A stretch of DNA of 64,000 bases from an uncultured Thermoplasmata archaeon. Its GTDB lineage: Archaea > Thermoplasmatota > Thermoplasmata > Lutacidiplasmatales > UBA184. Below the pieces are notes generated by a model. It saw only the letters and a list, made by a program, of their open reading frames with translations. It was not told the origin of the DNA and did not search any database. Made by a program: the position numbers and the translations under genes. Shown piece by piece: positions 1-64,000 of this stretch. The DNA is taken from the NCBI GenBank assembly GCA_963809035.1, contig CAWEHV010000002.1, forward strand, positions 1,312,113 to 1,376,112, given 5' to 3'. Numbering within the stretch: position 1 is the first letter of the stretch; each line of letters opens with the position of its first letter.

Positions 1-101
1 GCTATCTCCGACGTTAGAGGCTCCCGCAGCGGGACTGCGCGGACTTCGGGCCATCGGCCCCAACACGCGCCTCGCCGGGTCGCCTGATCCTCGAGTTTGG
101 G

Positions 102-3100
102 TTGGGGATATACGTCTGCGAACGATTGCGCTCGGCCAAAGGGGGTGGAATGCGCGCATCAATCACGATTGTTCTCGCATGCGTGGTATTGCTTTCGGGA
201 CTGGCTGTCGGCCAGTCCTTCGTAGATCCGGAACCAGCCCCTACGACCACGTTCGCAGCGAGCCTGGCTCCTCCCACCCTGGGGGCTGCCGTCTCTGAGT
301 CTTTCTCGGCAAGCACGTCCGGCACGACGTCGGCAATCCCCGTTTCCTCAGGGGACGCCGTCTACGTCTTCGTGTCCCAAAACGGTACCATCGGAACCCC
401 CTCGGTGAAGGCCTCCTCCACCCTACCATTCGTCCAGAGAGGTCAGGGCGCTCGCGGTACCTTCCTCCGCACCACTCTCTTCGAGGCCGACAACGTACCG
501 GCTTCACCCAGTCTGACGGTCACGGTCAGCTTCACCGAGGCGCAGACGTTCGCAGTCGCGGTGGTCGACCTCGTCGGAGGCGGGGCCTCCCCCAATGACA
601 CGGTCGGAGGATTCGCCACCGGCGGATCCGGACCCGGTGCCCAGCCCAAGGTGAATACGACCGTTGCCAACGACCTCGTCCTCGGGGTGATCGGCGACAC
701 CTACAACGGGCCCGTGACGGGATATGAGGGGTCCACCACGGTGACCAGCACTTCGGTCGGCTCGCCCGCGGTGATCACGCTCGGTGTGGTAAGTCAGACC
801 GATCCGACCACGGGCTGGTTCACCATCTGGGGCAACATGGGAACGAAGACCACCAGCTCGGCATCGTTCGCCATCGCGATCAAGACGCAAGGCATCGTGC
901 CGCCTCCGACTTTGTACTCGGTCAGCGTCGACCCGAGCGGCCTTCCCTCGGGTACGAGCTGGTCCCTCACCCTCGGAGGGACTCTTGGGTCCAATCTCGC
1001 TCCGGGAGCAATTATTTTCAGCGAGCCCAATGGGACGTATTTCTACACTGTGTGGACGGTCCCCGGTTATGAGGTCACTCAGAGCTCCGGCAGTGTCACG
1101 GTCGCCGGGGCCAACCCTTCAACCGTCGATATACAATTCGCGACGTTTCCGCCCAACTCGAAGTCCATCCAGCATGTGGTCGTGATCATGCTGGAGAACG
1201 AGAATTCATCTTCAGTGTGGAGCAAGACGTCGGGGGGATTCTACGAACAGTACCTCGCATCCCACTATGGTAACGCTACCGACTTTTACGCCGCGTGCCA
1301 CGACTCCGCCCCGAATTACATGGCGGTCACGGGTGGCAGCACGAACAATGAGTGTGTGGAAGCGAAACAAACGGGAATCTCTTCGGGCCGGAACATTGGC
1401 GACCTGATGCAGGCGGCCGGATTGAGCTGGGACGAGTACATGGAATCTCTGCCCCCCACTTCCACGATTCCCTGCAACACGTCCACCGGCATCACCAATT
1501 ACTACAACGGGGGGCACAACCCATTCATTGAGTACTCTGACGTAGTGAACCCCCTCTCCGTATGCGAAAACCACGTGTTCAGCAGCCAGGAGTTCAACGC
1601 CAGCCTCGAACACGGGAAGCTCGGTAACTATTCCCTCTACATCCCGAACGATTTCGACGATGGTCACACTACCGCCTATGGGGTCTTGGGGAACCTCTCG
1701 AATGGGGACGCGTGGCTCAAGGGCTTCCTTGGGCCCATCCTGAACGGCACCGAGAACGCTAGCGGCACCGGAAATTATGGGCTCCAGGCGACCCGGAACG
1801 AAGTCGCCCACACGGCGTTCTTTATCCTTTACGATGAGGGGAAGTCGGCCAGCTACACGGGGTACATTTCCGGTCCTCCCCTCCCGGCTTGTGAGGGAAT
1901 CAGCTCCCCACCGGACGCGAGCGTCTGTGGAGGGCAGACCTACATGAGCGTGGTCAGCCCGTACTCCCTCGGGACGACCTGGACCCAGGACGCGACCCAG
2001 TACAGCGTGGAGTCCACGATCGAGTGGCTCTTCGGCTTGGGGAGCGACGGCGGGAATGACAGCACACCCTACTTCCCCCCCCTGACCGGCTTGTTCGCGT
2101 TCCAGTCGAATGGGTTCGGGTCCAACGTTACGTTCGAAGAATCGGGTCTACCGACGGGGACCAACTGGTCGGTGACCCTGGGGGGCGTCTCGCAAAGCGC
2201 GAAGGCGTCGGAGGGCTCTCACACCTCGTCCATCGTCTTCGTCGAACCGAACGGGACCTACCAGTATTCGGTCGGGCCGGCGGGGGGGTTCATGGCGAGC
2301 CCTTCGAGCGGTCAGGTGACGGTGAACGGAGCGAGCAAGTCCGTCTTCGAGACTTATGCTCTGCCCTATTCGGTCACCTTTACGGAAACAGGGTTGGCTT
2401 CCGGCACGACCTGGAACGTGACGATGGGCTCCACCGTGGGGCACGCGGATTCGCCCACCAGTATCGTCTTCCCCGTATCGAACGGCACCTATCCCTTCAC
2501 CGTGGGTCCGATCCTCGGCTACTCCGTGGCTCCGGGCTCCGGGAACGCGGTGGTGAGCGGGTCCTCGATCACGTACCCGATCACCTTCACCGCGATCACC
2601 TATCCGGCGACGTTCACCGAGAGTGGCCTACCGTCGGGCCGGACGTTTCAGGTGACGGTCAACGGCAACACGATGAGTCTCACCACGGACGGGTCGACCG
2701 ATACGCTGACTTTCACCGGCCTTGCGAACGGGAGCTATCCCTACACGATCACGGGCAACTCGGGATGGTACCAGTCAACTCTTGCCTACACCGGGACAGT
2801 CGTGGTGATAGGCGGAGCGCTCACCGAGCCCACCCTGGTCTACACGCAGGTGACGTATTCCGTGGTCTTCTCCGAGAGCGGCTTGCCGTCGGGCCAGACG
2901 TTCCAAGTCACGGTTAACGGCAGCGCGCAGGAACTTACGACGGATGGGGCGACGGACCCACTGACATTCACCGGTCTTGTGAATGGTACCTACCCCTATT
3001 CCGTCACGGGGATCGCGGGATGGTACCAATCCTCCATGCCTTCCACCGGAACCGTACCGGTGGCGGGCGGTTCGGTCACCGAGCCTACCCTCGCCTACAG

Positions 3101-5123
3101 CCCGCTGGAGACCTTTTCGGCCGTGTTCTCGGAGAGTGGCTTGCCGTCAGGTCAGACGTTCCAGGTCACGGTCAACGGCGTGCCGATGAGCCTTACGACG
3201 GACGGAGGGACAGATACGCTGACGTTCCCCGGCCTGACGAACGGGACCTACTCATACACGGTCACCAGCGACCCCGGATGGTACCAGTCCACTCTAACCT
3301 ACACTGGATCCGTTGTGGTGGATGGCACGGCCGTCATCGAACCGACCCTGGTCTACACCCTAGTGACGTACTCGGTGGCGTTCTCGGAGGCCGGGCTTCC
3401 CTCCGGACTCACGTGGAACGTTTTGGTCAACGGCGTGAGCGAGTATCTCACGACCGACGGCGGCACCGATAGCCTCACCTGGACGGGCTTAGCGAACGGG
3501 ACCTTCTCGTACACTATCACCGGCAACTCGGGGTGGTCCCAGCTCGTTCTACCCTACAGTGGAACGCTCACGATCAGTGGCGCACCCGTCACCGAACCAA
3601 CCCTCGTGTATGCGCAGGTGACGTATTCCGTAGTGTTCTCCGAGAGCGGCCTGCCGTCCGGCCTGACGTTCCAGGTGACGCTCAACAGTGCGGCAGAGAG
3701 CGTGACGACGAACGGAGGGACGGATTCGCTGACTTTCACGGGCCTTGCGAACGGCACGTATAGCTACACGATCGCGGGGATCTCGGGGTGGTACCAGCCG
3801 ACCCTCCCCTACACCGGGACGGTCGTGGTGAGTGGGGGGGCGGTCGCCGAGCCGACCCTTGTTTACGCGCAAGTGACCTATTCGGTGGTCTTCTCGGAAA
3901 GTGGCCTACCGTCCGGACAGGCGTACCAGGTGATGGTCAACGGTGTGGCGAAGAGCCTCACGACCGACGGCGGCACGGACAGTCTCACGTGGGCGGGCCT
4001 GGCGAACGGGACCTATCCCTATACGATCACCGGCGACGCGGGCTGGCACCAGAGCACCCTCGCGTACGGTGGGAACGTCGTGGTGAACGGCCTAACGGTG
4101 ACGGAGCCGACGCTCGTCTACAACCAGGTAACGTACTCGGTGATGTTCTCGGAGCGCGGACTTCCCTCTGGTCTCATGTGGACCGTGACGGTCAACAGTA
4201 TGCCGGAATCCCTTACGACCGACGGCGGCACGGACAGTCTCACGTGGACGGACCTGGCCAATGGGAGCTACGTCTACACGGTCTCTGGCAACGCGGGCTG
4301 GCACCAGAGCACCCTCCCGTACAGTGGGAACGTCGTGGTGAACGGCTTGTCGGTGACGGAGCCGACACTCGCCTACAACCAGGTGACGTACTCGGTGAAG
4401 TTCTCGGAGAGCGGACTTCCATCCGGTCTGACGTGGGCCGTGACGGTCAACAGTTTGCCGAAATCCCTTACGACCGACGGCGGCACGGACAGTCTCACAT
4501 GGACGGGCCTGGCCAACGGGACTTATCCCTACACGATCACCGGCAACGCGGGCTGGCACCAAACAAAGCTGAGCTACAGTGGAACACAAACGATCAACGG
4601 CGGGTCGGTGACCAAGTCGACGCTCGTCTACTCCCAGGTGACGTACTCGGTGAAGTTCTCCGAGAGCGGACTCAAGTCCGGACTCACGTGGAAGGTGAAG
4701 GTGAACGGCGTGACGAAGTCCCTGACGACCAGCAGCGGCACCAACACCCTCACCTGGACCGGCCTCGCGAACGGGACCTACAGCTACTCGATCACGGACA
4801 ACTCCGGCTGGCACCAAACCACGCTGGCCTACAGCGGCTCGCTGACCGTGAACGGCGCCACGGTAACCGAGCCGAAGCTCGTCTACTCCCAGGTGACGTA
4901 CTCGGTGACCTTCACCGAGAGCGGACTCCCGTCGGGAACGACGTGGTCGGTCAAGCTGAACGGGGTGACCAAGTCCTCGACCGGCCCTTCGATCGTCTTC
5001 ACGGAACCGAACGGGACGTTCAGCTATACGGTAGGGCACGTGGCAGGCTACACCGCTAGCCCATCGTCCGGGTCGGTGACGGTAAGCGGAGCTTCGGCCG
5101 CGGTCAGCGTGCAGTACAGCTGA
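102..5123 (+). CDS. Giant secreted protein: signal peptide + phosphoesterase (phospholipase C / acid phosphatase AcpA family) domain + ~24 tandem ~90-aa 'FxESGLPSGxTW' repeats; likely true start at M17 (nt 150)
   Basis: N-terminus 'MRASITIVLACVVLLSGLAVG' is a signal peptide. 'IQHVVVIMLENENSS', 'NDFDDGHT' and 'YDEGKSASY' match the conserved HVVxxMxENRSFD / NDxHP / DEGGG blocks of the phosphoesterase family. These are followed by ~24 tandem repeats 'VTYSVxFSESGLPSGxTWxVTVNG..TDGGTDSLTWTGLANGTY.YTI.G..GW.QSTL.Y.G.V.V.G..VTEPTLVY'. Numerous N-x-S/T sequons. No C-terminal TM. Confidence 0.75.
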   Translation: MGIYVCERLRSAKGGGMRASITIVLACVVLLSGLAVGQSFVDPEPAPTTTFAASLAPPTLGAAVSESFSASTSGTTSAIPVSSGDAVYVFVSQNGTIGTPSVKASSTLPFVQRGQGARGTFLRTTLFEADNVPASPSLTVTVSFTEAQTFAVAVVDLVGGGASPNDTVGGFATGGSGPGAQPKVNTTVANDLVLGVIGDTYNGPVTGYEGSTTVTSTSVGSPAVITLGVVSQTDPTTGWFTIWGNMGTKTTSSASFAIAIKTQGIVPPPTLYSVSVDPSGLPSGTSWSLTLGGTLGSNLAPGAIIFSEPNGTYFYTVWTVPGYEVTQSSGSVTVAGANPSTVDIQFATFPPNSKSIQHVVVIMLENENSSSVWSKTSGGFYEQYLASHYGNATDFYAACHDSAPNYMAVTGGSTNNECVEAKQTGISSGRNIGDLMQAAGLSWDEYMESLPPTSTIPCNTSTGITNYYNGGHNPFIEYSDVVNPLSVCENHVFSSQEFNASLEHGKLGNYSLYIPNDFDDGHTTAYGVLGNLSNGDAWLKGFLGPILNGTENASGTGNYGLQATRNEVAHTAFFILYDEGKSASYTGYISGPPLPACEGISSPPDASVCGGQTYMSVVSPYSLGTTWTQDATQYSVESTIEWLFGLGSDGGNDSTPYFPPLTGLFAFQSNGFGSNVTFEESGLPTGTNWSVTLGGVSQSAKASEGSHTSSIVFVEPNGTYQYSVGPAGGFMASPSSGQVTVNGASKSVFETYALPYSVTFTETGLASGTTWNVTMGSTVGHADSPTSIVFPVSNGTYPFTVGPILGYSVAPGSGNAVVSGSSITYPITFTAITYPATFTESGLPSGRTFQVTVNGNTMSLTTDGSTDTLTFTGLANGSYPYTITGNSGWYQSTLAYTGTVVVIGGALTEPTLVYTQVTYSVVFSESGLPSGQTFQVTVNGSAQELTTDGATDPLTFTGLVNGTYPYSVTGIAGWYQSSMPSTGTVPVAGGSVTEPTLAYSPLETFSAVFSESGLPSGQTFQVTVNGVPMSLTTDGGTDTLTFPGLTNGTYSYTVTSDPGWYQSTLTYTGSVVVDGTAVIEPTLVYTLVTYSVAFSEAGLPSGLTWNVLVNGVSEYLTTDGGTDSLTWTGLANGTFSYTITGNSGWSQLVLPYSGTLTISGAPVTEPTLVYAQVTYSVVFSESGLPSGLTFQVTLNSAAESVTTNGGTDSLTFTGLANGTYSYTIAGISGWYQPTLPYTGTVVVSGGAVAEPTLVYAQVTYSVVFSESGLPSGQAYQVMVNGVAKSLTTDGGTDSLTWAGLANGTYPYTITGDAGWHQSTLAYGGNVVVNGLTVTEPTLVYNQVTYSVMFSERGLPSGLMWTVTVNSMPESLTTDGGTDSLTWTDLANGSYVYTVSGNAGWHQSTLPYSGNVVVNGLSVTEPTLAYNQVTYSVKFSESGLPSGLTWAVTVNSLPKSLTTDGGTDSLTWTGLANGTYPYTITGNAGWHQTKLSYSGTQTINGGSVTKSTLVYSQVTYSVKFSESGLKSGLTWKVKVNGVTKSLTTSSGTNTLTWTGLANGTYSYSITDNSGWHQTTLAYSGSLTVNGATVTEPKLVYSQVTYSVTFTESGLPSGTTWSVKLNGVTKSSTGPSIVFTEPNGTFSYTVGHVAGYTASPSSGSVTVSGASAAVSVQYS

Positions 5124-5589
5124 CCCGGCCCACGTCGGGACTGTCCTCCCTCGCAGGAGGCCCAGCGGGCGGCGTAGGACAGGTCAAGCTGAGGGGGCAC
5201 TAAGCGCAAGCCCCCCGTGCGACGACGTTCGCGATGACGAAGCCCGGCTGTATGATGAGCCCGGCGAACGCTCCGACCGAATGGACTGCTCGAGCGCCCT
5301 CATCCGCCGCGCGCAGCCTTCCTCGTACCGTCGACCCTTACCCGCCCGGCCTGATTGGGCGGGATATCGATTACAGCCACCCCGGCTTGGACCCGCTAAA
5401 TGGCTGGGGTATGTGTATGGGGCATTGCAACCACCCCATCTCGAGAGTGACATGTCGGAGGGGGGATTTACTGAATTCTTCAAATCCCCTGGATGGGAGC
5501 TCTGGCAGGGCCGCGTCTTCCAGGAACCGGATCTCTTGGTGGAAGACGCATAGTAAGCTATATGCCAACCCTATGCTGTCCCATAGTCG

Positions 5590-5826
5590 ATGATTACGAC
5601 GATCCAAGTTACGCCGGCCACCCGCGAACGACTTGCCGCGTTGAAAAGTTCCCCTCGAGAGACCTACGATGAGCTCCTGAACAAACTACTGTCTCTGGTC
5701 CCACAGGGAGACGATGAAGGGACGTACACCGATGCGTTTCGCATGGGGCTGCTGAACGCTCGACTTGACATCCGATCGGGCCGCGTGACGGAGCACGAGC
5801 AGATCAAGAAACGGTTGGGCCTCTGA
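5590..5826 (+). CDS. Small antitoxin-like protein (archaeal VapB-like / DUF217-type fold)
   Basis: 78 aa, 'ITTIQVTPATRERLAALKSSPRETYDELLNKLLSL' resembles archaeal 'TIxVSxExxxRLxxLK...SYDDVIxxLL' antitoxins; immediately followed by a RelE-like coding remnant. Confidence 0.5.
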   Translation: MITTIQVTPATRERLAALKSSPRETYDELLNKLLSLVPQGDDEGTYTDAFRMGLLNARLDIRSGRVTEHEQIKKRLGL

Positions 5827-5832
5827 CGCGCA

Positions 5833-6090
5833 CATGGTCGATTAAGTGGTCGGACCTCACCGGGTCGGTACCGCGACCTGCACAGACTGGATCGGACGGC
5901 AGCCCGAGGGGTTGTAACCCGGCTTGAAGCTTCGGCTTTGGACCCAACCCACTATTTCACGAGATTAACGACTTCGGACGAATACAAGCTTCGTATTGGT
6001 GACTACCGCCTCCTGGCGGTGCTCTCTCTCTCAGAACAGACCATTCTGGTCGAACGAGTAGACCATCGGTCGCGAATTTATGACCGCTGA
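5833..6090 (+). pseudogene. RelE/ParE-family toxin remnant (no ATG, apparent frameshift) downstream of antitoxin
   Basis: Frame ending TGA at 6088-6090 encodes '...DEYKLRIGDYRLLAVLSLSEQTILVERVDHRSRIYDR'. This matches the conserved RelE C-terminus (YRLRVGDYRIIY...ILRVGHRKDVY). Another frame gives an N-terminal-like 'WSIKWSDL', with a stop at ~5925; there is no intact ORF with a start codon. Confidence 0.5.
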
Positions 6091-6306
6091 CGGTGATCTC
6101 TTCGCGGGCGGTCCCCTCCGGGCAACCGGTGGACCAGTTGCACCTCCCGGAGCGCTGCCATGCGCGTATTGCCGGGCAATTGCAGGAAGGTCCGTGGTCG
6201 TTCCGGAACGTACTGTGATCTCGTCGGGGGTCATCGGGAGAGGAGGGAAGACCGCGGTCTGTTTCAGGTTTGTCTGATCAACCAAGTATACATTTCAGAA
6301 TCCTTC

Positions 6307-6642
6307 TTAGGGTCTTTCCACGGGCCACTTGGTCGCTCGCCGAGTGGACTCGGAAATGGGCGGACGTGCCGACTGGTCATAATTCAGTTTCATCGCAACC
6401 ATCGTGAGCGACAGCGCCAACGTCGCCGCGTTCGCGAGGATCACCGGTACCGATTGGATCAGGAGGCCGTAAATCAGCCACGTGAATGTACCAACGGAGA
6501 AGGCGAGGAATGCCACTAGCGAAATCTCCTTGGCGCTCTTGAGTCGCCATACTCGCATCACTTGGGGCACAAACGCGCCGGTCGTGCAGAACGCTGCAAT
6601 CAACCCGATTAGAGTAATCCACCAGTCCGCGAGGGCAATCAC
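6307..6642 (-). CDS. SemiSWEET / PQ-loop (MtN3-like) small membrane transporter
   Basis: 111 aa, 3 predicted TM helices, conserved 'FVPQV' PQ-motif after first helix. Confidence 0.55.
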   Translation of the reverse strand: MIALADWWITLIGLIAAFCTTGAFVPQVMRVWRLKSAKEISLVAFLAFSVGTFTWLIYGLLIQSVPVILANAATLALSLTMVAMKLNYDQSARPPISESTRRATKWPVERP

Positions 6643-6802
6643 TCCCCGGTCCAGTCCGGTCAGCAGAAGAGGCTGGCGGGGTCTGCCTTTCCTCAGTGGA
6701 CACCATCAGCGGAGACTCGACATCACGCCGTTGAGTCCGGTTTCATCGTGAGTGCAAGTTCGGTTGCGACCCAGGCCCTGAGAACCGAGCTCTCTCGATA
6801 CC

Positions 6803-7836
6803 TTACTCCAGTTCCCTTCCGGCTCGCTGCTGCTCCTCGGCTCTTCTATCGTAGGGGTAGGTGACCTCTAACTCGCTCGCCTTGTTCAGTACCGCGACCT
6901 GGTCCTTACTGAGCGACCAGCCGGTCGAGCCCAGGTTCTCTGAGAGCTGCTCGAGGGTCCGTGCGCCGATTATCGGAGCGGTAACGGCTGGATGGCTGAG
7001 GACCCAGTTGAGCGCCACTTGCGACATGGTCTTCCCCGCCTCCTGAGCGACCGCCTCGACGGCACGGACGATACGATTCGTTCGGTCGTTCTCGAACCGA
7101 CTCGCATAGAACTCCACGTCTTCGGCGTCGGCGATCCGAGTGCCGCTGGGAGGCTTCCGCACCCCCTCTTGTACTTCCCGGTCAGGAAGCCACCGGCCAG
7201 CGGGCTCCAGGGCAGGACCGCGATATTCTCTGCAAGGCACATGGGAAGGAGCTCGAATTCGGTGGCCCGGGCGTACAGACTGTATTGGGGCTGGAGGCTG
7301 ACGGGTTCATGCCAGCCTCGAGACCGGCACAACTGCAGCGCCTTCTCGAACTGCCAGGCGCGGTAATTGCTGATGCCTACGTACCGGACCGGTCCGTCCT
7401 CTACCAGTCTATTGAGAGTGCCAAACGTCTCTTCCAACGGAGTAAGCGGGTCCCACGCGTGGACCTGCAGGAGATCGATGTAATCGGTCTGCAAGCGGCG
7501 GAGACTCTCGTTGACGGCATGGAGGAGATGCTTTCGGGACAGCCCGACGCGGTTCGCGCCCTCGGCCGTCCGGAACCGGGCCTTGGTCGCCAAGACAATG
7601 TCCTGGCGATCGTGATGGGAAAGCCACTTGCCGATGATCTCTTCGGACTTGCCGGATGAGTAGACATTCGAGGTGTCGAGAAAGTTGCCGCCCGACTCGA
7701 CGAAGCGGTCCAGCACCCGGTGACTGGCCTCCTCCTCGGACTGCCAGCCAAAGGTCATCGTTCCGAGGCAGAGCTCGCTAACGAGAACCCCCGTCCGTCC
7801 CAGTTTCTTCAGCTTCATGCCTCCCCCAAGACTCAT
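6803..7836 (-). pseudogene. Aldo/keto reductase, split into two ORFs (6970-7836 and 6803-7240) by a frameshift near nt ~7190
   Basis: N-terminal ORF has AKR motifs: 'LGRTGVLVSELCLGTMTFG', 'IDLLQVHAWD', 'RYVGISNY', 'WSPLAGGFLTGKY'. C-terminal ORF has 'QVALNWVLSHPAVTAPIIGARTLEQL'. Combined length ~344 aa, matching typical AKRs. Confidence 0.7.
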
Positions 7837-8016
7837 CGAATAATCACCCTTCCCGGGCCCCCGACCTCAGCGAGAGCCCGGCTGTCCGCAAGGCAACTGC
7901 CTGAGGAATCTCTGTCGCCCGAGGGTGGTTGTAAATCACGTTGCACCCACTCTTCCGCCTGACGGCGGTGACCGCCCGGGGGCAACGGTAGCCAAGCTTC
8001 TTGATTCAGGAGGAGT

Positions 8017-8907
8017 TTGCGAATCTGGTTGCTGATGGGGGCGTCGCGAGGTCTACTCTGGCCAATCGTCCGACTGGGCGCAGGGACGGCCCTTGTGGCG
8101 CTGGGTTGCGCAGTCGAGATTGTTGAGGACCAGAACGTCTACACCATTTCTCAGTCGATCTCACTTCCGGCCTTGCTTGCCATCGTCGTGGGATTGGTCC
8201 TCGTGGCAACAGGATACTCCCGGGTGCTTCGATGCACCTACGGGGGCACTCGCAGAATCGCGTTCGGGGTCGGAGTGGCGGCCGGCGCTGCCACATACCT
8301 CATCTCATGGTGGTGGTTGTTGACCTACGGGTTCACTGCCTATCTCGAAGCATCTTCTGTCGGGCTGGTGCTCTTCGGCGGAGCCGCCATGGTGCAGGTC
8401 GGATGTCGGTTCGCGACCGCCCCCAAGTTGAGCTTTACAGATCGCGACGCACAGATTCGAGGGAATGCGCGTCCGTCACCCCTCTTCTTGTCCAGTAGCG
8501 CGCGGACCGCTGTCGCCTGGGCTCTTATCGGAGTGGCTGTCGTGCTCTTAGGCGAGATGACCCTGAATCTTGGGTGGCTCAACAACCAGGCGGCGACAGT
8601 CGATCCGGCCTACCAGTACCTTGCAATCGAAGTCATGGGACCCGCCGCGTGGTGGCTCGCCACAGGTTACTCTGGCCTAATCGACAATCTTTCCCCGCGC
8701 CCCGCACTATGGGTCGGGTTAGGGGGGATAGGGGCCGGTGCCGCCTTCGTGCTTGGGGGGTACGCGTGGTGGTCCGGTTGGTCGCTCTATCCCGAGCTCG
8801 GGCAGGTCATCTTCATCCTGTTGACCATCACCGGCCTGGGCCTTTGCCTCTTCTCCGCCAGTTCGCTCCGACGCCGCACTGCACTTGCCGCGGGCATCGC
8901 GGTGTAG
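8017..8907 (+). CDS. Polytopic membrane protein of unknown function
   Basis: 296 aa, ~8 hydrophobic helices, Trp/Gly-rich loops; no recognisable family motif. Confidence 0.4.
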   Translation: MRIWLLMGASRGLLWPIVRLGAGTALVALGCAVEIVEDQNVYTISQSISLPALLAIVVGLVLVATGYSRVLRCTYGGTRRIAFGVGVAAGAATYLISWWWLLTYGFTAYLEASSVGLVLFGGAAMVQVGCRFATAPKLSFTDRDAQIRGNARPSPLFLSSSARTAVAWALIGVAVVLLGEMTLNLGWLNNQAATVDPAYQYLAIEVMGPAAWWLATGYSGLIDNLSPRPALWVGLGGIGAGAAFVLGGYAWWSGWSLYPELGQVIFILLTITGLGLCLFSASSLRRRTALAAGIAV

Positions 8908-9014
8908 ATCCCTCGACCGCGCAGTCGACCCCCCCATTCACGAGTGATCCGGCCGTCAGCTCCTGGAATATCTCACGAAAGCACCTAAGGTGCAAATCTG
9001 TGGGTGCATCTGAG

Positions 9015-9240
9015 GTTACACCCACCGCCCGGCTCCAAGTGAAACAGTTCGTTGATTGGCAATCGAATACGCTAACGCTAGCAGTTAGTGTGCCAATGGC
9101 CGTTCTGTGCAATGCAACTACTCGAGGAACCTCTGTCGCACAAGAATGGTTGCAACTCCGATTACACCCGCCCCCCGGCGCCAAGCAGAACACTTCGTTC
9201 AACAACGATCGAATACGCTGATGTTAGCAGTCGGTCCGTC
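9015..9240. repeat. Two copies of an ~85-nt direct repeat (9015-9100 and 9155-9240, ~75 % identity) in intergenic DNA at the high-GC/low-GC boundary
   Basis: 'ttacacccaccgcccggctccaagtgaaacagttcgttgattggcaatcgaatacgctaacgctagcagtta...' versus 'ttacacccgccccccggcgccaagcagaacacttcgttcaacaacgatcgaatacgctgatgttagcagtc...'. Confidence 0.6.
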
Positions 9241-9403
9241 GATGGGTGTGTAATGCATTACGCATTCCACAGGAGTCTCGATGGTTGCATCCAGGCCGGG
9301 GCCCTGGCGCAAGATGAGAAGCAACCAACCCGGCTACAAACCGACCAGGGGCCGTCATCCTGAGAAGAACTTAATTCATTGAAACTGGGTCCTCATAGAG
9401 TGA

Positions 9404-10432
9404 ATGGTCGATATCACCGTAATCGTTCTTGCACATGACCGAACGGAATACATAGTCGGGGCCCTCCGGAGCTTACTGCGCCAGACGCTCCCGCGGGATT
9501 CGTTTGAGGTCGTTATCGTCAAGAACTTCGTTCTCGAAGAGGCCGACCGGCTTGCGGCCGAATGTGGATTCAAATCCATACTGGCCGAATCGAAAGCGTA
9601 TGGCGAGAATCTCCTAAAGGGCCTCAACAATTCCTCTGGAGAATTCGTCTGCCTTCTCGATGAGGATGACCTCTTCGTTCCCAAGAAGCTTGAAACGGTT
9701 CTGGGAGAGTTTAGTAAACACCCACGAGTGGGGTCTTGTTCGAATAATTTTGGAATCTCGATAGTAAAGGCGGATACCGTCCAGAGCATTGGGGTCACGG
9801 AGAGCAGATCGTAAGGCCCGCGTTCGAGCTGGTACGATTTTATCTTGGGCCCCCACACCAGCTTCGCCAACTCGCAAAGCTACCTCCGTTGAGCCCTGAC
9901 TTCAATTCGAGTTCGATTACTTTTCGGCGTGATCTTCTCACGACAGCAATGCGCGATGCGATTCGCAAGCTGGATGGGGGCGGAGATACATTCCTGTTTT
10001 ACTGCGCCGTTACATCAAAATTGGAATTGGGTATTGGTTCGGATATTCTGACCCTGTACCGACTTCACTCGGCAAATAGGTCCTCAGGGTTAGGGCCTCC
10101 TGGAAGTGGAGGATGGGTCCGGATTCGCCGGTACCGTACTAACCGTTCAGTTCAGTGGTCGATGCTGGCGAACGGGGCTGTTCGACGCACTCGACGACCC
10201 TTCAGTTGGGCGATCGGTTCGGGCGTTGGCAGCCTATCATGCATTTTACGCCGCAGAGATGGACGCAAGTCCGGCTCGCAAGAGAATCCTAGAATCTGCC
10301 TCTCGACTGACCCAGTTCCGCGACACATATACGGCACAGGTAGCACCCAACGTTCTCCTTCCGACACTTCTGTACCTGACATCACCTCGCATAGCACAAT
10401 GGTTCTCCTTCATTCGGCAAGCTTTGCGATAA
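9404..10432 (+). pseudogene. Family-2 glycosyltransferase broken into >=3 frames (9404-9814, 9889-~10100, 10106-10432)
   Basis: N-terminal fragment 'VDITVIVLAHDRTEYIVGALRSLLRQT...FEVVIVKN...LLDEDDLFVPKKLE' carries GT-A/GT2 motifs including DxD. The ORF stops at 9814 and continues in other frames. Confidence 0.55.
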
Positions 10433-11054
10433 GGCTAGTCCTTGTAATGCCCGGGAAGAATTTCTATCAATGGCGTTCAGAGTTAACCAGTGCGCTCTCT
10501 CGACTATTGATACACGGGTATGCGCTCAGATTGACTTGTGAGAGTTTCAGCTCTCCAGCTCCGGTTCCACCATTCTTACGCGAAAAAAACTGTGGCTCGT
10601 TTGAAACTGCGTGAGTCTGCCTAGCGAACGAGTAGGGGACAAAGAGACCAACTTGTCGCACGCTCTGGGCGAATAGGGGACATTCCATGTCGAACTTACG
10701 AGTTAGTGAGGGTCTCCAACTTGAAGCGGTCGCGAATTTCATTCCAAGTCGCTTTCCTACTGGATCGTCATGAAGTCGGGACTGAACTGGCAGTTGGACC
10801 CGGTTTGGGTCATCAAATAGATTTTGATCATTGAAAGTGCTATAATTTACCGTCCCGCATCGGGAGCCGGCAGACCAAAGAAATCAGGTCTAGTTAGCGT
10901 CGATGGGTTCCGCCAGACAGGAACTTCCTGAGGCGCTCCGTCAAGCTGAGCGACCAGAAATAGGACCATTCCCTGGGGAGTGGCGGTAAAGCGTTCATAA
11001 CCCGATAAGCGAAAGCATAGTGAGGCATGACGCGAATCTTGATCGGCACCCTGG

Positions 11055-11705
11055 CTACGGTGGGGTCCCAGTACGGCAGTAGCGCCCTCTGAGTCTGAAG
11101 AAATGACCGCTCGATATACAACAATGTGTTTTGCGCGTACCATGAAGCGACATCTGGGTTCGGAGTAAGGCGGTCCCGTAGCGCATCGACTGGGACGTAA
11201 TTGTACAGCCCCGGAACTTCCGGGCCCAATAGTCAGGCCACTGGCAGTTCAAGTGGTTGACACCTGTTTGGCCGGGAACTGCAGCAGAGAACAAGACCAC
11301 CGGGGCGAGATTGACAAGGGATTTTACGATCGAATCACTGCTGATCTTTTCCAAGTGCTCGGCCACCTCAAGGCAGATGACCAAATCGAATCGGCGCCCA
11401 ATCTGTAGTGGTTGCTCGAGATTGAGCGCACGAAATCGATCTGGAGAAATCGAAAGGGAACCGACTGGAACCCAGCTACCATCGACTCCCAAGAAGTCCG
11501 AGACGCCAAATCGCGAAAACTCTGCTAAGAAGGCTCCAACCCCGCATCCGACGTCAATCACGCTTCGGGGGGGCGTGGAGAGTAATTGGTTCAGCATCGG
11601 CACAATCACACGAGCTGCTGCTTCTGAATCGGCCCGAATCCCTTCGAAAAACGACTCACTGTACTGGCTCTGCGGGATAAGCCGAGAGCCACAATTTCCC
11701 GGCAT
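11055..11705 (-). CDS. Class I SAM-dependent methyltransferase
   Basis: 'VIDVGCGVGAFLAEF' (motif I GxGxG), 'RFDLVICLEVAEHLE' (motif II/III). Confidence 0.75.
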   Translation of the reverse strand: MPGNCGSRLIPQSQYSESFFEGIRADSEAAARVIVPMLNQLLSTPPRSVIDVGCGVGAFLAEFSRFGVSDFLGVDGSWVPVGSLSISPDRFRALNLEQPLQIGRRFDLVICLEVAEHLEKISSDSIVKSLVNLAPVVLFSAAVPGQTGVNHLNCQWPDYWARKFRGCTITSQSMRYGTALLRTQMSLHGTRKTHCCISSGHFFRLRGRYCRTGTPP

Positions 11706-11969
11706 CAGTTAGGTGCTCACCCAGTTTGATTCTGCATCATGGATTCGAATAGACCGACATACAGACTCCACGAACTCTATACTGACATCGGGTAGCTGGC
11801 GCAAACAACCAGGAATACCATGACTTCAATGAAGGCTCATGATTGGGTATCCAATAGATTCAACCTTCCGGTCAATGCGAAAATCATGGGGGGTCTGTTC
11901 TAGGAATCGCCGTTGGATTTCAGGGCCGCCCGCCCTTCAAACCTGATACCCGTGGGGTGATAAACTCGA

Positions 11970-12752
11970 TTGGGGTTTAAGAGTGGCACAATGGACGCCT
12001 TGAACCAACTATTCAACAGCAACGACCCTAAAGAAGTATTCCAATTCTATTCACATTTCCCTAGCCGCGAGAGCTTGATCGACTGGATGCAAAGAAGGCC
12101 GGTTAGCGAGCCCATAATACGTGAGGTCGCAGGAGAATCTGACTTGGTGATCGTGATCCCTACGGCGGATTACAACGGTGTAATGGCGAAACGGTGTCGC
12201 GAGGAGGTCTTCTCCGGCCAGCAACTGGTTTTTCTGGAAAGCAAGGAATCCCCGGATCCGTTTTTTAACTTCGGTCGATTTGTAAACCTCGGTTTTGCAA
12301 GGGCACTGGACTATCAACCTCACTGGATTGCCTATTCCGGTGATGACGTCAGCAAAGTTGATGATATCGCCACACTAAAGCAGGCCCTTTCAAAACTCAA
12401 CCGGAGCGAAATCAAGACTGTATTCTGCCAACCATCGGGGGCGTATCATTCTGTTAGGTCCAAGGTCGTGCGATACAACTTATTGTATTTCACGGCCATG
12501 CATGCTCTCGGCAGAGAGCGGAGGCGAATGGCCAAGCTGCTTCGAAAGTTCAAACTCACTTATGCACCGGGAAGCCCGCAGGGCTTGAGGAAAACTCCAA
12601 GGTTCTTGTATTCCACGATACACGAATACATTGACTCGACTGCGTTCGGGATCTATAGCGCAGAATTCGTGCGGGCAGCCTTGTTAAGCTTTTCGACGAA
12701 GTCTATATCAACAATCGAGAAGAAAGTGAGCTTTCTATTCGACTCAGTTTGA
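11970..12752 (+). CDS. Hypothetical protein, possibly GT-A-like glycosyltransferase
   Basis: 'DLVIVIPTADYNG' and downstream 'YSGDDV' loosely resemble the GT-A 'IPTYN' and DxD motifs; no strong family match; lower-GC codon usage. Confidence 0.3.
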   Translation: MGFKSGTMDALNQLFNSNDPKEVFQFYSHFPSRESLIDWMQRRPVSEPIIREVAGESDLVIVIPTADYNGVMAKRCREEVFSGQQLVFLESKESPDPFFNFGRFVNLGFARALDYQPHWIAYSGDDVSKVDDIATLKQALSKLNRSEIKTVFCQPSGAYHSVRSKVVRYNLLYFTAMHALGRERRRMAKLLRKFKLTYAPGSPQGLRKTPRFLYSTIHEYIDSTAFGIYSAEFVRAALLSFSTKSISTIEKKVSFLFDSV

Positions 12753-13113
12753 ATCCTGAGGAGTGCGCCTTCGTCACTTTCCGTATTAACCCCGGAATTG
12801 GAGCCACCCTTGGCAGGGGCGAGGCGCGAGCGCTGAGGGGTGTCGCCAGCGAGTGTTATTTCAATCAAAAGATAGAGCGCGGTGACTTGCTCCCTATATG
12901 TCAGGATCAGCCAATGATAATCAGATAGGACCGCAAGGAACACTTCGGTTACTGCGCTTCAAGGCATGTGGGTCGGCCGCGAGTGGATGAAAAATGGGTG
13001 ACCAACTATGAGAGAAATGCGATCGTACGGGCTCAGGCGATAAGAGGTGATGAAAACCCGAGGCACGATCAACGCGCCTGCGGAAGGTTATCTCCCGACT
13101 GGGTCTTCTTCGG

Positions 13114-15293
13114 TCAGTTTCGGCGCGGAGGTTTCTCATTGGAATCTGCCGTTTTCCCTGATCCACCAGACCGTCGTTGCATGAGCCAGCGAATTGCGCG
13201 CCCAATTCTCAGGGGTGGGGCAAAAACTGATACGATCAACAAGGACGCGAGGAGAATTGTCAGGGCTAGAGCTTGCACCCCAACAAGTATCAAGTGGATG
13301 CTTTGACCTTCGAATTGTAGGACGTAGCCGAAATCGTTCTGTTTGAATGCCTTTGGCACTACAAACCCGTCCTCCCAGCCGGCGACTATATGGGACGAAG
13401 TAATGGTTGAATCAACGGTCATTGACCAAAGCGAGCTGAACCCATCAGAAAGCATAACAATGGATGTCATGTTTCCCAATGTGCCTGAGTATTCGGTTAG
13501 ACTAGTCGAAGTGATGGTCAGAGTTGAATTTCCGGTTGATGCCGTTGCGGAGGATCCTCGGGTCGAACGGACCGAGCAAAAGTGAATCCAACTCTATGGA
13601 CCCCCTGACATTGATTCTTAACTGCGTGGACCGGACTTCCGACTGAAGCGCTATTGGAAGCCATTCCAAGTAGCGATTCGTCACCGTAAAGTTGGCAATC
13701 GCCATCGACCCGTTAGCGACCGCGACGCTGCCGTTTCCACTTACATGAAGCGCGAGACTCGCGAACGGGGACGGATTCACCGTGAGGCTCGCATTTAGGC
13801 TACCGTTGGAGGCGATCACTTCGCCAGCCAAGGCAGTTGGAGTTGCCTCGATGTGACGCGCATATCCGGGGAAATCTAGTGACGAATACGCAAAGAAGAG
13901 CTGGTCCGATACGGACGCGTTCGAGTCGCAGAGATCAAAGCACACCTCTCTGACCGGAGTCCCTGCCGTTGTTAGGGCATCTGCAATCGAACTGGAGAAA
14001 TCAATGGTTGGTAGGGGGATGTAGGCAGACAGTGCCGATGATGAGGGTAGCTGAGAAAGGGGCAATTCCGCAACCAGTACCCGATGGGACTGAGGGGAAG
14101 TCGAGTGATAAACTCAGATTAGAAACGGTGTATGTAGCCAGGCTTCCAGATCCAAAGTTGGTTGGGAAGGCTACGGTGATCCCTACGTCCGCGGTGAGGG
14201 GGTTGAGTTGTTGTGGACTGAACGGAACTGACACGTTGGGCTGCGTCGGAGTCCCAACGGTGTAGGAGGGGATCTCCCAAAGGATAGCACCAACGGAATC
14301 GAATCCCGCAACCGTAACGTACCCCCCGAGATGCTTCGTGGGACCCGTATAGTTTTGATAGAATCTGTACTCCATACATTTGGTCCTCCACTGGGATCCG
14401 GTTTGAGACCAGATAGAACCCCGGATTGCTCAGCTGGGTACTACTCCCAGTGATTGTGTTGCTCGCGCTTAGAACGGTGATGTTCATTACTCCCGAGCCG
14501 TTGACACCGAAAACCTCGTACCCATTAGTAGTATCTTGAATGCCATTAATGAGATTCGCTGGACCGGGCATGGACCAGCGAGACAGGTTTGCGGGCCAGC
14601 TCCCAACTGTCTGGTTGAGGGGCACTGATGCATTCCCTGCCTGAACCACCGCTATGCCTGGAGCGGCCGTGACAAACGGTCGGTAGTCGATGTTGAGGAA
14701 GGCGACGAAGAGACTGGAATTGAACACATCTTCCAAGTCACGTTGCGCTCTAAGGAGGTCAAGGAACGTCTTGTAGGTGAACCGATGAGCGAACCCTCAT
14801 TCCATTGTGGGGGGCCGGTGAAGTTCGCTTGGAGATCGACCAGCACGTACCTAACTGAAGCCTGTCCGAGCAGGACCCCGATCCGATCCGTTCGATTCTG
14901 AATCAAGTAGTTCAACACCGTCGTAGAGTAGTCAGAACTAAGGGGACCTACGAACAGATTGGACACGCTGGTCGCACCTTCATACTCCGCTAAACCAAAC
15001 GTGTTAATGGCGAATGGCCCGAACTCAGAACCTCCTCCCGGACCAGGGAAAGGAAGTACGAGAAATCGCGAGTCTGAGATTCCACCATGAAGCTCGAGGA
15101 ACGAATCCATTGCAGGATAAGCCGAGGGAACCGTCGGTCCCCATTGCGGAGGTAGCCCGAATGTGCCGGGGGCCTCAAGCACGTTGAAGTCGCCGCTTTC
15201 CAAGTAGAATCCCGCGGGGGCCACCAGGAGAATGAGTACCGAGAGCACATGATGCCACGGTCCCCGGTTGGTGAATCGCCCGATTAATCCCAT
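13114..15293 (-). pseudogene. Degraded ~730-aa surface protein gene split over five overlapping frames (14652-15293, 14119-14736, 14001-14375, 13502-14065, 13114-13479)
   Basis: Head fragment has a signal/TM 'HHVLSVLILLVAPAGF'; body fragments are rich in N-x-S/T sequons. Tail fragment ends in a TM helix plus basic tail 'LILVGVQALALTILLASLLIVSVF...RRSGGSGK', like the intact surface proteins in this window. Confidence 0.5.
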
Positions 15294-15532
15294 GGCGCAG
15301 CCTAACGGGGTGGGTGTGTCCAGTTCGACGATCCGTGCCGGTAGTGCCGGGTGAAAGGGAAATCATATCGGTGGAAAGGCCGCTTTGTTCTAAGTTCGCA
15401 ATTCTGTCAATGGTGAAAGTGGCGAGAATCGTTAACGAAACGAAACGTGGTACGCGTAGAACTCCCCAGGATAGTTGAATATAGTGAGCAGACCGAATGC
15501 TTTGTACAGGGGGAGGGTGAATCCGGCCGCTG

Positions 15533-16738
15533 TCAAAAAGATCCATAGGCCGCAGGAGACGTAGAGAAGGGCGACGAGGTGGCCGAGTTCTCGGTACTTG
15601 GGCATCTCACGAAGAGCAGTCCGGAAAGCGCGAACCCACTGAATCCGACAAGGAGAGCCTCCGACGGAGGAGGATAGAAAATGGCGTATCGCACAGATAA
15701 TCCGGCGCCGAGGAGGGAAAAGAAATTGAGTGGGTAGCTGAACCCATAGGAGATTGGAACTATCGATGTCGCGACCCCGAAGGAGGGTTGAATCGCTCCG
15801 CTAGTGAAATAGGTAAGGTTTCCAAAGTAGAACGGAGCGTTAAGGAGCAACGCCAGCGCAACCGCCATTGTTATCCCGCCAAACAGCCGAAGCCCAGTAC
15901 CAAGCGACTGCCGCGTCAATCCGAGTGAGAGTGGAAGAAGGAGTAGGAGGGGCAATACGTAGACCGGGCCAAAAGGAACAAATGCGAAGATGAAACCAAG
16001 AACCAGCGACAGCAGAATCACCGGTTTTGCCCAAGAACCCTGAGCGATACGTAATGAGAGAAGGAAAACCGTGGGCAAGAGAAGGTCAAAGGGAATCGAA
16101 CCGCTGGCGTCGAAGACGTCGATAAAAAGATAGGGACTGAGCAGAAATAGGATTCCCCCTATCAGCGCAAACTTTGGCTGCTCAAGATGGGGTTCAAGGA
16201 GACGTTGAAATGAAACCGCGCCGACAAATGAGAATGAGATCAGTGTGAGAGGCTCGAGGAGGGCGGGCGGAATTCCAATGATTGAGAGCATTGAGAGGAG
16301 GACATAACTCGCGGGCTGGGAGGAAGAATAGCCTAGCACTCGAGGATTCCACTGGGAGAGGTATACTGCTATACCATCGGTTGAACGCGTGCCTGGGAAA
16401 AGCAGGAAGAAGTCAGGCGTGATCAGTTGGCCGTTCGAAAACATTGTGCGGAAGAGGACCAAGATTAGAGTGAGCAATGTTCCATAGCTGCAAAGCCGCC
16501 ATTGGACTCGTGCGCCCCAAAACAGGGGCGGTGATCGATCGCCGTTGGAGATGTTGGCCACGGAAGTCACGTTGTCGATTCGTTCATCCTGAGTGCCGGG
16601 ACGAATCAAAACTCCTAAATTGATGTGGTGAGTCCTGGCGGTCAATTCTGGACAACACGTTTCGGTACCCACGCTCGGTGAGTTCCCCGATACGCTCGGC
16701 GGAATAGGCTTGCGCGGCCAAAGTCCTCGCTGCCTCAC
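15533..16738 (-). CDS. Polytopic membrane protein (possibly a GT-C-type glycosyltransferase or polymerase; family unassigned)
   Basis: 401 aa with ~10 hydrophobic helices, Pro/Leu/Phe-rich; sits among glycosyltransferase genes. Confidence 0.4.
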   Translation of the reverse strand: MRQRGLWPRKPIPPSVSGNSPSVGTETCCPELTARTHHINLGVLIRPGTQDERIDNVTSVANISNGDRSPPLFWGARVQWRLCSYGTLLTLILVLFRTMFSNGQLITPDFFLLFPGTRSTDGIAVYLSQWNPRVLGYSSSQPASYVLLSMLSIIGIPPALLEPLTLISFSFVGAVSFQRLLEPHLEQPKFALIGGILFLLSPYLFIDVFDASGSIPFDLLLPTVFLLSLRIAQGSWAKPVILLSLVLGFIFAFVPFGPVYVLPLLLLLPLSLGLTRQSLGTGLRLFGGITMAVALALLLNAPFYFGNLTYFTSGAIQPSFGVATSIVPISYGFSYPLNFFSLLGAGLSVRYAIFYPPPSEALLVGFSGFALSGLLFVRCPSTENSATSSPFSTSPAAYGSF

Positions 16739-17668
16739 CCAACCTTTTGCGAAGGCCGGTGTCCTCGATCAACATACGAAAGGCAGAGGCCCAGTCTTTG
16801 GGGTTACAAGAAGGGACAATTATCCCGTTTTGTTTATGGCGAACGAAGTCACGGACGGGCGCCAGATCAGATACTATCGAAGGTGTGCCATGAAACGCTG
16901 CCTCGATAACAGTTCCGCAGTACGCTTCTCGGAAGGATGGGAGGACGAATGCGCATGATCCGGGAAGTGCCTTCCGCATTTCGTCGTTCGACAAAACGGT
17001 CTCGAACCTGACGTTCAATTTCCAACCCTGAAGCTAGGAATCGAAATCGTTGTCGCTCCTCTCGTAAGACTGTTGCCTTGACTGGAACACCCTGTTGGTA
17101 GAGTATGTGAAGTGCCTTGAGAAACAAACCGGTATCACGACGCTGGTCCGGCCCCCACGTAGAGGAAGTGGAAAGGGTCACACAGCACCGTCTCGGACGA
17201 AGCCCATGACCGCGGTACCAGTTCAGGTATCACTTCCATTTTCGAGGAGGCGCCGGGATACAACTTGGTAAGTTCTTTCCGCACAGCCGTGGTCTCCGCG
17301 ACGATCCAATCTGCCACTTGCACGCACAAACGGTCGTTATGGGCAAGCATGAAATATTTCGGAGCCGACCAGAAGCGTGTCCGAAGGGGAAGCCGTTCCC
17401 ATTCCTTCAAAGTGACGTCAACCACATGGAAGACGCGAGCACTCCAGTGAGGAGCGTTGCGGCTGAAAGCCCATCCTAGGCCGCCCCCTCGGGCATCAAT
17501 GATATCAGCCCCCGACTTTTTTGCCGAAGCTGCGAGGAATTTCGATACCGCCAGGTTCGCCGTCCATCCGCCAACATAAGGGTAATGGTAGTTAGGGATA
17601 CCACTGACGTGAACGCCACGAATAAATGAATTCTGCGAGATTTGGACGTACGAGTGGATGATGGTCAC
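16584..17668 (-). pseudogene. GT4-family glycosyltransferase broken into three overlapping ORFs (17135-17668, 16867-17181, 16584-17018)
   Basis: C-terminal fragment 'FREAYCGTVIEAAFHGTPSIVSDLAPVRDFVRHKQNGIIV' is the GT4 E-x7-E region. N-terminal fragment has a GT4-like N-domain. Overlaps imply two frameshifts. Confidence 0.5.
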
Positions 17669-18051
17669 GTCGTGCCCCTCCTAGCCATTTCCATTGCGAG
17701 CTCCCCCGTAAAAACTGACGCGCCCAACATCGTGGTTGAGCTGAACGGGTCATGCGGGACAAGGTAGGTAATCGAAAGTGACTCGCTCATCGAATCCCCG
17801 GGCCGATTGAGAGCATCATGTGTGTGAGGGGGGAGAATATCCAATGTAATCGCAAACTCTTCACGTCGATGTGGTTCGAGGTTGCAAAATCCCGATAGAG
17901 CCGCCGGCCACAGGACCAACGACTGTCGGAGAGGATTTTGAAGTGACTCATGCTCGCGAAGAGATTCACGGCGCAAAACCTCTCGAAAAGTGATAACGAG
18001 GACACCAAGAGAAGAATACTATTCCTGTCACGAGCATCGGCAATTTGTGAC

Positions 18052-19336
18052 TTACAGTAAGCGTGCTCGGAAGAAAGCTATCTGATTACTTGCCGTGCGC
18101 TCGGCAGTGAAGGTCGGTGGTATCACTTCCAAGCTGGCTGCGATCTTGTCTCGAGTTTGATTGTTCCCAAGCAAATTCACCACCCGGTCAGCAAATAGAG
18201 TCGCGCTTCCGACCGGTACTCGAGGAATGGCAGATCCAAGATAATCATATGCTGGAAGGTCATAGACGATAGGGACGCAACCGTAAGCAGCTGCCTCCAT
18301 TACGGCCAAGGACCACCCTTCCTCATAGCTGGGGTATGCGAACAGTTTGGACGCGGCGAGGAGGTCGCGTTTGTCGTCGTCTGAAAGATGACCTCTCAAT
18401 CTGATGAATTCGGTGAGTCCCACTTTCTCTATGGCTAGTCGGATTTGTCGTTCGAACTGCGGCGATTCGAAATCTCCGCCGACGACCAAGCAAGCGGTGG
18501 GCAGCCGGCGATGGACTTCAGCCCAAATGGATACGAGATCGAATAGTCCCTTCATTGGAGAAAGCCGACTGACAAAACACACATCAATGGGTCGGTCGTG
18601 CGCCCTTAACGTGTCAGGTTCCGGATAGCTGTCAAGGAAGATTTCGTCGTGGAGGACGGGGCCTGAAAACCTCCATCCCGACTCAGAAAGAATGCGTACT
18701 TGGTCAATACTCGGCACGAACCTGCAGACCTTTGTGATGACCAGTGCGGCTTGGTTGACAAGCCAGGGCACCGGCGCACCGAATTACGCCGCCCCGTCGT
18801 CTCGGGTGCCGCCAGGGAGCAGGGGTGAGGTGATGAAATGCAATGACTAAAGGCAGGTTTGACCTTTCTGCGATTCGGCGCGCAGGGACGATATCTAGTA
18901 GATTGGGTGACGCCGCGATGACGATGGATTTGGTGGGGATCTGAGTGGAAGGCGCGACCGGGATGCCAGGGGCTACCGTATTCGTCAGCGCACCGACCAG
19001 AGTCCTGAGGGGTTCCAAGAGGCTACCAGCCTCTTGGTTGATCACGGTTCGCCTAGTCTGCCCAATTGAGACCACTTGGCTGCACTTTCCTTCAAACTCG
19101 TGTGGAAGGTTCGTATACACTGATACAAAGTGCCCCTGCCTGACCCACTCCTGCGCCAAGCGAACGATATGGATTAGTCCTCCTCCGCCTCCTCCCACCA
19201 GCGACGGTCCCGACCTGGTACGGACGGTCACCATATGAAATATCTGGATGTGAAGAGGCGGGTTTCCGGAGGGTTGTGGCACTCCGGGAAAATTCGACAT
19301 TAAATCTTCCAGATTAGCGGGCTTAGGTCTCCGCAT
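18052..19336 (-). pseudogene. GT4-family glycosyltransferase split by a frameshift (18704-19336 N-domain; 18052-18771 C-domain)
   Basis: N-domain 'GGGGGLIHIVRLAQEWVRQGHFVSVYT'. C-domain 'AYPSYEEGWSLAVMEAAAYGCVPIVYDLPAY'. The two ORFs overlap by 68 nt in different frames. Confidence 0.55.
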
Positions 19337-20466
19337 CCCACATCTAGTTGGTTAGTTTGAGTATGGCTTTTAAGTCTCACTGTAGGAACGGTGCTGCACT
19401 CTATTTGGTTGGCCTCGGGAAGCGAAATGATTTTGCTTCTTCACTCGGTGATGATTGCTCGGACGCCTGAAATTTGTAACCTCGGTGGCGCCAGCACGTC
19501 GTTCCTCCCTTGAGTAAGCAGGGCCCGCCCTTGTTCCAAGGCATGGTGCTCTCGAGACCGTTTCCACACCCCCGAAATGCAGTCTTGGTTTGCGACGCTA
19601 CGAGTACACGCAAATCTCGTTCTCGAGCCAGCACTCAATTTTCCAGCTCCTTCCGGCCGAATCCAGAAACGACCAGGTAGACGATTGCGGTCTACCATCG
19701 CATCGGGGATCCAGGTCAGTTACTCTTTCAGTCGACCCTTTGGGATGTGTCCGAATCTATCCCGACGAAATGCGAGCTCGAGCTTACCCAGCTCTAATGA
19801 AGCCAACCCATTGCTTGCGAGGAATCGATGACTTCAGCGCCTGACCTCCTTCGACCGGTACCGATCGATTCGAGTGTAGCCCCTACTCTTGACGAGCTCA
19901 GTGTCGTCCCGGATTGCTGGAGGTTCGTGATGAGTCTTCCTCTGATTCCGGACCCGAGGTCGAAACATCTCGTCCTCCTATCCAGTTGCCCACTTAGTGC
20001 GGTCCGAGCACCCTCCCGGCAATTGTCGATGTGCTCGGGAAAATAGGGCGTCGACCTTTAGCGGCGACGACCGAGGGGAGATGAAGTGCATGTCATCCCC
20101 CGAGAGAAACCTGAGTGGAAAAGGGGCTAAAGCACGCGGCGGGGCGCTTGTTTCCATATGCTGTGGCGAGAATCCAGCCCAAATATCGCCATGTTGCTAT
20201 GTCAAGTTGAGCGTTACCTATATTTCCTCTCTCCCGAAGTCAATGCGGGGCCTGAAAATTAATGAAGAAGCACGGAGGGGTGCGTTGCCCCTGGTCGATC
20301 GCGTGGTTCAGTGGTTGCCCTCTGCGATAATCAGGTTCTCTCATGTCCAGGCGAAGTTCGCACCGTTCCGGGCCCGTGACTCTCACTCAAGCGTAGGGCC
20401 AAAAGGCGCGAAGGGTTTGAATCAGATGCTCGGAAGGACCAGCATCCGCTGCAGTGTTGGTGTCCG

Positions 20467-21540
20467 ATGAGGATTCTGTGGTTCAGCCATCGCGACATCG
20501 AGCATCCGAGCAGTGGCGGTGACGAACGAGCCATCTACGAGATCACAAAACGTCTGGTCGCTTCCGATAACGACGTCACATGGGTCGCATGCCGATTCCC
20601 GGAATCTCAAAGGGAAGCCACCAGGGACGGAATTCGAATTCTTCGACCCGGCCACGCCTTAGTCACGCATCTTAGTGTAGCCTCCATTATCAAGTCCACG
20701 AGACCGGAAGTCATTGTTGACGACTTGGGCCATGTGATTCCATGGTTCTCGGAAGAGCTAACCGATACTCCTGGGACCGCTTTCTTCCTCCACCTGCATG
20801 CTCGAACACTTTCAGGGCAGGTGAATTCGCTCTTCGTTCCAGGACTCACCTACCTCGAACGACAGTACCGACACATTTACCCAAGGTGGCCGTTCGTCAC
20901 AATAAGTACCCACAGTCTGCAGGATCTAGTTGAACTCGGAATTCCCGAACGTCGGGTGACGAGAATCCCATTGGGCGTGGATTTGCAGAGATTCCATCCC
21001 TCGCCAAAGAACCAGAATCCCATAGTGGTTTATTTCGGCGGATTCCGCGACTACAAGCGACCCTGGGTACCGGTGCAACTGTACAAGAAATTGCAGCAAT
21101 CGGTGAAGGGGGTCAAGCTTGTCATGATTGGCGACGGACCCATTCGAGCTCGAGTTCAGTCCGCCGCTCGTGATTCGGGAATTGAGTTTGTGGGGAAAGT
21201 CAACCCAGACCGCCTCTCGGAGCTTGTTGCGCGGTCGTGGCTGAACGTACACAGTTCGGTTTCGGAGGGATGGGGACTCTCAATAATCGAGGCCTCAGCA
21301 TGTGGAACGCCGACCGTCGCTTTCGCGGTACCTGGCGTCGCCGAGACTATTGAAAATGGATTCAATGGAATCCTTGTCCCTGACGGCAACCTGGATGAAC
21401 TAGCTGATGCGGCGACCGGGCTTCTAAATCACCTCGATGACTGGCCTGAGCGTTCAAGGAGACTTGCAGAACGCTACACTTGGGACGCGACCGCAGCCAA
21501 TTGGTTGAGCCACCTTGAGCGGACGCTGACCGAAAAGTAG
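20467..21540 (+). CDS. GT4-family glycosyltransferase (intact)
   Basis: 357 aa; 'HSSVSEGWGLSIIEASACGTPTVAFAVPGVAETIENGFNGILV' is the canonical GT4 EX7E region. Confidence 0.8.
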   Translation: MRILWFSHRDIEHPSSGGDERAIYEITKRLVASDNDVTWVACRFPESQREATRDGIRILRPGHALVTHLSVASIIKSTRPEVIVDDLGHVIPWFSEELTDTPGTAFFLHLHARTLSGQVNSLFVPGLTYLERQYRHIYPRWPFVTISTHSLQDLVELGIPERRVTRIPLGVDLQRFHPSPKNQNPIVVYFGGFRDYKRPWVPVQLYKKLQQSVKGVKLVMIGDGPIRARVQSAARDSGIEFVGKVNPDRLSELVARSWLNVHSSVSEGWGLSIIEASACGTPTVAFAVPGVAETIENGFNGILVPDGNLDELADAATGLLNHLDDWPERSRRLAERYTWDATAANWLSHLERTLTEK

Positions 21541-21876
21541 GGAAACGTCCGATCAACTTGCGGGTGAGCGAACGTGCCGCGAATCCCTTCGCTCGAGCTG
21601 AGTGCAGCTACCCAACCGCTCACATGGGTCAGAAAGCTGAAGCTCTCCGCGACCTCTCCTCAAGGGAGTCAAACGCTCGACGCTTGGCAACGGAATAAGC
21701 GGAGACAACGAGGGGGTGCCGCCTAGAGCTCTTCGTATCAGATCGACCCAAGCAAATCATGGAACTTTTGAATCAGCCTGGGGGGGACCCTCTTCCCCGC
21801 TGGAGAGTTCATTACACGAATCCCGACCAGAGAAACAAACATTACCGGAATCGCCCCCCCGATAGGCATCCTGGTC

Positions 21877-22521
21877 TCAAGATTGTGCGTCCAATGAATG
21901 GGTACTTCTCGAACTCAGGTGCCCGGCTTTGCGGACATGGTAAAGGAAATCGACATCGAACGCCCGGTTCGTCAGTGTCACAGTCTTCAAAACCGGGCCA
22001 ATGACCGAACTCCGGAAGAACTTCACTCCGCACTGCGTGTCCCGTAGGGGCAAAAATAGAAGAGAGCGCGTTAGGAGGTTCCATACGCGTCCGACGGCTC
22101 GGTTGAAAAGGGGTTCCGCCCCAACCCCCGTTGCGCCACGTGTCCAGCGCGAAGCAAGGACAAAATCAACTTCCGCAAGGTGTTCCACCATTCCGAACAT
22201 CTCGGCTGGGGAGATCGGACCGTCGGCGTCGAGGTACCCTACGAATTCGAACTTTGCCTCTTTTAAGCCCTCGAGCACCGCGCCGCCCTTCCCTAATTTT
22301 GTCGGGTACCTTAGCACTCGAACATGCCGTCCAGTGTACGCCTCGGCGACCTGGGCGGTACGATCGCGAACCCCGTCAGCAACAACGATAATTTCGAACT
22401 GCTCCCCTCGGGCCTCAAGTGCAGAGACGTAGCGCTCGAGCGTCCGGGAGAGGCGGTCCTCTTCATTCCAGGCAGGAATGACGATGCTAACCCCCGGAGC
22501 GCTCAAGTCCAGCTTCGTCAC
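21877..22521 (-). CDS. GT2 glycosyltransferase, dolichyl-phosphate mannose/glucose synthase-like
   Basis: 'VSIVIPAWNEEDRLSRTLERY', 'EIIVVADGVRDRT', 'YLDADGP' (DxD); 214 aa catalytic-domain-only architecture typical of archaeal DPM-synthase-like enzymes. Confidence 0.75.
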   Translation of the reverse strand: MTKLDLSAPGVSIVIPAWNEEDRLSRTLERYVSALEARGEQFEIIVVADGVRDRTAQVAEAYTGRHVRVLRYPTKLGKGGAVLEGLKEAKFEFVGYLDADGPISPAEMFGMVEHLAEVDFVLASRWTRGATGVGAEPLFNRAVGRVWNLLTRSLLFLPLRDTQCGVKFFRSSVIGPVLKTVTLTNRAFDVDFLYHVRKAGHLSSRSTHSLDAQS

Positions 22522-22663
22522 TACCGTTTACCACGATTGTAGCCCTATTTCCCCCTTCCGAGGGACTCCACGGGCTCGGGGAGGTATAACCGGGCCCGTC
22601 CTCTGTGAAATCCAAGGAGGGAGGGTCTCGGATCGTGAATTGACGGTGTGTGTAATTGCACAT

Positions 22664-22775
22664 GCACCTACACAGTTGCTTGCTTCCGGTAAGGGGACCC
22701 TTCGGAGAGCCGGAGCTCAGCCGCCGTAGGGTTGACCCTTCTCAAAGCCGGAGATTGTCAAAGGACCCCCTGAAT
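22664..22775 (+). repeat. Intergenic repeat element copy A (contains both modules 1 and 2)
   Basis: 'cacctacacagttgcttgcttccggtaaggggaccctt...ccgccgtagggttgacccttctcaaagccggagattgtcaaaggacc'; module 1 recurs at 26917-26975 and module 2 at 30505-30595. Confidence 0.6.
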
Positions 22776-22953
22776 TTGGGCAGTAACCCTCCTCGGTCGA
22801 CAAGTCGAAAGAGGATTGGAAATGGCTCGTCCGTCAAGCCCCGGGGAGAATGGGAGCTCTCGACCCTCCTGGGCCGCGAACCATCCCTACGTCGCGAGTA
22901 GGGCCCCCTTATCCGGCTGGGGATCGTGTAAGAGGCCCTATTGTCGCTCCGAT

Positions 22954-24708
22954 CTAACCCGTGCCATCGGACATCACGGCCGCGTCGTTCGCAAACGAGA
23001 ACGCGACAAAGATTTCCCCCTTCGCACTGTCATACGCCACTCCAACAGGGGCGGAAACCAAAGGGGGGGTGGCGCCTGCCCAGACATCCCCCACCATCCT
23101 GTTTGTGGATGTCGACATCACACCAACGACCTCTGAGATCCAGCAAGTGATGAAGAGCTCCCCAGTCCCGCCATCGTACACTAGCCCGGAGGGGTAGTTG
23201 AACCAGCCAATGGTCCCGTTCACGGCCCCGTACACATTGATCCGCATCCCCGTGTTGGTCGTGTCATTGATCACGAAGACCCCTCTCCACGTTCCTAGCA
23301 CTCCATCGACCGCGACAAAGACCTCTCCGTTCGTGGGGTCATACGCGAGCATCTGGGGCTGGTAGCCTACTGGGACGGACGCCACCACCGAGTAGTTGGT
23401 ATCGTTGATCACGTTCACATCGGCCAAGGTGTAGCTTCCCACAAAGGCTGTGGCGAAGATTTCGCCTTTACCGCTGTCGTATGCAAGGCTGAGGATATTG
23501 CCTCCCATCGCAATCGTGCGGACCACTTTGTTGGTGGAAGTGGAGATCACACTTATGCCACTGCCACCGCCAACAAAGACCATCCGCTTCGCGCTGTCGT
23601 ACGCAATGCCTTGAGGATTGGCGGTCACGTTGATGTTCGCCACGACCGAGTTTGTCGCATCATCGATCACGCTTACGTTGTTCGACCCGGTATTCGTGAC
23701 AAAGATCTCGCCCTTCGCGGGGTCGTACGCCATTTGGTCAGTGTTGTTGCCTGCCGCGATGATCGCCACTACTGTGTTCGACGTGTCGTTGATCACGCTC
23801 ACGTTGTTCGCGCCCTCGTCGGAGACAAAGACCTCCCCCTTCCCGCTGTCATAGGTTGCAGCATACGGATTGCTGCCCACCGGGACGGTCGCAATGGTTT
23901 GGATTACTGATTTGTCTATGAACCCCGCCTTCGAGTTTGAGAAGGCGAAAAGGCCGAGCAGTTCGGTACGTTGAGGCGCATTGGATGCGTGATAGATTGT
24001 AGTCTCCGCGACGTGGTAGGTACCGGCCGCGAGCTGCGCCACACCAAACGCCATGCCGGGATAACTTCCAGCGGTTGCACTCGATTCGAGGGTCAGCCCC
24101 GGGATTCCTGCAAGGACGATGGTGCTGCGAGTACCGCTACTAACTCCGACGACCACGACGAACGCGGGCTCTGGCAAAACGAGCTTTTCCTTGAGCGTGC
24201 TGTTTTACCTGATAGGTAACGAGTGCGATGTGGTCTTCTCACCGTAGAACTGGAATCCGCTCACGCCCACGGCTCCAATTGAGAAGTGGTAGTCGCTTGT
24301 CGTGTAGTTGTCCAAATCAGCCTGGGTAGCGGCAATCCCTGCTGCGATGTGCCCCTGCGAATCGACGGCGGAGACCAGATTCCCGACCCAGAATCCGGTG
24401 GTTTGGCGGACACCACTGTTGGCCATCGCGAAGATGTTCAAGGTAGCAGGCGCCGTCGGGTTCGTGAAATTAAGCGAGTCCGTCTTGTTGAGGATCGAGA
24501 CACCTGTCACATAAGGGGTGGTCGCAGCCGCGCCGGTAGGTCCAGCGGCCAGGGGTGTATCGGCCATTAGGGCCGAGACAGACGGTACCAGCATGATGGC
24601 GCCGATTGCCACGACTATGGTCACGGCAATCATGTGAGCGACCCCAATACGCGCTTGGCCATTCCACCCGGACGACACCTTCTGCATGGTTCGGTCTCCC
24701 GTTCCCAA
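22954..24708 (-). pseudogene. YVTN beta-propeller surface protein with N-terminal class-III-like signal/TM, interrupted by one in-frame TAA (24205-24207)
   Basis: ORFs 24205-24708 and 22954-24177 are in the same frame, separated by a single stop. The upstream part has 'RIGVAHMIAVTIVVAIGAIMLV'. The downstream part has >=8 YVTN repeats ('VxxTIxVGxxPxGxAYDxxxGEVFVxN'). Confidence 0.55.
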
Positions 24709-24960
24709 CGCCTGGCAAAGTGGGACAGCGGCCAGAGACTACCCACCTCCGTTGATTCGAATTGACTTACAGCTAATATACACTGACATAGCGGGGGCCG
24801 TCTCGAGCTCAATCGGGCATTCGTAAGGGTTGAGGGGACGCGTCATGACTGCCTACGGTAACGGCGCAGTGCTCAAACCGTCTGTATACCCGAAACCTAT
24901 TACGCGAATCGAGCCTTCGAGCGACTGCGATGCGAATCGGAGAAAATTGGGGGGAGGAGC

Positions 24961-25380
24961 ATGGAAGGGGAAACAGCAACGAACCAGATTGGCGAGGAAG
25001 AAGGGCAGGCCATAGGCTTTCGGGTCCAGTCGGACTTAATTCACGGAGCCCGTCTTGAAGTGACAGTGCGCAGCCAGGGGAAGCTGCTGGGGGAAGAGTC
25101 AACCTCGATAGTAACCTACTGGTACGTCGTTCGAGAAGACGGCACATTGTACGGTGAGGGACACGGGATCGGCAGACTCAAGGAGGGGAGCATGGGCACA
25201 TTCACAATGTCGGGAATCGGGAGTCAGAAGACTCCCGGTGGACCTACACATTGGCGCGCGACGCTCTATTACTCGACCACCACTGGGAAGTTGTCGAAAC
25301 TCGCCCATCGACCGATTTTTGTCGAGTTCGATGTCGATGAGTCTGGGAAGGCGAAGGCACGAATCTTCGAGTGGAGGTAG
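24961..25380 (+). CDS. Hypothetical protein
   Basis: 139 aa ORF with moderate GC and no recognisable motif. Confidence 0.3.
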   Translation: MEGETATNQIGEEEGQAIGFRVQSDLIHGARLEVTVRSQGKLLGEESTSIVTYWYVVREDGTLYGEGHGIGRLKEGSMGTFTMSGIGSQKTPGGPTHWRATLYYSTTTGKLSKLAHRPIFVEFDVDESGKAKARIFEWR

Positions 25381-25721
25381 GCCGAATTTTAAGAGCGCCG
25401 GTCGTTTTTGGCCTCTACCTCATCGGAAAGCGATGGGACAACGGTTGATGAGAGGTCGGTAAAGATTGCTACTAGGACGGATCCGATCGTTACATTGATA
25501 CCCGCAACAAGCAGCAGAGGGCGCCACGTCCGCTCGTTGCTTCTATCGTGACGGTAAAGGATGAGCCCACCCTCGGTTCTCCGAGGGAGGGAATCGGTTA
25601 GTACTCTATTCGGTGGATAGCCGAATCGGGGTCGTACGCAGGCGGTCGAGAAGGTCGTCAAAGGCTCCTTCGGTCGTCGTTCGGGGGCCCGTCTTTGCCG
25701 AGCGGTCAGCTCGCCTGAAAG

Positions 25722-25958
25722 GTGGCGCCCCTACTGAGAGTCCGGCTCCGCACGACCGGGGAGAACCTCCTCGTCGCGAGCGGACCCGGGTCCGGACAGA
25801 GCGTCTTCCATGTCCATATTCACGTCATCCCGCGACAGACGGACGACGACCTCCGCTGGAATGACTGGTGGCAAACCAAAGTAAGGCCAATCGGTAGGCC
25901 CGAGCTCAGTGACTTAGCCGCTTCTATTCGGGGGTCGGCCGACCCCCCTCCCCGGTAG
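25722..25958 (+). pseudogene. HIT-family (histidine triad) hydrolase C-terminal remnant
   Basis: 'GQSVFHVHIHVIPR' is the HxHxHxx triad motif; the expected N-terminal half is not in frame. Confidence 0.4.
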
Positions 25959-26130
25959 AAATCCACCGCTTTCTGAACATCATGCAAAGGGTTCCCTTAG
26001 CCGAGTGGGGGGAATGTGTGTAACAGTACGCGCACCCACATTCCGGGCTGCCAACATTTGGGCTCCGTGAGGTCAGTCGCGCGCGACCGGCCGGCTGTAG
26101 GCACCCGTCCAAGACCCGGACGTGCACCAC

Positions 26131-26466
26131 CTATGCCAGTTCCAGGACCAGCCCCTTATCCTTGTTCGGTGAAACCATCACTTCCTGGCCGGCTTTGATC
26201 TTAAGGCGCCGAGCGAGGGGTGCCGGAATGCGAACCACCAACGAGTTGCCGGAGCGAACGACCTTGACCTTCGTCCCCAATCCCCAGAGACCGAGTTCCT
26301 TCGCTCGTTCCTCGATTGCCTTCATAGCTTCTGATCCGAGGAATGATTCGCCGCATTCGTCGCACACCTCGCCATCGTATGTGCCGAGGTCAACTCCAAA
26401 CATTTCCTCATGGACCTCCCCGGCCAGGAGCACGCCCTTGCCACAAATGGGGCACCGTTCAGCCAT
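26131..26466 (-). CDS. Zn-ribbon + AbrB/SpoVT-type DNA-binding protein (putative antitoxin)
   Basis: 'CPICGK...CDECGE' zinc ribbon followed by an AbrB swapped-hairpin region 'KVKVVRSGNSLVVRIPAPLARRLKIKAGQEVMVSP'. ATG at 26464-26466 is preceded by GGTGGTGA; the upstream gene stops at 26469. Confidence 0.6.
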   Translation of the reverse strand: MAERCPICGKGVLLAGEVHEEMFGVDLGTYDGEVCDECGESFLGSEAMKAIEERAKELGLWGLGTKVKVVRSGNSLVVRIPAPLARRLKIKAGQEVMVSPNKDKGLVLELA

Positions 26467-26468
26467 TC

Positions 26469-26675
26469 TCACCACCTCGGTTTGACCGTGATCACGTAGC
26501 ACCTAGATCTGCGCAGAACATAGACGACACTGAAGTATCGGTAAGTCGAGACAATCCGGGCGTCTTGTCGAGACTTGACCCCAATTCGAATGGCTTCCTC
26601 GACCTCGGTGGACGAGATTCCACGAAGGACCATCCGCTCTCGGGCATGGTTGCTGTAGACGACCGTGTAGGCCAT
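26469..26675 (-). CDS. DUF4258-like small protein (RelE/ParE-fold putative toxin)
   Basis: 'YTVVYSNHARERMVLRGISSTEVEEAI...RYFSVVY....YVITVKPR' matches the DUF4258 pattern (HAxERMxERGIS..EV). Confidence 0.55.
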   Translation of the reverse strand: MAYTVVYSNHARERMVLRGISSTEVEEAIRIGVKSRQDARIVSTYRYFSVVYVLRRSRCYVITVKPRW

Positions 26676-26916
26676 CTGTTACGTGTAATACATGTCATAC
26701 TATAAAGACAATCGAGGATAGGTGCAGGCCGGGTAGGACCAGGGGCCATACTCTCCGTCCTTGCACGACATTCGGGCACTAGGGCGCCCGGCCAGTTGGG
26801 GTCACGCGAGCAAAGTCCGTCCGCCTCCGGAGTTGGGGTGAACATGGATCAACCGTTGTGCGTTCAATCGACCTGGCACATCCAAGGGCAAGTGATGGCG
26901 CGGGTGCAACAGCACG

Positions 26917-26975
26917 TACACCTACACAGTTGCCCGCTTCCGGTAAGGGGTCCCTTGGCAACGCGCCGGAAGTAT
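26917..26975 (+). repeat. Intergenic repeat element copy B (module 1), ~190 nt upstream of surface protein gene 27159
   Basis: 'cacctacacagttgcccgcttccggtaaggggtcccttggcaacgcgccgg' vs copy A. Confidence 0.55.
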
Positions 26976-27158
26976 GCAATTCACCCTACACCCGCCCAAG
27001 CCTCTCCGGGCAGCGCGACTACGGTGGCAACCGCGCAATCGGCCGACGCGTCGACCCACGTTCCTTGTCGGGAGGGCCACTTCGTTGGCGAACTGCTCAC
27101 AGCCAGGTTTCCGGTCGTGTTCCACTTTGCGAACACGGCTTAGCTCTTTTAGCCCCCC

Positions 27159-30100
27159 GTGATGTCGCCTATCGATTCGATGGCGCGCCGCAACTCCAGA
27201 GTTCGTAGATTTTGGATCGTGGTCCCCCTTGTCGCCATCTTGAGCCTTTCCGGCCTTGTTGGAGCGATTCCCTCATCCTCCGCTGGTGGTTCTGGGAACG
27301 GATTTCATGGGGCAGTCGGGCACGCCACAGGCGAGGGCCGATTAGGGGCGGTCACGCCGAATCTGGGTCGCGTGACCATGGGTTCGAGCTGGCGAGCCAA
27401 CGCGGCTCGAAGTCCCTCGGCGTCATTCGCGCCATTTGTCCGGTCAACGTTGATTCTCCTGAACAGCACTCTCGCCGCCGGGAACGATTTGGCCGGGAAT
27501 GGAGAGGGTCCGTATGGGGCCGTACTGATACCAGGGACTGACTTACTAGTGATTCCGGACGAGGGAAGCGGCTACCTTTCGGTTTTGAACGTCTCGACGA
27601 ACCAGTTAATCACCGTCGGTCCGGTGGGAACGGCTCCTTCAGCCATTGCATTCGACCCGACGCGCGACCTCCTAATGGTCACTGACGAGGGAGCAGGCCA
27701 AGTCAGCATCGTGTCAGCCACGAATTACTCGGTCTTGGACCGGGTGGATGTCGGAAGCAGCCCCGATGCCATCGCCTACGACCCACTCAACGGCACCACC
27801 TACGTCGTGAACGGTAACTCAAACAACGTGACGGTCATCAACGACAGCTCCATGGCCGTGATCGCAACGATTTCGGTTGGGAATTACCCTGACGGCGTCG
27901 CAGTGGACAACCACACGGACCAGATTTTCGTCACCGATTACTACGATGATAACGTTTCGGTTATCAACGCCTCATCCAACACTGTCGTCAAGACCGTCGG
28001 GGTGGGTTCGGGTCCCAAGGGACTCGTATTTGACTATCTGTCGAACAAGGTCTACGTCGCCAACAGCGCGGGGGAAGATCTCAGTATCATCAAGGACAGC
28101 ACAGACTCCGTCACGCACACTCAAGAATACGGGGCCTACACCAGCCCCCAAACAATCGCGCTCGACCCGGCCAACGATACCCTCTACGTCACGGAAGGGT
28201 TCGCGGCCCTTTCGCCGGTGAACAATGTCACCTTGGTGAACGTCTCCACGGGTGCGGCCATACTGAATATATCGGTCGGACTCTACCCGTACGGGATCGC
28301 CTACGATCCCGCGGATCAGTCTGTATTCGTCGTCAACTCCGCTTCTGAGAACGTGAGCCGCGTCTCGACCATCTCGAACAACGTAACGGCCACCATTTCG
28401 GTCGGAACCCATCCCCACGCGATCTTCTATGACCCGAGTGCCGGTGAGATTTGGGTCTCGGACACAGACTCAAACAACCTCACCGCCATCAGTCTGACGA
28501 GTGGAAAACTCGTGGGGTACGTACCCGCGAACACGTTCCCGTCCGGCCTCGCCTTCGACCCCGCCCTGGGACAGCTACTAGTGACCGACGAGTCCTCGAA
28601 CGAGGTCACCCTGATAAACATCACGACCCACTCGGTCACCGACACGGTGCCGGTCTCGTCGCAGCCGATCGCGGCTAGCTTCGATTCGCTCAATGGCGAC
28701 TACTACATCTCCACATCCCTGGATGGCGGTGCCCTGGCCGTGCTTTCCTCGGCAAGTGACTCTGTCACCGGCAACGTCACGTTGTTGGGAGTTTTGACCC
28801 GTTCCTCGGTATTTGTCCCATCTCTGAATGAAACGTATGTCTCGGACCTAGGGTCCGCTACGATTTCGATTGTCTCCGACGTGACGAACACGCGCGTGAA
28901 GAACGTGGTCGTCGGCACTTCGCCGCTCGGGGTCGCCCTCGACCCGGCCCGAGGAGAGGTGTTCGCTGCCGATTCGGGTTCAGACCAGGTTTCCGTGATC
29001 AACACCTCGACGCAGACCGTCGTGGCGACCGTGCCGGTCGGTTCACAACCTTCGAGCGTCGGGTATGACCCCGCGGCTGGCGAAGTGTTCGTCACGAATT
29101 CGGGTTCGAACAATGTCAGCGTGATCAATGACACGACCAACACAGTCATCGCGAATCTCGCCGTTGGCGCACTCCCGATTGGAGTTACCTACGACCCGAC
29201 TAACCAATTGATGCTCGTCACGAACGAGAATCAGGGTACGGTCTCCATGATCCAAACAGCGAATACGACCTTCGCTCTCACGTTCCAGGAGTCAGGGTTG
29301 CCCGCGAGCACCCTCTGGAATGTTTCCGTGGGTGGAACGTCCCACCAATCGACGAGCTCGTCCGTAGTCTTCTCTGAACCGAACGGGACAGTCGCGTATT
29401 CGATCGGACACGTGGCAGGATACCACCCCGCGCCCTCGTCCGGGTCGTTGGTCGTCAGCGGCCAGCCTTCCATCGTCAACGTGACGTTCGCCACGAACGC
29501 CGTCCAGTTGTACAACGTGACGTTCAGTGCCCAAGGGTTGCCTTCGGGCGCGACCTTCGGGGTCACGCTTAACGGTTCTGCGATGTCCTCGTTGGGCGGT
29601 CCGCTGGTCTTCGAAGAACCGAACGGGAGCTTCCCCTTCAGTGTAAGTTCGGTCACGGGCTATCGCGCGACGCCGACGAGTGGGGCGATCGTCGTCCACG
29701 GGACTCCTGCCGACCAAACGATTACATTCACCGAGAATGCTACTCCTACCTACACGGTCGACTTCGAGGAATCTGGTTTGGCCCCGGGAACCAGGTGGTC
29801 GGTCACCTTCAACGGTTCTCTCAACGCCTCCACCACCTCGGAGATCGGCTTCAAAGTCTCGAGTGGAACCTACACGTACAACGTCACACCCATCCCCACA
29901 TACTCTGCGAGTCCCTCCCACGGCTCCGTGCCAGTCACTGGCCCGACCGCGGTCGATATCGGCTACACGATCCCAGCATATGTCGCGACGTTCACGGAGT
30001 CCGGGCTTCCCAGTTCTACCAACTGGTCAGTGACCCTTGGTGGCGAGCCATACTGGACGACCTCCGCATCGATCTACCTGGACTTGGCCAACGGCAGTTA

Positions 30101-30371
30101 CCCATGGACGGTCTCGACCGTGAAAGGATTCACGGCCACTCCGGTAAGCGGGAAGCTCTCGGTTAGCGGAGCGAATGTCACCACGCCCATCAGCTTCGCT
30201 CAGAACACCACCACCAACGTGCCGCCCTCCAACAACACCTCGAACGGAGGAGTATTGGGCCTCTCCGACCTCGATTGGGTTGTCATCGGGGTATTCGGAG
30301 CATTGGCGGTAGTGGTACTCGCGGTCGTTCTGACGAGGTACCGGCGACCCGGCGCTCCTCCCGAGACCTGA
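27159..30371 (+). CDS. Surface protein: signal peptide, ~14 YVTN beta-propeller repeats, 7 'FxESGLPxxTxW' repeat modules, C-terminal TM anchor
   Basis: 'RRFWIVVPLVAILSLSGLVGA' signal; repeated 'VxVGxxPxxIAYDPxxGxxYVxN'; repeats 'FALTFQESGLPASTLWNVSV', 'YNVTFSAQGLPSGATFGVTL', etc.; C-terminus 'LSDLDWVVIGVFGALAVVVLAVVLTRYRRPG'. Confidence 0.8.
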   Translation: MMSPIDSMARRNSRVRRFWIVVPLVAILSLSGLVGAIPSSSAGGSGNGFHGAVGHATGEGRLGAVTPNLGRVTMGSSWRANAARSPSASFAPFVRSTLILLNSTLAAGNDLAGNGEGPYGAVLIPGTDLLVIPDEGSGYLSVLNVSTNQLITVGPVGTAPSAIAFDPTRDLLMVTDEGAGQVSIVSATNYSVLDRVDVGSSPDAIAYDPLNGTTYVVNGNSNNVTVINDSSMAVIATISVGNYPDGVAVDNHTDQIFVTDYYDDNVSVINASSNTVVKTVGVGSGPKGLVFDYLSNKVYVANSAGEDLSIIKDSTDSVTHTQEYGAYTSPQTIALDPANDTLYVTEGFAALSPVNNVTLVNVSTGAAILNISVGLYPYGIAYDPADQSVFVVNSASENVSRVSTISNNVTATISVGTHPHAIFYDPSAGEIWVSDTDSNNLTAISLTSGKLVGYVPANTFPSGLAFDPALGQLLVTDESSNEVTLINITTHSVTDTVPVSSQPIAASFDSLNGDYYISTSLDGGALAVLSSASDSVTGNVTLLGVLTRSSVFVPSLNETYVSDLGSATISIVSDVTNTRVKNVVVGTSPLGVALDPARGEVFAADSGSDQVSVINTSTQTVVATVPVGSQPSSVGYDPAAGEVFVTNSGSNNVSVINDTTNTVIANLAVGALPIGVTYDPTNQLMLVTNENQGTVSMIQTANTTFALTFQESGLPASTLWNVSVGGTSHQSTSSSVVFSEPNGTVAYSIGHVAGYHPAPSSGSLVVSGQPSIVNVTFATNAVQLYNVTFSAQGLPSGATFGVTLNGSAMSSLGGPLVFEEPNGSFPFSVSSVTGYRATPTSGAIVVHGTPADQTITFTENATPTYTVDFEESGLAPGTRWSVTFNGSLNASTTSEIGFKVSSGTYTYNVTPIPTYSASPSHGSVPVTGPTAVDIGYTIPAYVATFTESGLPSSTNWSVTLGGEPYWTTSASIYLDLANGSYPWTVSTVKGFTATPVSGKLSVSGANVTTPISFAQNTTTNVPPSNNTSNGGVLGLSDLDWVVIGVFGALAVVVLAVVLTRYRRPGAPPET

Positions 30372-30504
30372 TCCTGAGTCGATCCCACCCCGAGCTCGGG
30401 TAGACGCTTCTCGATCAATCCTACCGATCGTGACGACACCGGAGTGTCGAACGTGTACTGGCGCTTTTGTCCATCCCCTCGCCTAGTCCGACCTTTACGG
30501 GGCT

Positions 30505-30595
30505 TCCGCATAGGGTCCCTTCTGAAAGTCGGAGTTCCGCCGCCGTAGGGTTGACCCTTCGCAAGACCGGAGATTGCCAAAGGAGCCCATAGAGA
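30505..30595 (+). repeat. Intergenic repeat element copy C (module 2) between surface protein genes
   Basis: 'ccgccgtagggttgacccttcgcaagaccggagattgccaaaggagcc', ~90 % identical to copy A module 2. Confidence 0.55.
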
Positions 30596-31108
30596 ACCCT
30601 CTGATTAGAAATGGGTCAGAGCCAACGAAGAAGGGCTGGGTCCTTCCCCAAAGAGCCCGTTGACAGCGAGGCTGCACTGATCCCGCCTGGCTCTCAGCAT
30701 AGATGAACGGAGCACACACTCGGTGATCGACCGGGAGGAGCGAGGGGAGCCACGCAGAGGGCGACGCCCCGCCTCGCCAGGAAAGCAAGCCCATCCAGTT
30801 GACCTGGGGCAGGCCTACTCGACGCCATGCGCCTGCACGTCGTTCTTCAAGACCACCCCAGGTAGAGAGCGGAGTCGAGGCAGAACCAGATAGCACCGGC
30901 CCGGCGGACTTGTCAGTGGCGAGTGTTCTCCTCGGCGTTTGCCATTGGAGGCAGTCGCCGGGCCAGCAGGGGCGCCAACCGCCCCTCTCCCCACCCCCTC
31001 ACCCTGTGCAAACCGGCGGGGTACAATGTCAAGTCCGCGTGACTAAAGGTTCAAGAGCCCAGTCCCGGACCTATCCGCTGGTCCTTCCGGGATTGGGAGC
31101 AAGCCATC

Positions 31109-32680
31109 ATGAGCATAACCAGAGTTTGGGGTGGACGATCCGCGGTGCGGGCCGTGGTGTCGATCGTGGTCCTCTGTTCCATGCTCGCGAGCGGTGGCGC
31201 GCTGGCCGGCCACCTCCACGCCGGTTCGTTGTACAATTCCTCCGACCTCTACGCCGGTTCGTCGTACAATTCCTCCAGCGTGGGAGCTGGAACGATGCCG
31301 GCAGCCTTGGTCGCGTCGACGATTCCCGTGGGATCCGACCCCACCGACGTCGTGTACGACAGTGGGAGAGGGGAGGTGTTCGTCATGAACGCGGTTTCGA
31401 ACACCGTGAGCGTGATCAACGACACGACGGACCTGGTCGTCGCGTCGATCACGGTGGGGGGCATTCCCCAGGCCGCGGTGTATGATAGCGGGAAAGGGGA
31501 GGTCTTCATCGAGAATGGGAGCTCGAATGGGGGCTACCCCTACCTCAGCGTGATCAGCGACGCGACGGACACGGTAACGACTACCGTCTACCTCGAGGGT
31601 AGTGGTGCCGACGCCATGGCGTACGACCGTGCGGCCGGCGAGATCGTCTTGTGCGTCCCGGAGGTCGGCGTAGTCGGCATGAACGACACGACGTATGCCT
31701 TCACGTCGCTCGGAGGCGGCGACTCTGCCGTGGGAGTAGCGGTGGACCCCGCGCTTTCGGAGATTTTCGTAACCAACTACGGAGCCGCCGGCACCGTCAG
31801 CGTAATCGGGGCCAGCAACGGGACCCCTGTGGCGACCATACCCGTGGGATCCGATCCTGTCGGGGTGGCGTACGACAGCGCGAAAGCCGAGGTCTTCGTC
31901 GCGAACTCCGGCACATACACCCTGAGCGTGATCTCCACCGCGACGAACAAGGTCGTCGCGAACGTGACCGTAGGTGCCGCCTACCAGACGCCAACTCCAA
32001 CGGGTGTGGCCTATGACGGCGCGATCGGGGAGCTCTTCGTTACAAACAATGAGGCGAACGATGTGGCCATAGTCTCGGACACGACGGACACCGTGACCGC
32101 GACCCTGGGGGTAGGAAGCAGCCCCTCCGGTGTCGCCTACGACAGCGCGAAAGGAGAGGTCTTCGTCGCGAACTCCGACTCCAACGACGTGAGCGTGTTC
32201 ACGCCTGGGGCAATTATCTACACCGTGTCTTTCGGGACCACCCCGGCGAACTGCAGCATCACCTTCGCCGGAAAGTCGTACGCGAGCGGTACGAACAATT
32301 CGAGCGTCCTCGAGGGGACGTATTCGATCGTCGCGAACGCGTGTAGCGGGGAGACGTTCGATTTCTGGGGGGACGGCTCTGGAAACGTCAAGTCCCCCAC
32401 CTCGTCCTCCACGACGGTTGTGATCAACGCAAGTGATCAGGGGGTGAGTGCGGTGTACACGTCAAGCGGATCGCCCTCCGGAACCCCCCCGGGGTCAGGC
32501 TCGCCCTCCTCGTCCTCGGGACTCTCCACGTTCGACTACGTGATCATCGCCGTCCTGGTGGTGGCCGTGCTCGTGATTGTCGCGGGAGGAGCCCGCAGGC
32601 GCCGAAGAAGGAAAGCATCCGTCGCTCCCCCGACGCCCTCCCGGGAGGCTGGCCCGGGCGTCCCCCCCCCTCCACCGTGA
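31109..32680 (+). CDS. Surface protein: signal peptide, YVTN beta-propeller repeats, Ser-rich linker, 'GLSTFDY' motif, TM helix, poly-Arg tail
   Basis: 'VVSIVVLCSMLASGGALA' signal; 'VxxTIPVGSDPxxVVYDSGRGEVFVMN' repeats; C-terminus 'SPSSSSGLSTFDYVIIAVLVVAVLVIVAGGARRRRRRK'. Confidence 0.8.
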   Translation: MSITRVWGGRSAVRAVVSIVVLCSMLASGGALAGHLHAGSLYNSSDLYAGSSYNSSSVGAGTMPAALVASTIPVGSDPTDVVYDSGRGEVFVMNAVSNTVSVINDTTDLVVASITVGGIPQAAVYDSGKGEVFIENGSSNGGYPYLSVISDATDTVTTTVYLEGSGADAMAYDRAAGEIVLCVPEVGVVGMNDTTYAFTSLGGGDSAVGVAVDPALSEIFVTNYGAAGTVSVIGASNGTPVATIPVGSDPVGVAYDSAKAEVFVANSGTYTLSVISTATNKVVANVTVGAAYQTPTPTGVAYDGAIGELFVTNNEANDVAIVSDTTDTVTATLGVGSSPSGVAYDSAKGEVFVANSDSNDVSVFTPGAIIYTVSFGTTPANCSITFAGKSYASGTNNSSVLEGTYSIVANACSGETFDFWGDGSGNVKSPTSSSTTVVINASDQGVSAVYTSSGSPSGTPPGSGSPSSSSGLSTFDYVIIAVLVVAVLVIVAGGARRRRRRKASVAPPTPSREAGPGVPPPPP

Positions 32681-33004
32681 TCCTGGGTCATCGCACGCCT
32701 AGGTCTCTCCCGGCCGCTCCTCCCCACCGTCGTCGCTCGCGTGAGCGACAACGAGGTCGCGGGCCGCCGAAATCGCGACCGCTCGCCCCCGGGGGATCAC
32801 AATAAGCACCCGTTAAGGGCGGAGGGTATTCGCTCGAGTGCCGGGCCCGAAGCGACGTCCGCGACGGAGACCCCCGCTCCCCCCTCCGATTTGCACCTGC
32901 TCGGCCGAATCATTCAAGTACCTCTACGCCCGAGTGTATCGACGTGGGCTGAGAGCCCTCCCGGGGGCTGCGAGGAGTTGAGCCGCTTCAAACTGACTGC
33001 TAGA

Positions 33005-33616
33005 ATGCGCCGAGGGGCGCGGAAGCGCGCGGTTTCGCCCATCATCGCAACGATCTTGCTAGTCGCCATCACGGTAGTCTTGGCCGCCGTTCTGTATGTG
33101 ATGGTTTCCGGACTGATCCGCGGTCCGGGGTCCACGCCGATTGGAACCGCATTCGCCGCCGGCCATCCCGTTACCGGCACCTGCGCGGCAGGAAGCTCAC
33201 AGACTCTTGGTGCGGCAGCGATAACGGGTGGCTGCAAGCCGGGGGACTTCGTTTACACCCTCACGGTCGAATCGTCAACGGTTTCGCTCGGCAGCGTCCT
33301 CTTCGAGGTCAGGACCTCCGCGGGAGTAGCGTACGCAGCGGGTGGGGCGAGTTCCTCCTTCTCAGTGGTGGACGTCACCAGCCATGTCGCGGCGATCAGC
33401 GTGACCGGTTCAATGATGGCCATGACTTCGACGTGGCAGGGCTACGGTCTCACGACCACGGCCCCGACATACAAGGCGTCCACCCCGATCACAAACCTGC
33501 ACATCATAGTAGTGGACATGGGCTCCGCGTCGGTGACCACCGGCCAGGGTCTCAAGTTCGTCGCGCTGGGAACTGGCTCCTACACGGGAGTTACCGGCCC
33601 AATCGACCTACCGTAG
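33005..33616 (+). CDS. Archaeal type IV pilin-like protein (class III signal peptide, Pilin_N/DUF361-type)
   Basis: 'MRRGARKRAVSPIIATILLVAITVVLAAVLYVMVSGL': basic N-terminus then the conserved 'VSPIIATILLVAITVVLAAVLY' hydrophobic segment, diagnostic of PibD/FlaK substrates. The ORF-track start at 32741 is an upstream extension; ATG at 33005. Confidence 0.8.
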   Translation: MRRGARKRAVSPIIATILLVAITVVLAAVLYVMVSGLIRGPGSTPIGTAFAAGHPVTGTCAAGSSQTLGAAAITGGCKPGDFVYTLTVESSTVSLGSVLFEVRTSAGVAYAAGGASSSFSVVDVTSHVAAISVTGSMMAMTSTWQGYGLTTTAPTYKASTPITNLHIIVVDMGSASVTTGQGLKFVALGTGSYTGVTGPIDLP

Positions 33617-33778
33617 AGCGTTTCTCCGACAGTAGGCCAACCCCGGTTTCATCCCCTTCCTCTCATCCGCTTCCGGCATAGCAAACGGACCCTTTCCCGG
33701 GACGGGACAGCGCGACGGGGAAAACCCTGGCAAGAGGGTTGAAATAGCGAAAGTCCTGTCTCGCCGCAGAGGGATCAG

Positions 33779-34098
33779 ATGGCGCTCTTTGTGTTGATAG
33801 CCACTCATTCGTCCGACCAGTGTCCGACCGCCAATGAGAAGACGCGAAAACTGTTTGGGGCCGACCCTGCCCCGATCATGGCGTTGGCGCAGAAGCTGGG
33901 TGTCAAGCCAGTGGTGGGACCGCTAGTCAGGTACCCGAACACCGGACCTTTGTTGTCATGGAAGCCCAGAAGGTCGAGGCTGTTCGGGACTTCGTAATGC
34001 AGAGCGGCCTGATCCAGTGGAACAGCGTTGAGATCATCAACGTCATTACCCAGGAAGAAGCGATAAAGGAAATCGCCGCTCTGACCCCAATATACTAA
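33779..34098 (+). pseudogene. Small conserved protein ('MALFVLIATHSSDQCP...') with a frameshift near 33955; paralog of the 49916-50200 protein
   Basis: Frame 1 gives 'MALFVLIATHSSDQCPTANEKTRKLFGADPAPIMALAQKLGVKPVVGP'. Frame 2 continues from 33957 as 'MEAQKVEAVRDFVMQSGLIQWNSVEIINVITQEEAIKEIAALTPIY'. N-terminus resembles 'MALYVAEHTHPAERCPAQNPQMAQ' in the 49916-50200 protein. Confidence 0.4.
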
Positions 34099-34287
34099 TT
34101 CAACCACAGGGACCGGCGCACCTACGCCGGTCCCCCGACCTACAGAAGGCACCCGCTTGTCGGGAGAACGCGCCAGCCGCTTGCGGAGCGACCCGGGCGA
34201 CGGCCCGCGACCGGGTTCGTGGGCTAGGGTCGGCTGGGTTCGCCTACACGCAGCCTGGATCTGAGCGGCGGTTGGCCCCTCACTGAG

Positions 34288-34608
34288 TCAGTGCTGGCCG
34301 GACCTCTTCTGAATGGCGCGAACATTCAGTTCGTTGTACTTTAGGATCGGTATCGTCCGGTGAAGCTCGAAGGTGAAGTAGGGAGACCACATGGCGAGAG
34401 CCTCGGCAATCTGTTCATCGGGGAGGTCCGCCGTCATGAAGCAACCTGCGTTGCCCTGAACGAACGCATACACGTCCTTGACGATCCCTGCCTTGGTCTG
34501 GGCTGTGATGAGGGCTTCAAACGCCTTCGCCTGGGCAAGCTGCTCTGCCGGATTCGCGGGGGGCTGGATGCTCATGTTCTGCTTCCAAAGTCCGAAGTAG
34601 GTCGGCAT
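34288..34608 (-). CDS. Hypothetical small protein (possibly DUF3303-like)
   Basis: 106 aa ORF with a clean start and coding-like composition; weak resemblance to DUF3303 ('...GNAGCFMTADLPDEQIAEALAMWSPYFTFEL'). Confidence 0.35.
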   Translation of the reverse strand: MPTYFGLWKQNMSIQPPANPAEQLAQAKAFEALITAQTKAGIVKDVYAFVQGNAGCFMTADLPDEQIAEALAMWSPYFTFELHRTIPILKYNELNVRAIQKRSGQH

Positions 34609-35082
34609 GAACCCCCCGACAAGTTCCCCCTTACTAACCCTCCCGATGACCTCAAACCCGTTCCGACTGGGTGAGGCGTTTCATCGGATCCCCGGGGACT
34701 GTTGCGATAGGCAAGTCTCCGGGTGGTTCGGACCGATTGTTGTAGATAAACCGGGAGTGCCATGATACAGCCTACTTCATCGGTCGGACAGCGGGGATCT
34801 GCGGGGCACGGGCCCAACGAGGTGCCGCGGGAGATCCTCGACGCCGCGGAGACTCGAATACCCACCGCTTTCTGAAAAACATGCAACGGGTTCCCTTTGC
34901 AAGGATGGGGGAATAGTTGCAACCGGACATGCACCTACCAGCCCCCCCTAGAGCTCTCGCCGAGAACCTGGCCGGCCCGAGGGTTCATACATTCAAGCCC
35001 CCCCGTCGGCCTCGCTAACGGTGCCGTCGCCAGTGTTCAGACCCGAAGGAAGTCTCAAATCGATTGGATACTATTGGAGCCC

Positions 35083-35307
35083 GTGTCCGTACACCTGAGC
35101 CGGGCCACCACAATCACCGTCACCGAGCGGACACGACGGCTCCTTGAGTCAGTGAAGGGTGAGGGCGAGAGCTTCGACCAGACGATTCAGACCCTCCTCG
35201 AGGAGACGTTCTTCGACGACGAGTTCTACCACGAGATCGAGCGACGCTGGCAGTCAGAGAAGCGCGTTCCCGGCCGTACCGTGTTGATACGTGCAGGGTT
35301 GGCTTGA
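35083..35307 (+). CDS. Orphan VapB-like antitoxin (same family as the 5590 protein), probable TTG/GTG start
   Basis: 'VSVHLSRATTITVTERTRRLLESVKGEGESFDQTIQTLLEETFFDDEFYHEIERRWQ' parallels 'TTIQVTPATRERLAALK...TYDELLNKLL'; no toxin gene adjacent. Confidence 0.45.
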   Translation: MSVHLSRATTITVTERTRRLLESVKGEGESFDQTIQTLLEETFFDDEFYHEIERRWQSEKRVPGRTVLIRAGLA

Positions 35308-35459
35308 AAACCTACCAATACGAGTTCCTTGAATCTGCTGAGGGCGAGAAGCGATTGCAGCTTGTTGGCGGTTGGCCCCCTTCGCACGGATCTGTGGCCA
35401 CCGGAGTGTCAGAGAATTCGTACTGAACGTAACCCCGCATCGTTTGCCAGACGGGGCGG

Positions 35460-35867
35460 TTGAACATGCCGAAGAGAACACCACTTCGCTACAAGGCCAA
35501 ACGACCCTATGCTAAGGTGGTCGGGGTCATCCTGATCGTCCTTCTTGTTCTCTTAATGCTCCCTCTCCCATTGCCTTTCAGTCGGACGATCGTGACCAAC
35601 GGCCTCAGTCCCGCCCGAAGCCAAATCAGCTCCATCGACTGTCTCTGGCTTTCCGGAACATGGTCGACCGAAGGCGTAGGAACGGTGACCCTGGAGATCG
35701 TCAGCGCCGATGGAACGATCGCCTACAACGACAGTCTTGGGTTCGGAACCTTCTCTTTCTACGCTCCCGATGCGCCGTACACCGCCATAATTTTCTCGAT
35801 GTACCCCGTAACGGTCCAAATCAGCGGGACTGCTTGGGGCCCGCCGATCCCGGTGGGCCTACCCTAA
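35460..35867 (+). CDS. Small N-terminally membrane-anchored protein, unknown function
   Basis: 'VVGVILIVLLVLLMLPLPL' TM followed by a ~100-aa extracytoplasmic domain. Confidence 0.4.
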   Translation: MNMPKRTPLRYKAKRPYAKVVGVILIVLLVLLMLPLPLPFSRTIVTNGLSPARSQISSIDCLWLSGTWSTEGVGTVTLEIVSADGTIAYNDSLGFGTFSFYAPDAPYTAIIFSMYPVTVQISGTAWGPPIPVGLP

Positions 35868-36077
35868 GGTCAGCGTACGCGCTGCAGATGGATCGGTCCG
35901 AGCCTCCCAACCGAGGGCTGGCTACTGGCGCGTTTAGTGTGGCCCGCGCCGAAAGGGGGCTCGACGCATGACCCTGGATTGATCCGGGGACGATCTCTCG
36001 GTGCAACCGACCTCACACCCACTGTTCATCCTTCGCCCAGCCGGAAAGGCTTATTTTGCATGCTTGCATGCAGAGAG

Positions 36078-36293
36078 ATGATGGGCGGCGCGAGCACCTC
36101 GGTGAGGGTCTCTCACGAGACCTTGCGCGAGCTCGAGCGGCTACGCCGGGCGTTCCAGGTTCAAACGGCAGAAGAGACCATACGCGAGCTCATTCGAGAG
36201 CGGAAGTTCCGATCCCTTGCCCGCCTATTCGGGAGCGGAAAGGGAGTCGTCGCACCATTCACGGAGGACGACCGCCTTGATTCTCACTATTGA
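36078..36293 (+). CDS. vapB: VapB-type antitoxin (pair 1)
   Basis: 'SVRVSHETLRELERLRRAFQVQTAEETIRELI...FTEDDRLDSHY'; paralog of the 37775-37984 protein; overlaps the downstream PIN gene by 17 nt. Confidence 0.65.
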   Translation: MMGGASTSVRVSHETLRELERLRRAFQVQTAEETIRELIRERKFRSLARLFGSGKGVVAPFTEDDRLDSHY

Positions 36294-36684
36294 TACATTC
36301 GCCTGGGTCGAGATGATACGAGGAAGCCGCCTGGGGAGTCGAGCTCGGGAAGCGATGGAGGGCACGGAGCGCTGCCTAACGCCCTCCGTCGTGGTGGCCG
36401 AAGTCGCCTCCAAGTGCGTCAGGGATGCTCTTCCCGATTCGCTCATCAGGCGAGAACTCCAGGCCATCCGCGAATCTTCGGAGGTGGTACCCATCGACGA
36501 TTTCATTGCGACCGCAGGTGCCCACGCTTTCGATGAGCTTAGACAAATCGCGCAGGAACAAAGCCTTCAACGACCCGGGCTGGCGGACGGTCTCGTTCTG
36601 GCCACGGCTCGAAGGTCAGGCGCCAGATTGCTCACCGGAGACCCGCACTTCCGTTCCTTCCCTGAGACCATCTGGTTGGCTTAA
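36277..36684 (+). CDS. vapC: PIN-domain toxin VapC (pair 1), TTG start
   Basis: 'LILTIDTFAWVEMIRGS' (PIN N-terminal acidic motif), '...TPSVVVAEVASK...', 'TGDPHF' C-terminal PIN motif. Confidence 0.7.
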   Translation: MILTIDTFAWVEMIRGSRLGSRAREAMEGTERCLTPSVVVAEVASKCVRDALPDSLIRRELQAIRESSEVVPIDDFIATAGAHAFDELRQIAQEQSLQRPGLADGLVLATARRSGARLLTGDPHFRSFPETIWLA

Positions 36685-36870
36685 CCGGGGAAGAAGAGAG
36701 GCGCCGAGCTTGCTTCTTGCCCGACATCGGGCGGAAGTCACAGAAGTGCCCCCAATGCCACGATTTCTGCCCTTCGGGGCTTGGAAAACATGTTAACGCC
36801 CTTTCGTTAATTAACCACCAGATTCCATGAATGTTAGCGACGCTCCCTCTCACCGAAGATCTGGTACGGG

Positions 36871-37074
36871 ATGCCCGCCTTTGCCAAGGACGACCAGGTC
36901 GTCTGTTTCTTCCAGCCCGCTCAGAATTTCAAAACACGATACGCGACGCTCGGCTTCAGCGACGAGGCGAACTTGGACGACGGCTACGTGTGGCCGACCG
37001 CCTTCGCATTGATGGAACTGACTCCCACAGATGAGGCAAGGATCGCCACCTTCGTGAAGAGGGCGGTGAGCTGA
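36871..37074 (+). CDS. Hypothetical small protein
   Basis: 67-aa ORF between the two VapBC pairs; no recognisable motif. Confidence 0.2.
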
Positions 37075-37380
37075 GAATTGAGTCCGAATCTGGGCGCCTT
37101 GAAAGCGACGGGTCCGCTCAGGGGCGGGCAGAATCCTTGTTGGGCCCAACGTTCCGAGGGGCCTCCAAGACCATGGATGGGTGAAGGGTACCGCTTCTCG
37201 ATTAGGCCCTGGCTCGAGAGTGTGTGCCTCACCTGAGTCCCATTCTGTCTCAGGGGTCGGCGGAACCCATATAACAGATCATTGTGGATTGCACCAGTCG
37301 GCCCTTAGCACCTGATTTCGGACAGTGCTAATGAATCACCATTGAACCGAATGGACCCGCGGCACGAACAATAGATCCTG

Positions 37381-37791
37381 TCATGCCCCGATCCACTCTA
37401 CATTCGGTAGAGCCTCGAAGTGCGCATCTGCAGTCAACACCTTGCCGTCGAGCGCCCGAGCAAAGGACAGAATAACGACATCAGCGAAGCTAGGTTGGTT
37501 CAACTTGCGCCGGCGGGCGTGGGCCCGGAGGTCGGAGTCGGCCTTCGGAGCATGAATGGCCACCTCGATAGTAACCGGGGCGACTTCACTAAGCGCCGTG
37601 ATCGCTCGAAGGTGGCCTTGGACGAGGGTTTCTGACTGCCCATCACGACCGAACTTTCGGGCAACCTCCGCAAGGACCAAGTCCGGAGTGATCAGGTGGT
37701 CCACCGACTCCAGACGTCGGCGAACCTCGGGCCCTTTTCGACCGCCAGTGAGGAACTCGATCCAGGCGTAAGAGTCAATGATCAGTATCAA
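37381..37791 (-). CDS. vapC: PIN-domain toxin VapC (pair 2, paralog of pair 1, inverted)
   Basis: 'MILIIDSYAWIEFLTGG...TPDLVLAEVARKF...TADAHFEALPNVEWIG'. Confidence 0.75.
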   Translation of the reverse strand: MILIIDSYAWIEFLTGGRKGPEVRRRLESVDHLITPDLVLAEVARKFGRDGQSETLVQGHLRAITALSEVAPVTIEVAIHAPKADSDLRAHARRRKLNQPSFADVVILSFARALDGKVLTADAHFEALPNVEWIGA

Positions 37792-37984
37792 GGCGATCCG
37801 ACTCCCGGAATGGGCTAGACAATCGAGCGCTACCGTACAGGCGCGAAATGAGCTCGCGACGGCGGAGAATCATCAACGACTTGATGGTCTCATCAGCGGT
37901 CTTGGCGTGCAGCGCCTTGCGGAACCGCTCGAGTTCTGACAACGTGCTTCTAGAAACTCGGATGGAGGTTACCGCGGTCGCCAT
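37775..37984 (-). CDS. vapB: VapB-type antitoxin (pair 2)
   Basis: 'MATAVTSIRVSRSTLSELERFRKALHAKTADETIKSLM...FRESDRLDTDH'; overlaps vapC by 17 nt, the same overlap as pair 1. Confidence 0.65.
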   Translation of the reverse strand: MATAVTSIRVSRSTLSELERFRKALHAKTADETIKSLMILRRRELISRLYGSARLSSPFRESDRLDTDH

Positions 37985-38368
37985 GAATCCTGCATGCGGC
38001 ATGCAGTATATGAAATCTCTTCTGCCGACGGCAGATGGTCCGACGAGTTGAGCGGCACGTTTCGAACTGGGTGCATTGCGTCATGCAACCACCGTGTGCG
38101 CTTAGACCGTCCGGGAATGAGGCGCCCAGGCGATCACCTTGAAGAGACGTGGTCACGAGAGATGAGCGTAGACGGCCGCACGCGGTGCCCTCGCGCACTT
38201 TGCGAACTCCCGGTCCTCCCGGAGGATGATGTGTCGCTCTTCGTAGTCGACCTCGCTCTTACGCGTAATGAAACTTGGTTGTGAAGTCTAAGCCCCCCCG
38301 ACCCCGAATCGAGCTGGGGTATCGGGGTTACCAGTTACGGTAGGTCGCTTTGCTATCCTCGATGACAT

Positions 38369-38740
38369 TCAGATGGTGGTCACGCCTTCCACACTTGCCA
38401 AGTCCCGGTCGCTCGTGTATAATGTTGCGCGGAACCGACGGGCCGTCGCGTAGACAAGCGCATCGGCGAAGTGTAGTCCCAACGAGAGGCTGTAGTCGCC
38501 AGCTTCCAAGGCAAGCTCCTGGTCCACTGGGATAACGTGTGTCTGATCGAGCGCCGCGACTGCTTCCAGGGCTGCCAGCTCCCCCTTCAATCGCTTGATC
38601 TTCTTGTACACCTCGTAGAGCACCACCACGGATGTGACAATCTCCGCCGGGAGTTCCGCGTCGATAACCCGGTTGTAAGCTGACGCTTTGGGCCCCCCGG
38701 TGAGTCGCTCAATCCAACCAGAGCTGTCCACGGAGATCAT
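38369..38740 (-). CDS. vapC: PIN-domain toxin VapC (pair 3)
   Basis: 'MISVDSSGWIERLTGGPKA...VVLYEVYKKI...TSDRDLASVEGVTTI'; the ORF-track N-terminal extension to 39154 is rejected (internal ATG at 38740 follows the antitoxin). Confidence 0.7.
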   Translation of the reverse strand: MISVDSSGWIERLTGGPKASAYNRVIDAELPAEIVTSVVVLYEVYKKIKRLKGELAALEAVAALDQTHVIPVDQELALEAGDYSLSLGLHFADALVYATARRFRATLYTSDRDLASVEGVTTI

Positions 38741-38751
38741 TCCGAGGATCC

Positions 38752-38961
38752 TCAGGACCGGTCCTCTTCGTCTCGCAAGCCCCGGGTCGTCAATCCCGGG
38801 ACCATCCCCTTTGTCTTCGATAATGGGCGAACGGGGACGAAGTACAGAATCCCATGCTTCATGAGGGCGGCCATTTTGTCCCCCGGGTGGATTCGTCCGC
38901 CACGACGCAATTTCTCTGGGATCACGACCTGATACTTCGGGGATACCGTGACGGTCTCCAT
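38752..38961 (-). CDS. vapB: AbrB/MazE-type antitoxin (pair 3)
   Basis: 'TVTVSPKYQVVIPEKLRRGGRIHPGDKMAALMKHGILYFVPV' has the SpoVT/AbrB swapped-hairpin signature; 11 nt upstream of the PIN gene. Confidence 0.65.
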   Translation of the reverse strand: METVTVSPKYQVVIPEKLRRGGRIHPGDKMAALMKHGILYFVPVRPLSKTKGMVPGLTTRGLRDEEDRS

Positions 38962-39130
38962 CGATGCCTCTAGTGTTCAACAGGAAGATGGTCGATATAA
39001 AAGTACCGGAGTCGATGGAAGTTGGGTCGATGCCAGCGCGACGTTTGGGCGCTCCTCGACCCGATACACGAGGAACCCCCCCCCCAGCAGGTCCGACCGG
39101 GAAGAAACACCCCCGTTCGCAACCGAGCCG

Positions 39131-39820
39131 ATGCCTTCTTACTGGGGCGCCCATCGGTGGGACACCCCCGTGGCAGCTCCCACCAGCTCGATAGCGAAAC
39201 CAAGCGACACGCTCCCCCGGCCCCGCCCGCGGATCGAATCACTCTCCGACATGGTGTTCGGCCTCGCCCTTTCGGTGGGTGCCCTGGCCCTCGTCGCCAC
39301 TCCCCCGACCTCCTCCGAGCAGCTGTACTCGGACATTGTGACGTTCGGGTTCAGCTTCCTGATCCTGATCATGGTCTGGTTTTCCTACACACGGATCATG
39401 TCCGAGATGACCTTCGAGGACCACCGGACGCTGACGTTGAACACCGTCCTCCTGTTCACGGTCTCGGTCGAGCCGTTCCTCTTCAACCTCCTCCATTCGG
39501 CCAACCACCTCAACGGGTTCTTCAACGCGGCCAGCCAAGCCTATGCCGTGGACCTCGGCCTCATGATGGTCATCTTGGGGTTGTTCGCGTGGGGGCTATC
39601 GGTATCGACGCAACCCCCGCTCGCCCTGTCGGTCCGGACGGGTTTCCGAGCCGAAGCCATCAATCGGTGGGTGGCCGCCGGTATCTTTTTCGTGACGGTC
39701 GCTCCTGTGTTCGATCAGGTTTCGGTCGGCCCCGAGCCCCTCCGGATCTGGCTGTGGCTCATCCCGCTCTTCTTCTTCGCTTTCGCCCGCCGTACCCGTC
39801 GGAAGGCTGAAGGTCCCTGA
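39131..39820 (+). CDS. DUF1211 (TMEM175-like) membrane protein
   Basis: 'RIESLSDMVFGLALSVGALALV' matches the RxxxFSDGVFAIAxTLL signature; ~6 TM helices; start taken at ATG 39131 to avoid overlap with the opposite-strand antitoxin. Confidence 0.55.
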   Translation: MPSYWGAHRWDTPVAAPTSSIAKPSDTLPRPRPRIESLSDMVFGLALSVGALALVATPPTSSEQLYSDIVTFGFSFLILIMVWFSYTRIMSEMTFEDHRTLTLNTVLLFTVSVEPFLFNLLHSANHLNGFFNAASQAYAVDLGLMMVILGLFAWGLSVSTQPPLALSVRTGFRAEAINRWVAAGIFFVTVAPVFDQVSVGPEPLRIWLWLIPLFFFAFARRTRRKAEGP

Positions 39821-39844
39821 AGGGTGACCTAGGGCGAAGCTACC

Positions 39845-40195
39845 ATGCCGACGGAACGTGAGGATGAGCGAGCGGGCCTCTTAGTGATCGAGAAGGCGGC
39901 CCATCAGGCCGTCCTGGTCGCGGGCCCCCAGTTACACATCGAAAGAAAGTGGGGACACGACTGGTACGTCGGAACGGACAACGTCTGCGGAGTGTTCGCG
40001 TTCCAGGGGCACGTCTCGGTCGAATTCTGGCGTGGATCGACCCTCCCGGACCCCACCCACCTCCTCGAAGGCCTCGGCCAGCACCTTCGTCATGTCAAGC
40101 TCCGGTCCCCGGGCGAGGTGCAGACTCCGGCGTTCCGCGCACTCTTGCTCGCGGCCGTCAAACTCGACCACGACTCCCCCAAACGAACCCGCTAG
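39845..40195 (+). CDS. Small cytoplasmic protein, DUF1801 (YdhG-like)-like
   Basis: 116 aa; 'KWGHDWYVG...GVFAFQGHVSVEFWRG' pattern. Confidence 0.35.
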   Translation: MPTEREDERAGLLVIEKAAHQAVLVAGPQLHIERKWGHDWYVGTDNVCGVFAFQGHVSVEFWRGSTLPDPTHLLEGLGQHLRHVKLRSPGEVQTPAFRALLLAAVKLDHDSPKRTR

Positions 40196-40692
40196 GGCGC
40201 CCGCCGGCGCCGGACCCCCCGCCCCGTTTCCCGCGGTTCCCAGAGCTCGAACCGGTTCCCTTCTGGATCGCACGCCCATGCGAACCGGCCATTGTCGGCG
40301 GTCTCCTGGTGGGGGTCGATGGGGACCCGGGCCCGACGGAGCCGGGCGAGGATCCCATCTAAGTTCTCGACCCGGTAATTGATCATCGCGGCCTGCCGCC
40401 GATCCCCGAAGTAGTCGGTGTCCTGCGGAAAGAGCCCCCAGGTGGTGCTGCCGGCTACTCGCCCGCGGGGGTTCTCGTTCCCAAAGAACGTGACGCCGCC
40501 GAACTCCTCGAGCCGGATTCCCAAATATCGTTCGTACCAAAGGAGCAGCCGCCGCTGGTTCCGGGCCCGAAGGAACACCCCTCCGATCCCGGTGACACGA
40601 AACGCGCCTTGGGTTCCTTTCGGCTCGTTCCGCTCCCTCCCCGCGATTCGTCCTTTCCCAGCTCCCTTCGGCATAGCCTTGGGGCGGGGCAT
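40192..40692 (-). CDS. VOC-family (glyoxalase/bleomycin-resistance fold) protein
   Basis: 'FRVTGIGGVFLRARN...LLWYERYLGIRLEE...RFAWACDPEGNRFELWEP'; likely start at internal Met (ORF-track start 40845 gives an implausible Pro/Gly-rich extension). Confidence 0.55.
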   Translation of the reverse strand: MPRPKAMPKGAGKGRIAGRERNEPKGTQGAFRVTGIGGVFLRARNQRRLLLWYERYLGIRLEEFGGVTFFGNENPRGRVAGSTTWGLFPQDTDYFGDRRQAAMINYRVENLDGILARLRRARVPIDPHQETADNGRFAWACDPEGNRFELWEPRETGRGVRRRRAP

Positions 40693-40883
40693 CCCACGCC
40701 GCGGCGATAGGCCTGACGGGTTCGGTGTGAGGGGCACAGGCGAGCCATTGGGGGGCTGGGGGTGGGCCGGGAAGTCGGCCCTTGAGGCTTCGGATCCCGA
40801 GACGCCCGGGATTCCCAGATTCAAGGCTCCTCTACCTCCGCCCAAACGGTCTTAAAAGGGGAGGGCGCCGTGTTTAGTCGATT

Positions 40884-43800
40884 ATGGCCGACCGGCGAGC
40901 GGTGACCGTGGCTGTGACCTTGGTGATCGGAGTTCTCGGTACTCTCGTCGTTGGGCCTCCTGGCAGGGCTGGGAACCTCCCCTTCCGCAGCCCACGGGGC
41001 GGCGTTGCATGTGGCTTCCTCGCGCAGCACTGCTCCAGCCTCGGCTGGAGGCGCTCGCTCCCCTGGCGCCCTTATGGCATCCGAGCTGGGCTTGAACGGT
41101 GTCGGCGGCAACGCTCTCCCCAATCCGGTGGCGGTCGAGGCGCTCGCCCAGGCCAAAGCATCGGGGGTACCCACGACCGATGTCTTCGTCCCCCGCGCTG
41201 GAGCCACTCCGGCCGAGGTCGCCCAGTCCATGGCCAAAGGCCACGTTACGCCGCTTTACGGTGGGGACACTCCGGCCCCGATCGGTCTCGCTGACTACGG
41301 TCTCTCCGCCAACCCGAACGGCAACGGCAGTATCGTGCCCTCGATCCTCAACACGCCCAGCGTGAAGGCCACTTTCGCCCCCAATGCGACCGGCATCCAG
41401 CCCCTCTACCCGTTCGACAGCACACCGGACGGCTACGGAGTGCAGCTGAACGCCGTCACGACCAACATCAGCCTCCTTGGCAACTCGAGCTACTCGTTCT
41501 GGACGCAGAATGTCGTGGAGTACTTGGCCCACGCGCACGAGCTGATCCTCGTCACGAACGTATGGAACTTCTCGAGCCCCTTGTCCTCGCTCTCAGCGAA
41601 CGCCATCTACCAGCACGGCGCCTACGGAACGCAGGTCGGCACCGAACTGTACTACGCCGAATATCCGGTCCTGACCTCGATCACCTATCCGTTCAGCGTG
41701 GACCTTTGGATGAACAACTCCGTCATCTCCGGGCGCAATGCCGTGAATTTCACGGTGGCGTTGAATGAGAGCGGCGTCACGACCGTCTTCCCATACGACT
41801 ACGTCATCTTCAACTCGACCAACCTGACCTCCGGACCGGCGCCTCCGTCGAACTACACGGCCAACGGCTACCAGTACAATCCCCTCGGACTCACGGATGA
41901 CTTCGAGGTCGTTCTGGGAGGCCCGGGCGGCGGGTCCCAGGCCAACCTGTATGCGGCGGATGCGAACTTCACCCTCCAGTATTGGAACATCTCCTCCTCC
42001 TCGTACAAGACGGTCCCTAGTGCTTTCTCCTACGGCGGCGAGACCGGGGAGACCGTCACCGGTGCGTACGTCGGGTGGCACAACGGGACGAACGGAGCCC
42101 CCTATGGGGCCGTCCGAACCGGTCCGTCGATGCTGGTCGGGCTCTGGAACGCGACCGGGGCCCCGGGCTTGGGTCAGGTCAGTCTGACGCTCTCACCGGA
42201 GAATGCGTTCGTCTTCTTCGGCCCCAACTGGACGAGCAACTTCACCCAGGGGGACCTACCCTACTGGGCGCCTCAAGAGACGACCAATACCTTCTGGCTC
42301 GCCCCTGGGACGTACGACCTCACGGTCGCTCTGAGCGACTATTTCCCGGTGGTGCTGTCGGTGACCGTCACGCTCGGCTCGAACCCGATCAGTGCGACCC
42401 TGGCGCTCGACACCTTTGAGGGGATCTACACTCCGATCTGGGTCTGGAATAACGACCAGTACGCCGCCGTCTCGAGCGGCGGGAGCGGGACTCCGAGCGA
42501 CCCGTACCATATCTACAACGCTCAGACGAACTTCATGCCGAGCGTCTTCGGAACTTGGAACGATTTCGCGTTCCCGGTCTTCACCGGGGTGTTCCTCTTC
42601 GGCACGACCGCCTCGGTCGTACTTTCCAATATGTCGGCCCTGGTGACCAGCATGCCCTCCGGGCTGGCCGCCCCGACCGACTCCCTTGGCTACGTCTTCT
42701 ACAACGCCTCGAACGTGGCCCTGGTCAACTCGACCAACATCAGCGGCTGGTACTCGAGCGGGCTCTACGACCCGGTGGATGCCCCGGCCTTCGCCGGAAA
42801 CTACTACGGGACGTTCAGCGTCGTCCTGTGGGACTCGTCGGGGAACCTGATCGCCGACAACACGTTCGAAACGCAATCCGGCGGCCTCACTCTGTCCGGC
42901 GGATCGAGCAACACCGTCTTTGGCAACTCGTTCACGATGGTACCCTTCCCGACGTTCCCGCACCCGACCGTCCTGTCGGGCCTGAACCAGAGCCTCGGCC
43001 TGCAGGAGACGGAGAGCGGGGACCTGGTCTACGGCAATGCGTTCGACACGACCGTCACCGCCGTGACCGAACCCTACGATCTCTACAACGGGAATCCCCT
43101 CGCTCCGCTCGAGACATGGAACATCACCCCCACGCCGGCGGCGACGATCCACTACGCGACGAACTTCCCCGACTTCCCCCTCACCGGGACGATCGTTGGC
43201 AACTCGACCCAGGGCGGCAACTACTGGTGGGACTACGGCGGGGCCTCCAACCCCCTCGGCACCCTTCCCTACACCGAGGTCCTGGTCGGGATCTCCCAGA
43301 TCTTCACCGGCGGCGACTACTGGCCCCTCGTCGCACCCACGCCCGCGAGCTACCTGGCCGCGTTCACAGAGAGCGGGCTGCCGGCCAGCACACCCTGGGA
43401 GATCTACCTCGCCGGCACCCACCCCGGGTCGAACCGGACGATCCAGTTCGACCTCACCAACGGCAGCTACCCCTGGTCCGTCGGCGCGGTGAGCGGCTAC
43501 GTAGCCCTGCCTCCCAACGGGACCCTGGTGGTCGCGGGCGAGCCGACGAACATCACGATCGCCTTCACCCCGGCGGTGCCCCCGACGACCTACCGGGTGA
43601 CGTTCAGCGAGACCGGCCTACCGAACGGAACGGCCTGGGCGGTCATCCTGGGCAGCCAGACGAACTCGTCGACCACCACCGTTGTCACCTTCGAGGATCC
43701 GAACGGGACCTTCCCCTTCTCGTTCGGGAACGTGTCCGGGTATCGGCCGACCCCGGTGAACGGACAGGTCACGGTCCATGGGGCCGCCCAGGGCCAGAGC

Positions 43801-44754
43801 GTGGCCTTCGCTGCGAGTTCGCGGACCTACACGCTCACCTTCTCCGAGACGGGCCTGCCGACCGGGACGCTGTGGTCCGTGGCCGTCGGACTCTCGAACC
43901 TGAACTCCACCGGCCCCGAGATCAATTTCAGCGTGACTCCAGGGACCCATGGCTATGAGATCGGCACGGTCGCTGGATACCAGTCCTCGCCCGCGAGCGG
44001 GGCGACGACGGTCCTGGCCGCGAACCAGACGATCTTGGTGGCGTTCACCAAACTAGCGAGCGGGGAGTACACGGTGACCTTCACCGAGTCGGGCCTTTCC
44101 ACGGGCACCAGTTGGTCGGTGACGATTGGTTCGACCACCCAACCCTCGACGGGGACCACGGTCGTCTTCACCGAGCTCAATGGGACGTACGCCTACTCGG
44201 TCACCACGGTCCCCGGCTATACCCTCGCTAAGTCCTCCGGGTCGATCACGGTCTCCGGAGCGAACACGGGGACCGCCGTGGCCTTCTCCGCCATCCCCCC
44301 TGGGAAGTACGCGCTCACGTTCACGGAGAGCGGTCTACCCGGCGGGACGAACTGGTCCGTGACGATCGGCACCTCCACCGTCTTTTCGAACGGGGGGAAC
44401 GTGGTCGCCTTCCAAGAGGCGAACGGTACGGCTTCTTACCAGGTCGCGTCGGTCGACGGATATACGGCCAGCCCGAGCGCCGGCTCGGTGGACCTCGCGG
44501 GGGCGGCCAAGGATGTGGCCGTCACGTTCTCCAGCAGTGGATCCTCGGGCTCCTCCAGCAGCGGGCTGTCCACTCTGGACTGGACGATCATCGCGGTGGT
44601 GGTCTTGCTGATCGTGATCGCGGCGGTGTTCGCGCTCTCCCGTCGCGGGCGCGGTGGTCCGAGCGCTACCATTCCGCCGGAGGGCTCCCCCACGGAACCG
44701 GTCGAGCCCGCGGGGCCCGGCGGGCCTCCGGCGGGGGGCGGGGATACGCCGTAG
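40884..44754 (+). CDS. Thermopsin (peptidase A5)-like giant surface protein + beta-helix region + 7 'FxESGLPxGTxW' repeats + C-terminal TM anchor; signal peptide separated from the body by a 1-nt frameshift near 40938
   Basis: Frame 0 'MADRRAVTVAVTLVIGVL' and frame 1 'SSLGLLAGLGTSP' together match the paralog N-terminus 'MADRRVMLLTVTLVTLVMILSSLGLLSVGA'. 'FWTQNVVEYL...LVTNVWNFSS', 'FEVVLGGPGGGSQANLYAADANFTLQYW' and 'FSYGGETGETVTGAY' align with thermopsin blocks (YWLQDVGQF..IDNVWNLTG, AELVWGGGGNG.., FGADTAEAAYN). C-terminus 'SSSSGLSTLDWTIIAVVVLLIVIAAVFALSRRGRGG'. Confidence 0.7.
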
Positions 44755-44892
44755 TTGTGTCCGGGCGCCCCAAAGCACCACCGCTTCCTCGCTGCCCGCC
44801 TACGGCCGCCCCACGACGGTCTTTGTCACTGGAAGAACCCCTCGAGATCGAGACGCCGGTTTTGTCCGGATGGACGTTAAGTAGAGGGGGGC

Positions 44893-47800
44893 GTGTGGCC
44901 GGCCGAAATGGCCGACCGACGAGTGATGCTCCTGACGGTGACCCTAGTGACCTTGGTGATGATCCTCTCCTCCCTTGGACTTCTGTCCGTGGGCGCCCGG
45001 GCCCCGGCCGGCCCTTCGAGGCCCTCGGGGGTCTCCCCGCTGGTCTCCGCGCCCGCCCCGCCCTCCCCCGCCCGGCCCGCGTCAACCCCGGTGGGCTTGG
45101 CCCAGGCCGGTACCACCCTCCCCACAACCTCGACCGCAGTGACTCCCACCGAGGGCGTTAATCCCGCGGTCGCCAAGGCAAAGCTCCTCATCGCCGAAAA
45201 GAAGCTGAACCCGTCGAGCGTCTTCTTCCCCGCGGCGGCACCGGCCACCCCCCCGTCCTCGACGTCCTCCCTTACCACTGCCTACACCGGCAACCCCGCG
45301 CCGATGGGTCTCTCGGACATCGGGCTCGGCTCGTCCGGTCCCTACATTTACAATAGCTCGAGCTTCGAGGCCTCGATCCACCTCAATTCGTTCACGGACT
45401 ACAATCCCGGCTACTCCGGGTGGGTCGCTCCGCCGAACTACATGACCTGGCAGCTGAACACGGTCACGGTCAACGTCTCTTTTCCGGGATCGACCACCGG
45501 GGTCTTCTGGATGCAGAACGTCGTCCACTTCAATGGGACCTCGCTGCAGTTCGAGAACAACATCTGGAACATGTCCAGCTCGAACGCAGCGCTCAACCCC
45601 GGTACGCTCCTGAATTACAACGGTACCCTGGTCGCGGGCTCGTTCTACTACATCTACGGTCCGACCTTCCAGGTGACGTATCCCTTCACGCTGGACCTGT
45701 ACAACAACATCACCTCGCGGGGCGGGCACCCGGGGCTTTACTTCAACTACACTCTCACCAACACGACCACGGGATCCCACACCGGCTCGTTCGACTACGT
45801 GACCTTCAACGGGACGACCTCGCTGAGCGCTCCCCCGCAGTTCTCCGTGAACGGAAAGCACTACAACCCGTTCGGCGCCACTCCCTACCTGCTCTGGGAC
45901 GCGGAGCTCATCTTCGGCGGGAACGGGGGCGGTGCCAACGCGGTCATCACGAACCTCAACGGAACCTCCACCCTCCGGTTCTGGGACAAGACGGCCGCGA
46001 AGTACGAGAACGTCCGGTCCGCGTACGATTACGGCGTGGACACGGGCGAGACCGCCGACGGGGTCGCCGCGGCGTACCAGGGGACGACCGAACTCCTGAG
46101 CCAGGGGCCCTCGATGCTTTACGGGCTCTGGAACACCAGCGTCTCGTCCTGGGGGCCCGCGGCCAACCCGGGTTGGATCAACGTCGACCTGACCGGACAG
46201 CCGAGCTACGGGTTCGTCTTCGGCACGAACCAATCGTCCGCGAACTACCTGAGGGGCACCGGGAACTGGTCCTACTCCCCCTCGGGGGCGACCGGCACGA
46301 CGGTGACCCACCTGCCGCCCCCGGCCTCGGGGAACCCGTACGTCTTCCGGGCGTACGCGAACGGGTTCGGTCAGTCCAACCTCACGGTCAGCAACAACGC
46401 GTCCGGTGTAGCGGCGTTCTCGTTGGTGGCGAACTCTAAGTCGTTCGACACCCCCGTGTACCTCAGCACCACGGCCCAAGTGGCGGCGTTCGGTGCGGCG
46501 GGCCTGTCGGGCGTGACCTACTCTGCCCTGCACAACGGGCTCTGGATCAATAAGACGCAAGCTTCGTACGAGATCCCGTTCGACCTCCTGAACGATTTCC
46601 GGTACCCGGAATTCATGCTGTTCGCGGCCGACAACCTGTCCACGAACGTCTCGCTCAATCACTTCGTCCAGGACCCACTGACGTTCATCTACTGGAAGTA
46701 TGACGTCATCCGGGCCACGAGCTACTACGCGGACTTGACCCAGGGATACTTCTTCAACTACGGAACCGGCGTGTTCTCCGTGACGAACACGACGGTCGCG
46801 GGGAGCCCGTACCTCACCTACGACGCGGGCTTCACGGCGCTCTCCGCGGTCGAGTTCTGGCAAACCACGAACAGCCGGGCGGGCTGGATCATCACCAACG
46901 GGGACTCCTTCGGGGTCGACGTGATGAACAGCACCCGTGCGACCCTCTGGAACATCCAAGGAGAGACCGGCGCGAACGCGATCGCGGTCTTCTACTCGGA
47001 GTTCGTGACCGCCACGGACATCAGCTCCAACGGAACCGACCTCGGCGGCGGCGTGGCCGGCGTAACTCCCTTCCCGACGTGGGCGGCCTATCTCGAGCTC
47101 GACAGGTTCGTCTCCCTCAACGGGGTGACGGCCTCGAACGGCTCGGTCTGGGTATTCTCCGTAGATGATGGGGCCTTGGACCTCGTCAACTTCAGCGCCA
47201 CGAACAACGTCGTGCTGAACGGCGCAGGTCCCGAGTATGGGTTCATGGCTCTCTTCGAGGGCGACCTGGACGATACGCTTACCAACTGGGTGGCCACGAA
47301 CTCTTCGAGCTACTTCCCCTTTATCGCGACGTTCGTCGAGGTCGTAGGTCTCAGTGTGTACAATTTCAGTGTCTCGGGAGTGGCGCCGACGGGCACCCTG
47401 GATCCCGGCTCCCCGATCTACGGGATCGTGTTGGATATCCCATTCGGGTTCTACATCTCCGCGGAAGTCGACCTGGTCGACGTCACGGCCACGTTCGGCG
47501 CGGTCGCCGTCCTGGGCGAGTACGTCATCGGCCTGACCGTAGACGACATCACCGCGACCGCCGGAGGTTCCGCCGTGGTCTTGGAGGAGGCGGAAAATTT
47601 CGTCGCGTCCAACGTCAGCGCGTCGTCGGCGGGAATCGGCATATTCGTCGCCTTGGCGACCAACGTGACCGCATGGAACGTCACCTCCAGCGCCGGATCG
47701 GTCGGCGTTTTCGTCGAGGGGGCCGTCAATGTCGATGTTTGGAACGTCAACGCGACCTCTCCCAGCCTTGGCCCCGCATATTTCAGCAACGTTGCCCTCA

Positions 47801-49878
47801 ACGGAATGATCCCGAACGCCGGGGTCGCCCTGTTCGAGAACGAGAATGAGACGGTCTCCAACGTCTCGACGGTCGACTACGCCTACGGCGTCTGGGACAA
47901 CTCCTCCGCGGACGGGGTCGCCTTCTCGAACATCACGTCGTGGAACGGCGGCACCGCGGTCGCGTTCAACGGTACCAACGGGGCCACCGTATCCTCCGTG
48001 TTCGCCTACGGCAACCAGTGGGGCGCGACGTTCCTCAACACGACCGCCACGACCGTGACCGCGAGCACCTTCGAGGGCTCGGCGAGCTACGGAGTGACCG
48101 TGACGGGGGGAAGTGGGTTCGTCGCCTACGGGAACAACTTCGTGGCGAACAACGGAGCCTCCACGAACGGCACGTTCAACGCCGCGACCGTCCAAGCCTC
48201 GGTGTTCTTGCCCTCGGCGATGTTCACGTACCTCGGGATCGGCAACTACTGGTCCGACTGGGACGGCTCGGGATCCTACACGATCAACGGCGCGGTGTCC
48301 GACACGGCACCGCTCGCTGCCTTCATCTCGAGCTGGCTCGAGATCAACGAGACCGGCCTCCCGGCGGGCTTCGCCTGGGGATTCACCCTGGACACGGTCG
48401 ACTACACCACCTCCGCCCCCCTCGTGTTCATCCCGAGCTGGAGCCTCGCGGACGCGACGCTCGGGTTCGTCGTGAACCCGCCCACCGGCTACACGCCCAC
48501 GCCCGCCTCCGGGACGATCCCGTACGCCGGCGCGAACACGACGGTGACCATCTCGTTCGTGAAGGCGCACTACAACGTAGTGTTCCAAGAGAGCGGCCTT
48601 CCCTCGGGCACGACCTGGAGCGTCACGTTCAACGGGACGACCCTGCAGGACACGACGGTCGGAAGCACCGGGTCGATCACGTTCTCGGTGTACGACGGCA
48701 GCTATCCCTACACCGTCGGGTCGGTGACCAACTACAACTCCGCTCCGTCGAGCGGGACGAAGGCCGTGTCGGGAGCCAACGTGAACGTGCCGATCGTCTT
48801 CACCCACGTGCCTGTGGCCTACTCGGTGACCTTCACCGAGTCGGGTCTGGTGCCGGGAACGTCCTGGTCGGTCACGCTCGGGTCGAGCACGAAGTCGTCC
48901 ATGAACACGACGATCGTGTTCTCCGAGCTCAACGCGAGCTACATCTACACCATCCCGAACGCCGACGGCCTCATACCGGCCCCTAGCGCGGGAACGATCG
49001 CGGTCAACGGGACGAACACGGGGCTGTCGGTCGTCTTCACCGCCGCCCCGGTGGGGACCTACGCGGTGGTGTTCAACGAGGCCGGCCTGGGACCCGGCAC
49101 CAACTGGTCGGTGACGATCGGTTCCTCGACGTTGTACTCTCGCGGGGGGACGAGCGTGACCTTTGAGCTCGTCAACGGCTCGTACACCTACCTGGTCAAC
49201 GCGGTCCCCGGCTACAAGATCGAGCAGGTGAGCGGTAGTGTGCAGGTGACGGGTCAGCCCCAATCATTCACCGTCACCTTCGTCGCTACCCCGTTCACCT
49301 ACACGATCACCTTCGCGGAGACCGGACTTCCGAGCGGCACCGACTGGTCGGTGACGATCGGGACCACGACGCACTACTCGGACGGGAACGCGACCGTCAC
49401 CTTCCAGGAAGGGAACGGGACGTACAGCTACCAGGTCGGGTCGGTCACGGGCTACTCGGTCTCGCCGTCGAGCGGCCCCCTCACCCTGACGGGCGCCGGG
49501 ACGAGCGTGAATCTCGCGTTCACGAGCACGGGCTCCAGTTCCTCGTCCTCCGGGCTATCGACCCTCGACTGGGCGATCATCGGGATCGTCATCGCGATCC
49601 TCGTGATCGTCCTGGTCGTGGCCCTGGTGATGCGCGGACGCGGCGGGTCGGGGTCCGGAGCGACCACTGACACCACCTCGACGACGACCTCCGACGAGAC
49701 GGTGAGTCCAGAACCGTGGGCGGAGGAAAGCCCCCCGGAGAGTCCCCCTAGTTCCCTGAACGGGAACCGGGACCAACCCTTTCCTCTCCTTTCTTCCCGA
49801 ATGCATCCGACCGCTGGACCGCTGCCTCAGCGTGCCTCGAGACCTTGGACCCGGGCGGAAAGGGTTGGAGACCGGTAG
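44893..49878 (+). CDS. Thermopsin (peptidase A5)-like giant surface protein (1661 aa) with extended parallel beta-helix region, 7 'FxESGLPxGTxW' repeats and C-terminal TM anchor
   Basis: 'VFWMQNVVHFNGTSLQFENNIWNMSS', 'LWDAELIFGGNGGGANAV', 'YDYGVDTGETADGVAAAYQG'. Middle region has N/G/S/T-rich beta-helix-like repeats. C-terminus 'SSSSSGLSTLDWAIIGIVIAILVIVLVVALVMRGRGGSG'. Confidence 0.75.
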   Translation: MWPAEMADRRVMLLTVTLVTLVMILSSLGLLSVGARAPAGPSRPSGVSPLVSAPAPPSPARPASTPVGLAQAGTTLPTTSTAVTPTEGVNPAVAKAKLLIAEKKLNPSSVFFPAAAPATPPSSTSSLTTAYTGNPAPMGLSDIGLGSSGPYIYNSSSFEASIHLNSFTDYNPGYSGWVAPPNYMTWQLNTVTVNVSFPGSTTGVFWMQNVVHFNGTSLQFENNIWNMSSSNAALNPGTLLNYNGTLVAGSFYYIYGPTFQVTYPFTLDLYNNITSRGGHPGLYFNYTLTNTTTGSHTGSFDYVTFNGTTSLSAPPQFSVNGKHYNPFGATPYLLWDAELIFGGNGGGANAVITNLNGTSTLRFWDKTAAKYENVRSAYDYGVDTGETADGVAAAYQGTTELLSQGPSMLYGLWNTSVSSWGPAANPGWINVDLTGQPSYGFVFGTNQSSANYLRGTGNWSYSPSGATGTTVTHLPPPASGNPYVFRAYANGFGQSNLTVSNNASGVAAFSLVANSKSFDTPVYLSTTAQVAAFGAAGLSGVTYSALHNGLWINKTQASYEIPFDLLNDFRYPEFMLFAADNLSTNVSLNHFVQDPLTFIYWKYDVIRATSYYADLTQGYFFNYGTGVFSVTNTTVAGSPYLTYDAGFTALSAVEFWQTTNSRAGWIITNGDSFGVDVMNSTRATLWNIQGETGANAIAVFYSEFVTATDISSNGTDLGGGVAGVTPFPTWAAYLELDRFVSLNGVTASNGSVWVFSVDDGALDLVNFSATNNVVLNGAGPEYGFMALFEGDLDDTLTNWVATNSSSYFPFIATFVEVVGLSVYNFSVSGVAPTGTLDPGSPIYGIVLDIPFGFYISAEVDLVDVTATFGAVAVLGEYVIGLTVDDITATAGGSAVVLEEAENFVASNVSASSAGIGIFVALATNVTAWNVTSSAGSVGVFVEGAVNVDVWNVNATSPSLGPAYFSNVALNGMIPNAGVALFENENETVSNVSTVDYAYGVWDNSSADGVAFSNITSWNGGTAVAFNGTNGATVSSVFAYGNQWGATFLNTTATTVTASTFEGSASYGVTVTGGSGFVAYGNNFVANNGASTNGTFNAATVQASVFLPSAMFTYLGIGNYWSDWDGSGSYTINGAVSDTAPLAAFISSWLEINETGLPAGFAWGFTLDTVDYTTSAPLVFIPSWSLADATLGFVVNPPTGYTPTPASGTIPYAGANTTVTISFVKAHYNVVFQESGLPSGTTWSVTFNGTTLQDTTVGSTGSITFSVYDGSYPYTVGSVTNYNSAPSSGTKAVSGANVNVPIVFTHVPVAYSVTFTESGLVPGTSWSVTLGSSTKSSMNTTIVFSELNASYIYTIPNADGLIPAPSAGTIAVNGTNTGLSVVFTAAPVGTYAVVFNEAGLGPGTNWSVTIGSSTLYSRGGTSVTFELVNGSYTYLVNAVPGYKIEQVSGSVQVTGQPQSFTVTFVATPFTYTITFAETGLPSGTDWSVTIGTTTHYSDGNATVTFQEGNGTYSYQVGSVTGYSVSPSSGPLTLTGAGTSVNLAFTSTGSSSSSSGLSTLDWAIIGIVIAILVIVLVVALVMRGRGGSGSGATTDTTSTTTSDETVSPEPWAEESPPESPPSSLNGNRDQPFPLLSSRMHPTAGPLPQRASRPWTRAERVGDR

Positions 49879-49915
49879 GGGACCTGACCCGGGCCGGCCC
49901 TTCTCGAGTACCGGC

Positions 49916-50200
49916 CTAGCAGGCCCCGCGCGCGACGACTTCCTCGCAGTGCGAAGCCGGGGCAACTGAAAGGGTTCCCATCTGGCCGAACGGAGCGAAG
50001 TAGTCCTGGACCGCTTTCTCGTTGGGCGCCTCCACGATCAGATAGAGGTGGTGGCCACCCGTAGTTACGGCGTCCCCGTGGACCTTGATCCCGTGCTGGC
50101 CGGCCCCGTGGATGATCGCGAGGAGCCCTTGGGCCATCTGGGGGTTCTGAGCGGGGCATCGTTCGGCGGGGTGCGTGTGTTCGGCGACGTACAGAGCCAT
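49916..50200 (-). CDS. Small conserved protein, paralog of the disrupted 33779 gene
   Basis: 'MALYVAEHTHPAERCPAQNPQMAQGLLAIIHGAGQHGIKVHGDAVTTGGHHLYLIVEAPNEKAVQDYFAPF'; start taken at internal Met matching the paralog. Confidence 0.4.
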   Translation of the reverse strand: MALYVAEHTHPAERCPAQNPQMAQGLLAIIHGAGQHGIKVHGDAVTTGGHHLYLIVEAPNEKAVQDYFAPFGQMGTLSVAPASHCEEVVARGAC

Positions 50201-50368
50201 GGTCCCCCGTGTCCGGTGGGGGTCTTGAGGGTGGGCTTTTGCGTCAGAACGACTGCGCGGGGCGATTTCCGCGTCATTCCCGCCCTGGAACGGCGTCCAG
50301 GACGCGGTTTCGGGCGCTGCCGATCCCACCGGGACCTGGACGACCGACCGCGTCGGTCCGGGCGAACG

Positions 50369-50908
50369 CTAACCCCCGCCGGTGACGAGCGCCTGACCGC
50401 ACGCCATGCAGTGGTTCGAGCCGGGGGGGTTCTGCTTCCCGCATCGGGTACACCACACCGGGCCCGCCGCCGGGGCCGCAGCCGCCGTCGGCGCGAACGG
50501 GGCAGCCGGTGGGGGCGCAGGGGCGCTCGCCGGGGGCATCCCGGAGGGGAGCGGGTGCTGACCGCGGGCCTGCTGGATCGAGTTCATCCACTCCTGGGCC
50601 CGGGGGGTCTGGAAGTGGTAGACGTAGGCCCCCCCGTTTGCCTCGACTCGCAAGGTGTGCCACCCGGACGGAGCGGGAGCCGCGGTGACGTTCGTGATCG
50701 ACCGTACTTCCAGGTTCAGCATCGGGGGCATCGTCTGCGGGGCGAGACCCAGCGCCTGGTCGAATCCGTACCCCGAGGAGTACGGCGAGGCGGTCTCGAA
50801 GACGAGACGGAGGTTCGTGAGAAAGAGCGTCCCCGGGATCTGCTGGGGGGGCGCCCACGCATACAGCTGTTCGGAGCAGACGCCGACCTCACCGGGGTAG
50901 AGCATCAT
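50369..50908 (-). CDS. PH/GRAM-like domain protein with Pro/Ala-rich linker and C-terminal zinc ribbon
   Basis: 'GTLFLTNLRLVFE' bacterial-PH-like core; 'CTRCGKQNPPGSNHCMACGQ' zinc ribbon. Confidence 0.4.
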   Translation of the reverse strand: MMLYPGEVGVCSEQLYAWAPPQQIPGTLFLTNLRLVFETASPYSSGYGFDQALGLAPQTMPPMLNLEVRSITNVTAAPAPSGWHTLRVEANGGAYVYHFQTPRAQEWMNSIQQARGQHPLPSGMPPASAPAPPPAAPFAPTAAAAPAAGPVWCTRCGKQNPPGSNHCMACGQALVTGGG

Positions 50909-51005
50909 GATGGAGCCACCTGCCGGTGAAAGCAGGAGAGAGCCACTCTAAGAACGTTCCCCCCCGGGCCCGAGCTCCGGGCCGGTCGGCGAACCTGCGA
51001 AGACC

Positions 51006-51806
51006 TCAGGAAGGGCCGGCGCGCAGCTTGCCATGGAGCACCGTGACCGCCCGTCCGTAGATGTGGACGCGGTCCCCGGCCGGTTCGGCCTCCAGGACCG
51101 CCCCTCGAGCGGAGGCCTGGAAGCTCCGGACGCGCTTCTCGTCCAGCTTATCCGACCAGTAGGGGCCGAGAGCACACTGGATAGAGCCCGTCGCCGGGTC
51201 CTCGGGGACCCCGGAGGCGGGCGCGAAGAAGCGGACGAGAAAATCGAACCCTCGCAGGTCCGGTCGGGACGTCACGATCACGCCCCGTCCCCCGACCGCG
51301 GCGATCTTCTCGAAGTCCGGCTTTAGAGTTCGGAGATGTTGGGGGGAGTCGAGCTCGATAAGGTAATCGAAGCGGTTCTGCCCGACGAACCGGAACTTTC
51401 CTCCGATCGCCTCCTTCAGCAGAGCCGGTGCGTTCACCTCCGTGCAGGGGTCGGCGGGAAAGTCGAGCTCGATGAAGGGCGCCCGTCGCACCGCCGTCAA
51501 CGGTCCGCTCCGGGTGAAGAACCTCGCCTCGCCGCGGAGCGGGACGGCCCCGGTCTCCCACAGGACGTGGGCGGAGGCGAGCGTCGCATGCCCGCAGAGG
51601 TCCACCTCGGTCGTCGGCGAGAACCAGCGAAGCCGGAACCCCCCCGCGGTGGGGGAGAGAAAGGCGGTCTCGGCGTGCTTCATCTCGGCGGCGACCCGTT
51701 GCATCCAGGCCTTCGAGGCCGGCCGCGGGAGCAGGCAGACGCCGGCGGGGTTGCCCGTGAATTCACGCGAAGCGAAGGCGTCCACGACGAAGATCGGGGC
51801 GTCCAT
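51006..51806 (-). CDS. PhzF-family isomerase-like protein
   Basis: 'IFVVDAFASREFTGNPAGVCLL...MQRVAAEMKHAETAFL...FRLRWFSPTTEVDLCGHATLASAHVLWE' matches PhzF/DapF-fold signatures; start at internal Met 51806 (~266 aa). Confidence 0.7.
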   Translation of the reverse strand: MDAPIFVVDAFASREFTGNPAGVCLLPRPASKAWMQRVAAEMKHAETAFLSPTAGGFRLRWFSPTTEVDLCGHATLASAHVLWETGAVPLRGEARFFTRSGPLTAVRRAPFIELDFPADPCTEVNAPALLKEAIGGKFRFVGQNRFDYLIELDSPQHLRTLKPDFEKIAAVGGRGVIVTSRPDLRGFDFLVRFFAPASGVPEDPATGSIQCALGPYWSDKLDEKRVRSFQASARGAVLEAEPAGDRVHIYGRAVTVLHGKLRAGPS

Positions 51807-51909
51807 CGGCGATCGGGAAGAGCCACCTCCCCATAGGCCTGCGGAGGGGTCCGGGAATCCCGCAGCAGCCCCCTTTTTGCGGGTCGGCGCCTTGGCGGGG
51901 CCGTAGACC

Positions 51910-52359
51910 ATGGTGTCCAAGTCGCTCACCATCGACCAGTCATTCTTCTTCGAGAAGTCGCCGCGCACCGTCTTCCGGGCCCTTTCCGAATCGAAGCAGA
52001 TCGTTCGCTGGTTCCTCGCGAAGGCCGAGCTCCCTCATGAGAAGGGGGCGCGCTACCGCTTCGAGTGGCCGGGCGGGTACTTCCACGAGGGAACGGTGCT
52101 CGAGTTCGTGCGCGACCGTCGACTCACGCTCACTTGGCCGAACGGGTCTCGTTCGAAGCGATTCTTCACCCGAGTGACCTTCACGGTCCGCCGGGCGGGA
52201 CGCGGAACGTTCCTCACCGTGCACCACACGGGCTTCCCGCGTACCCCCGTCGGGATCGAGCAGTACGGCGGGACGGAGTCGGGGTGGGCCTACTATCTGG
52301 TCAACCTGCGTTCCGTCCTCGAGCACGGAGTCGACCTACGATCGCCTCGCGACGGATAG
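51910..52359 (+). CDS. SRPBCC-superfamily protein (AHSA1 / polyketide-cyclase-like)
   Basis: 149 aa; 'PRTVFRALSESKQIVRWF' and 'GGYFHEGTVLEFVRDRRLTLTW' are typical of the AHSA1 family. Confidence 0.55.
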   Translation: MVSKSLTIDQSFFFEKSPRTVFRALSESKQIVRWFLAKAELPHEKGARYRFEWPGGYFHEGTVLEFVRDRRLTLTWPNGSRSKRFFTRVTFTVRRAGRGTFLTVHHTGFPRTPVGIEQYGGTESGWAYYLVNLRSVLEHGVDLRSPRDG

Positions 52360-52555
52360 GGACCGAGCACCTCCCCCGCTCGCTAGGCGAGTCTCGGAGG
52401 CCTCCTCCGCTTCCCGATGACCGTTAGGAGGGGCGATCGCGAGCGCATCGAGCCCTCCACGCGAAATTCGGTCGCTGATTTTCCGTGCGTGAAATCCGCC
52501 GGATCTCGTCGGCTGGGCGGCCTGGCCGTCCGCGCAGCGGGCGGGCACCAAGCTC

Positions 52556-53035
52556 TTGAGGACAGCGAACGCTCGTTCGGCGATGGCGCGGATGGTGGAG
52601 TACGAGGAGTCGGAGGTCTTTCCCTTCTCGCGGGAGAAGGTCTGGAGGTTGCTTCGGGCCCACAATGACGAGGCAACGATCGGCCGCATTCACCCGCTGA
52701 TCAAGAGCCAGAAGACGCTCTCGAAGGACGGCGACGACACGACATTACAGCGCTCGATCGACGTCCGAGGAAAGCAGCTCAACTCCCAGTGGAAGATCAC
52801 CTTCCGCCCGCCGGGTTTCTCCCGCTACGAGATCCTGGCGAGCGAGGGGCCCTGGTCGCAGGGGAGCTCGGTGGAGAACCACTACTCGGAGGCTCCGGGT
52901 GGGACGATGATTCAGAGCCGAATGAAGCTCCACATCAGCGTGTTGCCGTTCTTCTTGCCACAGAAAACGATGTCCCGGCGGATCCTGAACGACATCGACA
53001 AGGAAGACCGCGCGTTCCTCGCCAACTCCCCGTAA
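52556..53035 (+). CDS. SRPBCC-like protein (second copy, different subfamily)
   Basis: 'FPFSREKVWRLLRAHNDE...HPLIKSQK' START-like pattern; start may be at an internal Met (~52583). Confidence 0.4.
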   Translation: MRTANARSAMARMVEYEESEVFPFSREKVWRLLRAHNDEATIGRIHPLIKSQKTLSKDGDDTTLQRSIDVRGKQLNSQWKITFRPPGFSRYEILASEGPWSQGSSVENHYSEAPGGTMIQSRMKLHISVLPFFLPQKTMSRRILNDIDKEDRAFLANSP

Positions 53036-53042
53036 GTCGGCG

Positions 53043-53714
53043 TCACCCCCGCCGGTCCCCGCGTACCGAACCCTTGGCCGGTGAGGCCTCCCCGTCCGTC
53101 GGGCCGGTCCTCCAATCGGGGGGGCGGGCCAACAGGTGGCGGGTCACGGGCCAGGATCTCTGCGCGAGCAGGACGTGCCAGGGGTGGGCTTGAACGAGAT
53201 AGGCCCACCGTTCGGGGGTCACCCGAAGGGAGGGTCGACGGCGGACGAACGAACAGCTCACGCGAGGGTAGCTCGCGTAGAGGAGGCCACCCGGACGGAG
53301 GATGCGCCAGGCTTCGTCCATGGCCCCCTCCTTGTCGACCATGCAGCACAGCACGAGCGAGAGGAGGACCCGGTCGACCGACCCGTCGGGGATCTCGGGA
53401 ACGTGGGCCGCGGATCCGACGAGAAAGCGGACCCGAGGGTTAGACCCCGCGCGTCGGCGAGCCTGATCCAGATTTGCCGGGTCCGGGTCGACGGCGTAGA
53501 GCGACCCCTGGGGGCCGACCCGCCGGAGCAGCTCTTCGACGAAGAAGCCCACCCCGGCTCCCAGGTCCGCCACGGTCTGCCCGGGCTGGATCTGGAGGTG
53601 GGTCAGCTCGCGGGTGGACGGAGCCAGGTAGCGACGGAGGGGGTTGTCGAGGGACCACGGACGGCACCGGCGGTCCATCGGTGCCATGGGCAAGCGCGAC
53701 GTCATGGAATTCAC
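53043..53714 (-). CDS. Class I SAM-dependent methyltransferase
   Basis: 'VADLGAGVGFFVEEL' motif I, 'LYAVDPDPANLDQA', 'VDRVLLSLVLCCMVDKE...ILRPGGLL'. Confidence 0.75.
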   Translation of the reverse strand: MNSMTSRLPMAPMDRRCRPWSLDNPLRRYLAPSTRELTHLQIQPGQTVADLGAGVGFFVEELLRRVGPQGSLYAVDPDPANLDQARRRAGSNPRVRFLVGSAAHVPEIPDGSVDRVLLSLVLCCMVDKEGAMDEAWRILRPGGLLYASYPRVSCSFVRRRPSLRVTPERWAYLVQAHPWHVLLAQRSWPVTRHLLARPPDWRTGPTDGEASPAKGSVRGDRRG

Positions 53715-53822
53715 CAGAGGGACCCCAGGGGCGCCCGCGGGGAGGCGTCCGAGAGGTCGTTGGGACGGGGGACCGCCACCAGCCTAAAGAGGCCGCTCCC
53801 TTCCGACCGCTGGGTACGATCG

Positions 53823-54773
53823 GTGCGGGCGCTCGTGACGGGAGGGACCGGGTTCCTGGGCAGCTACATGGCGTCCCACCTGGCCGACGAAGGGGTCGAG
53901 GTCACGGCCAGCCATCTCCCGCGGCTCGCGCCCAGCGGAGCGGAACCGCCGAAGGGGGTCCGGGTCGTCCCGCTGGACGTCACGGACCGCGCCCAGGTCA
54001 TGCGGTTGGTGGCCGAGACGCGACCGGAGGTGGTCTACCATTTCGCGGGGCAGGCCTTTGTCATCCCTTCCTGGGAGGACCCCGCCGGAACCTTTGCCAC
54101 CAACCTGACCGGGACGCTGTACCTGCTCGAGGAGCTTCGGCATCACTTCCCGCAAACACGGTTTGCCTTCGCCGGAAGCGGGACGGAGTACGGGGACCCT
54201 CCGCACATCCCCACGTCCGAGGACTCCCCGCTCCGACCGACGAGCCCGTACGCCTCCAGCAAAGCGGCCGCCGACCTGCTCTGCTACCAGTACTTCCGGA
54301 GCTTCGGGGTCCCCGTATTCCGGTACCGGATCTTCGGGACGACCGGCCCGGGCAAGCGCGGCGACTCCACGAACGATTTTGCCAGCCAGATCGCCCAGCT
54401 CGAACGCCAGCCCGAGCCCCGGGTGCTCCGCGTCGGGAACCTCGACAAGCAGCGGGATATCCAGGACGTCCGGGACGCGGTACGGGCGATGGTGGCGGTC
54501 GTTGAAAAGGGGCAACCCGGCGAGGCCTACAACATCGCGAGCGGGGTCCCCCGGAACGTGCGGCAGAACCTCGAGACGCTCCTCTCCTTCGCCCAGGTCC
54601 CCATCCGCGTCGAGACCGCTCCGGACCGGATGCGGCTCGTGGACGAGCCCATCCACCTGGCGGACGTCTCGAAGCTCCGAGCGCTCGGCTGGGCGCCCCA
54701 GATCCCGTTCGAGCGGACGTTAAAGGATATCTTGGAAAGTTGGCGGAAGACGGACGTCCCTCCGGCGGCGTGA
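53823..54773 (+). CDS. NAD-dependent epimerase/dehydratase (extended SDR; GDP-mannose dehydratase / UDP-sugar epimerase-like), probable GTG start
   Basis: 'RALVTGGTGFLGSYMASHL' Rossmann GxxGxxG; 'SPYASSKAAADLLCYQY' catalytic YxxxK. The ORF-track 5' extension to 53136 is antisense to the methyltransferase and rejected. Confidence 0.75.
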   Translation: MRALVTGGTGFLGSYMASHLADEGVEVTASHLPRLAPSGAEPPKGVRVVPLDVTDRAQVMRLVAETRPEVVYHFAGQAFVIPSWEDPAGTFATNLTGTLYLLEELRHHFPQTRFAFAGSGTEYGDPPHIPTSEDSPLRPTSPYASSKAAADLLCYQYFRSFGVPVFRYRIFGTTGPGKRGDSTNDFASQIAQLERQPEPRVLRVGNLDKQRDIQDVRDAVRAMVAVVEKGQPGEAYNIASGVPRNVRQNLETLLSFAQVPIRVETAPDRMRLVDEPIHLADVSKLRALGWAPQIPFERTLKDILESWRKTDVPPAA

Positions 54774-54807
54774 CCGACCGTCCACGCCAAAGGTCCGTGG
54801 GGATGGA

Positions 54808-57597
54808 CTAGGCGGACCCGCCCTCGGACCCGGGTCCCGACCCCTCGGTGGGGAAGGGGTTCTCCTCGTACAGCTGCGCCCGGGGGGGTTCCCTCGCCCG
54901 GCGCCGCAGGTTGACCACCGCGACCGTCCCGACGACGACCACCACGATGTCCATGGCCAGCAGCAGGTAGTCGACCGGCCCGAACGCGAAGGGGGAAGGG
55001 ACGGTGGAGATAGCCACGAAGCTCAGGTACAAGGCCACGGGCGCCCCGTAGACCCCGAAGGATCCCTCGTCACGGGCCGAGGCGTAGCCGGAGACGCTGG
55101 TGACCCGGAAGAAGTGCGTGCCGTTCGGCTCGAGGAATACCATGGCGGGGCTGTTCGTATCCTGCTGGATGCTGTCCACGGTGGCGAACCAGACCGCTCC
55201 GTAAGGAAGGCCGGACTCGGTCAGCGTGACCCGGTACGTCGTCCGGATGAAGGTGGCCGCGAGCGCGGGGCCGGCCCCGTTGACGACGAACGTCACCCCT
55301 TCCACCGCCCCCTCGAAGGTCTTGTTCGCGCTGTCGACGAAGTACTGGTAGGACCCGTTCGTCAGGTTGAGCTCCACGAGCGTTCCTGTCGAGTTCACCG
55401 GTGCGTTGGCACTGAGATTGAGGTACCAAAGGGTTCCGGTCGGAAGGCCCGACTGTTGGAACGTGACCAGGTACGTCTCCGCGATGAACAGGACGGAGAC
55501 CGTCCCCTGGAGGTAGTTGGTGACGTACGCCCGGCCACTGACGGAATCGAAGGCCAGATCTCCCGGCCCCGCGCCGACCGGGACGGTCGCCACGACCGAC
55601 CCGAGGGAATCGGAGATGACGCTCACGTCGTCCTGGACGAGCGAGCTCGTGACCAGCACCTCCCCGGTCCCCGGGTCATACGCGGCACTTTCCGGGTGAC
55701 CCGGCATCGGGATCGCCCCCACGACCGCGTCGGTACGGTCCGAGATGATGCTGACGTTGTCGTCGAGGGAGTTCGCGACGAAGACCTCGGCTTGTCCGCT
55801 GTCGTACGCGATACTGACGGGGTTCGCACCGACCGAGACGGTCCCCACGACCCGGTTCGTGACGTCCGACACGACCGAGACGTTGCTCGAGAAGTAGTTC
55901 GCGACCATGACCTCGTGGCGTCCGGCGTCGTAGGCGATCCCCTCCGGGTGGTCGCCCACCGAGAACCGGGCGAGGACCGTGTTCGTCAGGTCCGAGATGA
56001 CGCTCACCTGGTTCGAGGCCCCGTCACTGACGAAGACCTCGCCCCGATCGGCGTCGTACGCGAGCCCGTCCGCGCCGCCCCGGACCGGGATAGTCGCGAC
56101 CACGGCGTTCGAGGCATCCGAGATCACGCTCACGACATTGGAGGCAGCGTACCCCACGAAGACCTCCCCGGTCCCGCCGTCGTAGGCGATGGCGTCGGGA
56201 AAGCTCGGGACCGCGACCGTGGCCACGATCGTGTTCGATACGCCCGAGATGACGCTCACCGTGTTCGAGAACGCGCTGATGACGAACGCCTCGGCCGCGC
56301 GGGTGTCGTAGGCCACCGCCACCGGCTCCGCCCCGACCGGGACCGTCGCCACCACCTCCTCGGACACATCGGAGAGGACGCTGACGTTGTTCGAGTCCGA
56401 GTTGGCGACGAAGATCCGGCCGGCGTTCCCGTCGTAGCTCATCCCCGCGGGCCCGCTCCCGACCGGGACCGAGCCCGCGATCCGGTTCGTACCGCCAGCG
56501 ATGAGGCTCACGTTGTTGGATCCGTGGTTGCCGACCACCACGTCCCGGGTGCCGGAATCGAACGTGACGCTCTGCGGTTGGCTGCCGACCGGGACGGTCG
56601 CCACGACCGTATCGGTCGAGTCGGACACGACACTGACGTTGTCCGAGCCGGAGTTGGTCACGAAGATCGTGCCGGTCAGGTCGTCGTACGCCACCGCGAC
56701 CGGATCGGTTCCGACCGGAACGGTCGCGAAGAGAGCCCCGGTCCCCACGGTGAGGACGCTGACGGTATCTGAACGGGAATTGCTGACGAAGAGCTGGTTC
56801 GTCCCGCTGTCGAGGGCGATCCCGGAGGGTCCGTCGCCCACGGGGATCAGACCCACCACGCCATCGGTCGTATCCGAAATGACGGTGACATTGCCCGTCG
56901 CCTGGTTCACGACGAACACCTCCCCCGCCGGACCGTCGACCACGGCCGCCACGGGCGAGCCTCCGACCGGGATGGTCTGGACCACCGTGTCCGAGGCGTC
57001 GGAGATCACGCTGACGCTCCCCGACCCGCTGTTCGTGACGAAGACCTCTCCCCGGCTCGCGTCGTAGGCCCCTCCGGTCGGACTTTCGCCGGTCGCGATC
57101 GTGCGGACCACGGGTTGGCTTCCGGAGGAGAAGACGGCCACGTTCGAGGAGTAATAGTTCGCGACGAAGACCTGGGCCGTCCCCCCATCGTAGACGAGCC
57201 CTTCCGGTGAGGCACCGTTCTCGGCCAGGAAATCGCCGGGAAGGAGGCTGTCGTTGAACAGGACGAGCGTTCCGGAGACGTACGGCCGTTGGGGGCTGAC
57301 CGAAGGGTGGGGCGCGAGCGGGGGCGGAGGTACCGCCGAAACCGCCGAGCCGCCGGAGCTCACTGGCTCAGAGGTCGCCCCGAGCGCGAGGCCCCGATCC
57401 ACCCCCAGAGTCCCTGGGGGTCCTCCGGAGGCCCCTGGGGGAGCCGGGGCATGGGCCAGCAGAACGAGGGCGACGAACCCACTAAGAATCACGACTCCGA
57501 CGGTCCCCAGGGCGACGGTCCCGGAAACCGTGCCCCGAGCCGGCCAGCGTTCCGGCGTCTTCATCTCGGGCGCGTCGGGGGGACGCAGGAGACCCAA
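54808..57597 (-). CDS. Surface protein with >=14 YVTN beta-propeller repeats, 3 'FxxSGLPxGTxW' modules and C-terminal TM + Arg tail
   Basis: N-terminal TM 'VALGTVGVVILSGFVALVLLA'; repeats 'VVxTIxxGxxPxGxAYDxxRGEVFVTN'; C-terminus 'VDYLLLAMDIVVVVVGTVAVVNLRRRARE'. Confidence 0.8.
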   Translation of the reverse strand: MGLLRPPDAPEMKTPERWPARGTVSGTVALGTVGVVILSGFVALVLLAHAPAPPGASGGPPGTLGVDRGLALGATSEPVSSGGSAVSAVPPPPLAPHPSVSPQRPYVSGTLVLFNDSLLPGDFLAENGASPEGLVYDGGTAQVFVANYYSSNVAVFSSGSQPVVRTIATGESPTGGAYDASRGEVFVTNSGSGSVSVISDASDTVVQTIPVGGSPVAAVVDGPAGEVFVVNQATGNVTVISDTTDGVVGLIPVGDGPSGIALDSGTNQLFVSNSRSDTVSVLTVGTGALFATVPVGTDPVAVAYDDLTGTIFVTNSGSDNVSVVSDSTDTVVATVPVGSQPQSVTFDSGTRDVVVGNHGSNNVSLIAGGTNRIAGSVPVGSGPAGMSYDGNAGRIFVANSDSNNVSVLSDVSEEVVATVPVGAEPVAVAYDTRAAEAFVISAFSNTVSVISGVSNTIVATVAVPSFPDAIAYDGGTGEVFVGYAASNVVSVISDASNAVVATIPVRGGADGLAYDADRGEVFVSDGASNQVSVISDLTNTVLARFSVGDHPEGIAYDAGRHEVMVANYFSSNVSVVSDVTNRVVGTVSVGANPVSIAYDSGQAEVFVANSLDDNVSIISDRTDAVVGAIPMPGHPESAAYDPGTGEVLVTSSLVQDDVSVISDSLGSVVATVPVGAGPGDLAFDSVSGRAYVTNYLQGTVSVLFIAETYLVTFQQSGLPTGTLWYLNLSANAPVNSTGTLVELNLTNGSYQYFVDSANKTFEGAVEGVTFVVNGAGPALAATFIRTTYRVTLTESGLPYGAVWFATVDSIQQDTNSPAMVFLEPNGTHFFRVTSVSGYASARDEGSFGVYGAPVALYLSFVAISTVPSPFAFGPVDYLLLAMDIVVVVVGTVAVVNLRRRAREPPRAQLYEENPFPTEGSGPGSEGGSA

Positions 57598-57702
57598 GGG
57601 GCATGGACGTTATCTGACCTTCGAGGGCCAGGAGACCTTCGTCGGCTCACCCCTCCCACCTCCGGGGCGTGCGGCGGGTGGGGTCGATACGGCCGCGCGC
57701 GG

Positions 57703-60459
57703 TCACGGGGCTTTGAACCAATCGGGGTCGGGTTTCCGACGCCTCTGGCGCCAGACGGCCCAGGAGATCAGAACGGCCACGGCGGCGACGATTCCCAGCA
57801 ACTCCGCCACGAGCGTCTCGGTCTGGGACCCCGGGGAGGGGCCCACGGCCCCAGGGGGAGGCTGGAAGCTGACCGGGATCGTCCCCGCCGGTGGTCCGTC
57901 GACCCGGACGGAGCTATTGGACGGCGAGGCGACGTATCCGCGGACCGGATCCACGACGTACCCGTACGACCCATTGGTCATCTGTGCAAACTCGATGGAG
58001 GGGGTCGTGCTGGATAGGAAAACCCCGTTCAGGACCACCGACCAGCTCGTGCCCGGCGGAAGACCGCTCTCGACGAACCCGAGGGTATACGTCGTCGGAA
58101 CGAAGACGACCTCCTCACGGACCGCCCCTCCTTCGACCTGGAGCGTTCCGCCCGCGAGGGTCGGATGGTAGATCGAGTTCGGAGTCCCGATGGAGTAGGA
58201 ATAGGTCCCGTTCGTGAGGTTGATCCACGCCGAGGTCGTCGCGGTGAGGACGGGTAGCTCGCCACTGACATTGAGGGACCACACCTGGCTCGTGGTAAGC
58301 CCGGTCTCGTTGACGGTCAACAGATAGGTCGTCGGGCCGGCCGAGAGCAGGGAGAGGGTGCCCTGAGCGTAATCACTGACCGCGAACTGCTCCACCGCTG
58401 GGTCCCAGGCCACGCCGCGAGGGCTCGCTCCGACCGGGACGGTCGCGATCACGGAATTCGTCGCGTCCGACAGTACGCTCGTGTTCGCCGAGGCGTCGTT
58501 GGCGACCGCGACCTCCCCCAGCCCCGGGTCGTAGGCGACCCCCTGGGGGGCGGACCCGACCCGGACGGTCGCGACCAGGGCGTCGCTCCGGTCGGAGAGG
58601 ACGCTGACGGTGTTGGAATCCTGGTTCGCGACGAACACCTCCCCCCGGGTCGAGTCGTACGCGAGACCATCGGGGTACGTCCCGACGGGGATCGTCGCTA
58701 CCACCCGGTTCACCGTGTCCGAGATCACGCTCACGTTGTCCCAGCCGACTCCGGGCTGCGTCACGAACACTTCTCCCCGCCCGCGGTCGTACGTCACCGC
58801 GTCCGGGGCACCTCCGACCGGGATCGAGCTCACCACGGTGTAGCTCGAGTCAGAGATCACGCTCACGGTGTTGGAGACCTCGTCGGCCACGAAGATCTCC
58901 CGAAGGCCCCCGTCATAGGCGAGCCCTGCGGGGCTCCCCGGAGAGGGCACGCTCGCGACGACCTGATCGCTCTGGTCGGAGATCACGCTGATCGTGTCCG
59001 AGCCCGTATTCGCCACGAAGACCTCCCGGGCCGCGGGGTCGTAGGCCAGCGCGCTCGGATCGAGGCCGACCGGGATGCTCGCCACGACGGTTCGGCTCGT
59101 ATCGGGGACGACCAACACTCGGTCGGTGGTGTAATCGGTGACGAACATCTCGCCCATCGCGGTATCGTACGCCACCGCGTCGGGGTACGAACCCACGGCG
59201 ACGGCGGCGATCTCGTTATACAACAGGTCCGAGAGCACGGTGACGCTGTTGGGAAAATAGCTCACGACGAAGATCTCCCCTCTTCCGGAGTCGTACGCCT
59301 CGGCCACAGGGGTCGTCGCCACCTGGGGGCTCGCGACGACGGTCGTGTTGGCCCCGAGGATCACGCTCAGGTTGCTCGACCCGTAATTGGCCACAAAGAC
59401 CTCCCCCCGCCCCGGGTCGTAGACCGTCGCAAGCGGGTTGGTTCCCACGGTCACGGTGTGCACGATCTGGTCGTTCGCGTCGGAGACCACGCTGACCGTA
59501 TCCGAGGCGTAGTTGGCCACATAGAACTCCGAGTTCTCCGTGTCGAACGCGACGGATACGGGATGTCTACCCGTCGTGACGCTCGCGACGACCGAATTGG
59601 TCACGTCGGAGATCACGCTCACGTTGTCCGAATCGTAGTTGGCTACGAACACCTCCTCGGGGGTCGGGCCATAGGCCAGGGCGTCCGGATCCCGGGCCGT
59701 GGCCACCGTCGCCACGACCGAGTCGGTGACGTCCGAGATAACGGATACATTGTCCGACCCCGAGTTCGCGACGAAGACCTCGGCCAGGCGGGGGTCGTAC
59801 ACGACCGCGCTCGGAGTGAATCCCACTGGAACCGTCGCGACGACCTGATCGTTCGCCCCGTCGATGACGCTCACATTGGCCGAATACAGGTTCGCTACGA
59901 ACACCTGGCCGGTGCCCGTGTCGAAGGCGTCGGCGTCGGGGTAGGTCCCGACCCGCACGGTCGCCACGACCTCGTTGAGAGCATCGGAGATGATGCTGAC
60001 GCTGTCGGTGGCGAAGTCGCAAATGAAAACCTGGCCGGTCGTGGAGTCGTACGCCGCGCCGTCGGGATCCGCCCCATTCCCGGCGAGGAAGTTACCGGGC
60101 AGTACGCTGCTGTTGAACAACACGACGGTCGCGGCCACGTGGGGAGCGTCGGCTCCGGGTCCCGAAGCCCTCCGCGTGCCGGGGGGCGAGGGAGGTGCGC
60201 TCGAGCCGAGGGTCCCATGGAGGGCGGGGACCCTGGGTCCAGGGCTCCCAGCATGGCCTGGAGCAGATTGAGAGACCTGGATCGGACTGGTCGGTGCCCT
60301 CCAGCCGTCAGGGACAACGCTTGGAATGGTTGGCAGACCCGGGGCCGTGATCAGGAAGGCTCCCGCAATAGCGATGGAGAGCGCCACCCGGAGGTGGAGT
60401 CCATGCCGCCCCGGGTGGTTCGGCCGTTCCATCCAACGTCCTCCCTGAGGGCAGGTCAC
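57703..60459 (-). CDS. Surface protein paralog: >=14 YVTN beta-propeller repeats, 3 C-terminal repeat modules, C-terminal TM + basic tail
   Basis: 'LRVALSIAIAGAFLITA' signal/TM; YVTN repeats throughout; 'YLLTVNETGLTTSQVWSLNVSG', 'YTLGFVESGLPPGTSWSVVLNG'; C-terminus 'LLGIVAAVAVLISWAVWRQRRRKPD'. Confidence 0.8.
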   Translation of the reverse strand: MTCPQGGRWMERPNHPGRHGLHLRVALSIAIAGAFLITAPGLPTIPSVVPDGWRAPTSPIQVSQSAPGHAGSPGPRVPALHGTLGSSAPPSPPGTRRASGPGADAPHVAATVVLFNSSVLPGNFLAGNGADPDGAAYDSTTGQVFICDFATDSVSIISDALNEVVATVRVGTYPDADAFDTGTGQVFVANLYSANVSVIDGANDQVVATVPVGFTPSAVVYDPRLAEVFVANSGSDNVSVISDVTDSVVATVATARDPDALAYGPTPEEVFVANYDSDNVSVISDVTNSVVASVTTGRHPVSVAFDTENSEFYVANYASDTVSVVSDANDQIVHTVTVGTNPLATVYDPGRGEVFVANYGSSNLSVILGANTTVVASPQVATTPVAEAYDSGRGEIFVVSYFPNSVTVLSDLLYNEIAAVAVGSYPDAVAYDTAMGEMFVTDYTTDRVLVVPDTSRTVVASIPVGLDPSALAYDPAAREVFVANTGSDTISVISDQSDQVVASVPSPGSPAGLAYDGGLREIFVADEVSNTVSVISDSSYTVVSSIPVGGAPDAVTYDRGRGEVFVTQPGVGWDNVSVISDTVNRVVATIPVGTYPDGLAYDSTRGEVFVANQDSNTVSVLSDRSDALVATVRVGSAPQGVAYDPGLGEVAVANDASANTSVLSDATNSVIATVPVGASPRGVAWDPAVEQFAVSDYAQGTLSLLSAGPTTYLLTVNETGLTTSQVWSLNVSGELPVLTATTSAWINLTNGTYSYSIGTPNSIYHPTLAGGTLQVEGGAVREEVVFVPTTYTLGFVESGLPPGTSWSVVLNGVFLSSTTPSIEFAQMTNGSYGYVVDPVRGYVASPSNSSVRVDGPPAGTIPVSFQPPPGAVGPSPGSQTETLVAELLGIVAAVAVLISWAVWRQRRRKPDPDWFKAP

Positions 60460-60644
60460 GTCAGCGGAACCCGGAACAGCTCTTCTAGGCTTCTGGGCGC
60501 ACCGTCGGCGGGGCGCCCAGCGACCATCGCCAGGTCGACTGGACCACCCCAGGATCGATTGGGGGCCTCAACGTGAGCCGGGCCCTTCGGCGCTGCTTCG
60601 GTCGGTCTCCGGGGCTTCCAGGGCGGGGAGAGACGCATGCATTC

Positions 60645-63149
60645 CTATGGGTTCGATCCAGGAGGCGGGACGGTGGGTCCAGGCGATCCCTGCTGCGGAG
60701 AGCCCGGGGCGGGGGCCGACCCACGTCCTCTCCGCATCAGCACGACCGCCGCGATGATGACCAGGATCGCGAAGATGATCCCGATGAGCACGGAGAGTCC
60801 GGTGCCCGAGGTGAGCGAGAAGCCGCTCGAGGACGATGTTACGGTGATCGTGTCGTGCGCAGTGACCCTCTGGCCCAGGGCGTCCGTGATGACCAACGTG
60901 ACGGTGTACGTGCCCGCCGATCCGTAGGCATGGGTCGGGCCGCCGCTGGAACTAGTCCCGCCGTCGCCGAAGTTCCAGGCATAGGAGAGGGGCGGCGTCC
61001 CGTCGCTGGCCCCGGCGCCGAAGCTGACCGTCTCGCCGCTCGCCGGCGAGGAGGGGATTGCCGTGATCGTGGCTCCCGCGAGCGCCGCGTTGACGAAGAC
61101 GGTCAGGGAAGCCGTTCCCACGAACCCGAGACTGTCGGTCACGTTGATCTGGACGTGGTAGGTCCCCGCCGCCGCGAACGTGTGCGTCGCGGACGCGGTG
61201 CTGGCGGTCCCTCCGTCGCCGAAGCTCCAGTGGTACGACCCGTACGTGCCGCTCCCGGAGGATCCGGATCCGGTGAAGCTGACCGGCAGACCGGCGTCCG
61301 TCGTCGTCACGTTCGAGGAGGCATGCGCCACCACCGCCGCGATCACGTCGACGGTGACGTTCCCGGTGACGTTTCCCCCGCCCGAGTCGTGGATGAGCAA
61401 GCTCGCAACGTAGGTTCCCGGCGAGGCGTATGTGTGGGTGGGGGCCACGGCCGAGGAGGTGCCCGCATCTCCAAAGTTCCAGGAGTACGTGTACGGCGAG
61501 ACGCCCTGACTTACCGTGGCGTTGAAGCTCACCTCGTGTCCGGCCTCGGCAGTGGTCGGATCGGCGTAGACCGTTACCTGAGGGCCGGCCACGACGCTCA
61601 GGTTGTAGAATACCGTCGCGTTGACGTAGAAGAAGTCCTCGACCGTGAACTCCATTTCGTACGTGCCGACCGCGGGGTAGGAGAGTTGCGTTTGGCTGTA
61701 GTTCCAGGGGGTGGTGACGTTGACCCCGTAGATAGTGGTCGATCCGCCCTGCGAATTCCCGTAGTCGGCCTCAAGGTCGATCCAAGGTCCGGACCCGGCA
61801 CCCGCGGCTCCGTGGATCGTCACCGTTACGTTGGCGCCCACGTCGGCGGGATTGGGGGAAACGGCCGATACCTCGAAGGTCGGCGGGATGTCGAGGCTGT
61901 AGGTTTGCCCGATGCAGGAGCAATATCCTCCGATCAGGACGGGGGCATAGGCCGAGCTGTTGACCGGCATCGCATTGTAGGCTCCCTCGGGAGGCGCGTA
62001 GGAACTGTTGGTGAGGAAGGGGAACCAACTGTTCCCGGAGAACGACCAGGAATCGTTGAACCCGGCCCCGGTTGTGTTCAAGCCGCCAAAGAGCAGGATC
62101 GAGTCGGTCTGCCCGTCCCAACTCATCGCCGAGAACGACCGCCCCGTAGGGTACAGGTCGCAAGTGAAGAAGCAACCGACCGAGGAGGCGGTGCGGTTCG
62201 TCCAGGTCCCGTCGGCGAGGGTCCAAGTGGCATTCAGCTGGGCGCCACTCGGGCTCGTTCCCCCGTAGGCGACCATCTCCTGGTCGGCCGCATCGTACGC
62301 CATCGACTCCCCGTAGACGAATCCGAAGGCCTCGACCCCGGACCATGTGCCGGAGGGCCCGAGGGACCAAATCGCATTCCAGACACTGCCGCAGGTTTCG
62401 TTCGTGCAGCCACTGACGTAGTCGATCGACTGGGTGGCAGGGTCCCAAGCCATCGCTCCGAACACCGACGACGGCGAGGCGCCGAGCCCGCCGGTGGTGG
62501 ATGTGATGTTTTCCCAGGTGCCGTCGGTGAAGAGCCAGGTACCGACATCGGGCAACCCGTTCAGATCCCCACCTCCGGCCATCACGATGCCTTCCAAGGC
62601 CGGGTCCCAGTCCATCGACTGACCGGCGATCGGGGGAGGGGCGATTCCGATCGTTAGGCTCTCGTTGACCCAGTTGTTGCCCCCGAAAGCCCAGGTGTAG
62701 TTGTCGGGGCACGGCCCCAAGATATCGCAGCCACCGAAGTAAATCAGTTCCCCAGTGCCGAGGTTAGGATCCCAGGCGATGGCGGCGACATAGGTGGGGT
62801 CGATCGTGCCTGCGTCGTCCGTAACATTGTACCACGAGGGAGAATTGGTAACCGCAGGAGCGGCAGACAAGCGACAGTGGGCCGAGCCCGCCATGAGCAC
62901 GGCACACGACTCGGAATGACCCAGTGCCGGGCCGGCTCCTCTTGCGAGGGAGGCTTCGGCCGACTGGGATACCAGGGACTCGTGGACCGCCGCAAGGGGA
63001 GCGGTCGTGGACCCAGCCATCGGCGCGACGAAGAGAGAGGTCCGGTCCTGAAGGGCGTTATCTCCGCCAATGATGCCCACCGCGAAGCCTAAAATCATGA
63101 CCGACGCGACGATTTCGACCAAGGTTCGAGAGGGTCGGGCGGGTGCCAT
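60645..63149 (-). CDS. Surface protein with Kelch/galactose-oxidase-like beta-propeller region, three PKD domains and C-terminal TM anchor
   Basis: PKD signatures 'YSWNFGDAGTSSAVAPTHTYASPGTY', 'YHWSFGDGGTASTASATHTFAAAGTY' and 'YAWNFGDGGTSSSGGPTHAYGSAGTY'. The N-terminal half has repeated W/G-rich blades. C-terminus 'SSSSGFSLTSGTGLSVLIGIIFAILVIIAAVVLMRRGRGS'. Start taken at internal Met 63149, just before the signal/TM. Confidence 0.75.
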   Translation of the reverse strand: MAPARPSRTLVEIVASVMILGFAVGIIGGDNALQDRTSLFVAPMAGSTTAPLAAVHESLVSQSAEASLARGAGPALGHSESCAVLMAGSAHCRLSAAPAVTNSPSWYNVTDDAGTIDPTYVAAIAWDPNLGTGELIYFGGCDILGPCPDNYTWAFGGNNWVNESLTIGIAPPPIAGQSMDWDPALEGIVMAGGGDLNGLPDVGTWLFTDGTWENITSTTGGLGASPSSVFGAMAWDPATQSIDYVSGCTNETCGSVWNAIWSLGPSGTWSGVEAFGFVYGESMAYDAADQEMVAYGGTSPSGAQLNATWTLADGTWTNRTASSVGCFFTCDLYPTGRSFSAMSWDGQTDSILLFGGLNTTGAGFNDSWSFSGNSWFPFLTNSSYAPPEGAYNAMPVNSSAYAPVLIGGYCSCIGQTYSLDIPPTFEVSAVSPNPADVGANVTVTIHGAAGAGSGPWIDLEADYGNSQGGSTTIYGVNVTTPWNYSQTQLSYPAVGTYEMEFTVEDFFYVNATVFYNLSVVAGPQVTVYADPTTAEAGHEVSFNATVSQGVSPYTYSWNFGDAGTSSAVAPTHTYASPGTYVASLLIHDSGGGNVTGNVTVDVIAAVVAHASSNVTTTDAGLPVSFTGSGSSGSGTYGSYHWSFGDGGTASTASATHTFAAAGTYHVQINVTDSLGFVGTASLTVFVNAALAGATITAIPSSPASGETVSFGAGASDGTPPLSYAWNFGDGGTSSSGGPTHAYGSAGTYTVTLVITDALGQRVTAHDTITVTSSSSGFSLTSGTGLSVLIGIIFAILVIIAAVVLMRRGRGSAPAPGSPQQGSPGPTVPPPGSNP

Positions 63150-64000
63150 ATGATTTGACCGTCGCCCCCCTATTTGGCTCCTTTGGCCCGGGCTCCATAT
63201 TCCACCGAGGTAAAATCGCTCGCTGGTCCCGGAGCCGCCGGCCCGGTCCCGTCGCTTAAAGCATGAATTTGACCTATCCATACATATGTAGATGCATATG
63301 CATATTTGATGACGTACGGGGCGGTGGATCCAGGACCGCGATTCATTCGTTCGATCTCAGGTCCTACGTTGCGGGAACGGCGTCAGCGTAGCTGCTTCAG
63401 GGCACGAGTATCAGCTCGCCGCTCAGCCCCGGGCCACCGCGAATAAGGGTTCACGTGACCTCAGATACTACAAACACTTCTTCCACGCTTCTTTGATAAG
63501 CCCTATGCGTTACTGCAGGGAGCAGGGAGCCCACCGGCCCCCATTGGAGGCCAAGAGGCTGTGGCCTACGCCAATCACCCCGCTCAAAAGAATTAGACCG
63601 GCGGAGAGAGACGGTGGGGGAAGGATCGAGGCGCCCAATTGATCGCGCCGAAGGAGGGAACTGGGATGACGTTCCTTAGTAACTGGAGTGCTGGGGCAGG
63701 CGTACGTTGGGGGCCACCCTCCATGAGGGCCCGGACCCAACTCTACGAGTGTTTTCAGGGTTCGTATAACTCCAGTTATACAATATCACCGTCAGGGAAG
63801 GTCGATCCGGCCCGGGCCGCACCTCCCCCCAAATAGCACATAATCAAGAATTAGGGATGCATTATACGGTATACTAGCTACTTGGGATGGGTCCTCATGA
63901 AACAGGTCGATCCCGCTGTCTGGGGCCTGCATTAGGCCCCCTGGGCGCGAAAGTGGCCCGGAGGGCCGTTTCCGACGTCCTCCTCAGACCCTGACCCACG

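Follow-up and report, generated by a model that had tools for sequence, protein, structure and literature searches.

A widespread tandem beta-sandwich repeat of predicted prealbumin-like fold in Thermoplasmata surface proteins

PEGA and CarboxypepD_reg are domains of ~70 aa that occur in surface or S-layer proteins of both archaea and bacteria. Together with CnaB, SpaA and SdrD_B, they are members of the prealbumin/transthyretin-like superfamily, which we take to be Pfam clan CL0287. The CnaB/SpaA-like domains of Gram-positive pilins contain an isopeptide lysine, the SdrD B-repeats of MSCRAMM adhesins contain a Ca-binding motif, and both kinds of Gram-positive protein are found in an LPXTG/sortase context. 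In archaeal surface proteins, PKD, fn3 and Ig-like domains are also arranged in tandem, and the S-layer of Sulfolobus acidocaldarius has a membrane-anchored stalk protein, SlaB, that contains a long coiled coil. How does the repeat of the present locus compare with these systems? It resembles PEGA and CarboxypepD_reg in size, in its occurrence in surface proteins and in a common core motif (..V.lnG....G...i.lp.GtY.v.v...GY.....v.V.). Unlike them, it has an N-terminal strand of its own with the signature Y-x-V-x-F-x-E-x-G-L-P-x-G-T-x-W, and its beta4-beta5 hairpin carries N-G-T/S instead of their usual P-G-T. The isopeptide lysine of the CnaB/SpaA-like domains is missing from the repeat, no Ca-binding motif like that of the SdrD B-repeats is apparent in its short variant, and its anchor is an archaeal C-terminal TM helix, the LPXTG/sortase context being absent. 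PKD, fn3 and Ig-like domains occupy the same architectural niche but differ from the repeat in fold topology and sequence family. The repeat proteins lack a coiled coil, and SlaB (PDB 8qox_B) gave no sequence-profile match at E<=10. In the best-supported reading, the repeat is probably a spacer, for which SlaB and the B-repeats of Gram-positive adhesins are analogues. Tandem beta-sandwich domains of surface proteins are a familiar class, to which the module adds a new, large and unannotated member without revealing a new mechanism.

The window, that is, the whole stretch of 64,000 nucleotides analyzed here, comes from an acidophilic archaeon and is an island of surface-protein genes; an archaeal type IV pilin domain encoded in it marks the DNA as archaeal. 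A repeat HMM was seeded with four copies and iterated over the six-frame ORFs of the window (>=80 aa) until convergence. The HMM located 31 repeat copies in six genes (Table 1) with per-domain E-values of 1e-16 to 1e-30, and reversed or residue-shuffled window ORFs yielded no matches at E<=10, which makes the repeat real, far beyond chance. All other window ORFs in the same six-frame set lack it. An earlier note on this DNA had described a recurring protein module common to giant surface proteins, and the 31 copies with their empty controls confirm that description. However, the dimensions given there are wrong. The note listed 24, 7, 7, 7, 3 and 3 copies of a unit of ~90 aa and spoke of five genes, whereas the HMM finds 13, 4, 5 and 5 copies in plus-strand genes 1, 2, 3 and 4 and two copies each in minus-strand genes 5 and 6. 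The common unit spans 73-79 aa (mode 74). Nine successive copies of gene 1 (2598-4886; 55-73% pairwise identity) belong to a long variant of 82 aa, with a period of 85 aa or 255 nt (TRF, 3338-4927). Two elements of the long variant are missing from the common one, namely an inserted loop, T-T-D-G-G-T-D, and the segment G-W-[YH]-Q-S-T-L. The ~85-aa consensus of the earlier note (..SLTTDGGTDSLTWTGLANGTY..GW.QSTL..) fits the nine long copies of gene 1 but not the common 74-aa unit. The long variant is also present elsewhere in the family, as seen from a second length peak at 81-82 aa among 1,928 repeats. TRF additionally reported a 27 nt x 2.1 tandem repeat at 49380-49435, within the final module of gene 4, and a 33 nt x 2 tandem repeat at 31212-31276.

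Table 1. Features of the six repeat-containing genes in the window
Gene (ORF)	Feature	Position (strand)	Support or remark
Gene 1 (102-5123)	ORF	102-5123 (+)	Start probably ATG at 150
Gene 1	Repeat copy 1, isolated	912-1139 (+)	HMM E 1.5e-23
Gene 1	Head, Phosphoesterase PF04185	1278-2039 (+)	Pfam E 8.5e-16, aa 393-646
Gene 1	Twelve tandem copies	2121-5117 (+)	HMM E 1e-22 to 1e-30 each
Gene 2 (27159-30371)	Head, YVTN/YNCE/NHL beta-propeller	27531-29309 (+)	TIGR02276 E 8.6e-71, PF21783
Gene 2	Four tandem copies	29268-30197 (+)	HMM E 1e-23 to 3e-27
Gene 2	C-terminal TM helix, then basic tail TRYRRPGAPPET	30270-30332 (+)	Translation
Gene 3 (40951-44754)	Head, thermopsin (peptidase A5)	41263-42063 (+)	PF05317 E 7e-51
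Gene 3	Five tandem copies	43348-44529 (+)	HMM E 1e-22 to 3e-27
Gene 3	TM helix, then SRRGRGG.. tail	44575-44637 (+)	Translation
Gene 4 (44893-49878)	Head, thermopsin	45271-46065 (+)	PF05317 E 1.2e-52
Gene 4	NosD/right-handed beta-helix region	47812-48168 (+)	PF05048/PF13229
Gene 4	Five tandem copies, first divergent	48334-49521 (+)	HMM E 6e-16 to 9e-26
Gene 4	TM helix, then RGRGG.. tail	49564-49632 (+)	Translation
Gene 5 (54808-57597)	YVTN propeller	55480-57216 (-)	TIGR02276 E 3.8e-72
Gene 5	Two copies	55018-55476 (-)	HMM E 3e-18, 9e-24
Gene 5	TM helix	54913-54975 (-)	Translation; repeats between propeller and helix
Gene 6 (57703-60459)	YVTN propeller	58342-60048 (-)	TIGR02276 E 1.4e-71
Gene 6	Two copies	57865-58329 (-)	HMM E 3e-19, 7e-25
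Gene 6	TM helix	57751-57813 (-)	Translation; repeats between propeller and helix

Five of the six genes encode the same order of parts, which consists of a signal peptide/TM segment, a head, the repeats, a short Ser- or Pro-rich linker, a TM helix and an Arg-rich tail on the cytoplasmic side. Gene 1 is the exception. Its first repeat copy lies between an N-terminal region of ~250 aa and the phosphoesterase domain, and its tandem array follows the order of two short, nine long and one short copies. Gene 1 stops one codon past the last copy without a TM anchor, and no TM-encoding ORF lies downstream. The ~250 residues that follow its signal peptide (150-910) have no Pfam or NCBIfam match. When translation starts at the ATG at 150, the gene 1 product has 100% identity to a protein encoded on an NCBI/ENA contig, and the 90% cluster of this product includes an entry called 'alkaline phosphatase family protein [Thermoplasmata archaeon]'. 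The heads had already been assigned correctly in the earlier note, given that Pfam and NCBIfam find one PF04185 domain, two PF05317 domains (one with NosD/beta-helix) and three YVTN/YNCE propellers. In gene 3, a weak beta-helix region follows the thermopsin domain.

Genes 3 and 4 show further peculiarities at their ends. Gene 3 seems to be frameshifted inside the signal peptide (window 40884-40960). The ATG at 40884 encodes MADRRAVTVAVTLVIG.., mirroring MADRRVMLLTVTLV.. of its paralogue, gene 4, and the thermopsin frame, which is open only from 40927, runs on ..VLSSLGLLAGLG, like ILSSLGLLSVGA of the paralogue. A 1-nt indel near 40925-40935, as a putative assembly error, pseudogene mutation or recoding site, would explain this arrangement. 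The gene 4 ORF continues for 81 residues beyond the TM helix (49633-49878) with a low-complexity Thr/Ser/Pro-rich sequence that far exceeds the other five tails in length. Very long ORFs also run antisense to the repeat genes, such as that at 45082-49263 (-), which lies opposite gene 4 and spans 1,393 aa. Rather than being genes, such ORFs most likely result from high GC and repetitive codon usage.

Does the repeat belong to a named domain family? The earlier note had called it unnamed, and a search of the libraries bears this out, as the repeat is in neither Pfam-A (2025 copy) nor NCBIfam (2026). The repeat had no family match when whole proteins were scanned against both libraries, when six single copies were searched at E<=10 or when the 31 copies were searched one by one. 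PEGA (PF08308) stayed below its gathering threshold and, with the cut-off relaxed to E<=10, still matched none of the 31 copies, and neither CarboxypepD_reg (PF13620) nor CarbopepD_reg_2 (PF13715) matched the window proteins. The SpaA Pfam HMM fell below threshold on all window copies, and K319L-like_PKD, He_PIG and Big_3_5 produced sub-threshold noise only. In homologues, the PEGA matches are on neighbouring, distinct units, and CarboxypepD_reg-type matches on or beside the repeats are sub-threshold (29-32 bits vs cut-offs of 32.2-32.3). Several candidate names were rejected. The Copper-bind match in gene 1 (E 6e-10) has no single passing stretch, and one copy alone gives E 0.058; DUF1214, FlgD_tudor and Cas9_b_hairpin likewise represent weak matches summed across repeats, with no stretch passing alone. 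DUF5979 (PF19407), the NCBI name of one homologue, reflects summed weak matches over the whole protein (27-35 bits), none of which passes individually, and has no match in the window proteins. Flg_new_2/divergent InlB B-repeat (PF18998), taken from homologue annotations, is a separate interspersed domain and not the identity of the repeat because its match sits in the gap between copies (homologues P0070 and P0115). Literature searches on thermopsin with YVTN and on the motif ESGLP returned nothing relevant, and the protein of a Micrarchaeota S-layer preprint is unrelated to the repeat.

The repeat is linked to the prealbumin/transthyretin-like superfamily by sequence profiles. Searched against PDB sequences, a profile built from the 31 window copies gave no credible match. 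A profile of 91 diverse family members matched PDB chain 9vo5_B ('SpaA-like prealbumin fold domain') over positions 8-72 with E 1.3e-4, and an alignment of the repeat profile with eight PEGA-like units had an hhalign probability of 82% (E 1e-5, 47 columns). In homologues of the YVTN gene, moreover, Pfam-recognised PEGA or CarboxypepD_reg units directly follow the array, in the next tandem slot. The links to named families are weak but consistent, and we read the repeat as a probable divergent and so far unnamed sister of the PEGA/CarboxypepD_reg/CnaB-like domains that has expanded in Thermoplasmata.

Structure prediction points in the same direction. The AlphaFold2 model of a single repeat, computed with the 31 copies as alignment, is a seven-strand all-beta domain with a pLDDT of 98.1. 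Its Foldseek neighbours in the PDB are weak (best E 0.03, TM 0.6-0.67) and comprise the transthyretin-like domains of carboxypeptidase D, rhamnogalacturonan lyase, SdrD and DUF3823. A model of gene 3 copies 2-4, based on an alignment of 33 triples, shows three beta-sandwiches connected by linkers of 4-5 residues (pLDDT 94.8), and its pTM of 0.69 is insufficient to establish a rigid rod. The best Foldseek matches of the triple-repeat model are multi-domain pilins, TIE and SdrD B1-B2, with E-values down to 3e-10. The predicted domain, a seven-stranded sandwich within the range of ~70-90 aa, superposes on the prealbumin/transthyretin-like superfamily. The modelled fold is therefore a prealbumin/transthyretin-like sandwich and not an Ig or fibronectin type III domain, and the Ig/fibronectin-type guess of the earlier note is abandoned. 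With respect to the Ca2+ loops of SdrD-type domains, the short variant is nearly devoid of acidic residues, and the T-T-D-G-G-T-D loop occurs in the long variant only, where, judged by its acidic sequence, it might be a putative cation-binding site.

The repeat extends far beyond this locus. A HMMER scan of 1.84 billion cluster representatives (50% identity) recovered at least 7,834 family members at E<=1e-3 and 3,515 at E<=1e-30, with up to 44 copies in one protein. Apart from a few bins that bear the DPANN names Parvarchaeota or Nanopusillus acidilobi, the named sources are 'hypothetical protein' entries or Thermoplasmata archaeon MAGs. A five-repeat segment used as the query in a scan of one genome per species identified 14 loci in Thermoplasmata/Thermoplasmatota MAGs and in one bin labelled only 'bacterium'; the MAGs derive from acid-mine sites, peat and the Iron Mountain I-plasma. 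A short-query protein search returned fragments only. The repeats are C-terminal in all 14 loci, and a TM helix follows most arrays. The heads associated with the repeat include thermopsin, phosphoesterase, GH5 cellulase, pro-kumamolisin (an S53 acid protease; I-plasma), YVTN/NHL, PQQ and Kelch propellers and Flg_new_2. Among 119 homologues of the window's YVTN gene, 98 contain the repeat, mostly in 2-7 copies, and others have PKD, fn3 or PEGA in its place. The varied heads and C-terminal arrays agree with the stalk-like and promiscuous part of the earlier reading, which had seen a mobile stalk-like Ig/fibronectin-type module. A neighbouring gene in the window (60645-63281, -) lacks the repeat and encodes three PKD domains C-terminal to a Kelch propeller; the same genome therefore uses another stalk module for a similar architecture.

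The composition of the repeat differs from that of cytoplasmic proteins. Charged residues (D+E+K+R) account for 6.7% of the repeats, compared with 23-25% of three cytoplasmic enzymes encoded in the same window. The repeats contain no cysteine, and S+T+G reaches 41%. The 31 window copies have 2.1 N-x-S/T sequons per copy, and N-G-S/T occupies the beta4-beta5 hairpin in 29 of them and in 88% of the 1,928 repeats family-wide. The same hairpin in PEGA-like units usually reads P-G-T/S-Y or similar, and seven of the eight units have no Asn there, so that the hairpin Asn looks like a family-specific acquisition. The repeat genes are located among genes for glycosyltransferases, methyltransferases and sugar-nucleotide epimerases. 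In the family signature derived from the 1,928 aligned repeats, the conserved positions are Y2 (85%), F6 (93%), E8 (90%), G10 (96%), L11 (96%), P12 (74%), G14 (82%), W17 (98%), N39 (90%), G40 (96%), T/S41 (92%), Y42 (82%), G59 (93%) and G65 (92%).

What is the biological function of the arrays? We propose, with a probability of roughly 0.7, that they act as glycosylated spacers tolerant of acid and keep acid hydrolases and propeller-type binders tethered outside the cell, at a defined distance from the membrane. Predicted prealbumin-type sandwiches of ~74 residues are strung head-to-tail through linkers of 3-7 residues, and the array is flanked by the catalytic or binding head on its N-terminal side and by the membrane anchor on its C-terminal side. 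From this position, we infer a semi-rigid extracellular spacer that would project acid proteases, a phosphoesterase and beta-propellers off the membrane and whose reach would change with the copy number. The few charges, the absence of cysteine, the many Ser/Thr residues and about two sequons per copy, one at the conserved hairpin, fit an acidic exterior, and these sequons are putative sites of glycan attachment. In gene 1, which lacks a TM anchor, one copy precedes the enzyme domain, so that not every copy is membrane-proximal. The many homologues, including those with up to 44 copies, that consist of repeats and a TM helix with no head are not accounted for by a role as spacer alone; about one third of the best 150 of the 7,834 representatives have no head.

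Such repeat-only members instead favor the main rival explanation, in which the arrays themselves form a dense and strongly N-glycosylated brush as a glycocalyx or surface layer that protects the membrane of otherwise wall-less Thermoplasmata from acid, with the heads as secondary decorations. This explanation overlaps with the stalk reading and does not exclude it, and we consider it possible but unlikely. It is also favored by the earlier proposal of COG3391-type propeller proteins, candidate carriers of the repeat, as S-layer genes in AMD plasmas (PMC3750248). Conversely, Cuniculiplasma has putative S-layer (COG3391) genes, which are likewise candidate carriers, yet shows no S-layer by EM (PMC5155288). 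Every repeat gene in the window also encodes a large head, and lattice-forming contacts cannot be inferred. An extended form of this idea, which we regard as more doubtful still, makes the family the principal building block of the long-debated 'wall-less' Thermoplasmata envelope, with repeat-only and propeller-headed members forming an acid-proof, hairpin-glycosylated brush or surface layer and with the copies in co-occurring DPANN genomes as products of an exchange of surface modules between host and symbiont.

A role as a binding module is improbable. In this reading, carbohydrate binding or homophilic adhesion would attach the cell to mineral, to biofilm polymers or to a partner cell, for instance a DPANN symbiont. 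Core hydrophobic and turn residues are conserved in the 1,928-repeat alignment and exposed positions vary, with no apparent conserved surface patch, aromatic platform or charged site, a pattern indicative of a structural and not a ligand-binding module. Furthermore, a copy number that ranges from 2 to 44 is typical of spacers, and the DPANN assignments rest on MAG binning. Finally, the repeat could be a domain of the CnaB type that, like those of Gram-positive pilins, is locked by an isopeptide bond between Lys and Asn/Asp of the same molecule. This identity would agree with the isopeptide-bearing pilin domains among the best structural neighbours and with two near-invariant residues, Glu at position 8 and Asn at 39, but it is rejected as extremely improbable because the bond-forming Lys is absent, with Lys at no more than 6.7% in any column of the 1,928 repeats and at 0.9% overall.

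The repeat family is at present invisible to annotation, and nearly all sources label its members 'hypothetical'. A curated model in the form of a Pfam entry would mend the annotation of thousands of Thermoplasmata surface proteins and would flag membrane-tethered secreted acid proteases, phosphoesterases and propellers. The conserved sequon is a concrete target for archaeal glycoproteomics, and a compact, charge-poor and cysteine-free scaffold that presumably works at very low pH may be of interest in protein engineering.

The remainder of the GC-rich window (53-68%) includes a segment of lower GC at ~8000-24000 (53-57% vs 61-68% elsewhere). A provirus in this 8-24 kb segment was considered and rejected; its PHROG matches are to glycosyltransferases only, which identifies it as a glycosylation gene cluster. 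The cluster includes GT4 genes (17135-17668 and 20467-21540), a GT2 gene (21877-22521) and a methyltransferase gene (11055-11705). Two further GT4 ORFs (18052-18771 and 18704-19336) look like halves of one split GT4, and several ORFs of the segment have no family. Downstream of gene 1, two small adjacent ORFs (5590-6090, +) resemble, by eye, a ribbon-helix-helix-type antitoxin (5590-5826) and a RelE/ParE-type toxin (5938-6090; ..YKLRIGDYRLLAVL..VERVDHRSRIY), and the ORF at 6307-6642 (-) resembles, also by eye, a small PQ-loop/SemiSWEET-type membrane protein. Of the ORFs at 22954-24177 (-), 31109-32680 (+) and 32741-33616 (+), two encode additional NHL/YNCE propellers without the repeat, and one encodes the N-terminal domain of archaeal type IV pilins.

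Follow-up and report, generated by a model that had tools for sequence, protein, structure and literature searches.

A putatively released AcpA-type phosphoesterase carrying an old, stable array of β-sandwich units in an uncultured Thermoplasmata archaeon

Main finding

We analysed a stretch of 64,000 nucleotides (the window) from an uncultured Thermoplasmata archaeon of peat and soil metagenomes. Its gene at 150-5123(+) joins a phosphoesterase to a long array of tandem repeats. At a probability of roughly 0.7, we consider the product to be a Sec-exported phosphoesterase of the AcpA type with an old and stable array, most likely released from the cell or held there non-covalently and not rooted in the membrane as a stalk. 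The phosphoesterase-repeat fusion is a real gene, and it encodes an ordinary modular secreted enzyme rather than a fast-changing stalk, because the repeats are old (60-82% DNA identity) and the number of units is constant between strains.

Gene, product and N-terminus

A single open reading frame had been proposed at 102-5123 and is present there on the forward strand; taken mechanically, it opens with the TTG at 102 and encodes 1,673 aa. The likely start codon is the ATG at 150, which is preceded immediately on its 5' side by the Shine-Dalgarno-like GGGGGTGG and is also used by independent gene calls in other assemblies (P0001 and P0078). The resulting coding sequence, 150-5123(+) including the stop codon, specifies 1,657 aa. 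Its translation is exactly that of P0078, which lies on a 2.3 Mb contig, and P0076 of the same cluster carries the name 'alkaline phosphatase family protein [Thermoplasmata archaeon]'. A single-protein scan of a genome collection from which the window's own genome was not recovered yielded just two proteins: an orthologue (42%) from a Thermoplasmata MAG and, at 25%, a match from a deltaproteobacterial one. The overlapping frames 3788-5059(+) and 4092-5039(-) were rejected as genes; they are Arg-rich by-products of the GC-rich repeats, read in other frames. Scans of the window for tRNAs and Rfam families gave no matches.

The protein is composed, in this order, of a signal peptide, an N-domain of ~230 aa, one β-sandwich unit, the AcpA/PLC-family phosphoesterase domain and 12 contiguous β-sandwich units; all 13 units are immunoglobulin-like. 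The signal-peptide-like segment at 150-212(+) bears out the claim that the enzyme is secreted. By eye, we placed the putative cleavage site between MRASITIVLACVVLLSGLAVG and QS. Hydrophobicity in this segment peaks at 2.41 over 19 residues, with a hydrophobic core of 16-17 residues. Such a core, in a protein with no C-terminal anchor, would also be consistent with an uncleaved signal anchor that holds the enzyme near the membrane and lets the array point outward as a distal fibre. We regard this arrangement as very unlikely, since small residues occupy positions -3 and -1 of the putative site (A-V-G/Q) and the array-less orthologues have the same N-terminus. Moreover, paralogues with a similar N-terminus also have a C-terminal transmembrane (TM) anchor, pointing to a type I topology in which the N-terminal segment is cleaved off. 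We favour export of the gene product by Sec, as what would be a multi-domain extracellular phosphoesterase.

The N-domain (213-911(+)) is conserved in orthologous phosphoesterases. It aligns with five relatives and is 31% identical to the L003 orthologue (E 4e-10). A word-index search returned no homologues of this domain, and a profile built from six sequences found no match in Pfam or the PDB. Modelled by AF2 without an alignment, the domain had a pLDDT below 50.

Catalytic domain

The region at 1167-2117(+) encodes an AcpA/PLC-family phosphoesterase domain of the alkaline-phosphatase superfamily. PF04185 matched residues 393-646 of the 1,673-aa ORF at E 8.5e-16 (58.5 bits; cutoff 23). A profile search of the PDB retrieved AcpA (2d1g) at E 8.6e-15 together with PLCs, and in the profile alignment the AcpA pair E43/N44 falls on E349/N350. 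The catalytic part was modelled by AF2 with a pLDDT of ~85-95, and Foldseek ranked AcpA 2d1g first for this model (E 1.3e-11), followed by PlcN, PlcH and NPC4. H342, E349, N350, H384, S386, H456, D562 and E563 are invariant or near-invariant among 22 homologues. HMM, fold and conserved residues thus all match, and the domain is a member of the AcpA/PLC family, as had been read from the sequence alone.

Ser386 (codon 1305-1307(+); motif CHDSAPNY; invariant in the 22 homologues) is the putative catalytic nucleophile, assigned from its position in the motif and not from structural superposition; the HMMER alignment to AcpA did not cover the segment around AcpA Ser175. In the AcpA/PLC family the nucleophile is the hydroxyl of Ser (AcpA) or Thr (NPC4 T158), and the catalytic mechanism and the roles of the residues have been given for NPC4 and AcpA (PMC9837106). 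Accordingly placed in the motif, the Ser386 hydroxyl would have the conserved E-N pair, the His residues and the D-E pair around it.

The window protein shares with Francisella tularensis AcpA and the AcpA/PLC family the catalytic fold, secretion, a first-strand E-N motif, a hydroxyl nucleophile, the His residues and the D-E pair. Its core is only ~320 aa long, however, and its sequence identity to AcpA is ~15%. It also differs from the family in being archaeal and in carrying an extra conserved N-domain and 13 β-sandwich units.

Since PF04185 spans both activities, the enzyme might be a phospholipase C or phosphodiesterase that acts on membrane lipids, for example those of competitors, instead of a phosphate-scavenging monoesterase. 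The next-best matches are PLCs and a glycerophosphoethanolamine phosphodiesterase, and JGI calls a distant homologue phosphatidylinositol-3-phosphatase. Nevertheless, we find lipid cleavage fairly unlikely. AcpA is the best match in both sequence and fold, and it likewise has Ser as its nucleophile, where plant NPC4 has Thr158 (PMC9837106). NPC4 also has an extra C-terminal domain that is absent from AcpA (PMC9837106); no PLC-type C-terminal domain or comparable accessory domain was detected in the window protein. Going by these comparisons, the enzyme most likely acts outside the cell on organic phosphoesters and frees their phosphate.

Repeat units

As the sequence-only reading had recognized, the phosphoesterase is fused to a long tandem array, which covers ~3 kb (2118-5120(+)), and the likeness of its units extends to the nucleotide level. 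There were 302 shared 12-mers compared with 0.7 in shuffled sequence, 287 of them at offsets that are multiples of 255 nt. TRF reported a period of 255 (score 1132), and a repeat finder located nine copies at a spacing of 255/258 nt. The count of 24 repeats and the period of 240 nt that had been put forward were both wrong: we counted 13 units, nine long and four short, with a long-unit period of 255 nt, and the two stretches that had been offered as an example of neighbouring units (4141-4380 and 4381-4620) are only 28% identical, which is chance level.

The nine long units (85-86 aa; 255 nt, one of 258 nt) occupy 2598-4895(+) as B1 (2598-2852), B2 (2853-3110), B3 (3111-3365), B4 (3366-3620), B5 (3621-3875), B6 (3876-4130), B7 (4131-4385), B8 (4386-4640) and B9 (4641-4895). 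The four shorter units are more diverged. A1 (912-1148(+)) was found with the short-unit HMM between the N-domain and the catalytic domain; its AF2 model is all-β with a pLDDT of ~90, and in the orthologues L003 and L006 we assigned, by eye, a CarboxypepD_reg-like β-sandwich at the same position. A2 (2118-2363(+)) and A3 (2364-2597(+)) were detected at E 1e-35 to 5e-37 and share 54-63% DNA identity with other units; A3 was modelled with a pLDDT above 95. A4 (4896-5120(+); E 4e-36) is the terminal unit, and the protein ends with it in ...VSVQYS. An N-G-T sequon is conserved in each unit and, going by this motif, may be glycosylated.

Neighbouring units had been described as almost identical. 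In register, pairwise identity was 60-81% for DNA and 55-73% for protein. The longest exact run shared by units was 37 nt, with no 38-mer in common, and the assembly hazard that had been noted for the array is therefore small. The most similar pair of tracts lies within 4036-4516(+) and crosses the B6/B7 and B7/B8 junctions: 4036-4261 and 4291-4516 are 91.6% identical over 226 nt at an offset of 255, and identity is 82% over 714 nt, against a background of ~65-76% DNA identity in other adjacent units. This pair has the look of a tract left by an older duplication or conversion rather than of a near-identical copy. The local 92% tract implies that some duplication or conversion took place after the main expansion.

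Age and stability of the array

Between B units, dS ranged from 0.33 to 2.7 and dN/dS from 0.13 to 0.59. The protein identity of the B units among themselves (67-74%) was compared with their identity to B units of other proteins (65-76%). Judged by these sequences, the B units are about as close to those of other proteins as to each other, and no concerted evolution is seen.

The number of units was the same in all assemblies in which the gene is complete. Nine long and four short units were found in the window/P0078, L001, L002, P0076 and P0077, with no difference in copy number. L001 and L002, the pair examined at DNA level, keep the same length and show only 4 differences in 4,974 nt, one of which lies in the array. 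The partial assembly L005, a mosaic contig that may stem from real recombination or from chimeric assembly around window position 1300-1450, is collinear through unit B8. The peat metagenomes of origin are JGI 3300010379, 3300032160 and Ga0209415. P0076 (1,572 aa) is 85 aa shorter and was considered as an allele lacking one unit, but this was rejected: its sequence is that of residues 86-1657 with M for V at the start, and it therefore represents no more than a gene call shortened at the N-terminus. P0077 (1,636 aa) was likewise rejected as a repeat-number variant, as it has a frameshift in unit B9. The comparison was made on assemblies, not reads, and comprises one very close population (at least 99.9% identity) and the one mosaic contig; the constancy of unit number thus holds over a short evolutionary distance.

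These results bear on the proposal that the protein is a length-variable surface stalk of the periscope type, in which near-identical DNA repeats recombine, so that both the number of repeats and the reach of the enzyme come to vary between strains. The nucleotide-level periodicity is real, one pair of 226-nt tracts reaches 92% identity, the fold class of the units is that of known stalk domains and the relatives are clearly stalk-like and anchored. However, with unit DNA identities of 60-81%, exact runs of at most 37 nt, dS of at least 0.33 between units (up to 2.7, where strains show 4 differences in 4,974 nt), no trace of concerted evolution, the same unit number in five complete assemblies and one partial assembly, and no anchor on the window protein, we consider it highly improbable. 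Recent tandem duplication or ongoing unequal recombination, and a repeat number that varies between strains, are accordingly not supported, given the identities, the dS values, the likeness across proteins and the constant unit number. Periscope proteins (SasG, Rib, SraP; PMC9704523) resemble the window protein in being single chains with an N-terminal functional head and a long array of β-sandwich repeats that fold independently. In contrast to them, the window protein has repeats that are not highly identical in DNA and show no variation in number, it lacks a cell-attachment motif, and it is archaeal, whereas the class was defined for bacteria.

The favoured history is that the array was made by old tandem duplications and would now be stable, in line with the divergence of the units, purifying selection and the fixed number of units among strains.

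Fold and family of the units

AF2 modelled A3-B1-B2 as all-β with ~2 residues between units (pLDDT 96.5, pTM 0.77). The best Foldseek match was the B. anthracis TIE stalk 6fwv (E 6e-9, TMq 0.58), with Gram-positive pilins and SdrD also at the top; nearly all of the 36 PDB matches at E ≤ 1e-3 were Gram-positive pilins, the TIE protein, SdrD and SpyCEP. On the strength of these confident models, the repeat units are predicted CnaB/pilin-like β-sandwich domains. Because there is almost no linker between units, the 12 units that follow the catalytic domain probably form an extended rod. If so extended, A2-A4 would by our estimate be roughly 40-50 nm long.

Pfam Cna_B and SpaA gave nothing above threshold on the units. 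SpaA came closest, at best with E 0.001, in two of the 34 triple-unit segments; for the A3-B1-B2 segment of the window protein it reached 16.7 bits, below the cutoff of 23.1. Among the Pfam families listed for this segment and for the repeats of the window protein, none attained its gathering score. Matches to Copper-bind, FlgD_tudor, TadZ_N and DUF1214 on the repeats were disregarded as summed sub-threshold matches. For a Lys-Asn/Asp isopeptide bond we found no conserved Lys, and B1-B5 and B7 lack Lys altogether. In fold the units thus resemble stalk modules built of tandem β-sandwiches, namely the CnaB/prealbumin-like domains of Gram-positive pilins, SdrD B repeats and TIE, but identity to these domains is only 10-16%, there is no Pfam match and the isopeptide Lys is missing from the window units.

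C-terminus, anchoring and relatives

The window protein ends flush with A4. Its C-terminal hydrophobicity does not exceed 0.81; a C-terminal TM helix, a PGF-CTERM or another tail is absent, and no TM-like remnant was found 3' of the stop codon in any frame. Unit HMMs matched the window protein and five paralogues in the window, among them those at 27159-30371 and 40951-44754; all five are TM-anchored and are laid out as signal peptide, head, array, and C-terminal TM helix with an Arg cluster. Among the array proteins examined, 126 of 214 have a C-terminal TM helix and a basic (Arg) cluster, and one of the anchored relatives, P0009, is itself a phosphoesterase, with 7 units. In such relatives the array looks stalk-like, lying between the enzyme head and the membrane anchor. 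The earlier description of the array as a surface stalk thus suits the wider family, but not the window protein, which lacks any anchor.

Thermopsin and S53 peptidases that act outside the cell are widespread among these archaea (PMC9287336). With the thermopsin, S53/sedolisin and YncE-propeller proteins of Thermoplasmata, which include the five in the window, the phosphoesterase has in common the repeat family, the N-terminal signal peptide and the order of head and array. The C-terminus of the anchored exo-enzymes comprises a TM helix, an Arg cluster and a Pro-rich tail, all of which the window protein lacks; it further differs from them in that its head is a phosphoesterase and its array consists mostly of the rarer 85-aa unit. 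The orthologues L003, L006 and L008 have no C-terminal array and stop straight after the catalytic domain. Since there is no anchor, and since the closest orthologues without an array are simply secreted enzymes, we suppose that the enzyme is most likely released or held non-covalently.

What the array contributes is the weakest step of this scheme and a guess: it may be a bulky spacer, a stabilizer or a docking module, not a membrane-rooted stalk. One possibility, if an unlikely one, is that it is specifically a binding or retention module, tethering the enzyme, once released, to the glycocalyx of its own cell, to anchored paralogues through their arrays, or to the polysaccharide or humic matter of peat, so that liberated phosphate would stay close to the cell. 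The array is kept under purifying selection (dN/dS 0.13-0.59) despite the lack of an anchor, and the array-less orthologues indicate that it is not needed for catalysis. Proteins rich in long (B) units make up 8 of the 16 flush-ending family members compared with 18 of 214 overall, and a second complete anchorless enzyme with a B-unit end exists, the thermopsin P0012/L014. Against retention, no ligand-binding family was matched, the structural neighbours are stalk domains and not lectins, and some of the flush-ending proteins may have been cut by contig ends.

The unit profile matches at least 7,853 representative proteins, and a single protein can carry as many as 44 units. The 77-85-aa unit may on this basis be a very large, mainly archaeal family of stalk domains, so far unmodelled, that forms a canopy scaffold for exo-enzymes on Thermoplasmata, with anchorless B-rich arrays as its docking variant. 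We offer this as a doubtful, speculative extension; if it were true, anchorless arrays such as those of the phosphatase and of thermopsin P0012 would serve to dock secreted enzymes, by non-covalent contacts, on the arrays that anchored paralogues carry.

Significance

The preferred reading remains that of a secreted AcpA-type enzyme, most likely released or non-covalently held, with an array that is old and stable; the sequence-only reading had misjudged the register, the number and the identity of the units. Hypervariability cannot be read from a long in-frame repeat array in a surface enzyme alone. The phosphoesterase-array protein adds modestly to what is known and comes as no surprise. It places on record that acid-soil Thermoplasmata have a phosphoesterase of the AcpA type, fused to a widespread CnaB-like module for which there is no above-threshold Pfam model and which is also found on many extracellular proteases and β-propeller proteins of these archaea. 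The finding bears on how these archaea position their hydrolytic enzymes and acquire phosphate in peat.

A single ORF was called at 102-5123 (+ strand). In gene calls from other public assemblies the start codon is the ATG at 150 (MRASITIV...), with GGGGGTGG preceding it. The resulting 1,657-aa product (150-5123, + strand) was a 100% match to database protein P0078, located on a 2.3 Mb contig, and shares a 90%-identity cluster with a named NCBI entry. Homologues came from Thermoplasmata MAGs and JGI/ENA metagenome contigs. Long Arg-rich ORFs in other frames within the array, 3788-5059 (+ strand) and 4092-5039 (- strand), are side effects of the GC-rich repeat, and in database protein P0077 the tail that follows the frameshift runs into the first of them.

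The catalytic domain belongs to the AcpA/PLC family

A sequence-only reading had proposed a phosphoesterase head fused to a repeat array, and this fusion was borne out: PF04185 matched above threshold, and a profile from 22 homologues retrieved Francisella AcpA (2d1g; E 8.6e-15) along with several PLCs, pairing AcpA E43/N44 with E349/N350. An AF2 model of residues 1-684, confident over the catalytic domain and the short repeat unit A1, matched AcpA best in the PDB, next PlcN/PlcH, a GPE phosphodiesterase and plant NPC4, and after these other members of the alkaline-phosphatase superfamily. Residues H342, E349, N350, H384, S386, H456, D562 and E563 were invariant or nearly so, in agreement with the catalytic set of E/N, hydroxyl nucleophile, His and D-E in NPC4 and AcpA (PMC9837106). 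The protein is a bona fide AcpA/PLC family member. As in AcpA, the nucleophile is a putative Ser, assigned by motif position, and no PLC-type C-terminal domain was detected in the protein; a phosphomonoesterase or broad phosphoesterase would therefore be favoured over a phospholipase.

The N-domain (213-911, ~230 aa) yielded no Pfam match, no PDB match and no confident structural model. It is conserved in the orthologous phosphoesterases at five loci on other contigs (L003, L006, L008, L010 and L012).

The array consists of 13 moderately similar units

The array has a period of 255 nt (TRF: 6.2 copies, 74% matches), and a repeat finder returned nine copies spaced by 255/258 nt. Anchoring on the GL[PAK][STA]G motif delimited nine long units (B1-B9; 85-86 aa each) at 2598-4895 (+ strand). 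Four short units of 75-82 aa (A1-A4) lie at 912-1148, 2118-2363, 2364-2597 and 4896-5120 (+ strand), with only ~54-67% DNA identity to the long ones. We thus counted 13 units, 12 of them contiguous, where 24 had been claimed.

The units do resemble each other in DNA and not only in protein: the array held 302 shared 12-mers versus 0.7 in shuffles, nearly all on n x 255 diagonals. The proposed near-identity, however, was not found. In register, long units were moderately similar (60-81% in DNA, 55-73% in protein), and the closest tract pair, 4036-4261 versus 4291-4516, reached 91.6% over 226 nt. The pair put forward as almost identical, 4141-4380 and 4381-4620, presumes a 240-nt period and was 28% identical, which is chance level. 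Since the longest exact match between units was 37 nt, the suspected assembly hazard is minor.

The array shows no sign of recent expansion

Nei-Gojobori dS between units ranged from 0.33 (B7/B8) to >2, with dN/dS of 0.13-0.59. For each long unit the best match within the protein (67-74%) hardly exceeded the best one in other proteins (65-76%), and neither concerted evolution nor a recent expansion is indicated. In two other metagenome assemblies (L001 and L002) the gene had the same length, with four differences in 4,974 nt, one of them in the array. A sixth contig (L005) stayed collinear as far as unit B8, at which the contig stops. Two candidate length variants were rejected: P0076, 85 aa shorter, is merely an N-terminally shortened gene call, and P0077 carries a frameshift in B9. 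Unit dS, constant length among these assemblies of one close population and the lack of concerted evolution therefore leave recent tandem duplication, ongoing unequal recombination and strain-variable repeat number unsupported.

The L005 contig, from another sample, carries an in-frame variant gene (L005 5236-9661, matching window 150-4575). Its first third (signal peptide, N-domain and unit A1) has only 68-79% DNA identity to the window, and from about window position 1400 on identity is 99.6-100%. The genes upstream are unrelated to those of L001. A second contig of the same sample (L011) has the window-type 5' part (window 1-1385) and ends near the point where the two versions converge. The variant may be genuine, as a recombinant allele or a paralogue, or it may stem from a chimeric assembly. 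Adjoining it is a paralogous 741-aa phosphoesterase (L005 2308-4533, - strand) with a C-terminal TM anchor and, by eye, several CarboxypepD_reg-like β-sandwich repeats instead of A/B units.

Just downstream of the gene, L001 has ~3 kb of DNA absent from the window (L001 15313-18338). It codes for a PKD-repeat protein (836-917 aa) and is flanked by an imperfect direct repeat of ~40 nt, of which the window has one copy (5423-5462). At window ~7168, a 1-nt deletion relative to L001 breaks an aldo-keto reductase gene, intact in L001 (338 aa), into overlapping ORFs (6803-7240 and 6970-7836, - strand); the split reflects a pseudogene or an assembly error.

The units belong to a large family of predicted β-sandwich repeats

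We modelled A3-B1-B2 with AF2 from 34 aligned triple-unit segments (pLDDT 96.5, pTM 0.77). Each unit was predicted as an eight-stranded β-sandwich, with about two residues in between. The best Foldseek PDB match was the stalk of the Bacillus anthracis TIE protein (E 6e-9, TMq 0.58); Gram-positive pilins, SdrD and SpyCEP were also found. Structurally, the modelled units thus come close to CnaB/prealbumin-like stalk domains, but by sequence they fall outside those families. Of the Pfam models listed for the protein or the A3-B1-B2 segment, none reached its gathering score on the units, and none of the 34 segments scanned had a convincing Pfam match. The aligned units share no conserved Lys, which rules out, on sequence, the isopeptide bond of CnaB-type domains. 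An N-G-T motif is kept at a hairpin in each unit; it could be a site of N-glycosylation, or no more than a turn.

Searching with a unit profile gave 7,853 representative proteins at E <= 1e-3, of which 4,068 remained at E <= 1e-30. Because 214 high-scoring members had a median of nine and a maximum of 44 units, the 13 units here are unremarkable; P0105 (3,552 aa) is among the proteins with up to 44.

The array lacks a membrane anchor

The heads preceding the array in relatives are diverse (S53 pro-domain, thermopsin, YncE/NHL propellers). Unit HMM matches revealed five further array proteins in the window, at 27159-30371, 40951-44754 and 44893-49878 (+ strand) and 54808-57597 and 57703-60459 (- strand). 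These are large, predicted secreted proteins with 2-5 units each, headed by thermopsin (two) or a YncE/NHL β-propeller (three). All five have a C-terminal TM helix and Arg cluster, after which a Pro-rich tail usually follows. The same anchor occurs in 126/214 relatives, among them a 928-aa phosphoesterase with seven units (P0009). In these anchored proteins the array forms a stalk rooted in the membrane.

The proposed surface display on a stalk was not supported for the studied protein, which has no C-terminal anchor: its C-terminus is flush with the last unit, and no anchor remnant was found downstream of the stop. A complete thermopsin, P0012, internal to an 81-kb contig, is likewise anchorless, with long units at its C-terminal end. 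The nearest array-less orthologues (L003, L006 and L008; ~41% identity) comprise N-domain, β-sandwich and catalytic domain and terminate right after the latter. From these comparisons we conclude that the array was probably gained, without an anchor, by a soluble secreted phosphatase.

The idea of a length-variable stalk equates to the periscope proteins, a bacterial class (PMC9704523). Two periscope features are absent here, namely repeats that are highly identical in DNA and attachment to the cell at the end away from the head, and a third, repeat-number variation between strains, was not seen among these assemblies of one close population. The original observation is partly confirmed, and the evidence does not support reading it as repeat dynamics that are recent or still under way. 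The protein is a genuine modular exo-enzyme of an ordinary kind, whose array could act as a spacer, stabiliser or docking module.

Follow-up and report, generated by a model that had tools for sequence, protein, structure and literature searches.

The window, a stretch of 64,000 nucleotides from an uncultured Thermoplasmata archaeon, carries a block of nine genes between positions 8997 and approximately 22669 that differs in composition from both flanks (Table 1). Its GC content is 0.538 (8997-22416), compared with 0.616 in 1-8996, 0.599 in 22670-39130 and 0.660 in 39131-64000. The sliding GC and codon-usage analysis proposed in an earlier reading of the same DNA (hereafter the sequence-only reading) set the island (GC 0.538, GC3 of 0.54-0.65 in its genes) apart from its surroundings (GC 0.60-0.66, GC3 of 0.72-0.89 in flank genes), GC3 being the better discriminator. 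The drop in GC which that reading had described is real, but it leads from about 62% to 54% and not from 65% to 50%. The left GC edge is sharp, at about 8.9-9.0 kb, and the right one is gradual. Five nucleotides past the left junction (8996|8997) begins the direct repeat that had been noticed at this edge; its copies 9001-9099 and 9147-9245 share 73% identity at a spacing of 146 nt. Scans of the entire 64-kb window detected neither a tRNA nor an Rfam match, and hence there is no sign of tRNA-targeted integration or of a known RNA in the direct repeat.

Table 1 Features of the island and of its flanks in the window (amino acid lengths of frame-broken genes are those of intact copies)
Feature	Position	Strand	Evidence or remark
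ParE-like toxin gene, 10 window-private inserted bases	5830..5870	+	Beside GGTACC
Aldo-keto reductase, high-GC flank	6803..7818	-	Frameshift at 7169 (T missing beside GTAC)
Cassette A, low-GC replacement cassette, putative cell-surface glycan synthesis	8997..22669	.	Composition and contig comparison
Direct repeat of ~99 nt, two copies	9001..9245	+	Each with one dyad GGGTGCA-N8-TRCACCC
GT2 glycosyltransferase	9404..10432	+	Pfam PF00535; 341 aa intact
SAM methyltransferase	10897..11705	-	Pfam Methyltransf_23; 269 aa intact
312-aa protein (earlier "GT-A-like ORF")	11991..12928	+	No family match
Predicted AftD/Emb-like GT-C membrane glycosyltransferase, carbohydrate-binding ectodomain, C-terminal anchor	13114..16444	-	AlphaFold and Foldseek
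GT4 glycosyltransferase (GT4_369)	16584..17694	-	Pfam Glycos_transf_1 / Glyco_transf_4; 369 aa intact
GT4 glycosyltransferase (GT4_427)	18052..19336	-	Pfam; 427 aa intact
126-aa protein, no assigned function, intact	20090..20470	+	100% identity to copies elsewhere
GT4 glycosyltransferase, 357 aa, intact	20467..21540	+	Identical protein on 6 contigs
GT2, polyprenyl-phosphate-sugar-synthase-like (GT2_263)	21738..22530	-	Pfam PF00535; 263 aa intact
Mosaic patch, window-private	22417..22650	.	~70% identical to all other copies
Dyad motif at right junction	22646..22669	-	Between-contig flank switches fall inside

Pfam bore out the GT2, the methyltransferase and the three GT4 glycosyltransferases of the sequence-only reading and recognised a second GT2 near the right end. 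This latter protein, GT2_263, scored 37-51 bits against the NCBIfam models for AglJ, Dol-P hexose transferase, PpgS and ArnC, far below their cut-offs of 325-529. The open reading frame formerly described as GT-A-like encodes a protein of 312 amino acid residues that matched nothing in Pfam, NCBIfam or the PDB sequences; in another species (L021; L numbers designate the contigs used for comparison) its gene likewise lies beside a GT-C gene. The core module GT4-GT4-GT-C-312 aa is collinear in another Thermoplasmata species with amino acid identities between 38 and 68% (GT4_427 68%, GT-C 62%, GT4_369 58%, 312-aa protein 38%). A PADLOC scan of the island proteins found no defence system and returned a weak methyltransferase match only.

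The separate surface-protein gene (13114-15293) and polytopic membrane protein (15533-16738) of the sequence-only reading are one gene, encoding 1107 amino acid residues in the intact copies. Its true start is probably located some 100 nt upstream of the called one, thereby taking in TM1. The family gave no Pfam or NCBIfam match, and a profile search against PDB sequences had 0 matches. An AlphaFold model of the 1107-aa protein reached a pLDDT of 83 and a pTM of 0.78 with a 33-sequence alignment obtained after an exhaustive HMM search (pLDDT 31 with a 6-sequence input). The best Foldseek match of this model, over the full length, was AftD (PDB: 6w98; E 1.7e-17, probability 1.0), followed by EmbA, EmbB and EmbC (E 1e-7 to 1e-8), and distant members of the family carry a CBM_4_9 domain. 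On the basis of the predicted fold, the protein is assigned as an AftD/Emb-type GT-C with a carbohydrate-binding ectodomain. The aspartate in the motif TPDFF is at least 90% conserved in the 33 GT-C homologues and is placed in the first external loop by the predicted model only.

These proteins can be arranged as a putative assembly line. The three GT4 enzymes, acting in the cytoplasm together with the GT2 and the methyltransferase, would synthesise a lipid-linked sugar and decorate it, and the polyprenyl-phosphate-sugar-synthase-like GT2 would charge the lipid carrier. The AftD/Emb-like GT-C would then, on the outer side of the membrane, transfer sugars to a glycan of the cell surface. Pfam and the predicted fold show the enzyme classes of this scheme; in which order the steps occur and what the acceptor is, we infer.

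Exchange of the cassette between strains

Comparison with other contigs delimited the block, termed cassette A, with an exact left junction at 8996|8997 and a right junction somewhere in 22417-22669. The contigs L007, L009 and L010 share the left flank with the window, at 99.5-100% identity, and switch at 8996|8997 to a cassette with genes for a TIG-domain protein and an integrase (cassette B). The synteny comparison thus confirmed that cassette A is swapped for an unrelated cassette at this position; no integrase was found in cassette A itself. At the other end, L001, L003 and L004 carry a different right flank, switching at about 22564-22669. Cassette A is near-identical in L001 to L006. Between the window and L005/L006 approximately 93-95 substitutions fall in 6776-8996 (about 4%), compared with about 0.1-0.2% over 9010-22400. 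Recombination of the cassette between strains accounts for its identity in strains whose adjacent DNA is 4% diverged. Judged by composition and contig comparison, the block from 8997 to about 22669 is a replaceable cassette for the cell envelope, present here in one of its versions, and lies within a hypervariable surface-protein region. The earlier proposal of a horizontally acquired, strain-specific glycosylation cluster is hence supported, on account of the distinct composition, the identity across diverged flanks, the variable right neighbours and the replacement at the junction.

The patch at 22417-22650 still encodes a proper GT2 N-terminus, with the Pfam GT2 match starting at residue 12 of the window ORF; it is therefore a real allelic recombination patch and no error, and this genuine private allele makes the window a distinct lineage, where real mutations might in principle have arisen. 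Scans of JGI metagenome contigs gave 0 matches for the patch and 0 matches for the junction between the window-type left flank and cassette A.

An imperfect inverted dyad occurs at both cassette junctions. The element spans about 24-31 nt in a 7-8-7 layout, and one copy lies at the junction of cassettes A and B (8997). A copy between the TIG-protein and integrase genes of cassette B is identical over 30 of 32 nt, and the element recurs upstream of two more surface genes. At the right junction the flank has switched twice independently, both times at an edge of the dyad's 8-nt spacer. A scan of viral contigs for the site had 0 matches. The layout resembles the core site of a tyrosine recombinase. 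In a reading that we regard as doubtful, the dyad would mark module boundaries of the hypervariable surface region and could serve as the site at which an integron-like system, driven by an integrase, recombines and so shuffles envelope and glycosylation cassettes in Thermoplasmata. Alternatively, it may be an operator common to envelope-gene promoters. The conserved dyad at the cassette junctions is a candidate recombination or regulatory site.

Origin of the frame breaks

In the window seven of the nine island genes are frame-broken. A GC3 frame plot was too noisy inside the island, and the frameshifts were mapped by contig comparison. The GT2 gene at 9404-10432 is interrupted by indels at 9758, 9793, 9797, 9838 and 10174, the methyltransferase gene by two insertions (11207 and 11209) adjoining a GTAC, and the gene of the 312-aa protein by a 1-nt deletion at 12685. 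The GT-C gene lies in eight pieces (indels at 13555, 14080, 14366, 14771, 15239, 15444 and 15604) and the GT4_369 gene is broken at 17031, 17144 and 17675. GT4_427 has a single insertion at 18766, with both halves 100% identical to the intact protein, and GT2_263, whose first ~35 codons lie inside the diverged patch, has one at 21916. The glycosyltransferases and the surface gene listed as split by the sequence-only reading are indeed split, but its list was short by the methyltransferase, the 312-aa protein and GT2_263. Its statement that the long genes of high GC content are unbroken holds for the ORFs of 1673, 1070, 1267 and 1661 codons. Frame breaks also extend outside the island, into the aldo-keto reductase and the ParE-like toxin genes. 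The reductase is intact (338 aa) in all short-read contigs and carries the same lesion at 7169 in the long-read-type contigs L005 and L009; the insertions in the ParE-like gene were judged against eight independent contigs, the ParE Pfam assignment having been made in L008.

Short-read metagenomes of different samples contain the same cluster, about 99.9% identical, on four contigs (Logan SRR16963054, L001/L006; JGI 3300079084, L003; ENA ERZ27241255 k141, L004), and there all genes are intact. These contigs agree mutually, and with the intact allele, at every island-indel site of the window that they cover, as does the long-read contig ERZ25039509 (L002) at each site it covers. Together the contigs provide intact proteins of 341, 269, 312, 1107, 369, 427 and 263 aa; the 341-aa GT2 is encoded by L006 (16004-17029), the 312-aa protein is whole in L001, L002 and L005, and the GT-C is intact in L001 and L003. 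According to tblastn, the fragments in the window are 98-100% identical to the intact proteins, and the frame switches exactly at the indels.

Relative to the short-read contigs, the 13.4-kb island contains 23 indels, all of 1-2 nt (18 insertions and 5 deletions), that is 1.7/kb, compared with 11 in 25.7 kb of flanks (0.43/kb; binomial p ~7e-5). The excess over the flank error rate amounts to about 17 indels. Window-private substitutions in the island number about 13-20, of which ~13 lie in 10456-22400 with 5-6 touching an indel; five A-to-G changes cluster at 10117-10176. The ratio of indels to substitutions is consequently about 1:1.

A share of the indels is tied to a short motif. A GTAC is found no more than 8 nt away from eight of the 23 indels in the island (against a background of 6%; p 4e-5) and from seven of the 11 in the flanks (against 7.5%; p 3e-6). 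With 11 substitutions in 14.1 kb, the contigs L005 and L006 represent a single strain, but 12 indels separate them, eight of which are at GTAC; likewise, the window and L015 represent one strain and show 2 substitutions in 20 kb next to 8 indels, five at GTAC. Indels common to the window and L005 occur at three GTAC sites (7169, 14080 and 14366), although the flanks of the two differ by 4%. The other 15 of the 23 island indels are without a neighbouring GTAC and, given the fourfold density in the island, the GTAC effect alone does not explain the concentration. A denser occurrence of the motif was rejected as its cause, with 3.1 GTAC sites/kb in the island versus 3.3-4.4 in the flanks.

From these contig comparisons we consider it highly probable that two things are superimposed, a real replaceable envelope cassette and frame breaks that are long-read-type consensus errors. 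Some breaks would be systematic miscalls at GTAC, probably because the motif is methylated, and the remaining ones would stem from a consensus that is of poor quality in the cassette. Their local concentration would find its simplest explanation in the strain variability of the cassette, which may be either common to co-occurring strains or present in part of the population only; read coverage, unique mapping and polishing would all suffer there. The sequence-only reading had favoured inactivation by serial decay and had named homopolymer sequencing errors, restoring intact genes, as its counter-case. The decay is not supported, in view of the lack of the indels in short-read contigs, the ratio of indels to substitutions, the missing nonsense codons and the clustering at GTAC. 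Sequencing errors are indicated indirectly by the intact copies, but mostly they do not sit in homopolymers.

It is unlikely that the breaks are a mixture, mostly consensus errors with a few real inactivating mutations among them, for instance the lone indels of GT4_427, GT2_263 and the 312-aa gene. The events above the flank error rate speak for such a mixture, whereas every indel is of the same kind, short and window-private, in surroundings of highly conserved protein sequence. Slightly less probable still is genuine pseudogenisation, in which an acquired cassette is no longer used and all seven genes bear real frameshifts. It would agree with the denser indels of the cassette, with the private real allele at 22417-22650 of a distinct lineage and with the fact that no error-free copy of the exact flank-plus-cassette combination was found. 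However, neutral decay is expected to leave far more substitutions than the at most ~20, many of them touching an indel, that were counted here beside 23 indels. Neither a nonsense codon, a deletion of more than 2 nt nor an IS was found in the island by contig comparison and tblastn. Prokaryotic pseudogenes usually show a deletion bias, and the bias here is 18:5 towards insertions. Furthermore, one indel in three is found at GTAC, as in the long-read versus short-read differences within one strain, an unrelated long-read contig has three of the lesions at exactly the same positions, and a housekeeping gene, the aldo-keto reductase, is struck likewise. Phase variation or programmed frameshifting by repeat-tract slippage has a negligible chance: bacterial loci for surface glycans often include phase-variable glycosyltransferases, but the indel contexts effectively refute a switch, as long homopolymers and short tandem repeats are missing (longest run 4-5 nt, most sites non-repetitive), a single gene contains as many as seven indels and the non-glycan reductase and ParE-like genes are also hit.

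If the frame breaks are consensus errors, the apparent serial decay of an acquired island would be an artefact of assembly quality. Strain-variable islands would then be the weakest spots of a long-read metagenome consensus, and pseudogene counts in them call for read checks.

Comparison with known systems

Homopolymers and methylation motifs are known hot spots of nanopore consensus errors (Wick et al. 2019, PMC6591954). The errors proposed here resemble these known ones in their association with one short palindromic motif and in their recurrence at the same sites of independent long-read assemblies while absent from short-read ones. They differ in the motif, GTAC in place of Dcm or Dam, in the many indels and in their concentration in one 13-kb stretch.

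The predicted architecture of the GT-C protein, a polytopic GT-C domain followed by a beta-sandwich/carbohydrate-binding ectodomain and a C-terminal helix, is that of the mycobacterial AftD and EmbA/B/C (PDB: 6w98 and 7bvc). A GT2 with sub-threshold similarity to polyprenyl-P-sugar synthases is encoded beside it. Sequence identity is 11-13%, however, the TM-score is 0.38-0.43 and the host is an archaeon. The family comprises about 124 clusters at 50% identity without annotation, to which a name and a fold could now be given.

With archaeal agl clusters the cassette shares the grouping of GT2 and GT4 enzymes with a methyltransferase inside a strain-variable region of low GC content, and one of its GT2 proteins has sub-threshold similarity to Dol-P-sugar synthases. 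In contrast to these clusters, no island protein matches PF02516, neither an STT3/AglB nor a flippase was recognised in the island by Pfam, and its GT-C is AftD/Emb-like and not STT3-like. The N-glycosylation role raised as one of two options by the sequence-only reading is hence not established.

At the level of the locus, the closest parallel is found in the cell-wall-associated metagenomic islands of prokaryotic populations such as that of Haloquadratum walsbyi (Martin-Cuadrado et al. 2015, PMC4535781), where alternative, unrelated surface cassettes likewise occupy the same locus in co-occurring strains. Similar to such replacement flexible islands, the locus has a deviant composition, its versions are kept intact in the population, exchange proceeds by recombination with occasional mobile-element genes (here the integrase of cassette B), and short-read contigs break at the island edges. 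Cassette A thus adds a well-delimited replacement island for the cell envelope from an uncultured Thermoplasmata population. It differs from that of H. walsbyi in its soil/peat-type Thermoplasmata host, in being built around an unannotated AftD-like GT-C and in the dyad motif at its junctions.

Composition and gene content of the island

The GC drop described in the sequence-only reading is real, but its magnitude, put there at about 65 to about 50%, was measured as 0.616 (1-8996) to 0.538 (8997-22416), and only the left edge is abrupt, the right one rising gradually (0.599 at 22670-39130 and 0.660 at 39131-64000). Codon usage likewise sets the island apart: GC3 of nine island genes, computed on intact gene models borrowed from a sister contig, is 0.54-0.65, as against 0.72-0.89 for nine flanking genes. 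Pfam matches confirmed a GT2, a methyltransferase and three GT4 as previously listed, together with a second GT2. The gene models required correction, since a single 1107-aa gene comprises what had been listed separately as a surface-protein gene and a polytopic membrane protein. With such corrections, the compositional island and its gene content are confirmed. In the ORF map the majority of these genes are fragmented across differing frames, and frame breaks affect seven of the island's nine genes.

The one intact GT4 gene of the island encodes a protein found residue-identical on six public contigs. Four of these were fetched (L001, Logan SRR16963054; L002, ENA ERZ25039509 contig_162766; L003, JGI 3300079084; L004, ENA ERZ27241255 k141) and carry the same cluster with unbroken genes. 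L006, a further Logan contig stretch, adds an unbroken 341-aa GT2 and, in the flank, an unbroken 338-aa aldo-keto reductase (AKR). Searched against the window with tblastn, the intact island proteins matched fragments of 98-100% identity in which the frame switches exactly at indels, and no nonsense codon was found in these fragments.

Coordinates and intact sizes of the features discussed
Feature	Contig	Position	Remarks
Secreted protein gene	window	102-5123	1657 aa; phosphoesterase domain, then ~14 tandem ~85-aa repeats
Antitoxin-like gene	window	5590-5826	DUF7557, 78 aa
Insertion cluster	window	5830-5870	ten inserted bases in 40 nt (3+3+2+1+1)
AKR gene	window	6803-7818 (-)	
Direct repeat	window	9001-9099, 9147-9245	73% identical
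GT2 gene	window	9404-10432	
A-to-G cluster	window	10117-10176	
1107-aa gene	window	13114-16444	
1107-aa gene	L001	2657-5980	
GT4 gene, intact	window	20467-21540	
Methyltransferase	sister contigs		269 aa, intact
Unknown protein	sister contigs		312 aa, intact
Membrane protein	sister contigs		1107 aa, intact
GT4 genes	sister contigs		369 aa and 427 aa, intact
Second GT2 (GT2_263)	sister contigs		263 aa, intact
Private patch	window	22417-22650	
Second variable segment	window	~22670-39130	
Cassette B	L009	3559-10397	1132-aa TIG-domain surface protein, tyrosine integrase, small ORFs
Cassette B	L010	3563-5405	as in L009
Dyad site	window	7927-7950	upstream of 290-aa membrane protein gene
Dyad site	window	9002-9025	upstream of GT2_341
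Dyad site	window	9148-9171	upstream of GT2_341
Dyad site	window	22646-22669	upstream of GT2_263
Dyad site	window	26900-26923	upstream of 1070-aa beta-propeller gene
Dyad site	L009	7404-7427	between TIG and integrase genes

Origin of the frame breaks

The split genes had been read as serial decay of a horizontally acquired cluster. Compared base by base with the sister contigs, the window has 23 private indels from 9298 to 21916, each of 1-2 nt; 18 are insertions, 5 are deletions, and the 1107-aa gene alone accounts for seven. At these sites the other covering contigs agree with each other, except at 14080 and 14366, where the window indel is also present in the long-read contig L005. Judged from the alignments, this spectrum is wrong for decay: over 10456-22400 there are about 13 window-private substitutions, of which five or six adjoin an indel, which gives an indel to substitution ratio of about 1:1 with a predominance of insertions, and neither larger deletions nor IS elements distinguish the window from the intact copies within the island.

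The indels are linked to the motif GTAC. Eight of the 23 island indels lie within 8 nt of it (background 6%, p = 4e-5), leaving 15 unlinked, and in the flanks 7 of 11 do so (background 7.5%, p = 3e-6). The same linkage recurs between assemblies of single strains. L005, an ENA contig of the 'contig_N' style, differs from the Logan short-read contig L006 over 14.1 kb by 11 substitutions and 12 indels, 8 of these at GTAC; the window differs from L015 over 20.3 kb by 2 substitutions and 8 indels (5 at GTAC). Three GTAC sites (7169, 14080 and 14366) carry an indel in both the window and L005; with flanking cores ~4% apart, the two are unlikely to have inherited these indels from a common ancestor, and the likely cause is a systematic miscall. 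The first of these, a single-T deletion adjoining GTAC, splits the housekeeping AKR gene; it is also present in the long-read-style contigs L005 and L009 and is absent from all short-read contigs and from L010, which suggests a recurrent systematic error site. The window-private insertion cluster at 5830-5870, which adjoins GGTACC, is absent from eight other contigs and falls within a ParE-like toxin gene downstream of the antitoxin-like gene, is probably a local consensus glitch.

Five A-to-G differences from both L005 and L006 fall in one 60-nt stretch inside the island, beside a G inserted at 10174, in contexts including GGATCC and CCAGTACC among others; they look like modification-related adenine miscalls. 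The gene of the 1657-aa secreted protein shows no indels when compared with two short-read contigs, so that the window consensus is good outside the island. In contig L007, an extra 836-aa PKD-domain gene is inserted after this gene.

Methylation motifs and homopolymers are documented hot spots of nanopore consensus error (Wick et al. 2019, PMC6591954), and the apparent serial decay is best accounted for by consensus error. A mixture of such errors with some real inactivating mutations is very improbable in our judgement. True decay, with the frameshifts as real mutations, is less probable still, as the mutation spectrum, the GTAC linkage, the recurrence in other assemblies and the presence of affected genes outside the island all speak against it.

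The concentration of frame breaks in the island, already seen in the sequence-only reading, is borne out by an approximately four-fold higher indel density (1.71/kb vs 0.43/kb in the 25.7 kb of flank checkable against short-read contigs; p about 7e-5). Denser GTAC as its cause was ruled out, the motif occurring at 3.1/kb in the island and at 3.3-4.4/kb in the flanks. For consensus error, the concentration may reflect strain variability: a cassette common to co-assembled strains, or present in only part of the population, would receive poorer depth, unique mapping and polishing. This explanation fits the alternative cassettes found on neighbouring contig numbers in both ENA samples (162765/162766 and 108215/108216 in assemblies ERZ25039509 and ERZ25039587), the ends of short-read contigs at 8996 and ~27.9 kb, and the identity of the cassette in otherwise differing strains.

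Exchange at the cassette junctions

Horizontal acquisition, the other part of the earlier claim, was confirmed, as was the strain-specific nature of the island. The window differs from L005 and L006 by ~93-95 substitutions in 6776-8996 (~4%, 3-periodic) and by almost none from 9010 to 22400. The left flank of the window is common to contigs L007-L012 at 99.5-99.8% identity, and L007, L009 and L010 diverge from it exactly at 8996|8997 into a different cassette, cassette B. The strains with cassette B come from the same samples and carry it at the locus of the glycosylation cassette.

On the right side, L001, L003 and L004 depart from the window at 22564-22669 into a TMEM175/DUF1801/thermopsin flank, and L002 stays collinear and nearly identical up to 44.6 kb. 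In L001-type strains, GT2_263 is directly followed by the TMEM175, DUF1801 and thermopsin genes, and the second variable segment is absent. In the window this segment encodes NHL/YNCE beta-propeller surface proteins (407, 1070 and 523 aa) and a pilin-N protein, along with several toxin-antitoxin pairs (PIN/VapB, MazE, DUF4258). Every other copy, even that of L002, which is otherwise identical, matches the private patch at ~70% identity. The patch spans codons 1 to ~35 of GT2_263 plus the region upstream; because it encodes a normal GT2 N-terminus, it represents a genuine, gene-conversion-like recombination mosaic.

The direct repeat reported at the left edge of the island is present, and each copy contains one dyad-symmetric element, GGGTGCA-N8-TRCACCC (7-8-7). 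The degenerate 24-nt pattern occurs at five sites in the window (0.01 expected), all intergenic and all within 7.9-27 kb, the surface and glycosylation region. Several copies lie exactly at cassette junctions: one begins 5 nt past the junction 8996|8997, where cassette B replaces the island cassette (A), and at the right junction the contig types switch at the borders of the 8-nt spacer. The copy in cassette B is identical to window 8997-9028 at 30 of 32 nt, with unrelated sequence on either side. The element could serve envelope genes as a common operator; alternatively, it could be the core site at which a recombinase swaps cassettes.

The 1107-aa protein and the predicted pathway

The 1107-aa protein had no match in Pfam, NCBIfam or PDB sequences; an exhaustive HMM search collected its family into 124 representative clusters at 50% identity, with CBM_4_9 in the ectodomain of distant members. 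An AlphaFold model from a 33-sequence alignment (pLDDT 83, pTM 0.78) retrieved in Foldseek mycobacterial AftD as top match (E 1.7e-17), followed by EmbA/B/C. These results identify it as a GT-C glycosyltransferase of predicted AftD/Emb-like fold, bearing carbohydrate-binding ectodomains. The Asp within its sequence TPDFF is conserved. The gene call of the intact copies probably omits ~30-40 N-terminal residues including the first transmembrane helix.

The neighbouring GT2_263 resembles polyprenyl-phosphate-sugar synthases, with scores below the family cut-offs. From the enzyme classes, which are established, we infer an order of steps and an acceptor: cytoplasmic GT4 and GT2 steps would likely yield a lipid-linked glycan, likely modified by the methyltransferase, GT2_263 would likely provide a lipid-phosphate-sugar donor, and GT-C would likely elongate a surface glycan, lipoglycan or glycoprotein glycan beyond the membrane. 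As the island contains no STT3/AglB, the proposed assignment as an N-glycosylation (agl) cluster was not retained.

Two GTDB species representatives carry the GT-C family; their names, like those attached to homologues, place the organism among the Thermoplasmata archaea. In one of the two species the core module GT4-GT4-GT-C-312aa is collinear, with amino-acid identities of 38-68% (the two GT4 and GT-C at 58-68%, the 312-aa protein at 38%), and there too it lies in lower-GC DNA; it is therefore a conserved, functional unit of the flexible gene pool of the lineage. Two small leads emerge, the junction dyad motif and the AftD-like GT-C family, the latter unannotated, with neither a Pfam nor an NCBIfam model. 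The island as a whole is of modest interest, being a replacement cell-envelope island of a kind already known.

Follow-up and report, generated by a model that had tools for sequence, protein, structure and literature searches.

Two small adjacent genes on the minus strand of the 64-kb stretch of Thermoplasmata DNA analysed here (the window) are confirmed as a pair that recurs in many archaeal genomes, and their sequences identify this pair as a genuine toxin-antitoxin (TA) cassette, widespread in archaea. With a probability of roughly three in four, we read it as a mobile, archaea-wide type II TA cassette organised like mqsRA, whose antitoxin, composed of a zinc finger and an AbrB domain, would repress its own operon. 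Several of the features by which type II systems are recognised were found in the pair, namely small, adjacent and co-oriented genes, a toxin fold and family, an antitoxin-type DNA-binding domain, and conservation as a unit in varying genomic context. The two genes, referred to below as toxin and antitoxin, and the domains of the latter are located as follows:

26469..26675, minus strand: toxin gene, 68 aa plus TGA stop, DUF4258, predicted RelE/ParE (BECR) fold
26131..26466, minus strand: antitoxin gene, 111 aa plus stop, two domains, ATG at 26466-26464
26287..26466, minus strand: YgiT/MqsA-type C4 zinc domain plus helix, antitoxin residues 1-60, putative toxin-binding module
26134..26271, minus strand: AbrB/MazE/SpoVT swapped-hairpin DNA-binding domain, antitoxin residues 66-111 (C-terminus), PF04014 match

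The toxin gene

Translation of 26675..26469 on the minus strand yields the 68-aa sequence MAYTVVYSNHARERMVLRGISSTEVEEAIRIGVKSRQDARIVSTYRYFSVVYVLRRSRCYVITVKPRW. In a Pfam scan, the only family matched was DUF4258 (PF14076), with 33.1 bits (E 7e-8) against a gathering threshold of 25 bits, over profile positions 1-69 of 71; all 25 homologues considered (25 out of 25) are already annotated with the same family. An AlphaFold (AF2) model, built on 25 homologues, reached a pLDDT of 94.1 and features a b-a-a-b-b-b-b topology, in which two helices pack on an antiparallel sheet in a compact arrangement, as in the RelE/ParE (BECR) fold. The top PDB matches retrieved by Foldseek with this model, all with probability 1.0, are RelE2 (3g5o), HP0894, RelE, YoeB, YafQ, ParE and the RelE-like domain of Cami1; TM(query) values to RelE, YoeB, YafQ and ParE range from 0.61 to 0.71. 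A search of PDB sequences with the toxin profile returned zero matches even at E<=10, and the fold is thus taken from the predicted model. MqsR (PF15723) was absent both from the top 50 Foldseek fold matches and from the matches of the Pfam scan.

These results support the classification of the 68-aa protein as a DUF4258 member with a predicted RelE/ParE fold, the view already expressed in the initial annotation, which had been made from the sequence alone. DUF4258 is listed among the 13 BECR-fold families of TA toxins by Gerdes 2025 (PMC11980606), where it is called "undescribed in the literature" and its target is given as unknown. Nineteen positions, H10, R14, M15, R18, G19, I20, S21, E24, E26, A28, G32, K34, Y47, F48, V61, I62, V64, R67 and W68, are invariant in the 25 homologues; among them, H10, R14, R18, K34, Y47, R67 and W68 are candidates for a catalytic role.

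The antitoxin gene

The second gene encodes 111 aa plus the stop codon, rather than the 112 aa originally assigned to it. A GTG codon located upstream, at 26502, was evaluated as an alternative start and rejected: most homologues are 111 aa long and the family alignment starts at the ATG, so that the ATG at 26466-26464 is preferred.

At the N-terminus, residues 5-45 match the NCBIfam model TIGR03831, a YgiT-type zinc finger, with 25.1 bits (cut-off 20.2 bits). Within a set of 29 homologues, three of the four cysteines (C8, C35 and C38) never vary, and the fourth, C5, is kept in at least 90%; 18 of the 29 family members match the MqsA_antitoxin family (PF15731) at E<=0.01. The structural model has a pLDDT of 82-90 over the N-terminal 60 residues, and the five best PDB matches found by Foldseek for this domain are all from E. 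coli MqsA, either whole, as isolated N-domain or as N-domain bound to MqsR; the top ones (3gn5, 3ga8 and 3hi2) have probability 1.0, with TM(target) up to 0.70.

At the other end of the protein, residues 69-109 match PF04014, the MazE_antitoxin (SpoVT/AbrB) family, with 32.3 bits (cut-off 24.7 bits), a family which is matched by 29 out of 29 members, and profile matches in the PDB include MazE (2mrn, 1ub4) and the PemI-like 1mvf. The AbrB domain contains a motif, SGNS..R.P, invariant in the 29 homologues, within a near-invariant reading head, SGNSLVVRIP. In the monomer model this part has a low pLDDT, 40-68, as expected, since swapped-hairpin domains fold only as dimers. The combination of a C4 zinc ribbon with an AbrB domain, recognised in the initial annotation, was therefore found for both its parts, but the ribbon is not a generic one, being of the YgiT/MqsA type by both TIGR03831 and Foldseek.

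The partner family is present in NCBI and JGI databases under automatic names. Some relatives of the antitoxin share its zinc domain and feature a different C-terminal domain, such as the UPF0175 domain of P0258. In the search of cluster representatives, genuine-looking alternative C-termini are limited to P0193, P0208 and P0258; several short matches were also considered as possible new architectures and rejected, many of them being frameshifted or truncated copies. The sequence data support the idea that the toxin-binding part, the zinc domain, is constant, and that the C-terminal domain attached to it can be exchanged.

Gene order and the junction between the genes

Both ORFs lie on the minus strand, toxin first. 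The toxin stop (26471-26469) is followed by a 2-nt gap and then by the antitoxin ATG, the junction reading ...AGGTGGTGA GA ATG. It includes a further element:

26469..26476, minus strand: SD-like GGTGGTGA, made of the last codons of the toxin (AGG TGG TGA; R-W-stop)

The tight junction reported at first, with the stop at 26469, the ATG at 26464-26466 and the SD-like GGTGGTGA, is present exactly as described. We propose that, by means of this SD-like sequence embedded in the end of the toxin gene, translation of the antitoxin may be coupled to that of the toxin. The penultimate codon of the toxin, an arginine preceding the terminal tryptophan, is AGG in 39 out of 54 cases across the loci, which indicates that the SD-like sequence is preserved. 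Among the loci in which the antitoxin start could be placed, 59 out of 76, the distance between toxin stop and antitoxin start is 1-7 nt in 52 loci, and the two genes overlap by 4-7 nt in 4.

The same order had been described as the reverse of that of classical TA operons. The order is indeed toxin-first; it is not, however, unusual, being standard in mqsRA, higBA and brnTA, as tabulated in PMC11980606, and is thus what would be expected here.

Promoter and candidate operator

On the minus strand, the region immediately 5' of the toxin ATG reads CTTTATA-GTATGAC-AT-GTATTAC-AC-GTAACAG-ATG, and contains:

26701..26706, minus strand: putative TATA box, TTTATA, located 26-31 nt 5' of the ATG of the toxin, as read from the sequence
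26678..26700, minus strand: operator-like boxes with a 9-bp period, GTATGAC (26700-26694), GTATTAC (26691-26685) and GTAAC (26682-26678)

Most related loci have boxes resembling TTTATA, TTTAAA or CTTAAG in the corresponding position, which would imply a leaderless, or near-leaderless, transcript.

The operator-like boxes are located between the TATA box and the toxin ATG. The arrangement is shared by related loci, where two or three boxes of 7 bp follow the consensus GTAWTAC. The hexamer TAATAC/GTATTA is present in 56 of the 76 upstream regions, against 1.2 expected, and the density of GTAWTAC is 10.4 per kb upstream of the toxin, compared to 0.046 per kb elsewhere in the loci, a difference of about 230-fold. 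Allowing no more than one mismatch to GTAWTAC, 44 of the 76 loci contain at least two boxes, and 43 out of 52 successive spacings are of exactly 9 bp. Within the 64-kb window, GTAATAC/GTATTAC occurs only once, at 26685, in the promoter of the cassette itself. Conservation of GTAWTAC parallels that of the near-invariant reading head of the AbrB domain. The boxes are the obvious candidate operator for autorepression, and probably form the operator of the cassette.

A stretch of the TATA region that is complementary, at 17 out of 19 nt, to part of the antitoxin gene was also considered as a possible part of the mechanism and rejected as lineage-specific: it is limited to the lineage of the window and of L001, a related locus described below, and is absent from 45 other loci.

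Conservation of the pair in archaea

Database searches identified antitoxin homologues in 122 clusters at 90% identity, most of them 111 aa long; among cluster representatives at 50% identity, 476 matched at E<=1e-3, 149 of which at E<=1e-10. Toxin homologues were found in 25 clusters by a word-indexed search. In a scan of one genome per species, relatives were detected in 116 species, and 80 loci were retrieved, belonging to about a dozen archaeal lineages. According to the record titles, these are Thermoplasmata, Methanomassiliicoccales, Methanocellales, Hydrothermarchaeota, Halobacteriales, Methanosarcinales (including Methanoperedens), Hadarchaeota, Woesearchaeota/Nanoarchaeota, Micrarchaeota, Nitrososphaerota and Bathyarchaeia.

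Of the 80 loci, 76 have a toxin homologue, detected by the toxin HMM, immediately 5' of the antitoxin gene and in the same orientation. Recurrence of the pair in the same order and with a tight junction is far beyond chance. The profile and co-occurrence searches that had been suggested to check the initial annotation thus agree with it, as the DUF4258 profile is matched and the pair is kept together. The four unpaired loci are L035, L039, L055 and L056; L039 and L055 are cut by contig ends. In L035 an intact antitoxin is found beside a toxin remnant, consisting of the last eight toxin codons only (...MITVQPRW). Decay of the toxin beside a surviving, orphan antitoxin is a well-known final stage of TA loci. 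Tandem copies of the pair, two or three, are found in the DPANN loci L048, L054 and L065.

Mobility and genomic context

The genomic context of the pair is variable: 51 of 81 loci have no homologue in their flanks in common with any of the others. A telling comparison is provided by locus L001, from a different Thermoplasmata MAG (MFD09222.bin.2.161), which shares with the window the following segment:

26028..26922, no strand assigned: shared cassette, 895 bp, 96.6% identical to L001 by blastn and alignment

The 895-bp cassette includes both genes, about 250 bp upstream, containing the promoter region, and about 100 bp downstream. Similarity between the window and L001 is lost sharply at both ends of the cassette, and the immediate flanks cannot be aligned. 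The only other match between the two is a GT2 glycosyltransferase gene, 69% identical, found 1.5-3.5 kb away from the cassette at differing distance. In L001 the cassette lies next to a 221-aa ORF on one side and adjoins, on the other, a transposase ORF that looks IS110-like on visual inspection of its translation; in the window its neighbours are a gene for a NHL/YNCE-repeat surface protein and a truncated HIT gene. More generally, the flanks in the window contain glycosyltransferases, NHL/YNCE-repeat beta-propeller proteins and the HIT fragment. Over 7.3 kb the window is 100% identical to the NCBI assembly GCA_049585255.1 (L082), and it is syntenic with a JGI contig (L084) at 95.7% identity.

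Recent transfer or recombination is the best explanation for 96.6% identity of the cassette between unrelated immediate flanks, and the data suggest that one such event took place between the lineages of the window and of L001, background divergence of the two genomes being judged from one nearby gene. Terminal repeats were sought at the ends of the 895-bp cassette as the sign of a defined transposable unit; the candidates, weak and short matches, were rejected. Rfam and tRNA scans of the 64-kb window found nothing. A scan of IMG/VR viral contigs with both alignments detected no relatives of either the toxin or the antitoxin, and a virus-borne origin, or a viral vector, is therefore unsupported.

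A mobile cassette lying in variable regions might also be an abortive-infection, or anti-virus, defence module, in which the toxin is released upon infection rather than in the course of addiction or of a stress response. Many type II TA systems, including those of the MqsRA and HigBA types, do act in phage defence (PMC11980606, PMC13409141). The pair, however, does not match any PADLOC defence model, and no defence-island neighbours are found in the window; a PHROGs search gave only weak matches, to unannotated families. On balance, a primary role in defence is regarded as unlikely.

Relation to known toxin-antitoxin systems

The closest parallel to the cassette is E. coli MqsR/MqsA (YgiU/YgiT). 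In both cases the toxin gene comes first and the toxin has a RelE-type fold, predicted in the present one; the antitoxin is a structured protein, in which an N-terminal Cys4 zinc domain of the YgiT type precedes a C-terminal domain for DNA binding and dimerisation (PMC2791442). A repeated operator in its own promoter, as in mqsRA, would be a further shared trait. Differences are equally clear. The C-terminal domain is AbrB/MazE (PF04014) here and an Xre-type HTH in MqsA; the full-length MqsA models are missed, with 24.2 versus 61.8 bits for TIGR03830 and 16.2 versus 30 bits for PF15731, the similarity covering residues 4-58 only; the toxin is DUF4258 and not MqsR, and the hosts are archaea, with an archaeal TATA-type promoter. 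By sequence and predicted fold, then, the antitoxin is an analogue of MqsA with AbrB in place of the HTH, and the cassette is not a member of the mqsRA family.

Association of DUF4258 with zinc fingers of this type is known in bacteria, where 17 DUF4258-MqsA(YgiT) fusions have been reported (Gerdes 2025, PMC11980606). As in the archaeal pair, the DUF4258 toxin domain comes first and the YgiT-type zinc finger second; in the fusions, however, both are part of one polypeptide, which lacks a DNA-binding domain. Alignment by hhalign of the pair with one such fusion, Q5P696, produced short matches in the expected regions, with probabilities of 7-20%; the relationship to the fusions thus rests on shared family models rather than on direct similarity.

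The swapped-hairpin domain, for which dimerisation and operator binding at its own promoter are expected, is shared with MazE/PemI, VapB-AbrB and PrlF antitoxins. In these proteins, however, AbrB occupies the N-terminus, and the toxin is wrapped by a disordered tail at the C-terminus, whereas here a folded zinc domain precedes a C-terminal AbrB; their toxins are MazF, PIN or YhaV, instead of DUF4258. In agreement, the antitoxin misses the MazE/PemI equivalog models, with 18.9 versus 50 bits for NF047400 and 27.2 versus 55.9 bits for TIGR02609. The closest structural relatives of the toxin are those of RelBE, YefM-YoeB and DinJ-YafQ, which are ribosome-dependent mRNA interferases; in those systems, unlike the present cassette, the antitoxin gene comes first and encodes a RHH or Phd antitoxin.

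DUF2283 had been named as the usual partner of DUF4258. No paper supporting this was found, nor any mentioning both families, in the literature search, and DUF2283 (PF10049) has no match in the antitoxin at E<=10 in the Pfam scan; documented partners are HicB, paired with a DUF4258 gene in Synechocystis (PMC4963859), and the YgiT-type fingers (PMC11980606). The claim of an undescribed antitoxin architecture is, in turn, partly true: the literature search found no paper describing a zinc-finger plus AbrB antitoxin, an architecture that appears to be unpublished, but the DUF4258-YgiT link has been published (PMC11980606) and the family carries an automatic name in databases.

Proposed mechanism

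Judging from its fold, the DUF4258 protein would act as a RelE-type toxin, most likely a RNase that blocks translation. The Cys4 zinc domain of the antitoxin would bind and neutralise it, a role assigned by analogy and by elimination. In E. coli MqsA, toxin binding resides in the N-domain and DNA binding in the C-domain (PMC2791442). Neutralisation is placed in the zinc domain because its homologue in MqsA is the domain that binds the toxin, because the protein ends with AbrB (69-109 of 111) and has no C-terminal tail, because in bacteria DUF4258 occurs in fusions with nothing but a YgiT finger (PMC11980606 supplement), and because relatives retain the zinc domain and swap the C-terminal one, for instance with UPF0175. 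The C-terminal AbrB/MazE domain would form dimers and recognise GTAWTAC boxes, two or three in number and 9 bp apart, and, by homology with MqsR/MqsA (PMC2791442), an assembly of the toxin-antitoxin2-toxin type may form on them. As the boxes separate the TATA box from the start codon, their occupancy would repress the transcript of the operon itself, which is probably leaderless.

A more radical version of this scheme keeps the leaderless, archaea-wide TA cassette and turns the zinc domain into a switch, sensitive to redox state or metals, which releases a DUF4258 toxin directed against a new RNA target. The same version takes the operator and the AbrB reading head as almost unchanged from DPANN to Thermoplasmata and Nitrososphaerota. 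If true, release by such a switch would follow a logic unlike the protease-driven release proposed for canonical antitoxins; we consider this version as a whole improbable.

Alternatively, neutralisation of the toxin could lie outside the zinc domain of the antitoxin: AbrB, for instance, might bind the toxin directly, with the zinc domain serving as a sensor or as a RNA- or DNA-binding element. It is the AbrB-containing protein that contacts the toxin in antitoxins of the MazE, VapB and PrlF types, and the Cys4 site could be redox-sensitive. The toxin-binding part of MazE, VapB and PrlF, however, is an extension C-terminal to AbrB, and here AbrB ends the protein; homology of the zinc domain to the toxin-binding domain of MqsA, persistence of this domain in relatives whose C-terminal domain changes, and the bacterial fusions of DUF4258 to a YgiT finger, which lack any DNA-binding domain, all weigh in the same direction. 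This alternative is accordingly judged very unlikely, and neutralisation by the zinc domain is preferred.

Least credible is a two-component transcription factor, in which the AbrB protein is the regulator of other GTAWTAC-bearing genes and the 68-aa protein a non-toxic co-regulator modulating its DNA binding: MqsA does regulate other promoters too (PMC2791442), conservation of the operator motif across phyla is striking and DUF4258 activity has never been demonstrated, but the single GTAATAC/GTATTAC of the window is the one at the promoter of the cassette, the 68-aa protein is predicted to have a RelE-type toxin fold with invariant polar and aromatic residues, and the orphan antitoxin of L035, the variable context and the tandem duplications are typical TA behaviour.

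Implications

Within the preferred reading, that of a type II TA cassette with an mqsRA-like organisation, the MqsA-type zinc module would appear as a portable toxin-binding unit, combined with an HTH in MqsA, with AbrB in the present family, with a UPF0175-like domain in P0258, and with the toxin itself in the bacterial fusions. Modularity of antitoxins is well established, and the zinc-finger plus AbrB architecture is therefore only mildly surprising; it adds one more case to the mix-and-match evolution already known for antitoxins, and overturns nothing.

DUF4258 is one of the last families of TA toxins in the RelE/ParE superfamily lacking an experimental description (PMC11980606). The cassette, with a toxin of 68 aa, an antitoxin made of two separable domains and a sharply defined candidate operator, kept in about a dozen archaeal lineages, offers a compact entry point to these toxins. 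As the TA biology of archaea has been thinly studied, it may also serve as a test case for the regulation of archaeal TA systems.

Genomic surroundings of the cassette

The toxin-antitoxin cassette lies among genes for NHL/YNCE beta-propeller repeat proteins, several paralogues of which, with internal repeats common to one another, are encoded in the window:

22954-24177, minus strand, NHL/YNCE beta-propeller repeat protein gene
27159-30371, plus strand, NHL/YNCE beta-propeller repeat protein gene, 1070 aa
about 31100-32700, plus strand, NHL/YNCE beta-propeller repeat protein gene
22650-22769, intergenic element of about 120 nt, recurring elsewhere in the window as two pieces
25722-25958, plus strand, 78-aa ORF, HIT fragment

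Since these paralogues adjoin GT2 and GT4 glycosyltransferase genes, the stretch they form together suggests a variable cell-surface region. The left 53 nt of the intergenic element have a second copy at 26904-26956 (85% identity) and the right 76 nt have one at 30513-30588 (86%), so that the two pieces flank the gene for the 1070-aa surface protein. The former copy also contains, at 26922, the upstream boundary of the cassette segment shared with L001, a locus of another Thermoplasmata genome (MAG MFD09222.bin.2.161), and could mark a site of recombination or insertion.

The 78-aa ORF, just downstream of the cassette, is a HIT-family gene, either truncated or frameshifted: its match to the HIT-domain profile is confined to the C-terminal third (positions 64-97 of 98, including the HVHIHVIP motif). 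Directly downstream of the L001 cassette, an ORF is found right at the point where similarity to the window stops:

L001 2976-4748, minus strand, transposase-like ORF

Its translation, inspected by eye, resembles an IS110-like transposase (YVGLDVH... motif).

Within the cassette itself, a 19-nt inverted repeat pairs the TATA-box region (26700-26718) with antitoxin coding sequence (26309-26327, the AMKAIEE codons). Complementarity, at 17 of 19 positions, exceeds that of shuffled controls, which reached at most 14 of 19. The repeat is restricted to the lineage of the window and L001, being absent from 45 other loci.

Variation and decay of the toxin-antitoxin pair

Tandem, diverged pairs, in two or three copies on one strand, are found at three loci (L048, L054 and L065), all in Nanoarchaeota and Woesearchaeota MAGs. 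At another locus the antitoxin is an orphan:

L035 2976-3336, antitoxin gene, with the last eight toxin codons (...MITVQPRW) as remnant

This remnant adjoins the end of a 480-aa ORF (1534-2976). Among the antitoxin relatives retrieved from cluster representatives, three retain the N-terminal zinc domain and differ at the C-terminus: P0258 has a UPF0175-like domain there, and P0193 and P0208 each end in a short helical tail. Several of the remaining short hits from this search are frameshifted copies.

At L084, a contig syntenic with the window, the 68-aa toxin gene is intact (1219-1425), yet was skipped by the gene finder of the source, which called the adjoining antitoxin. This family's small toxins are probably under-annotated.
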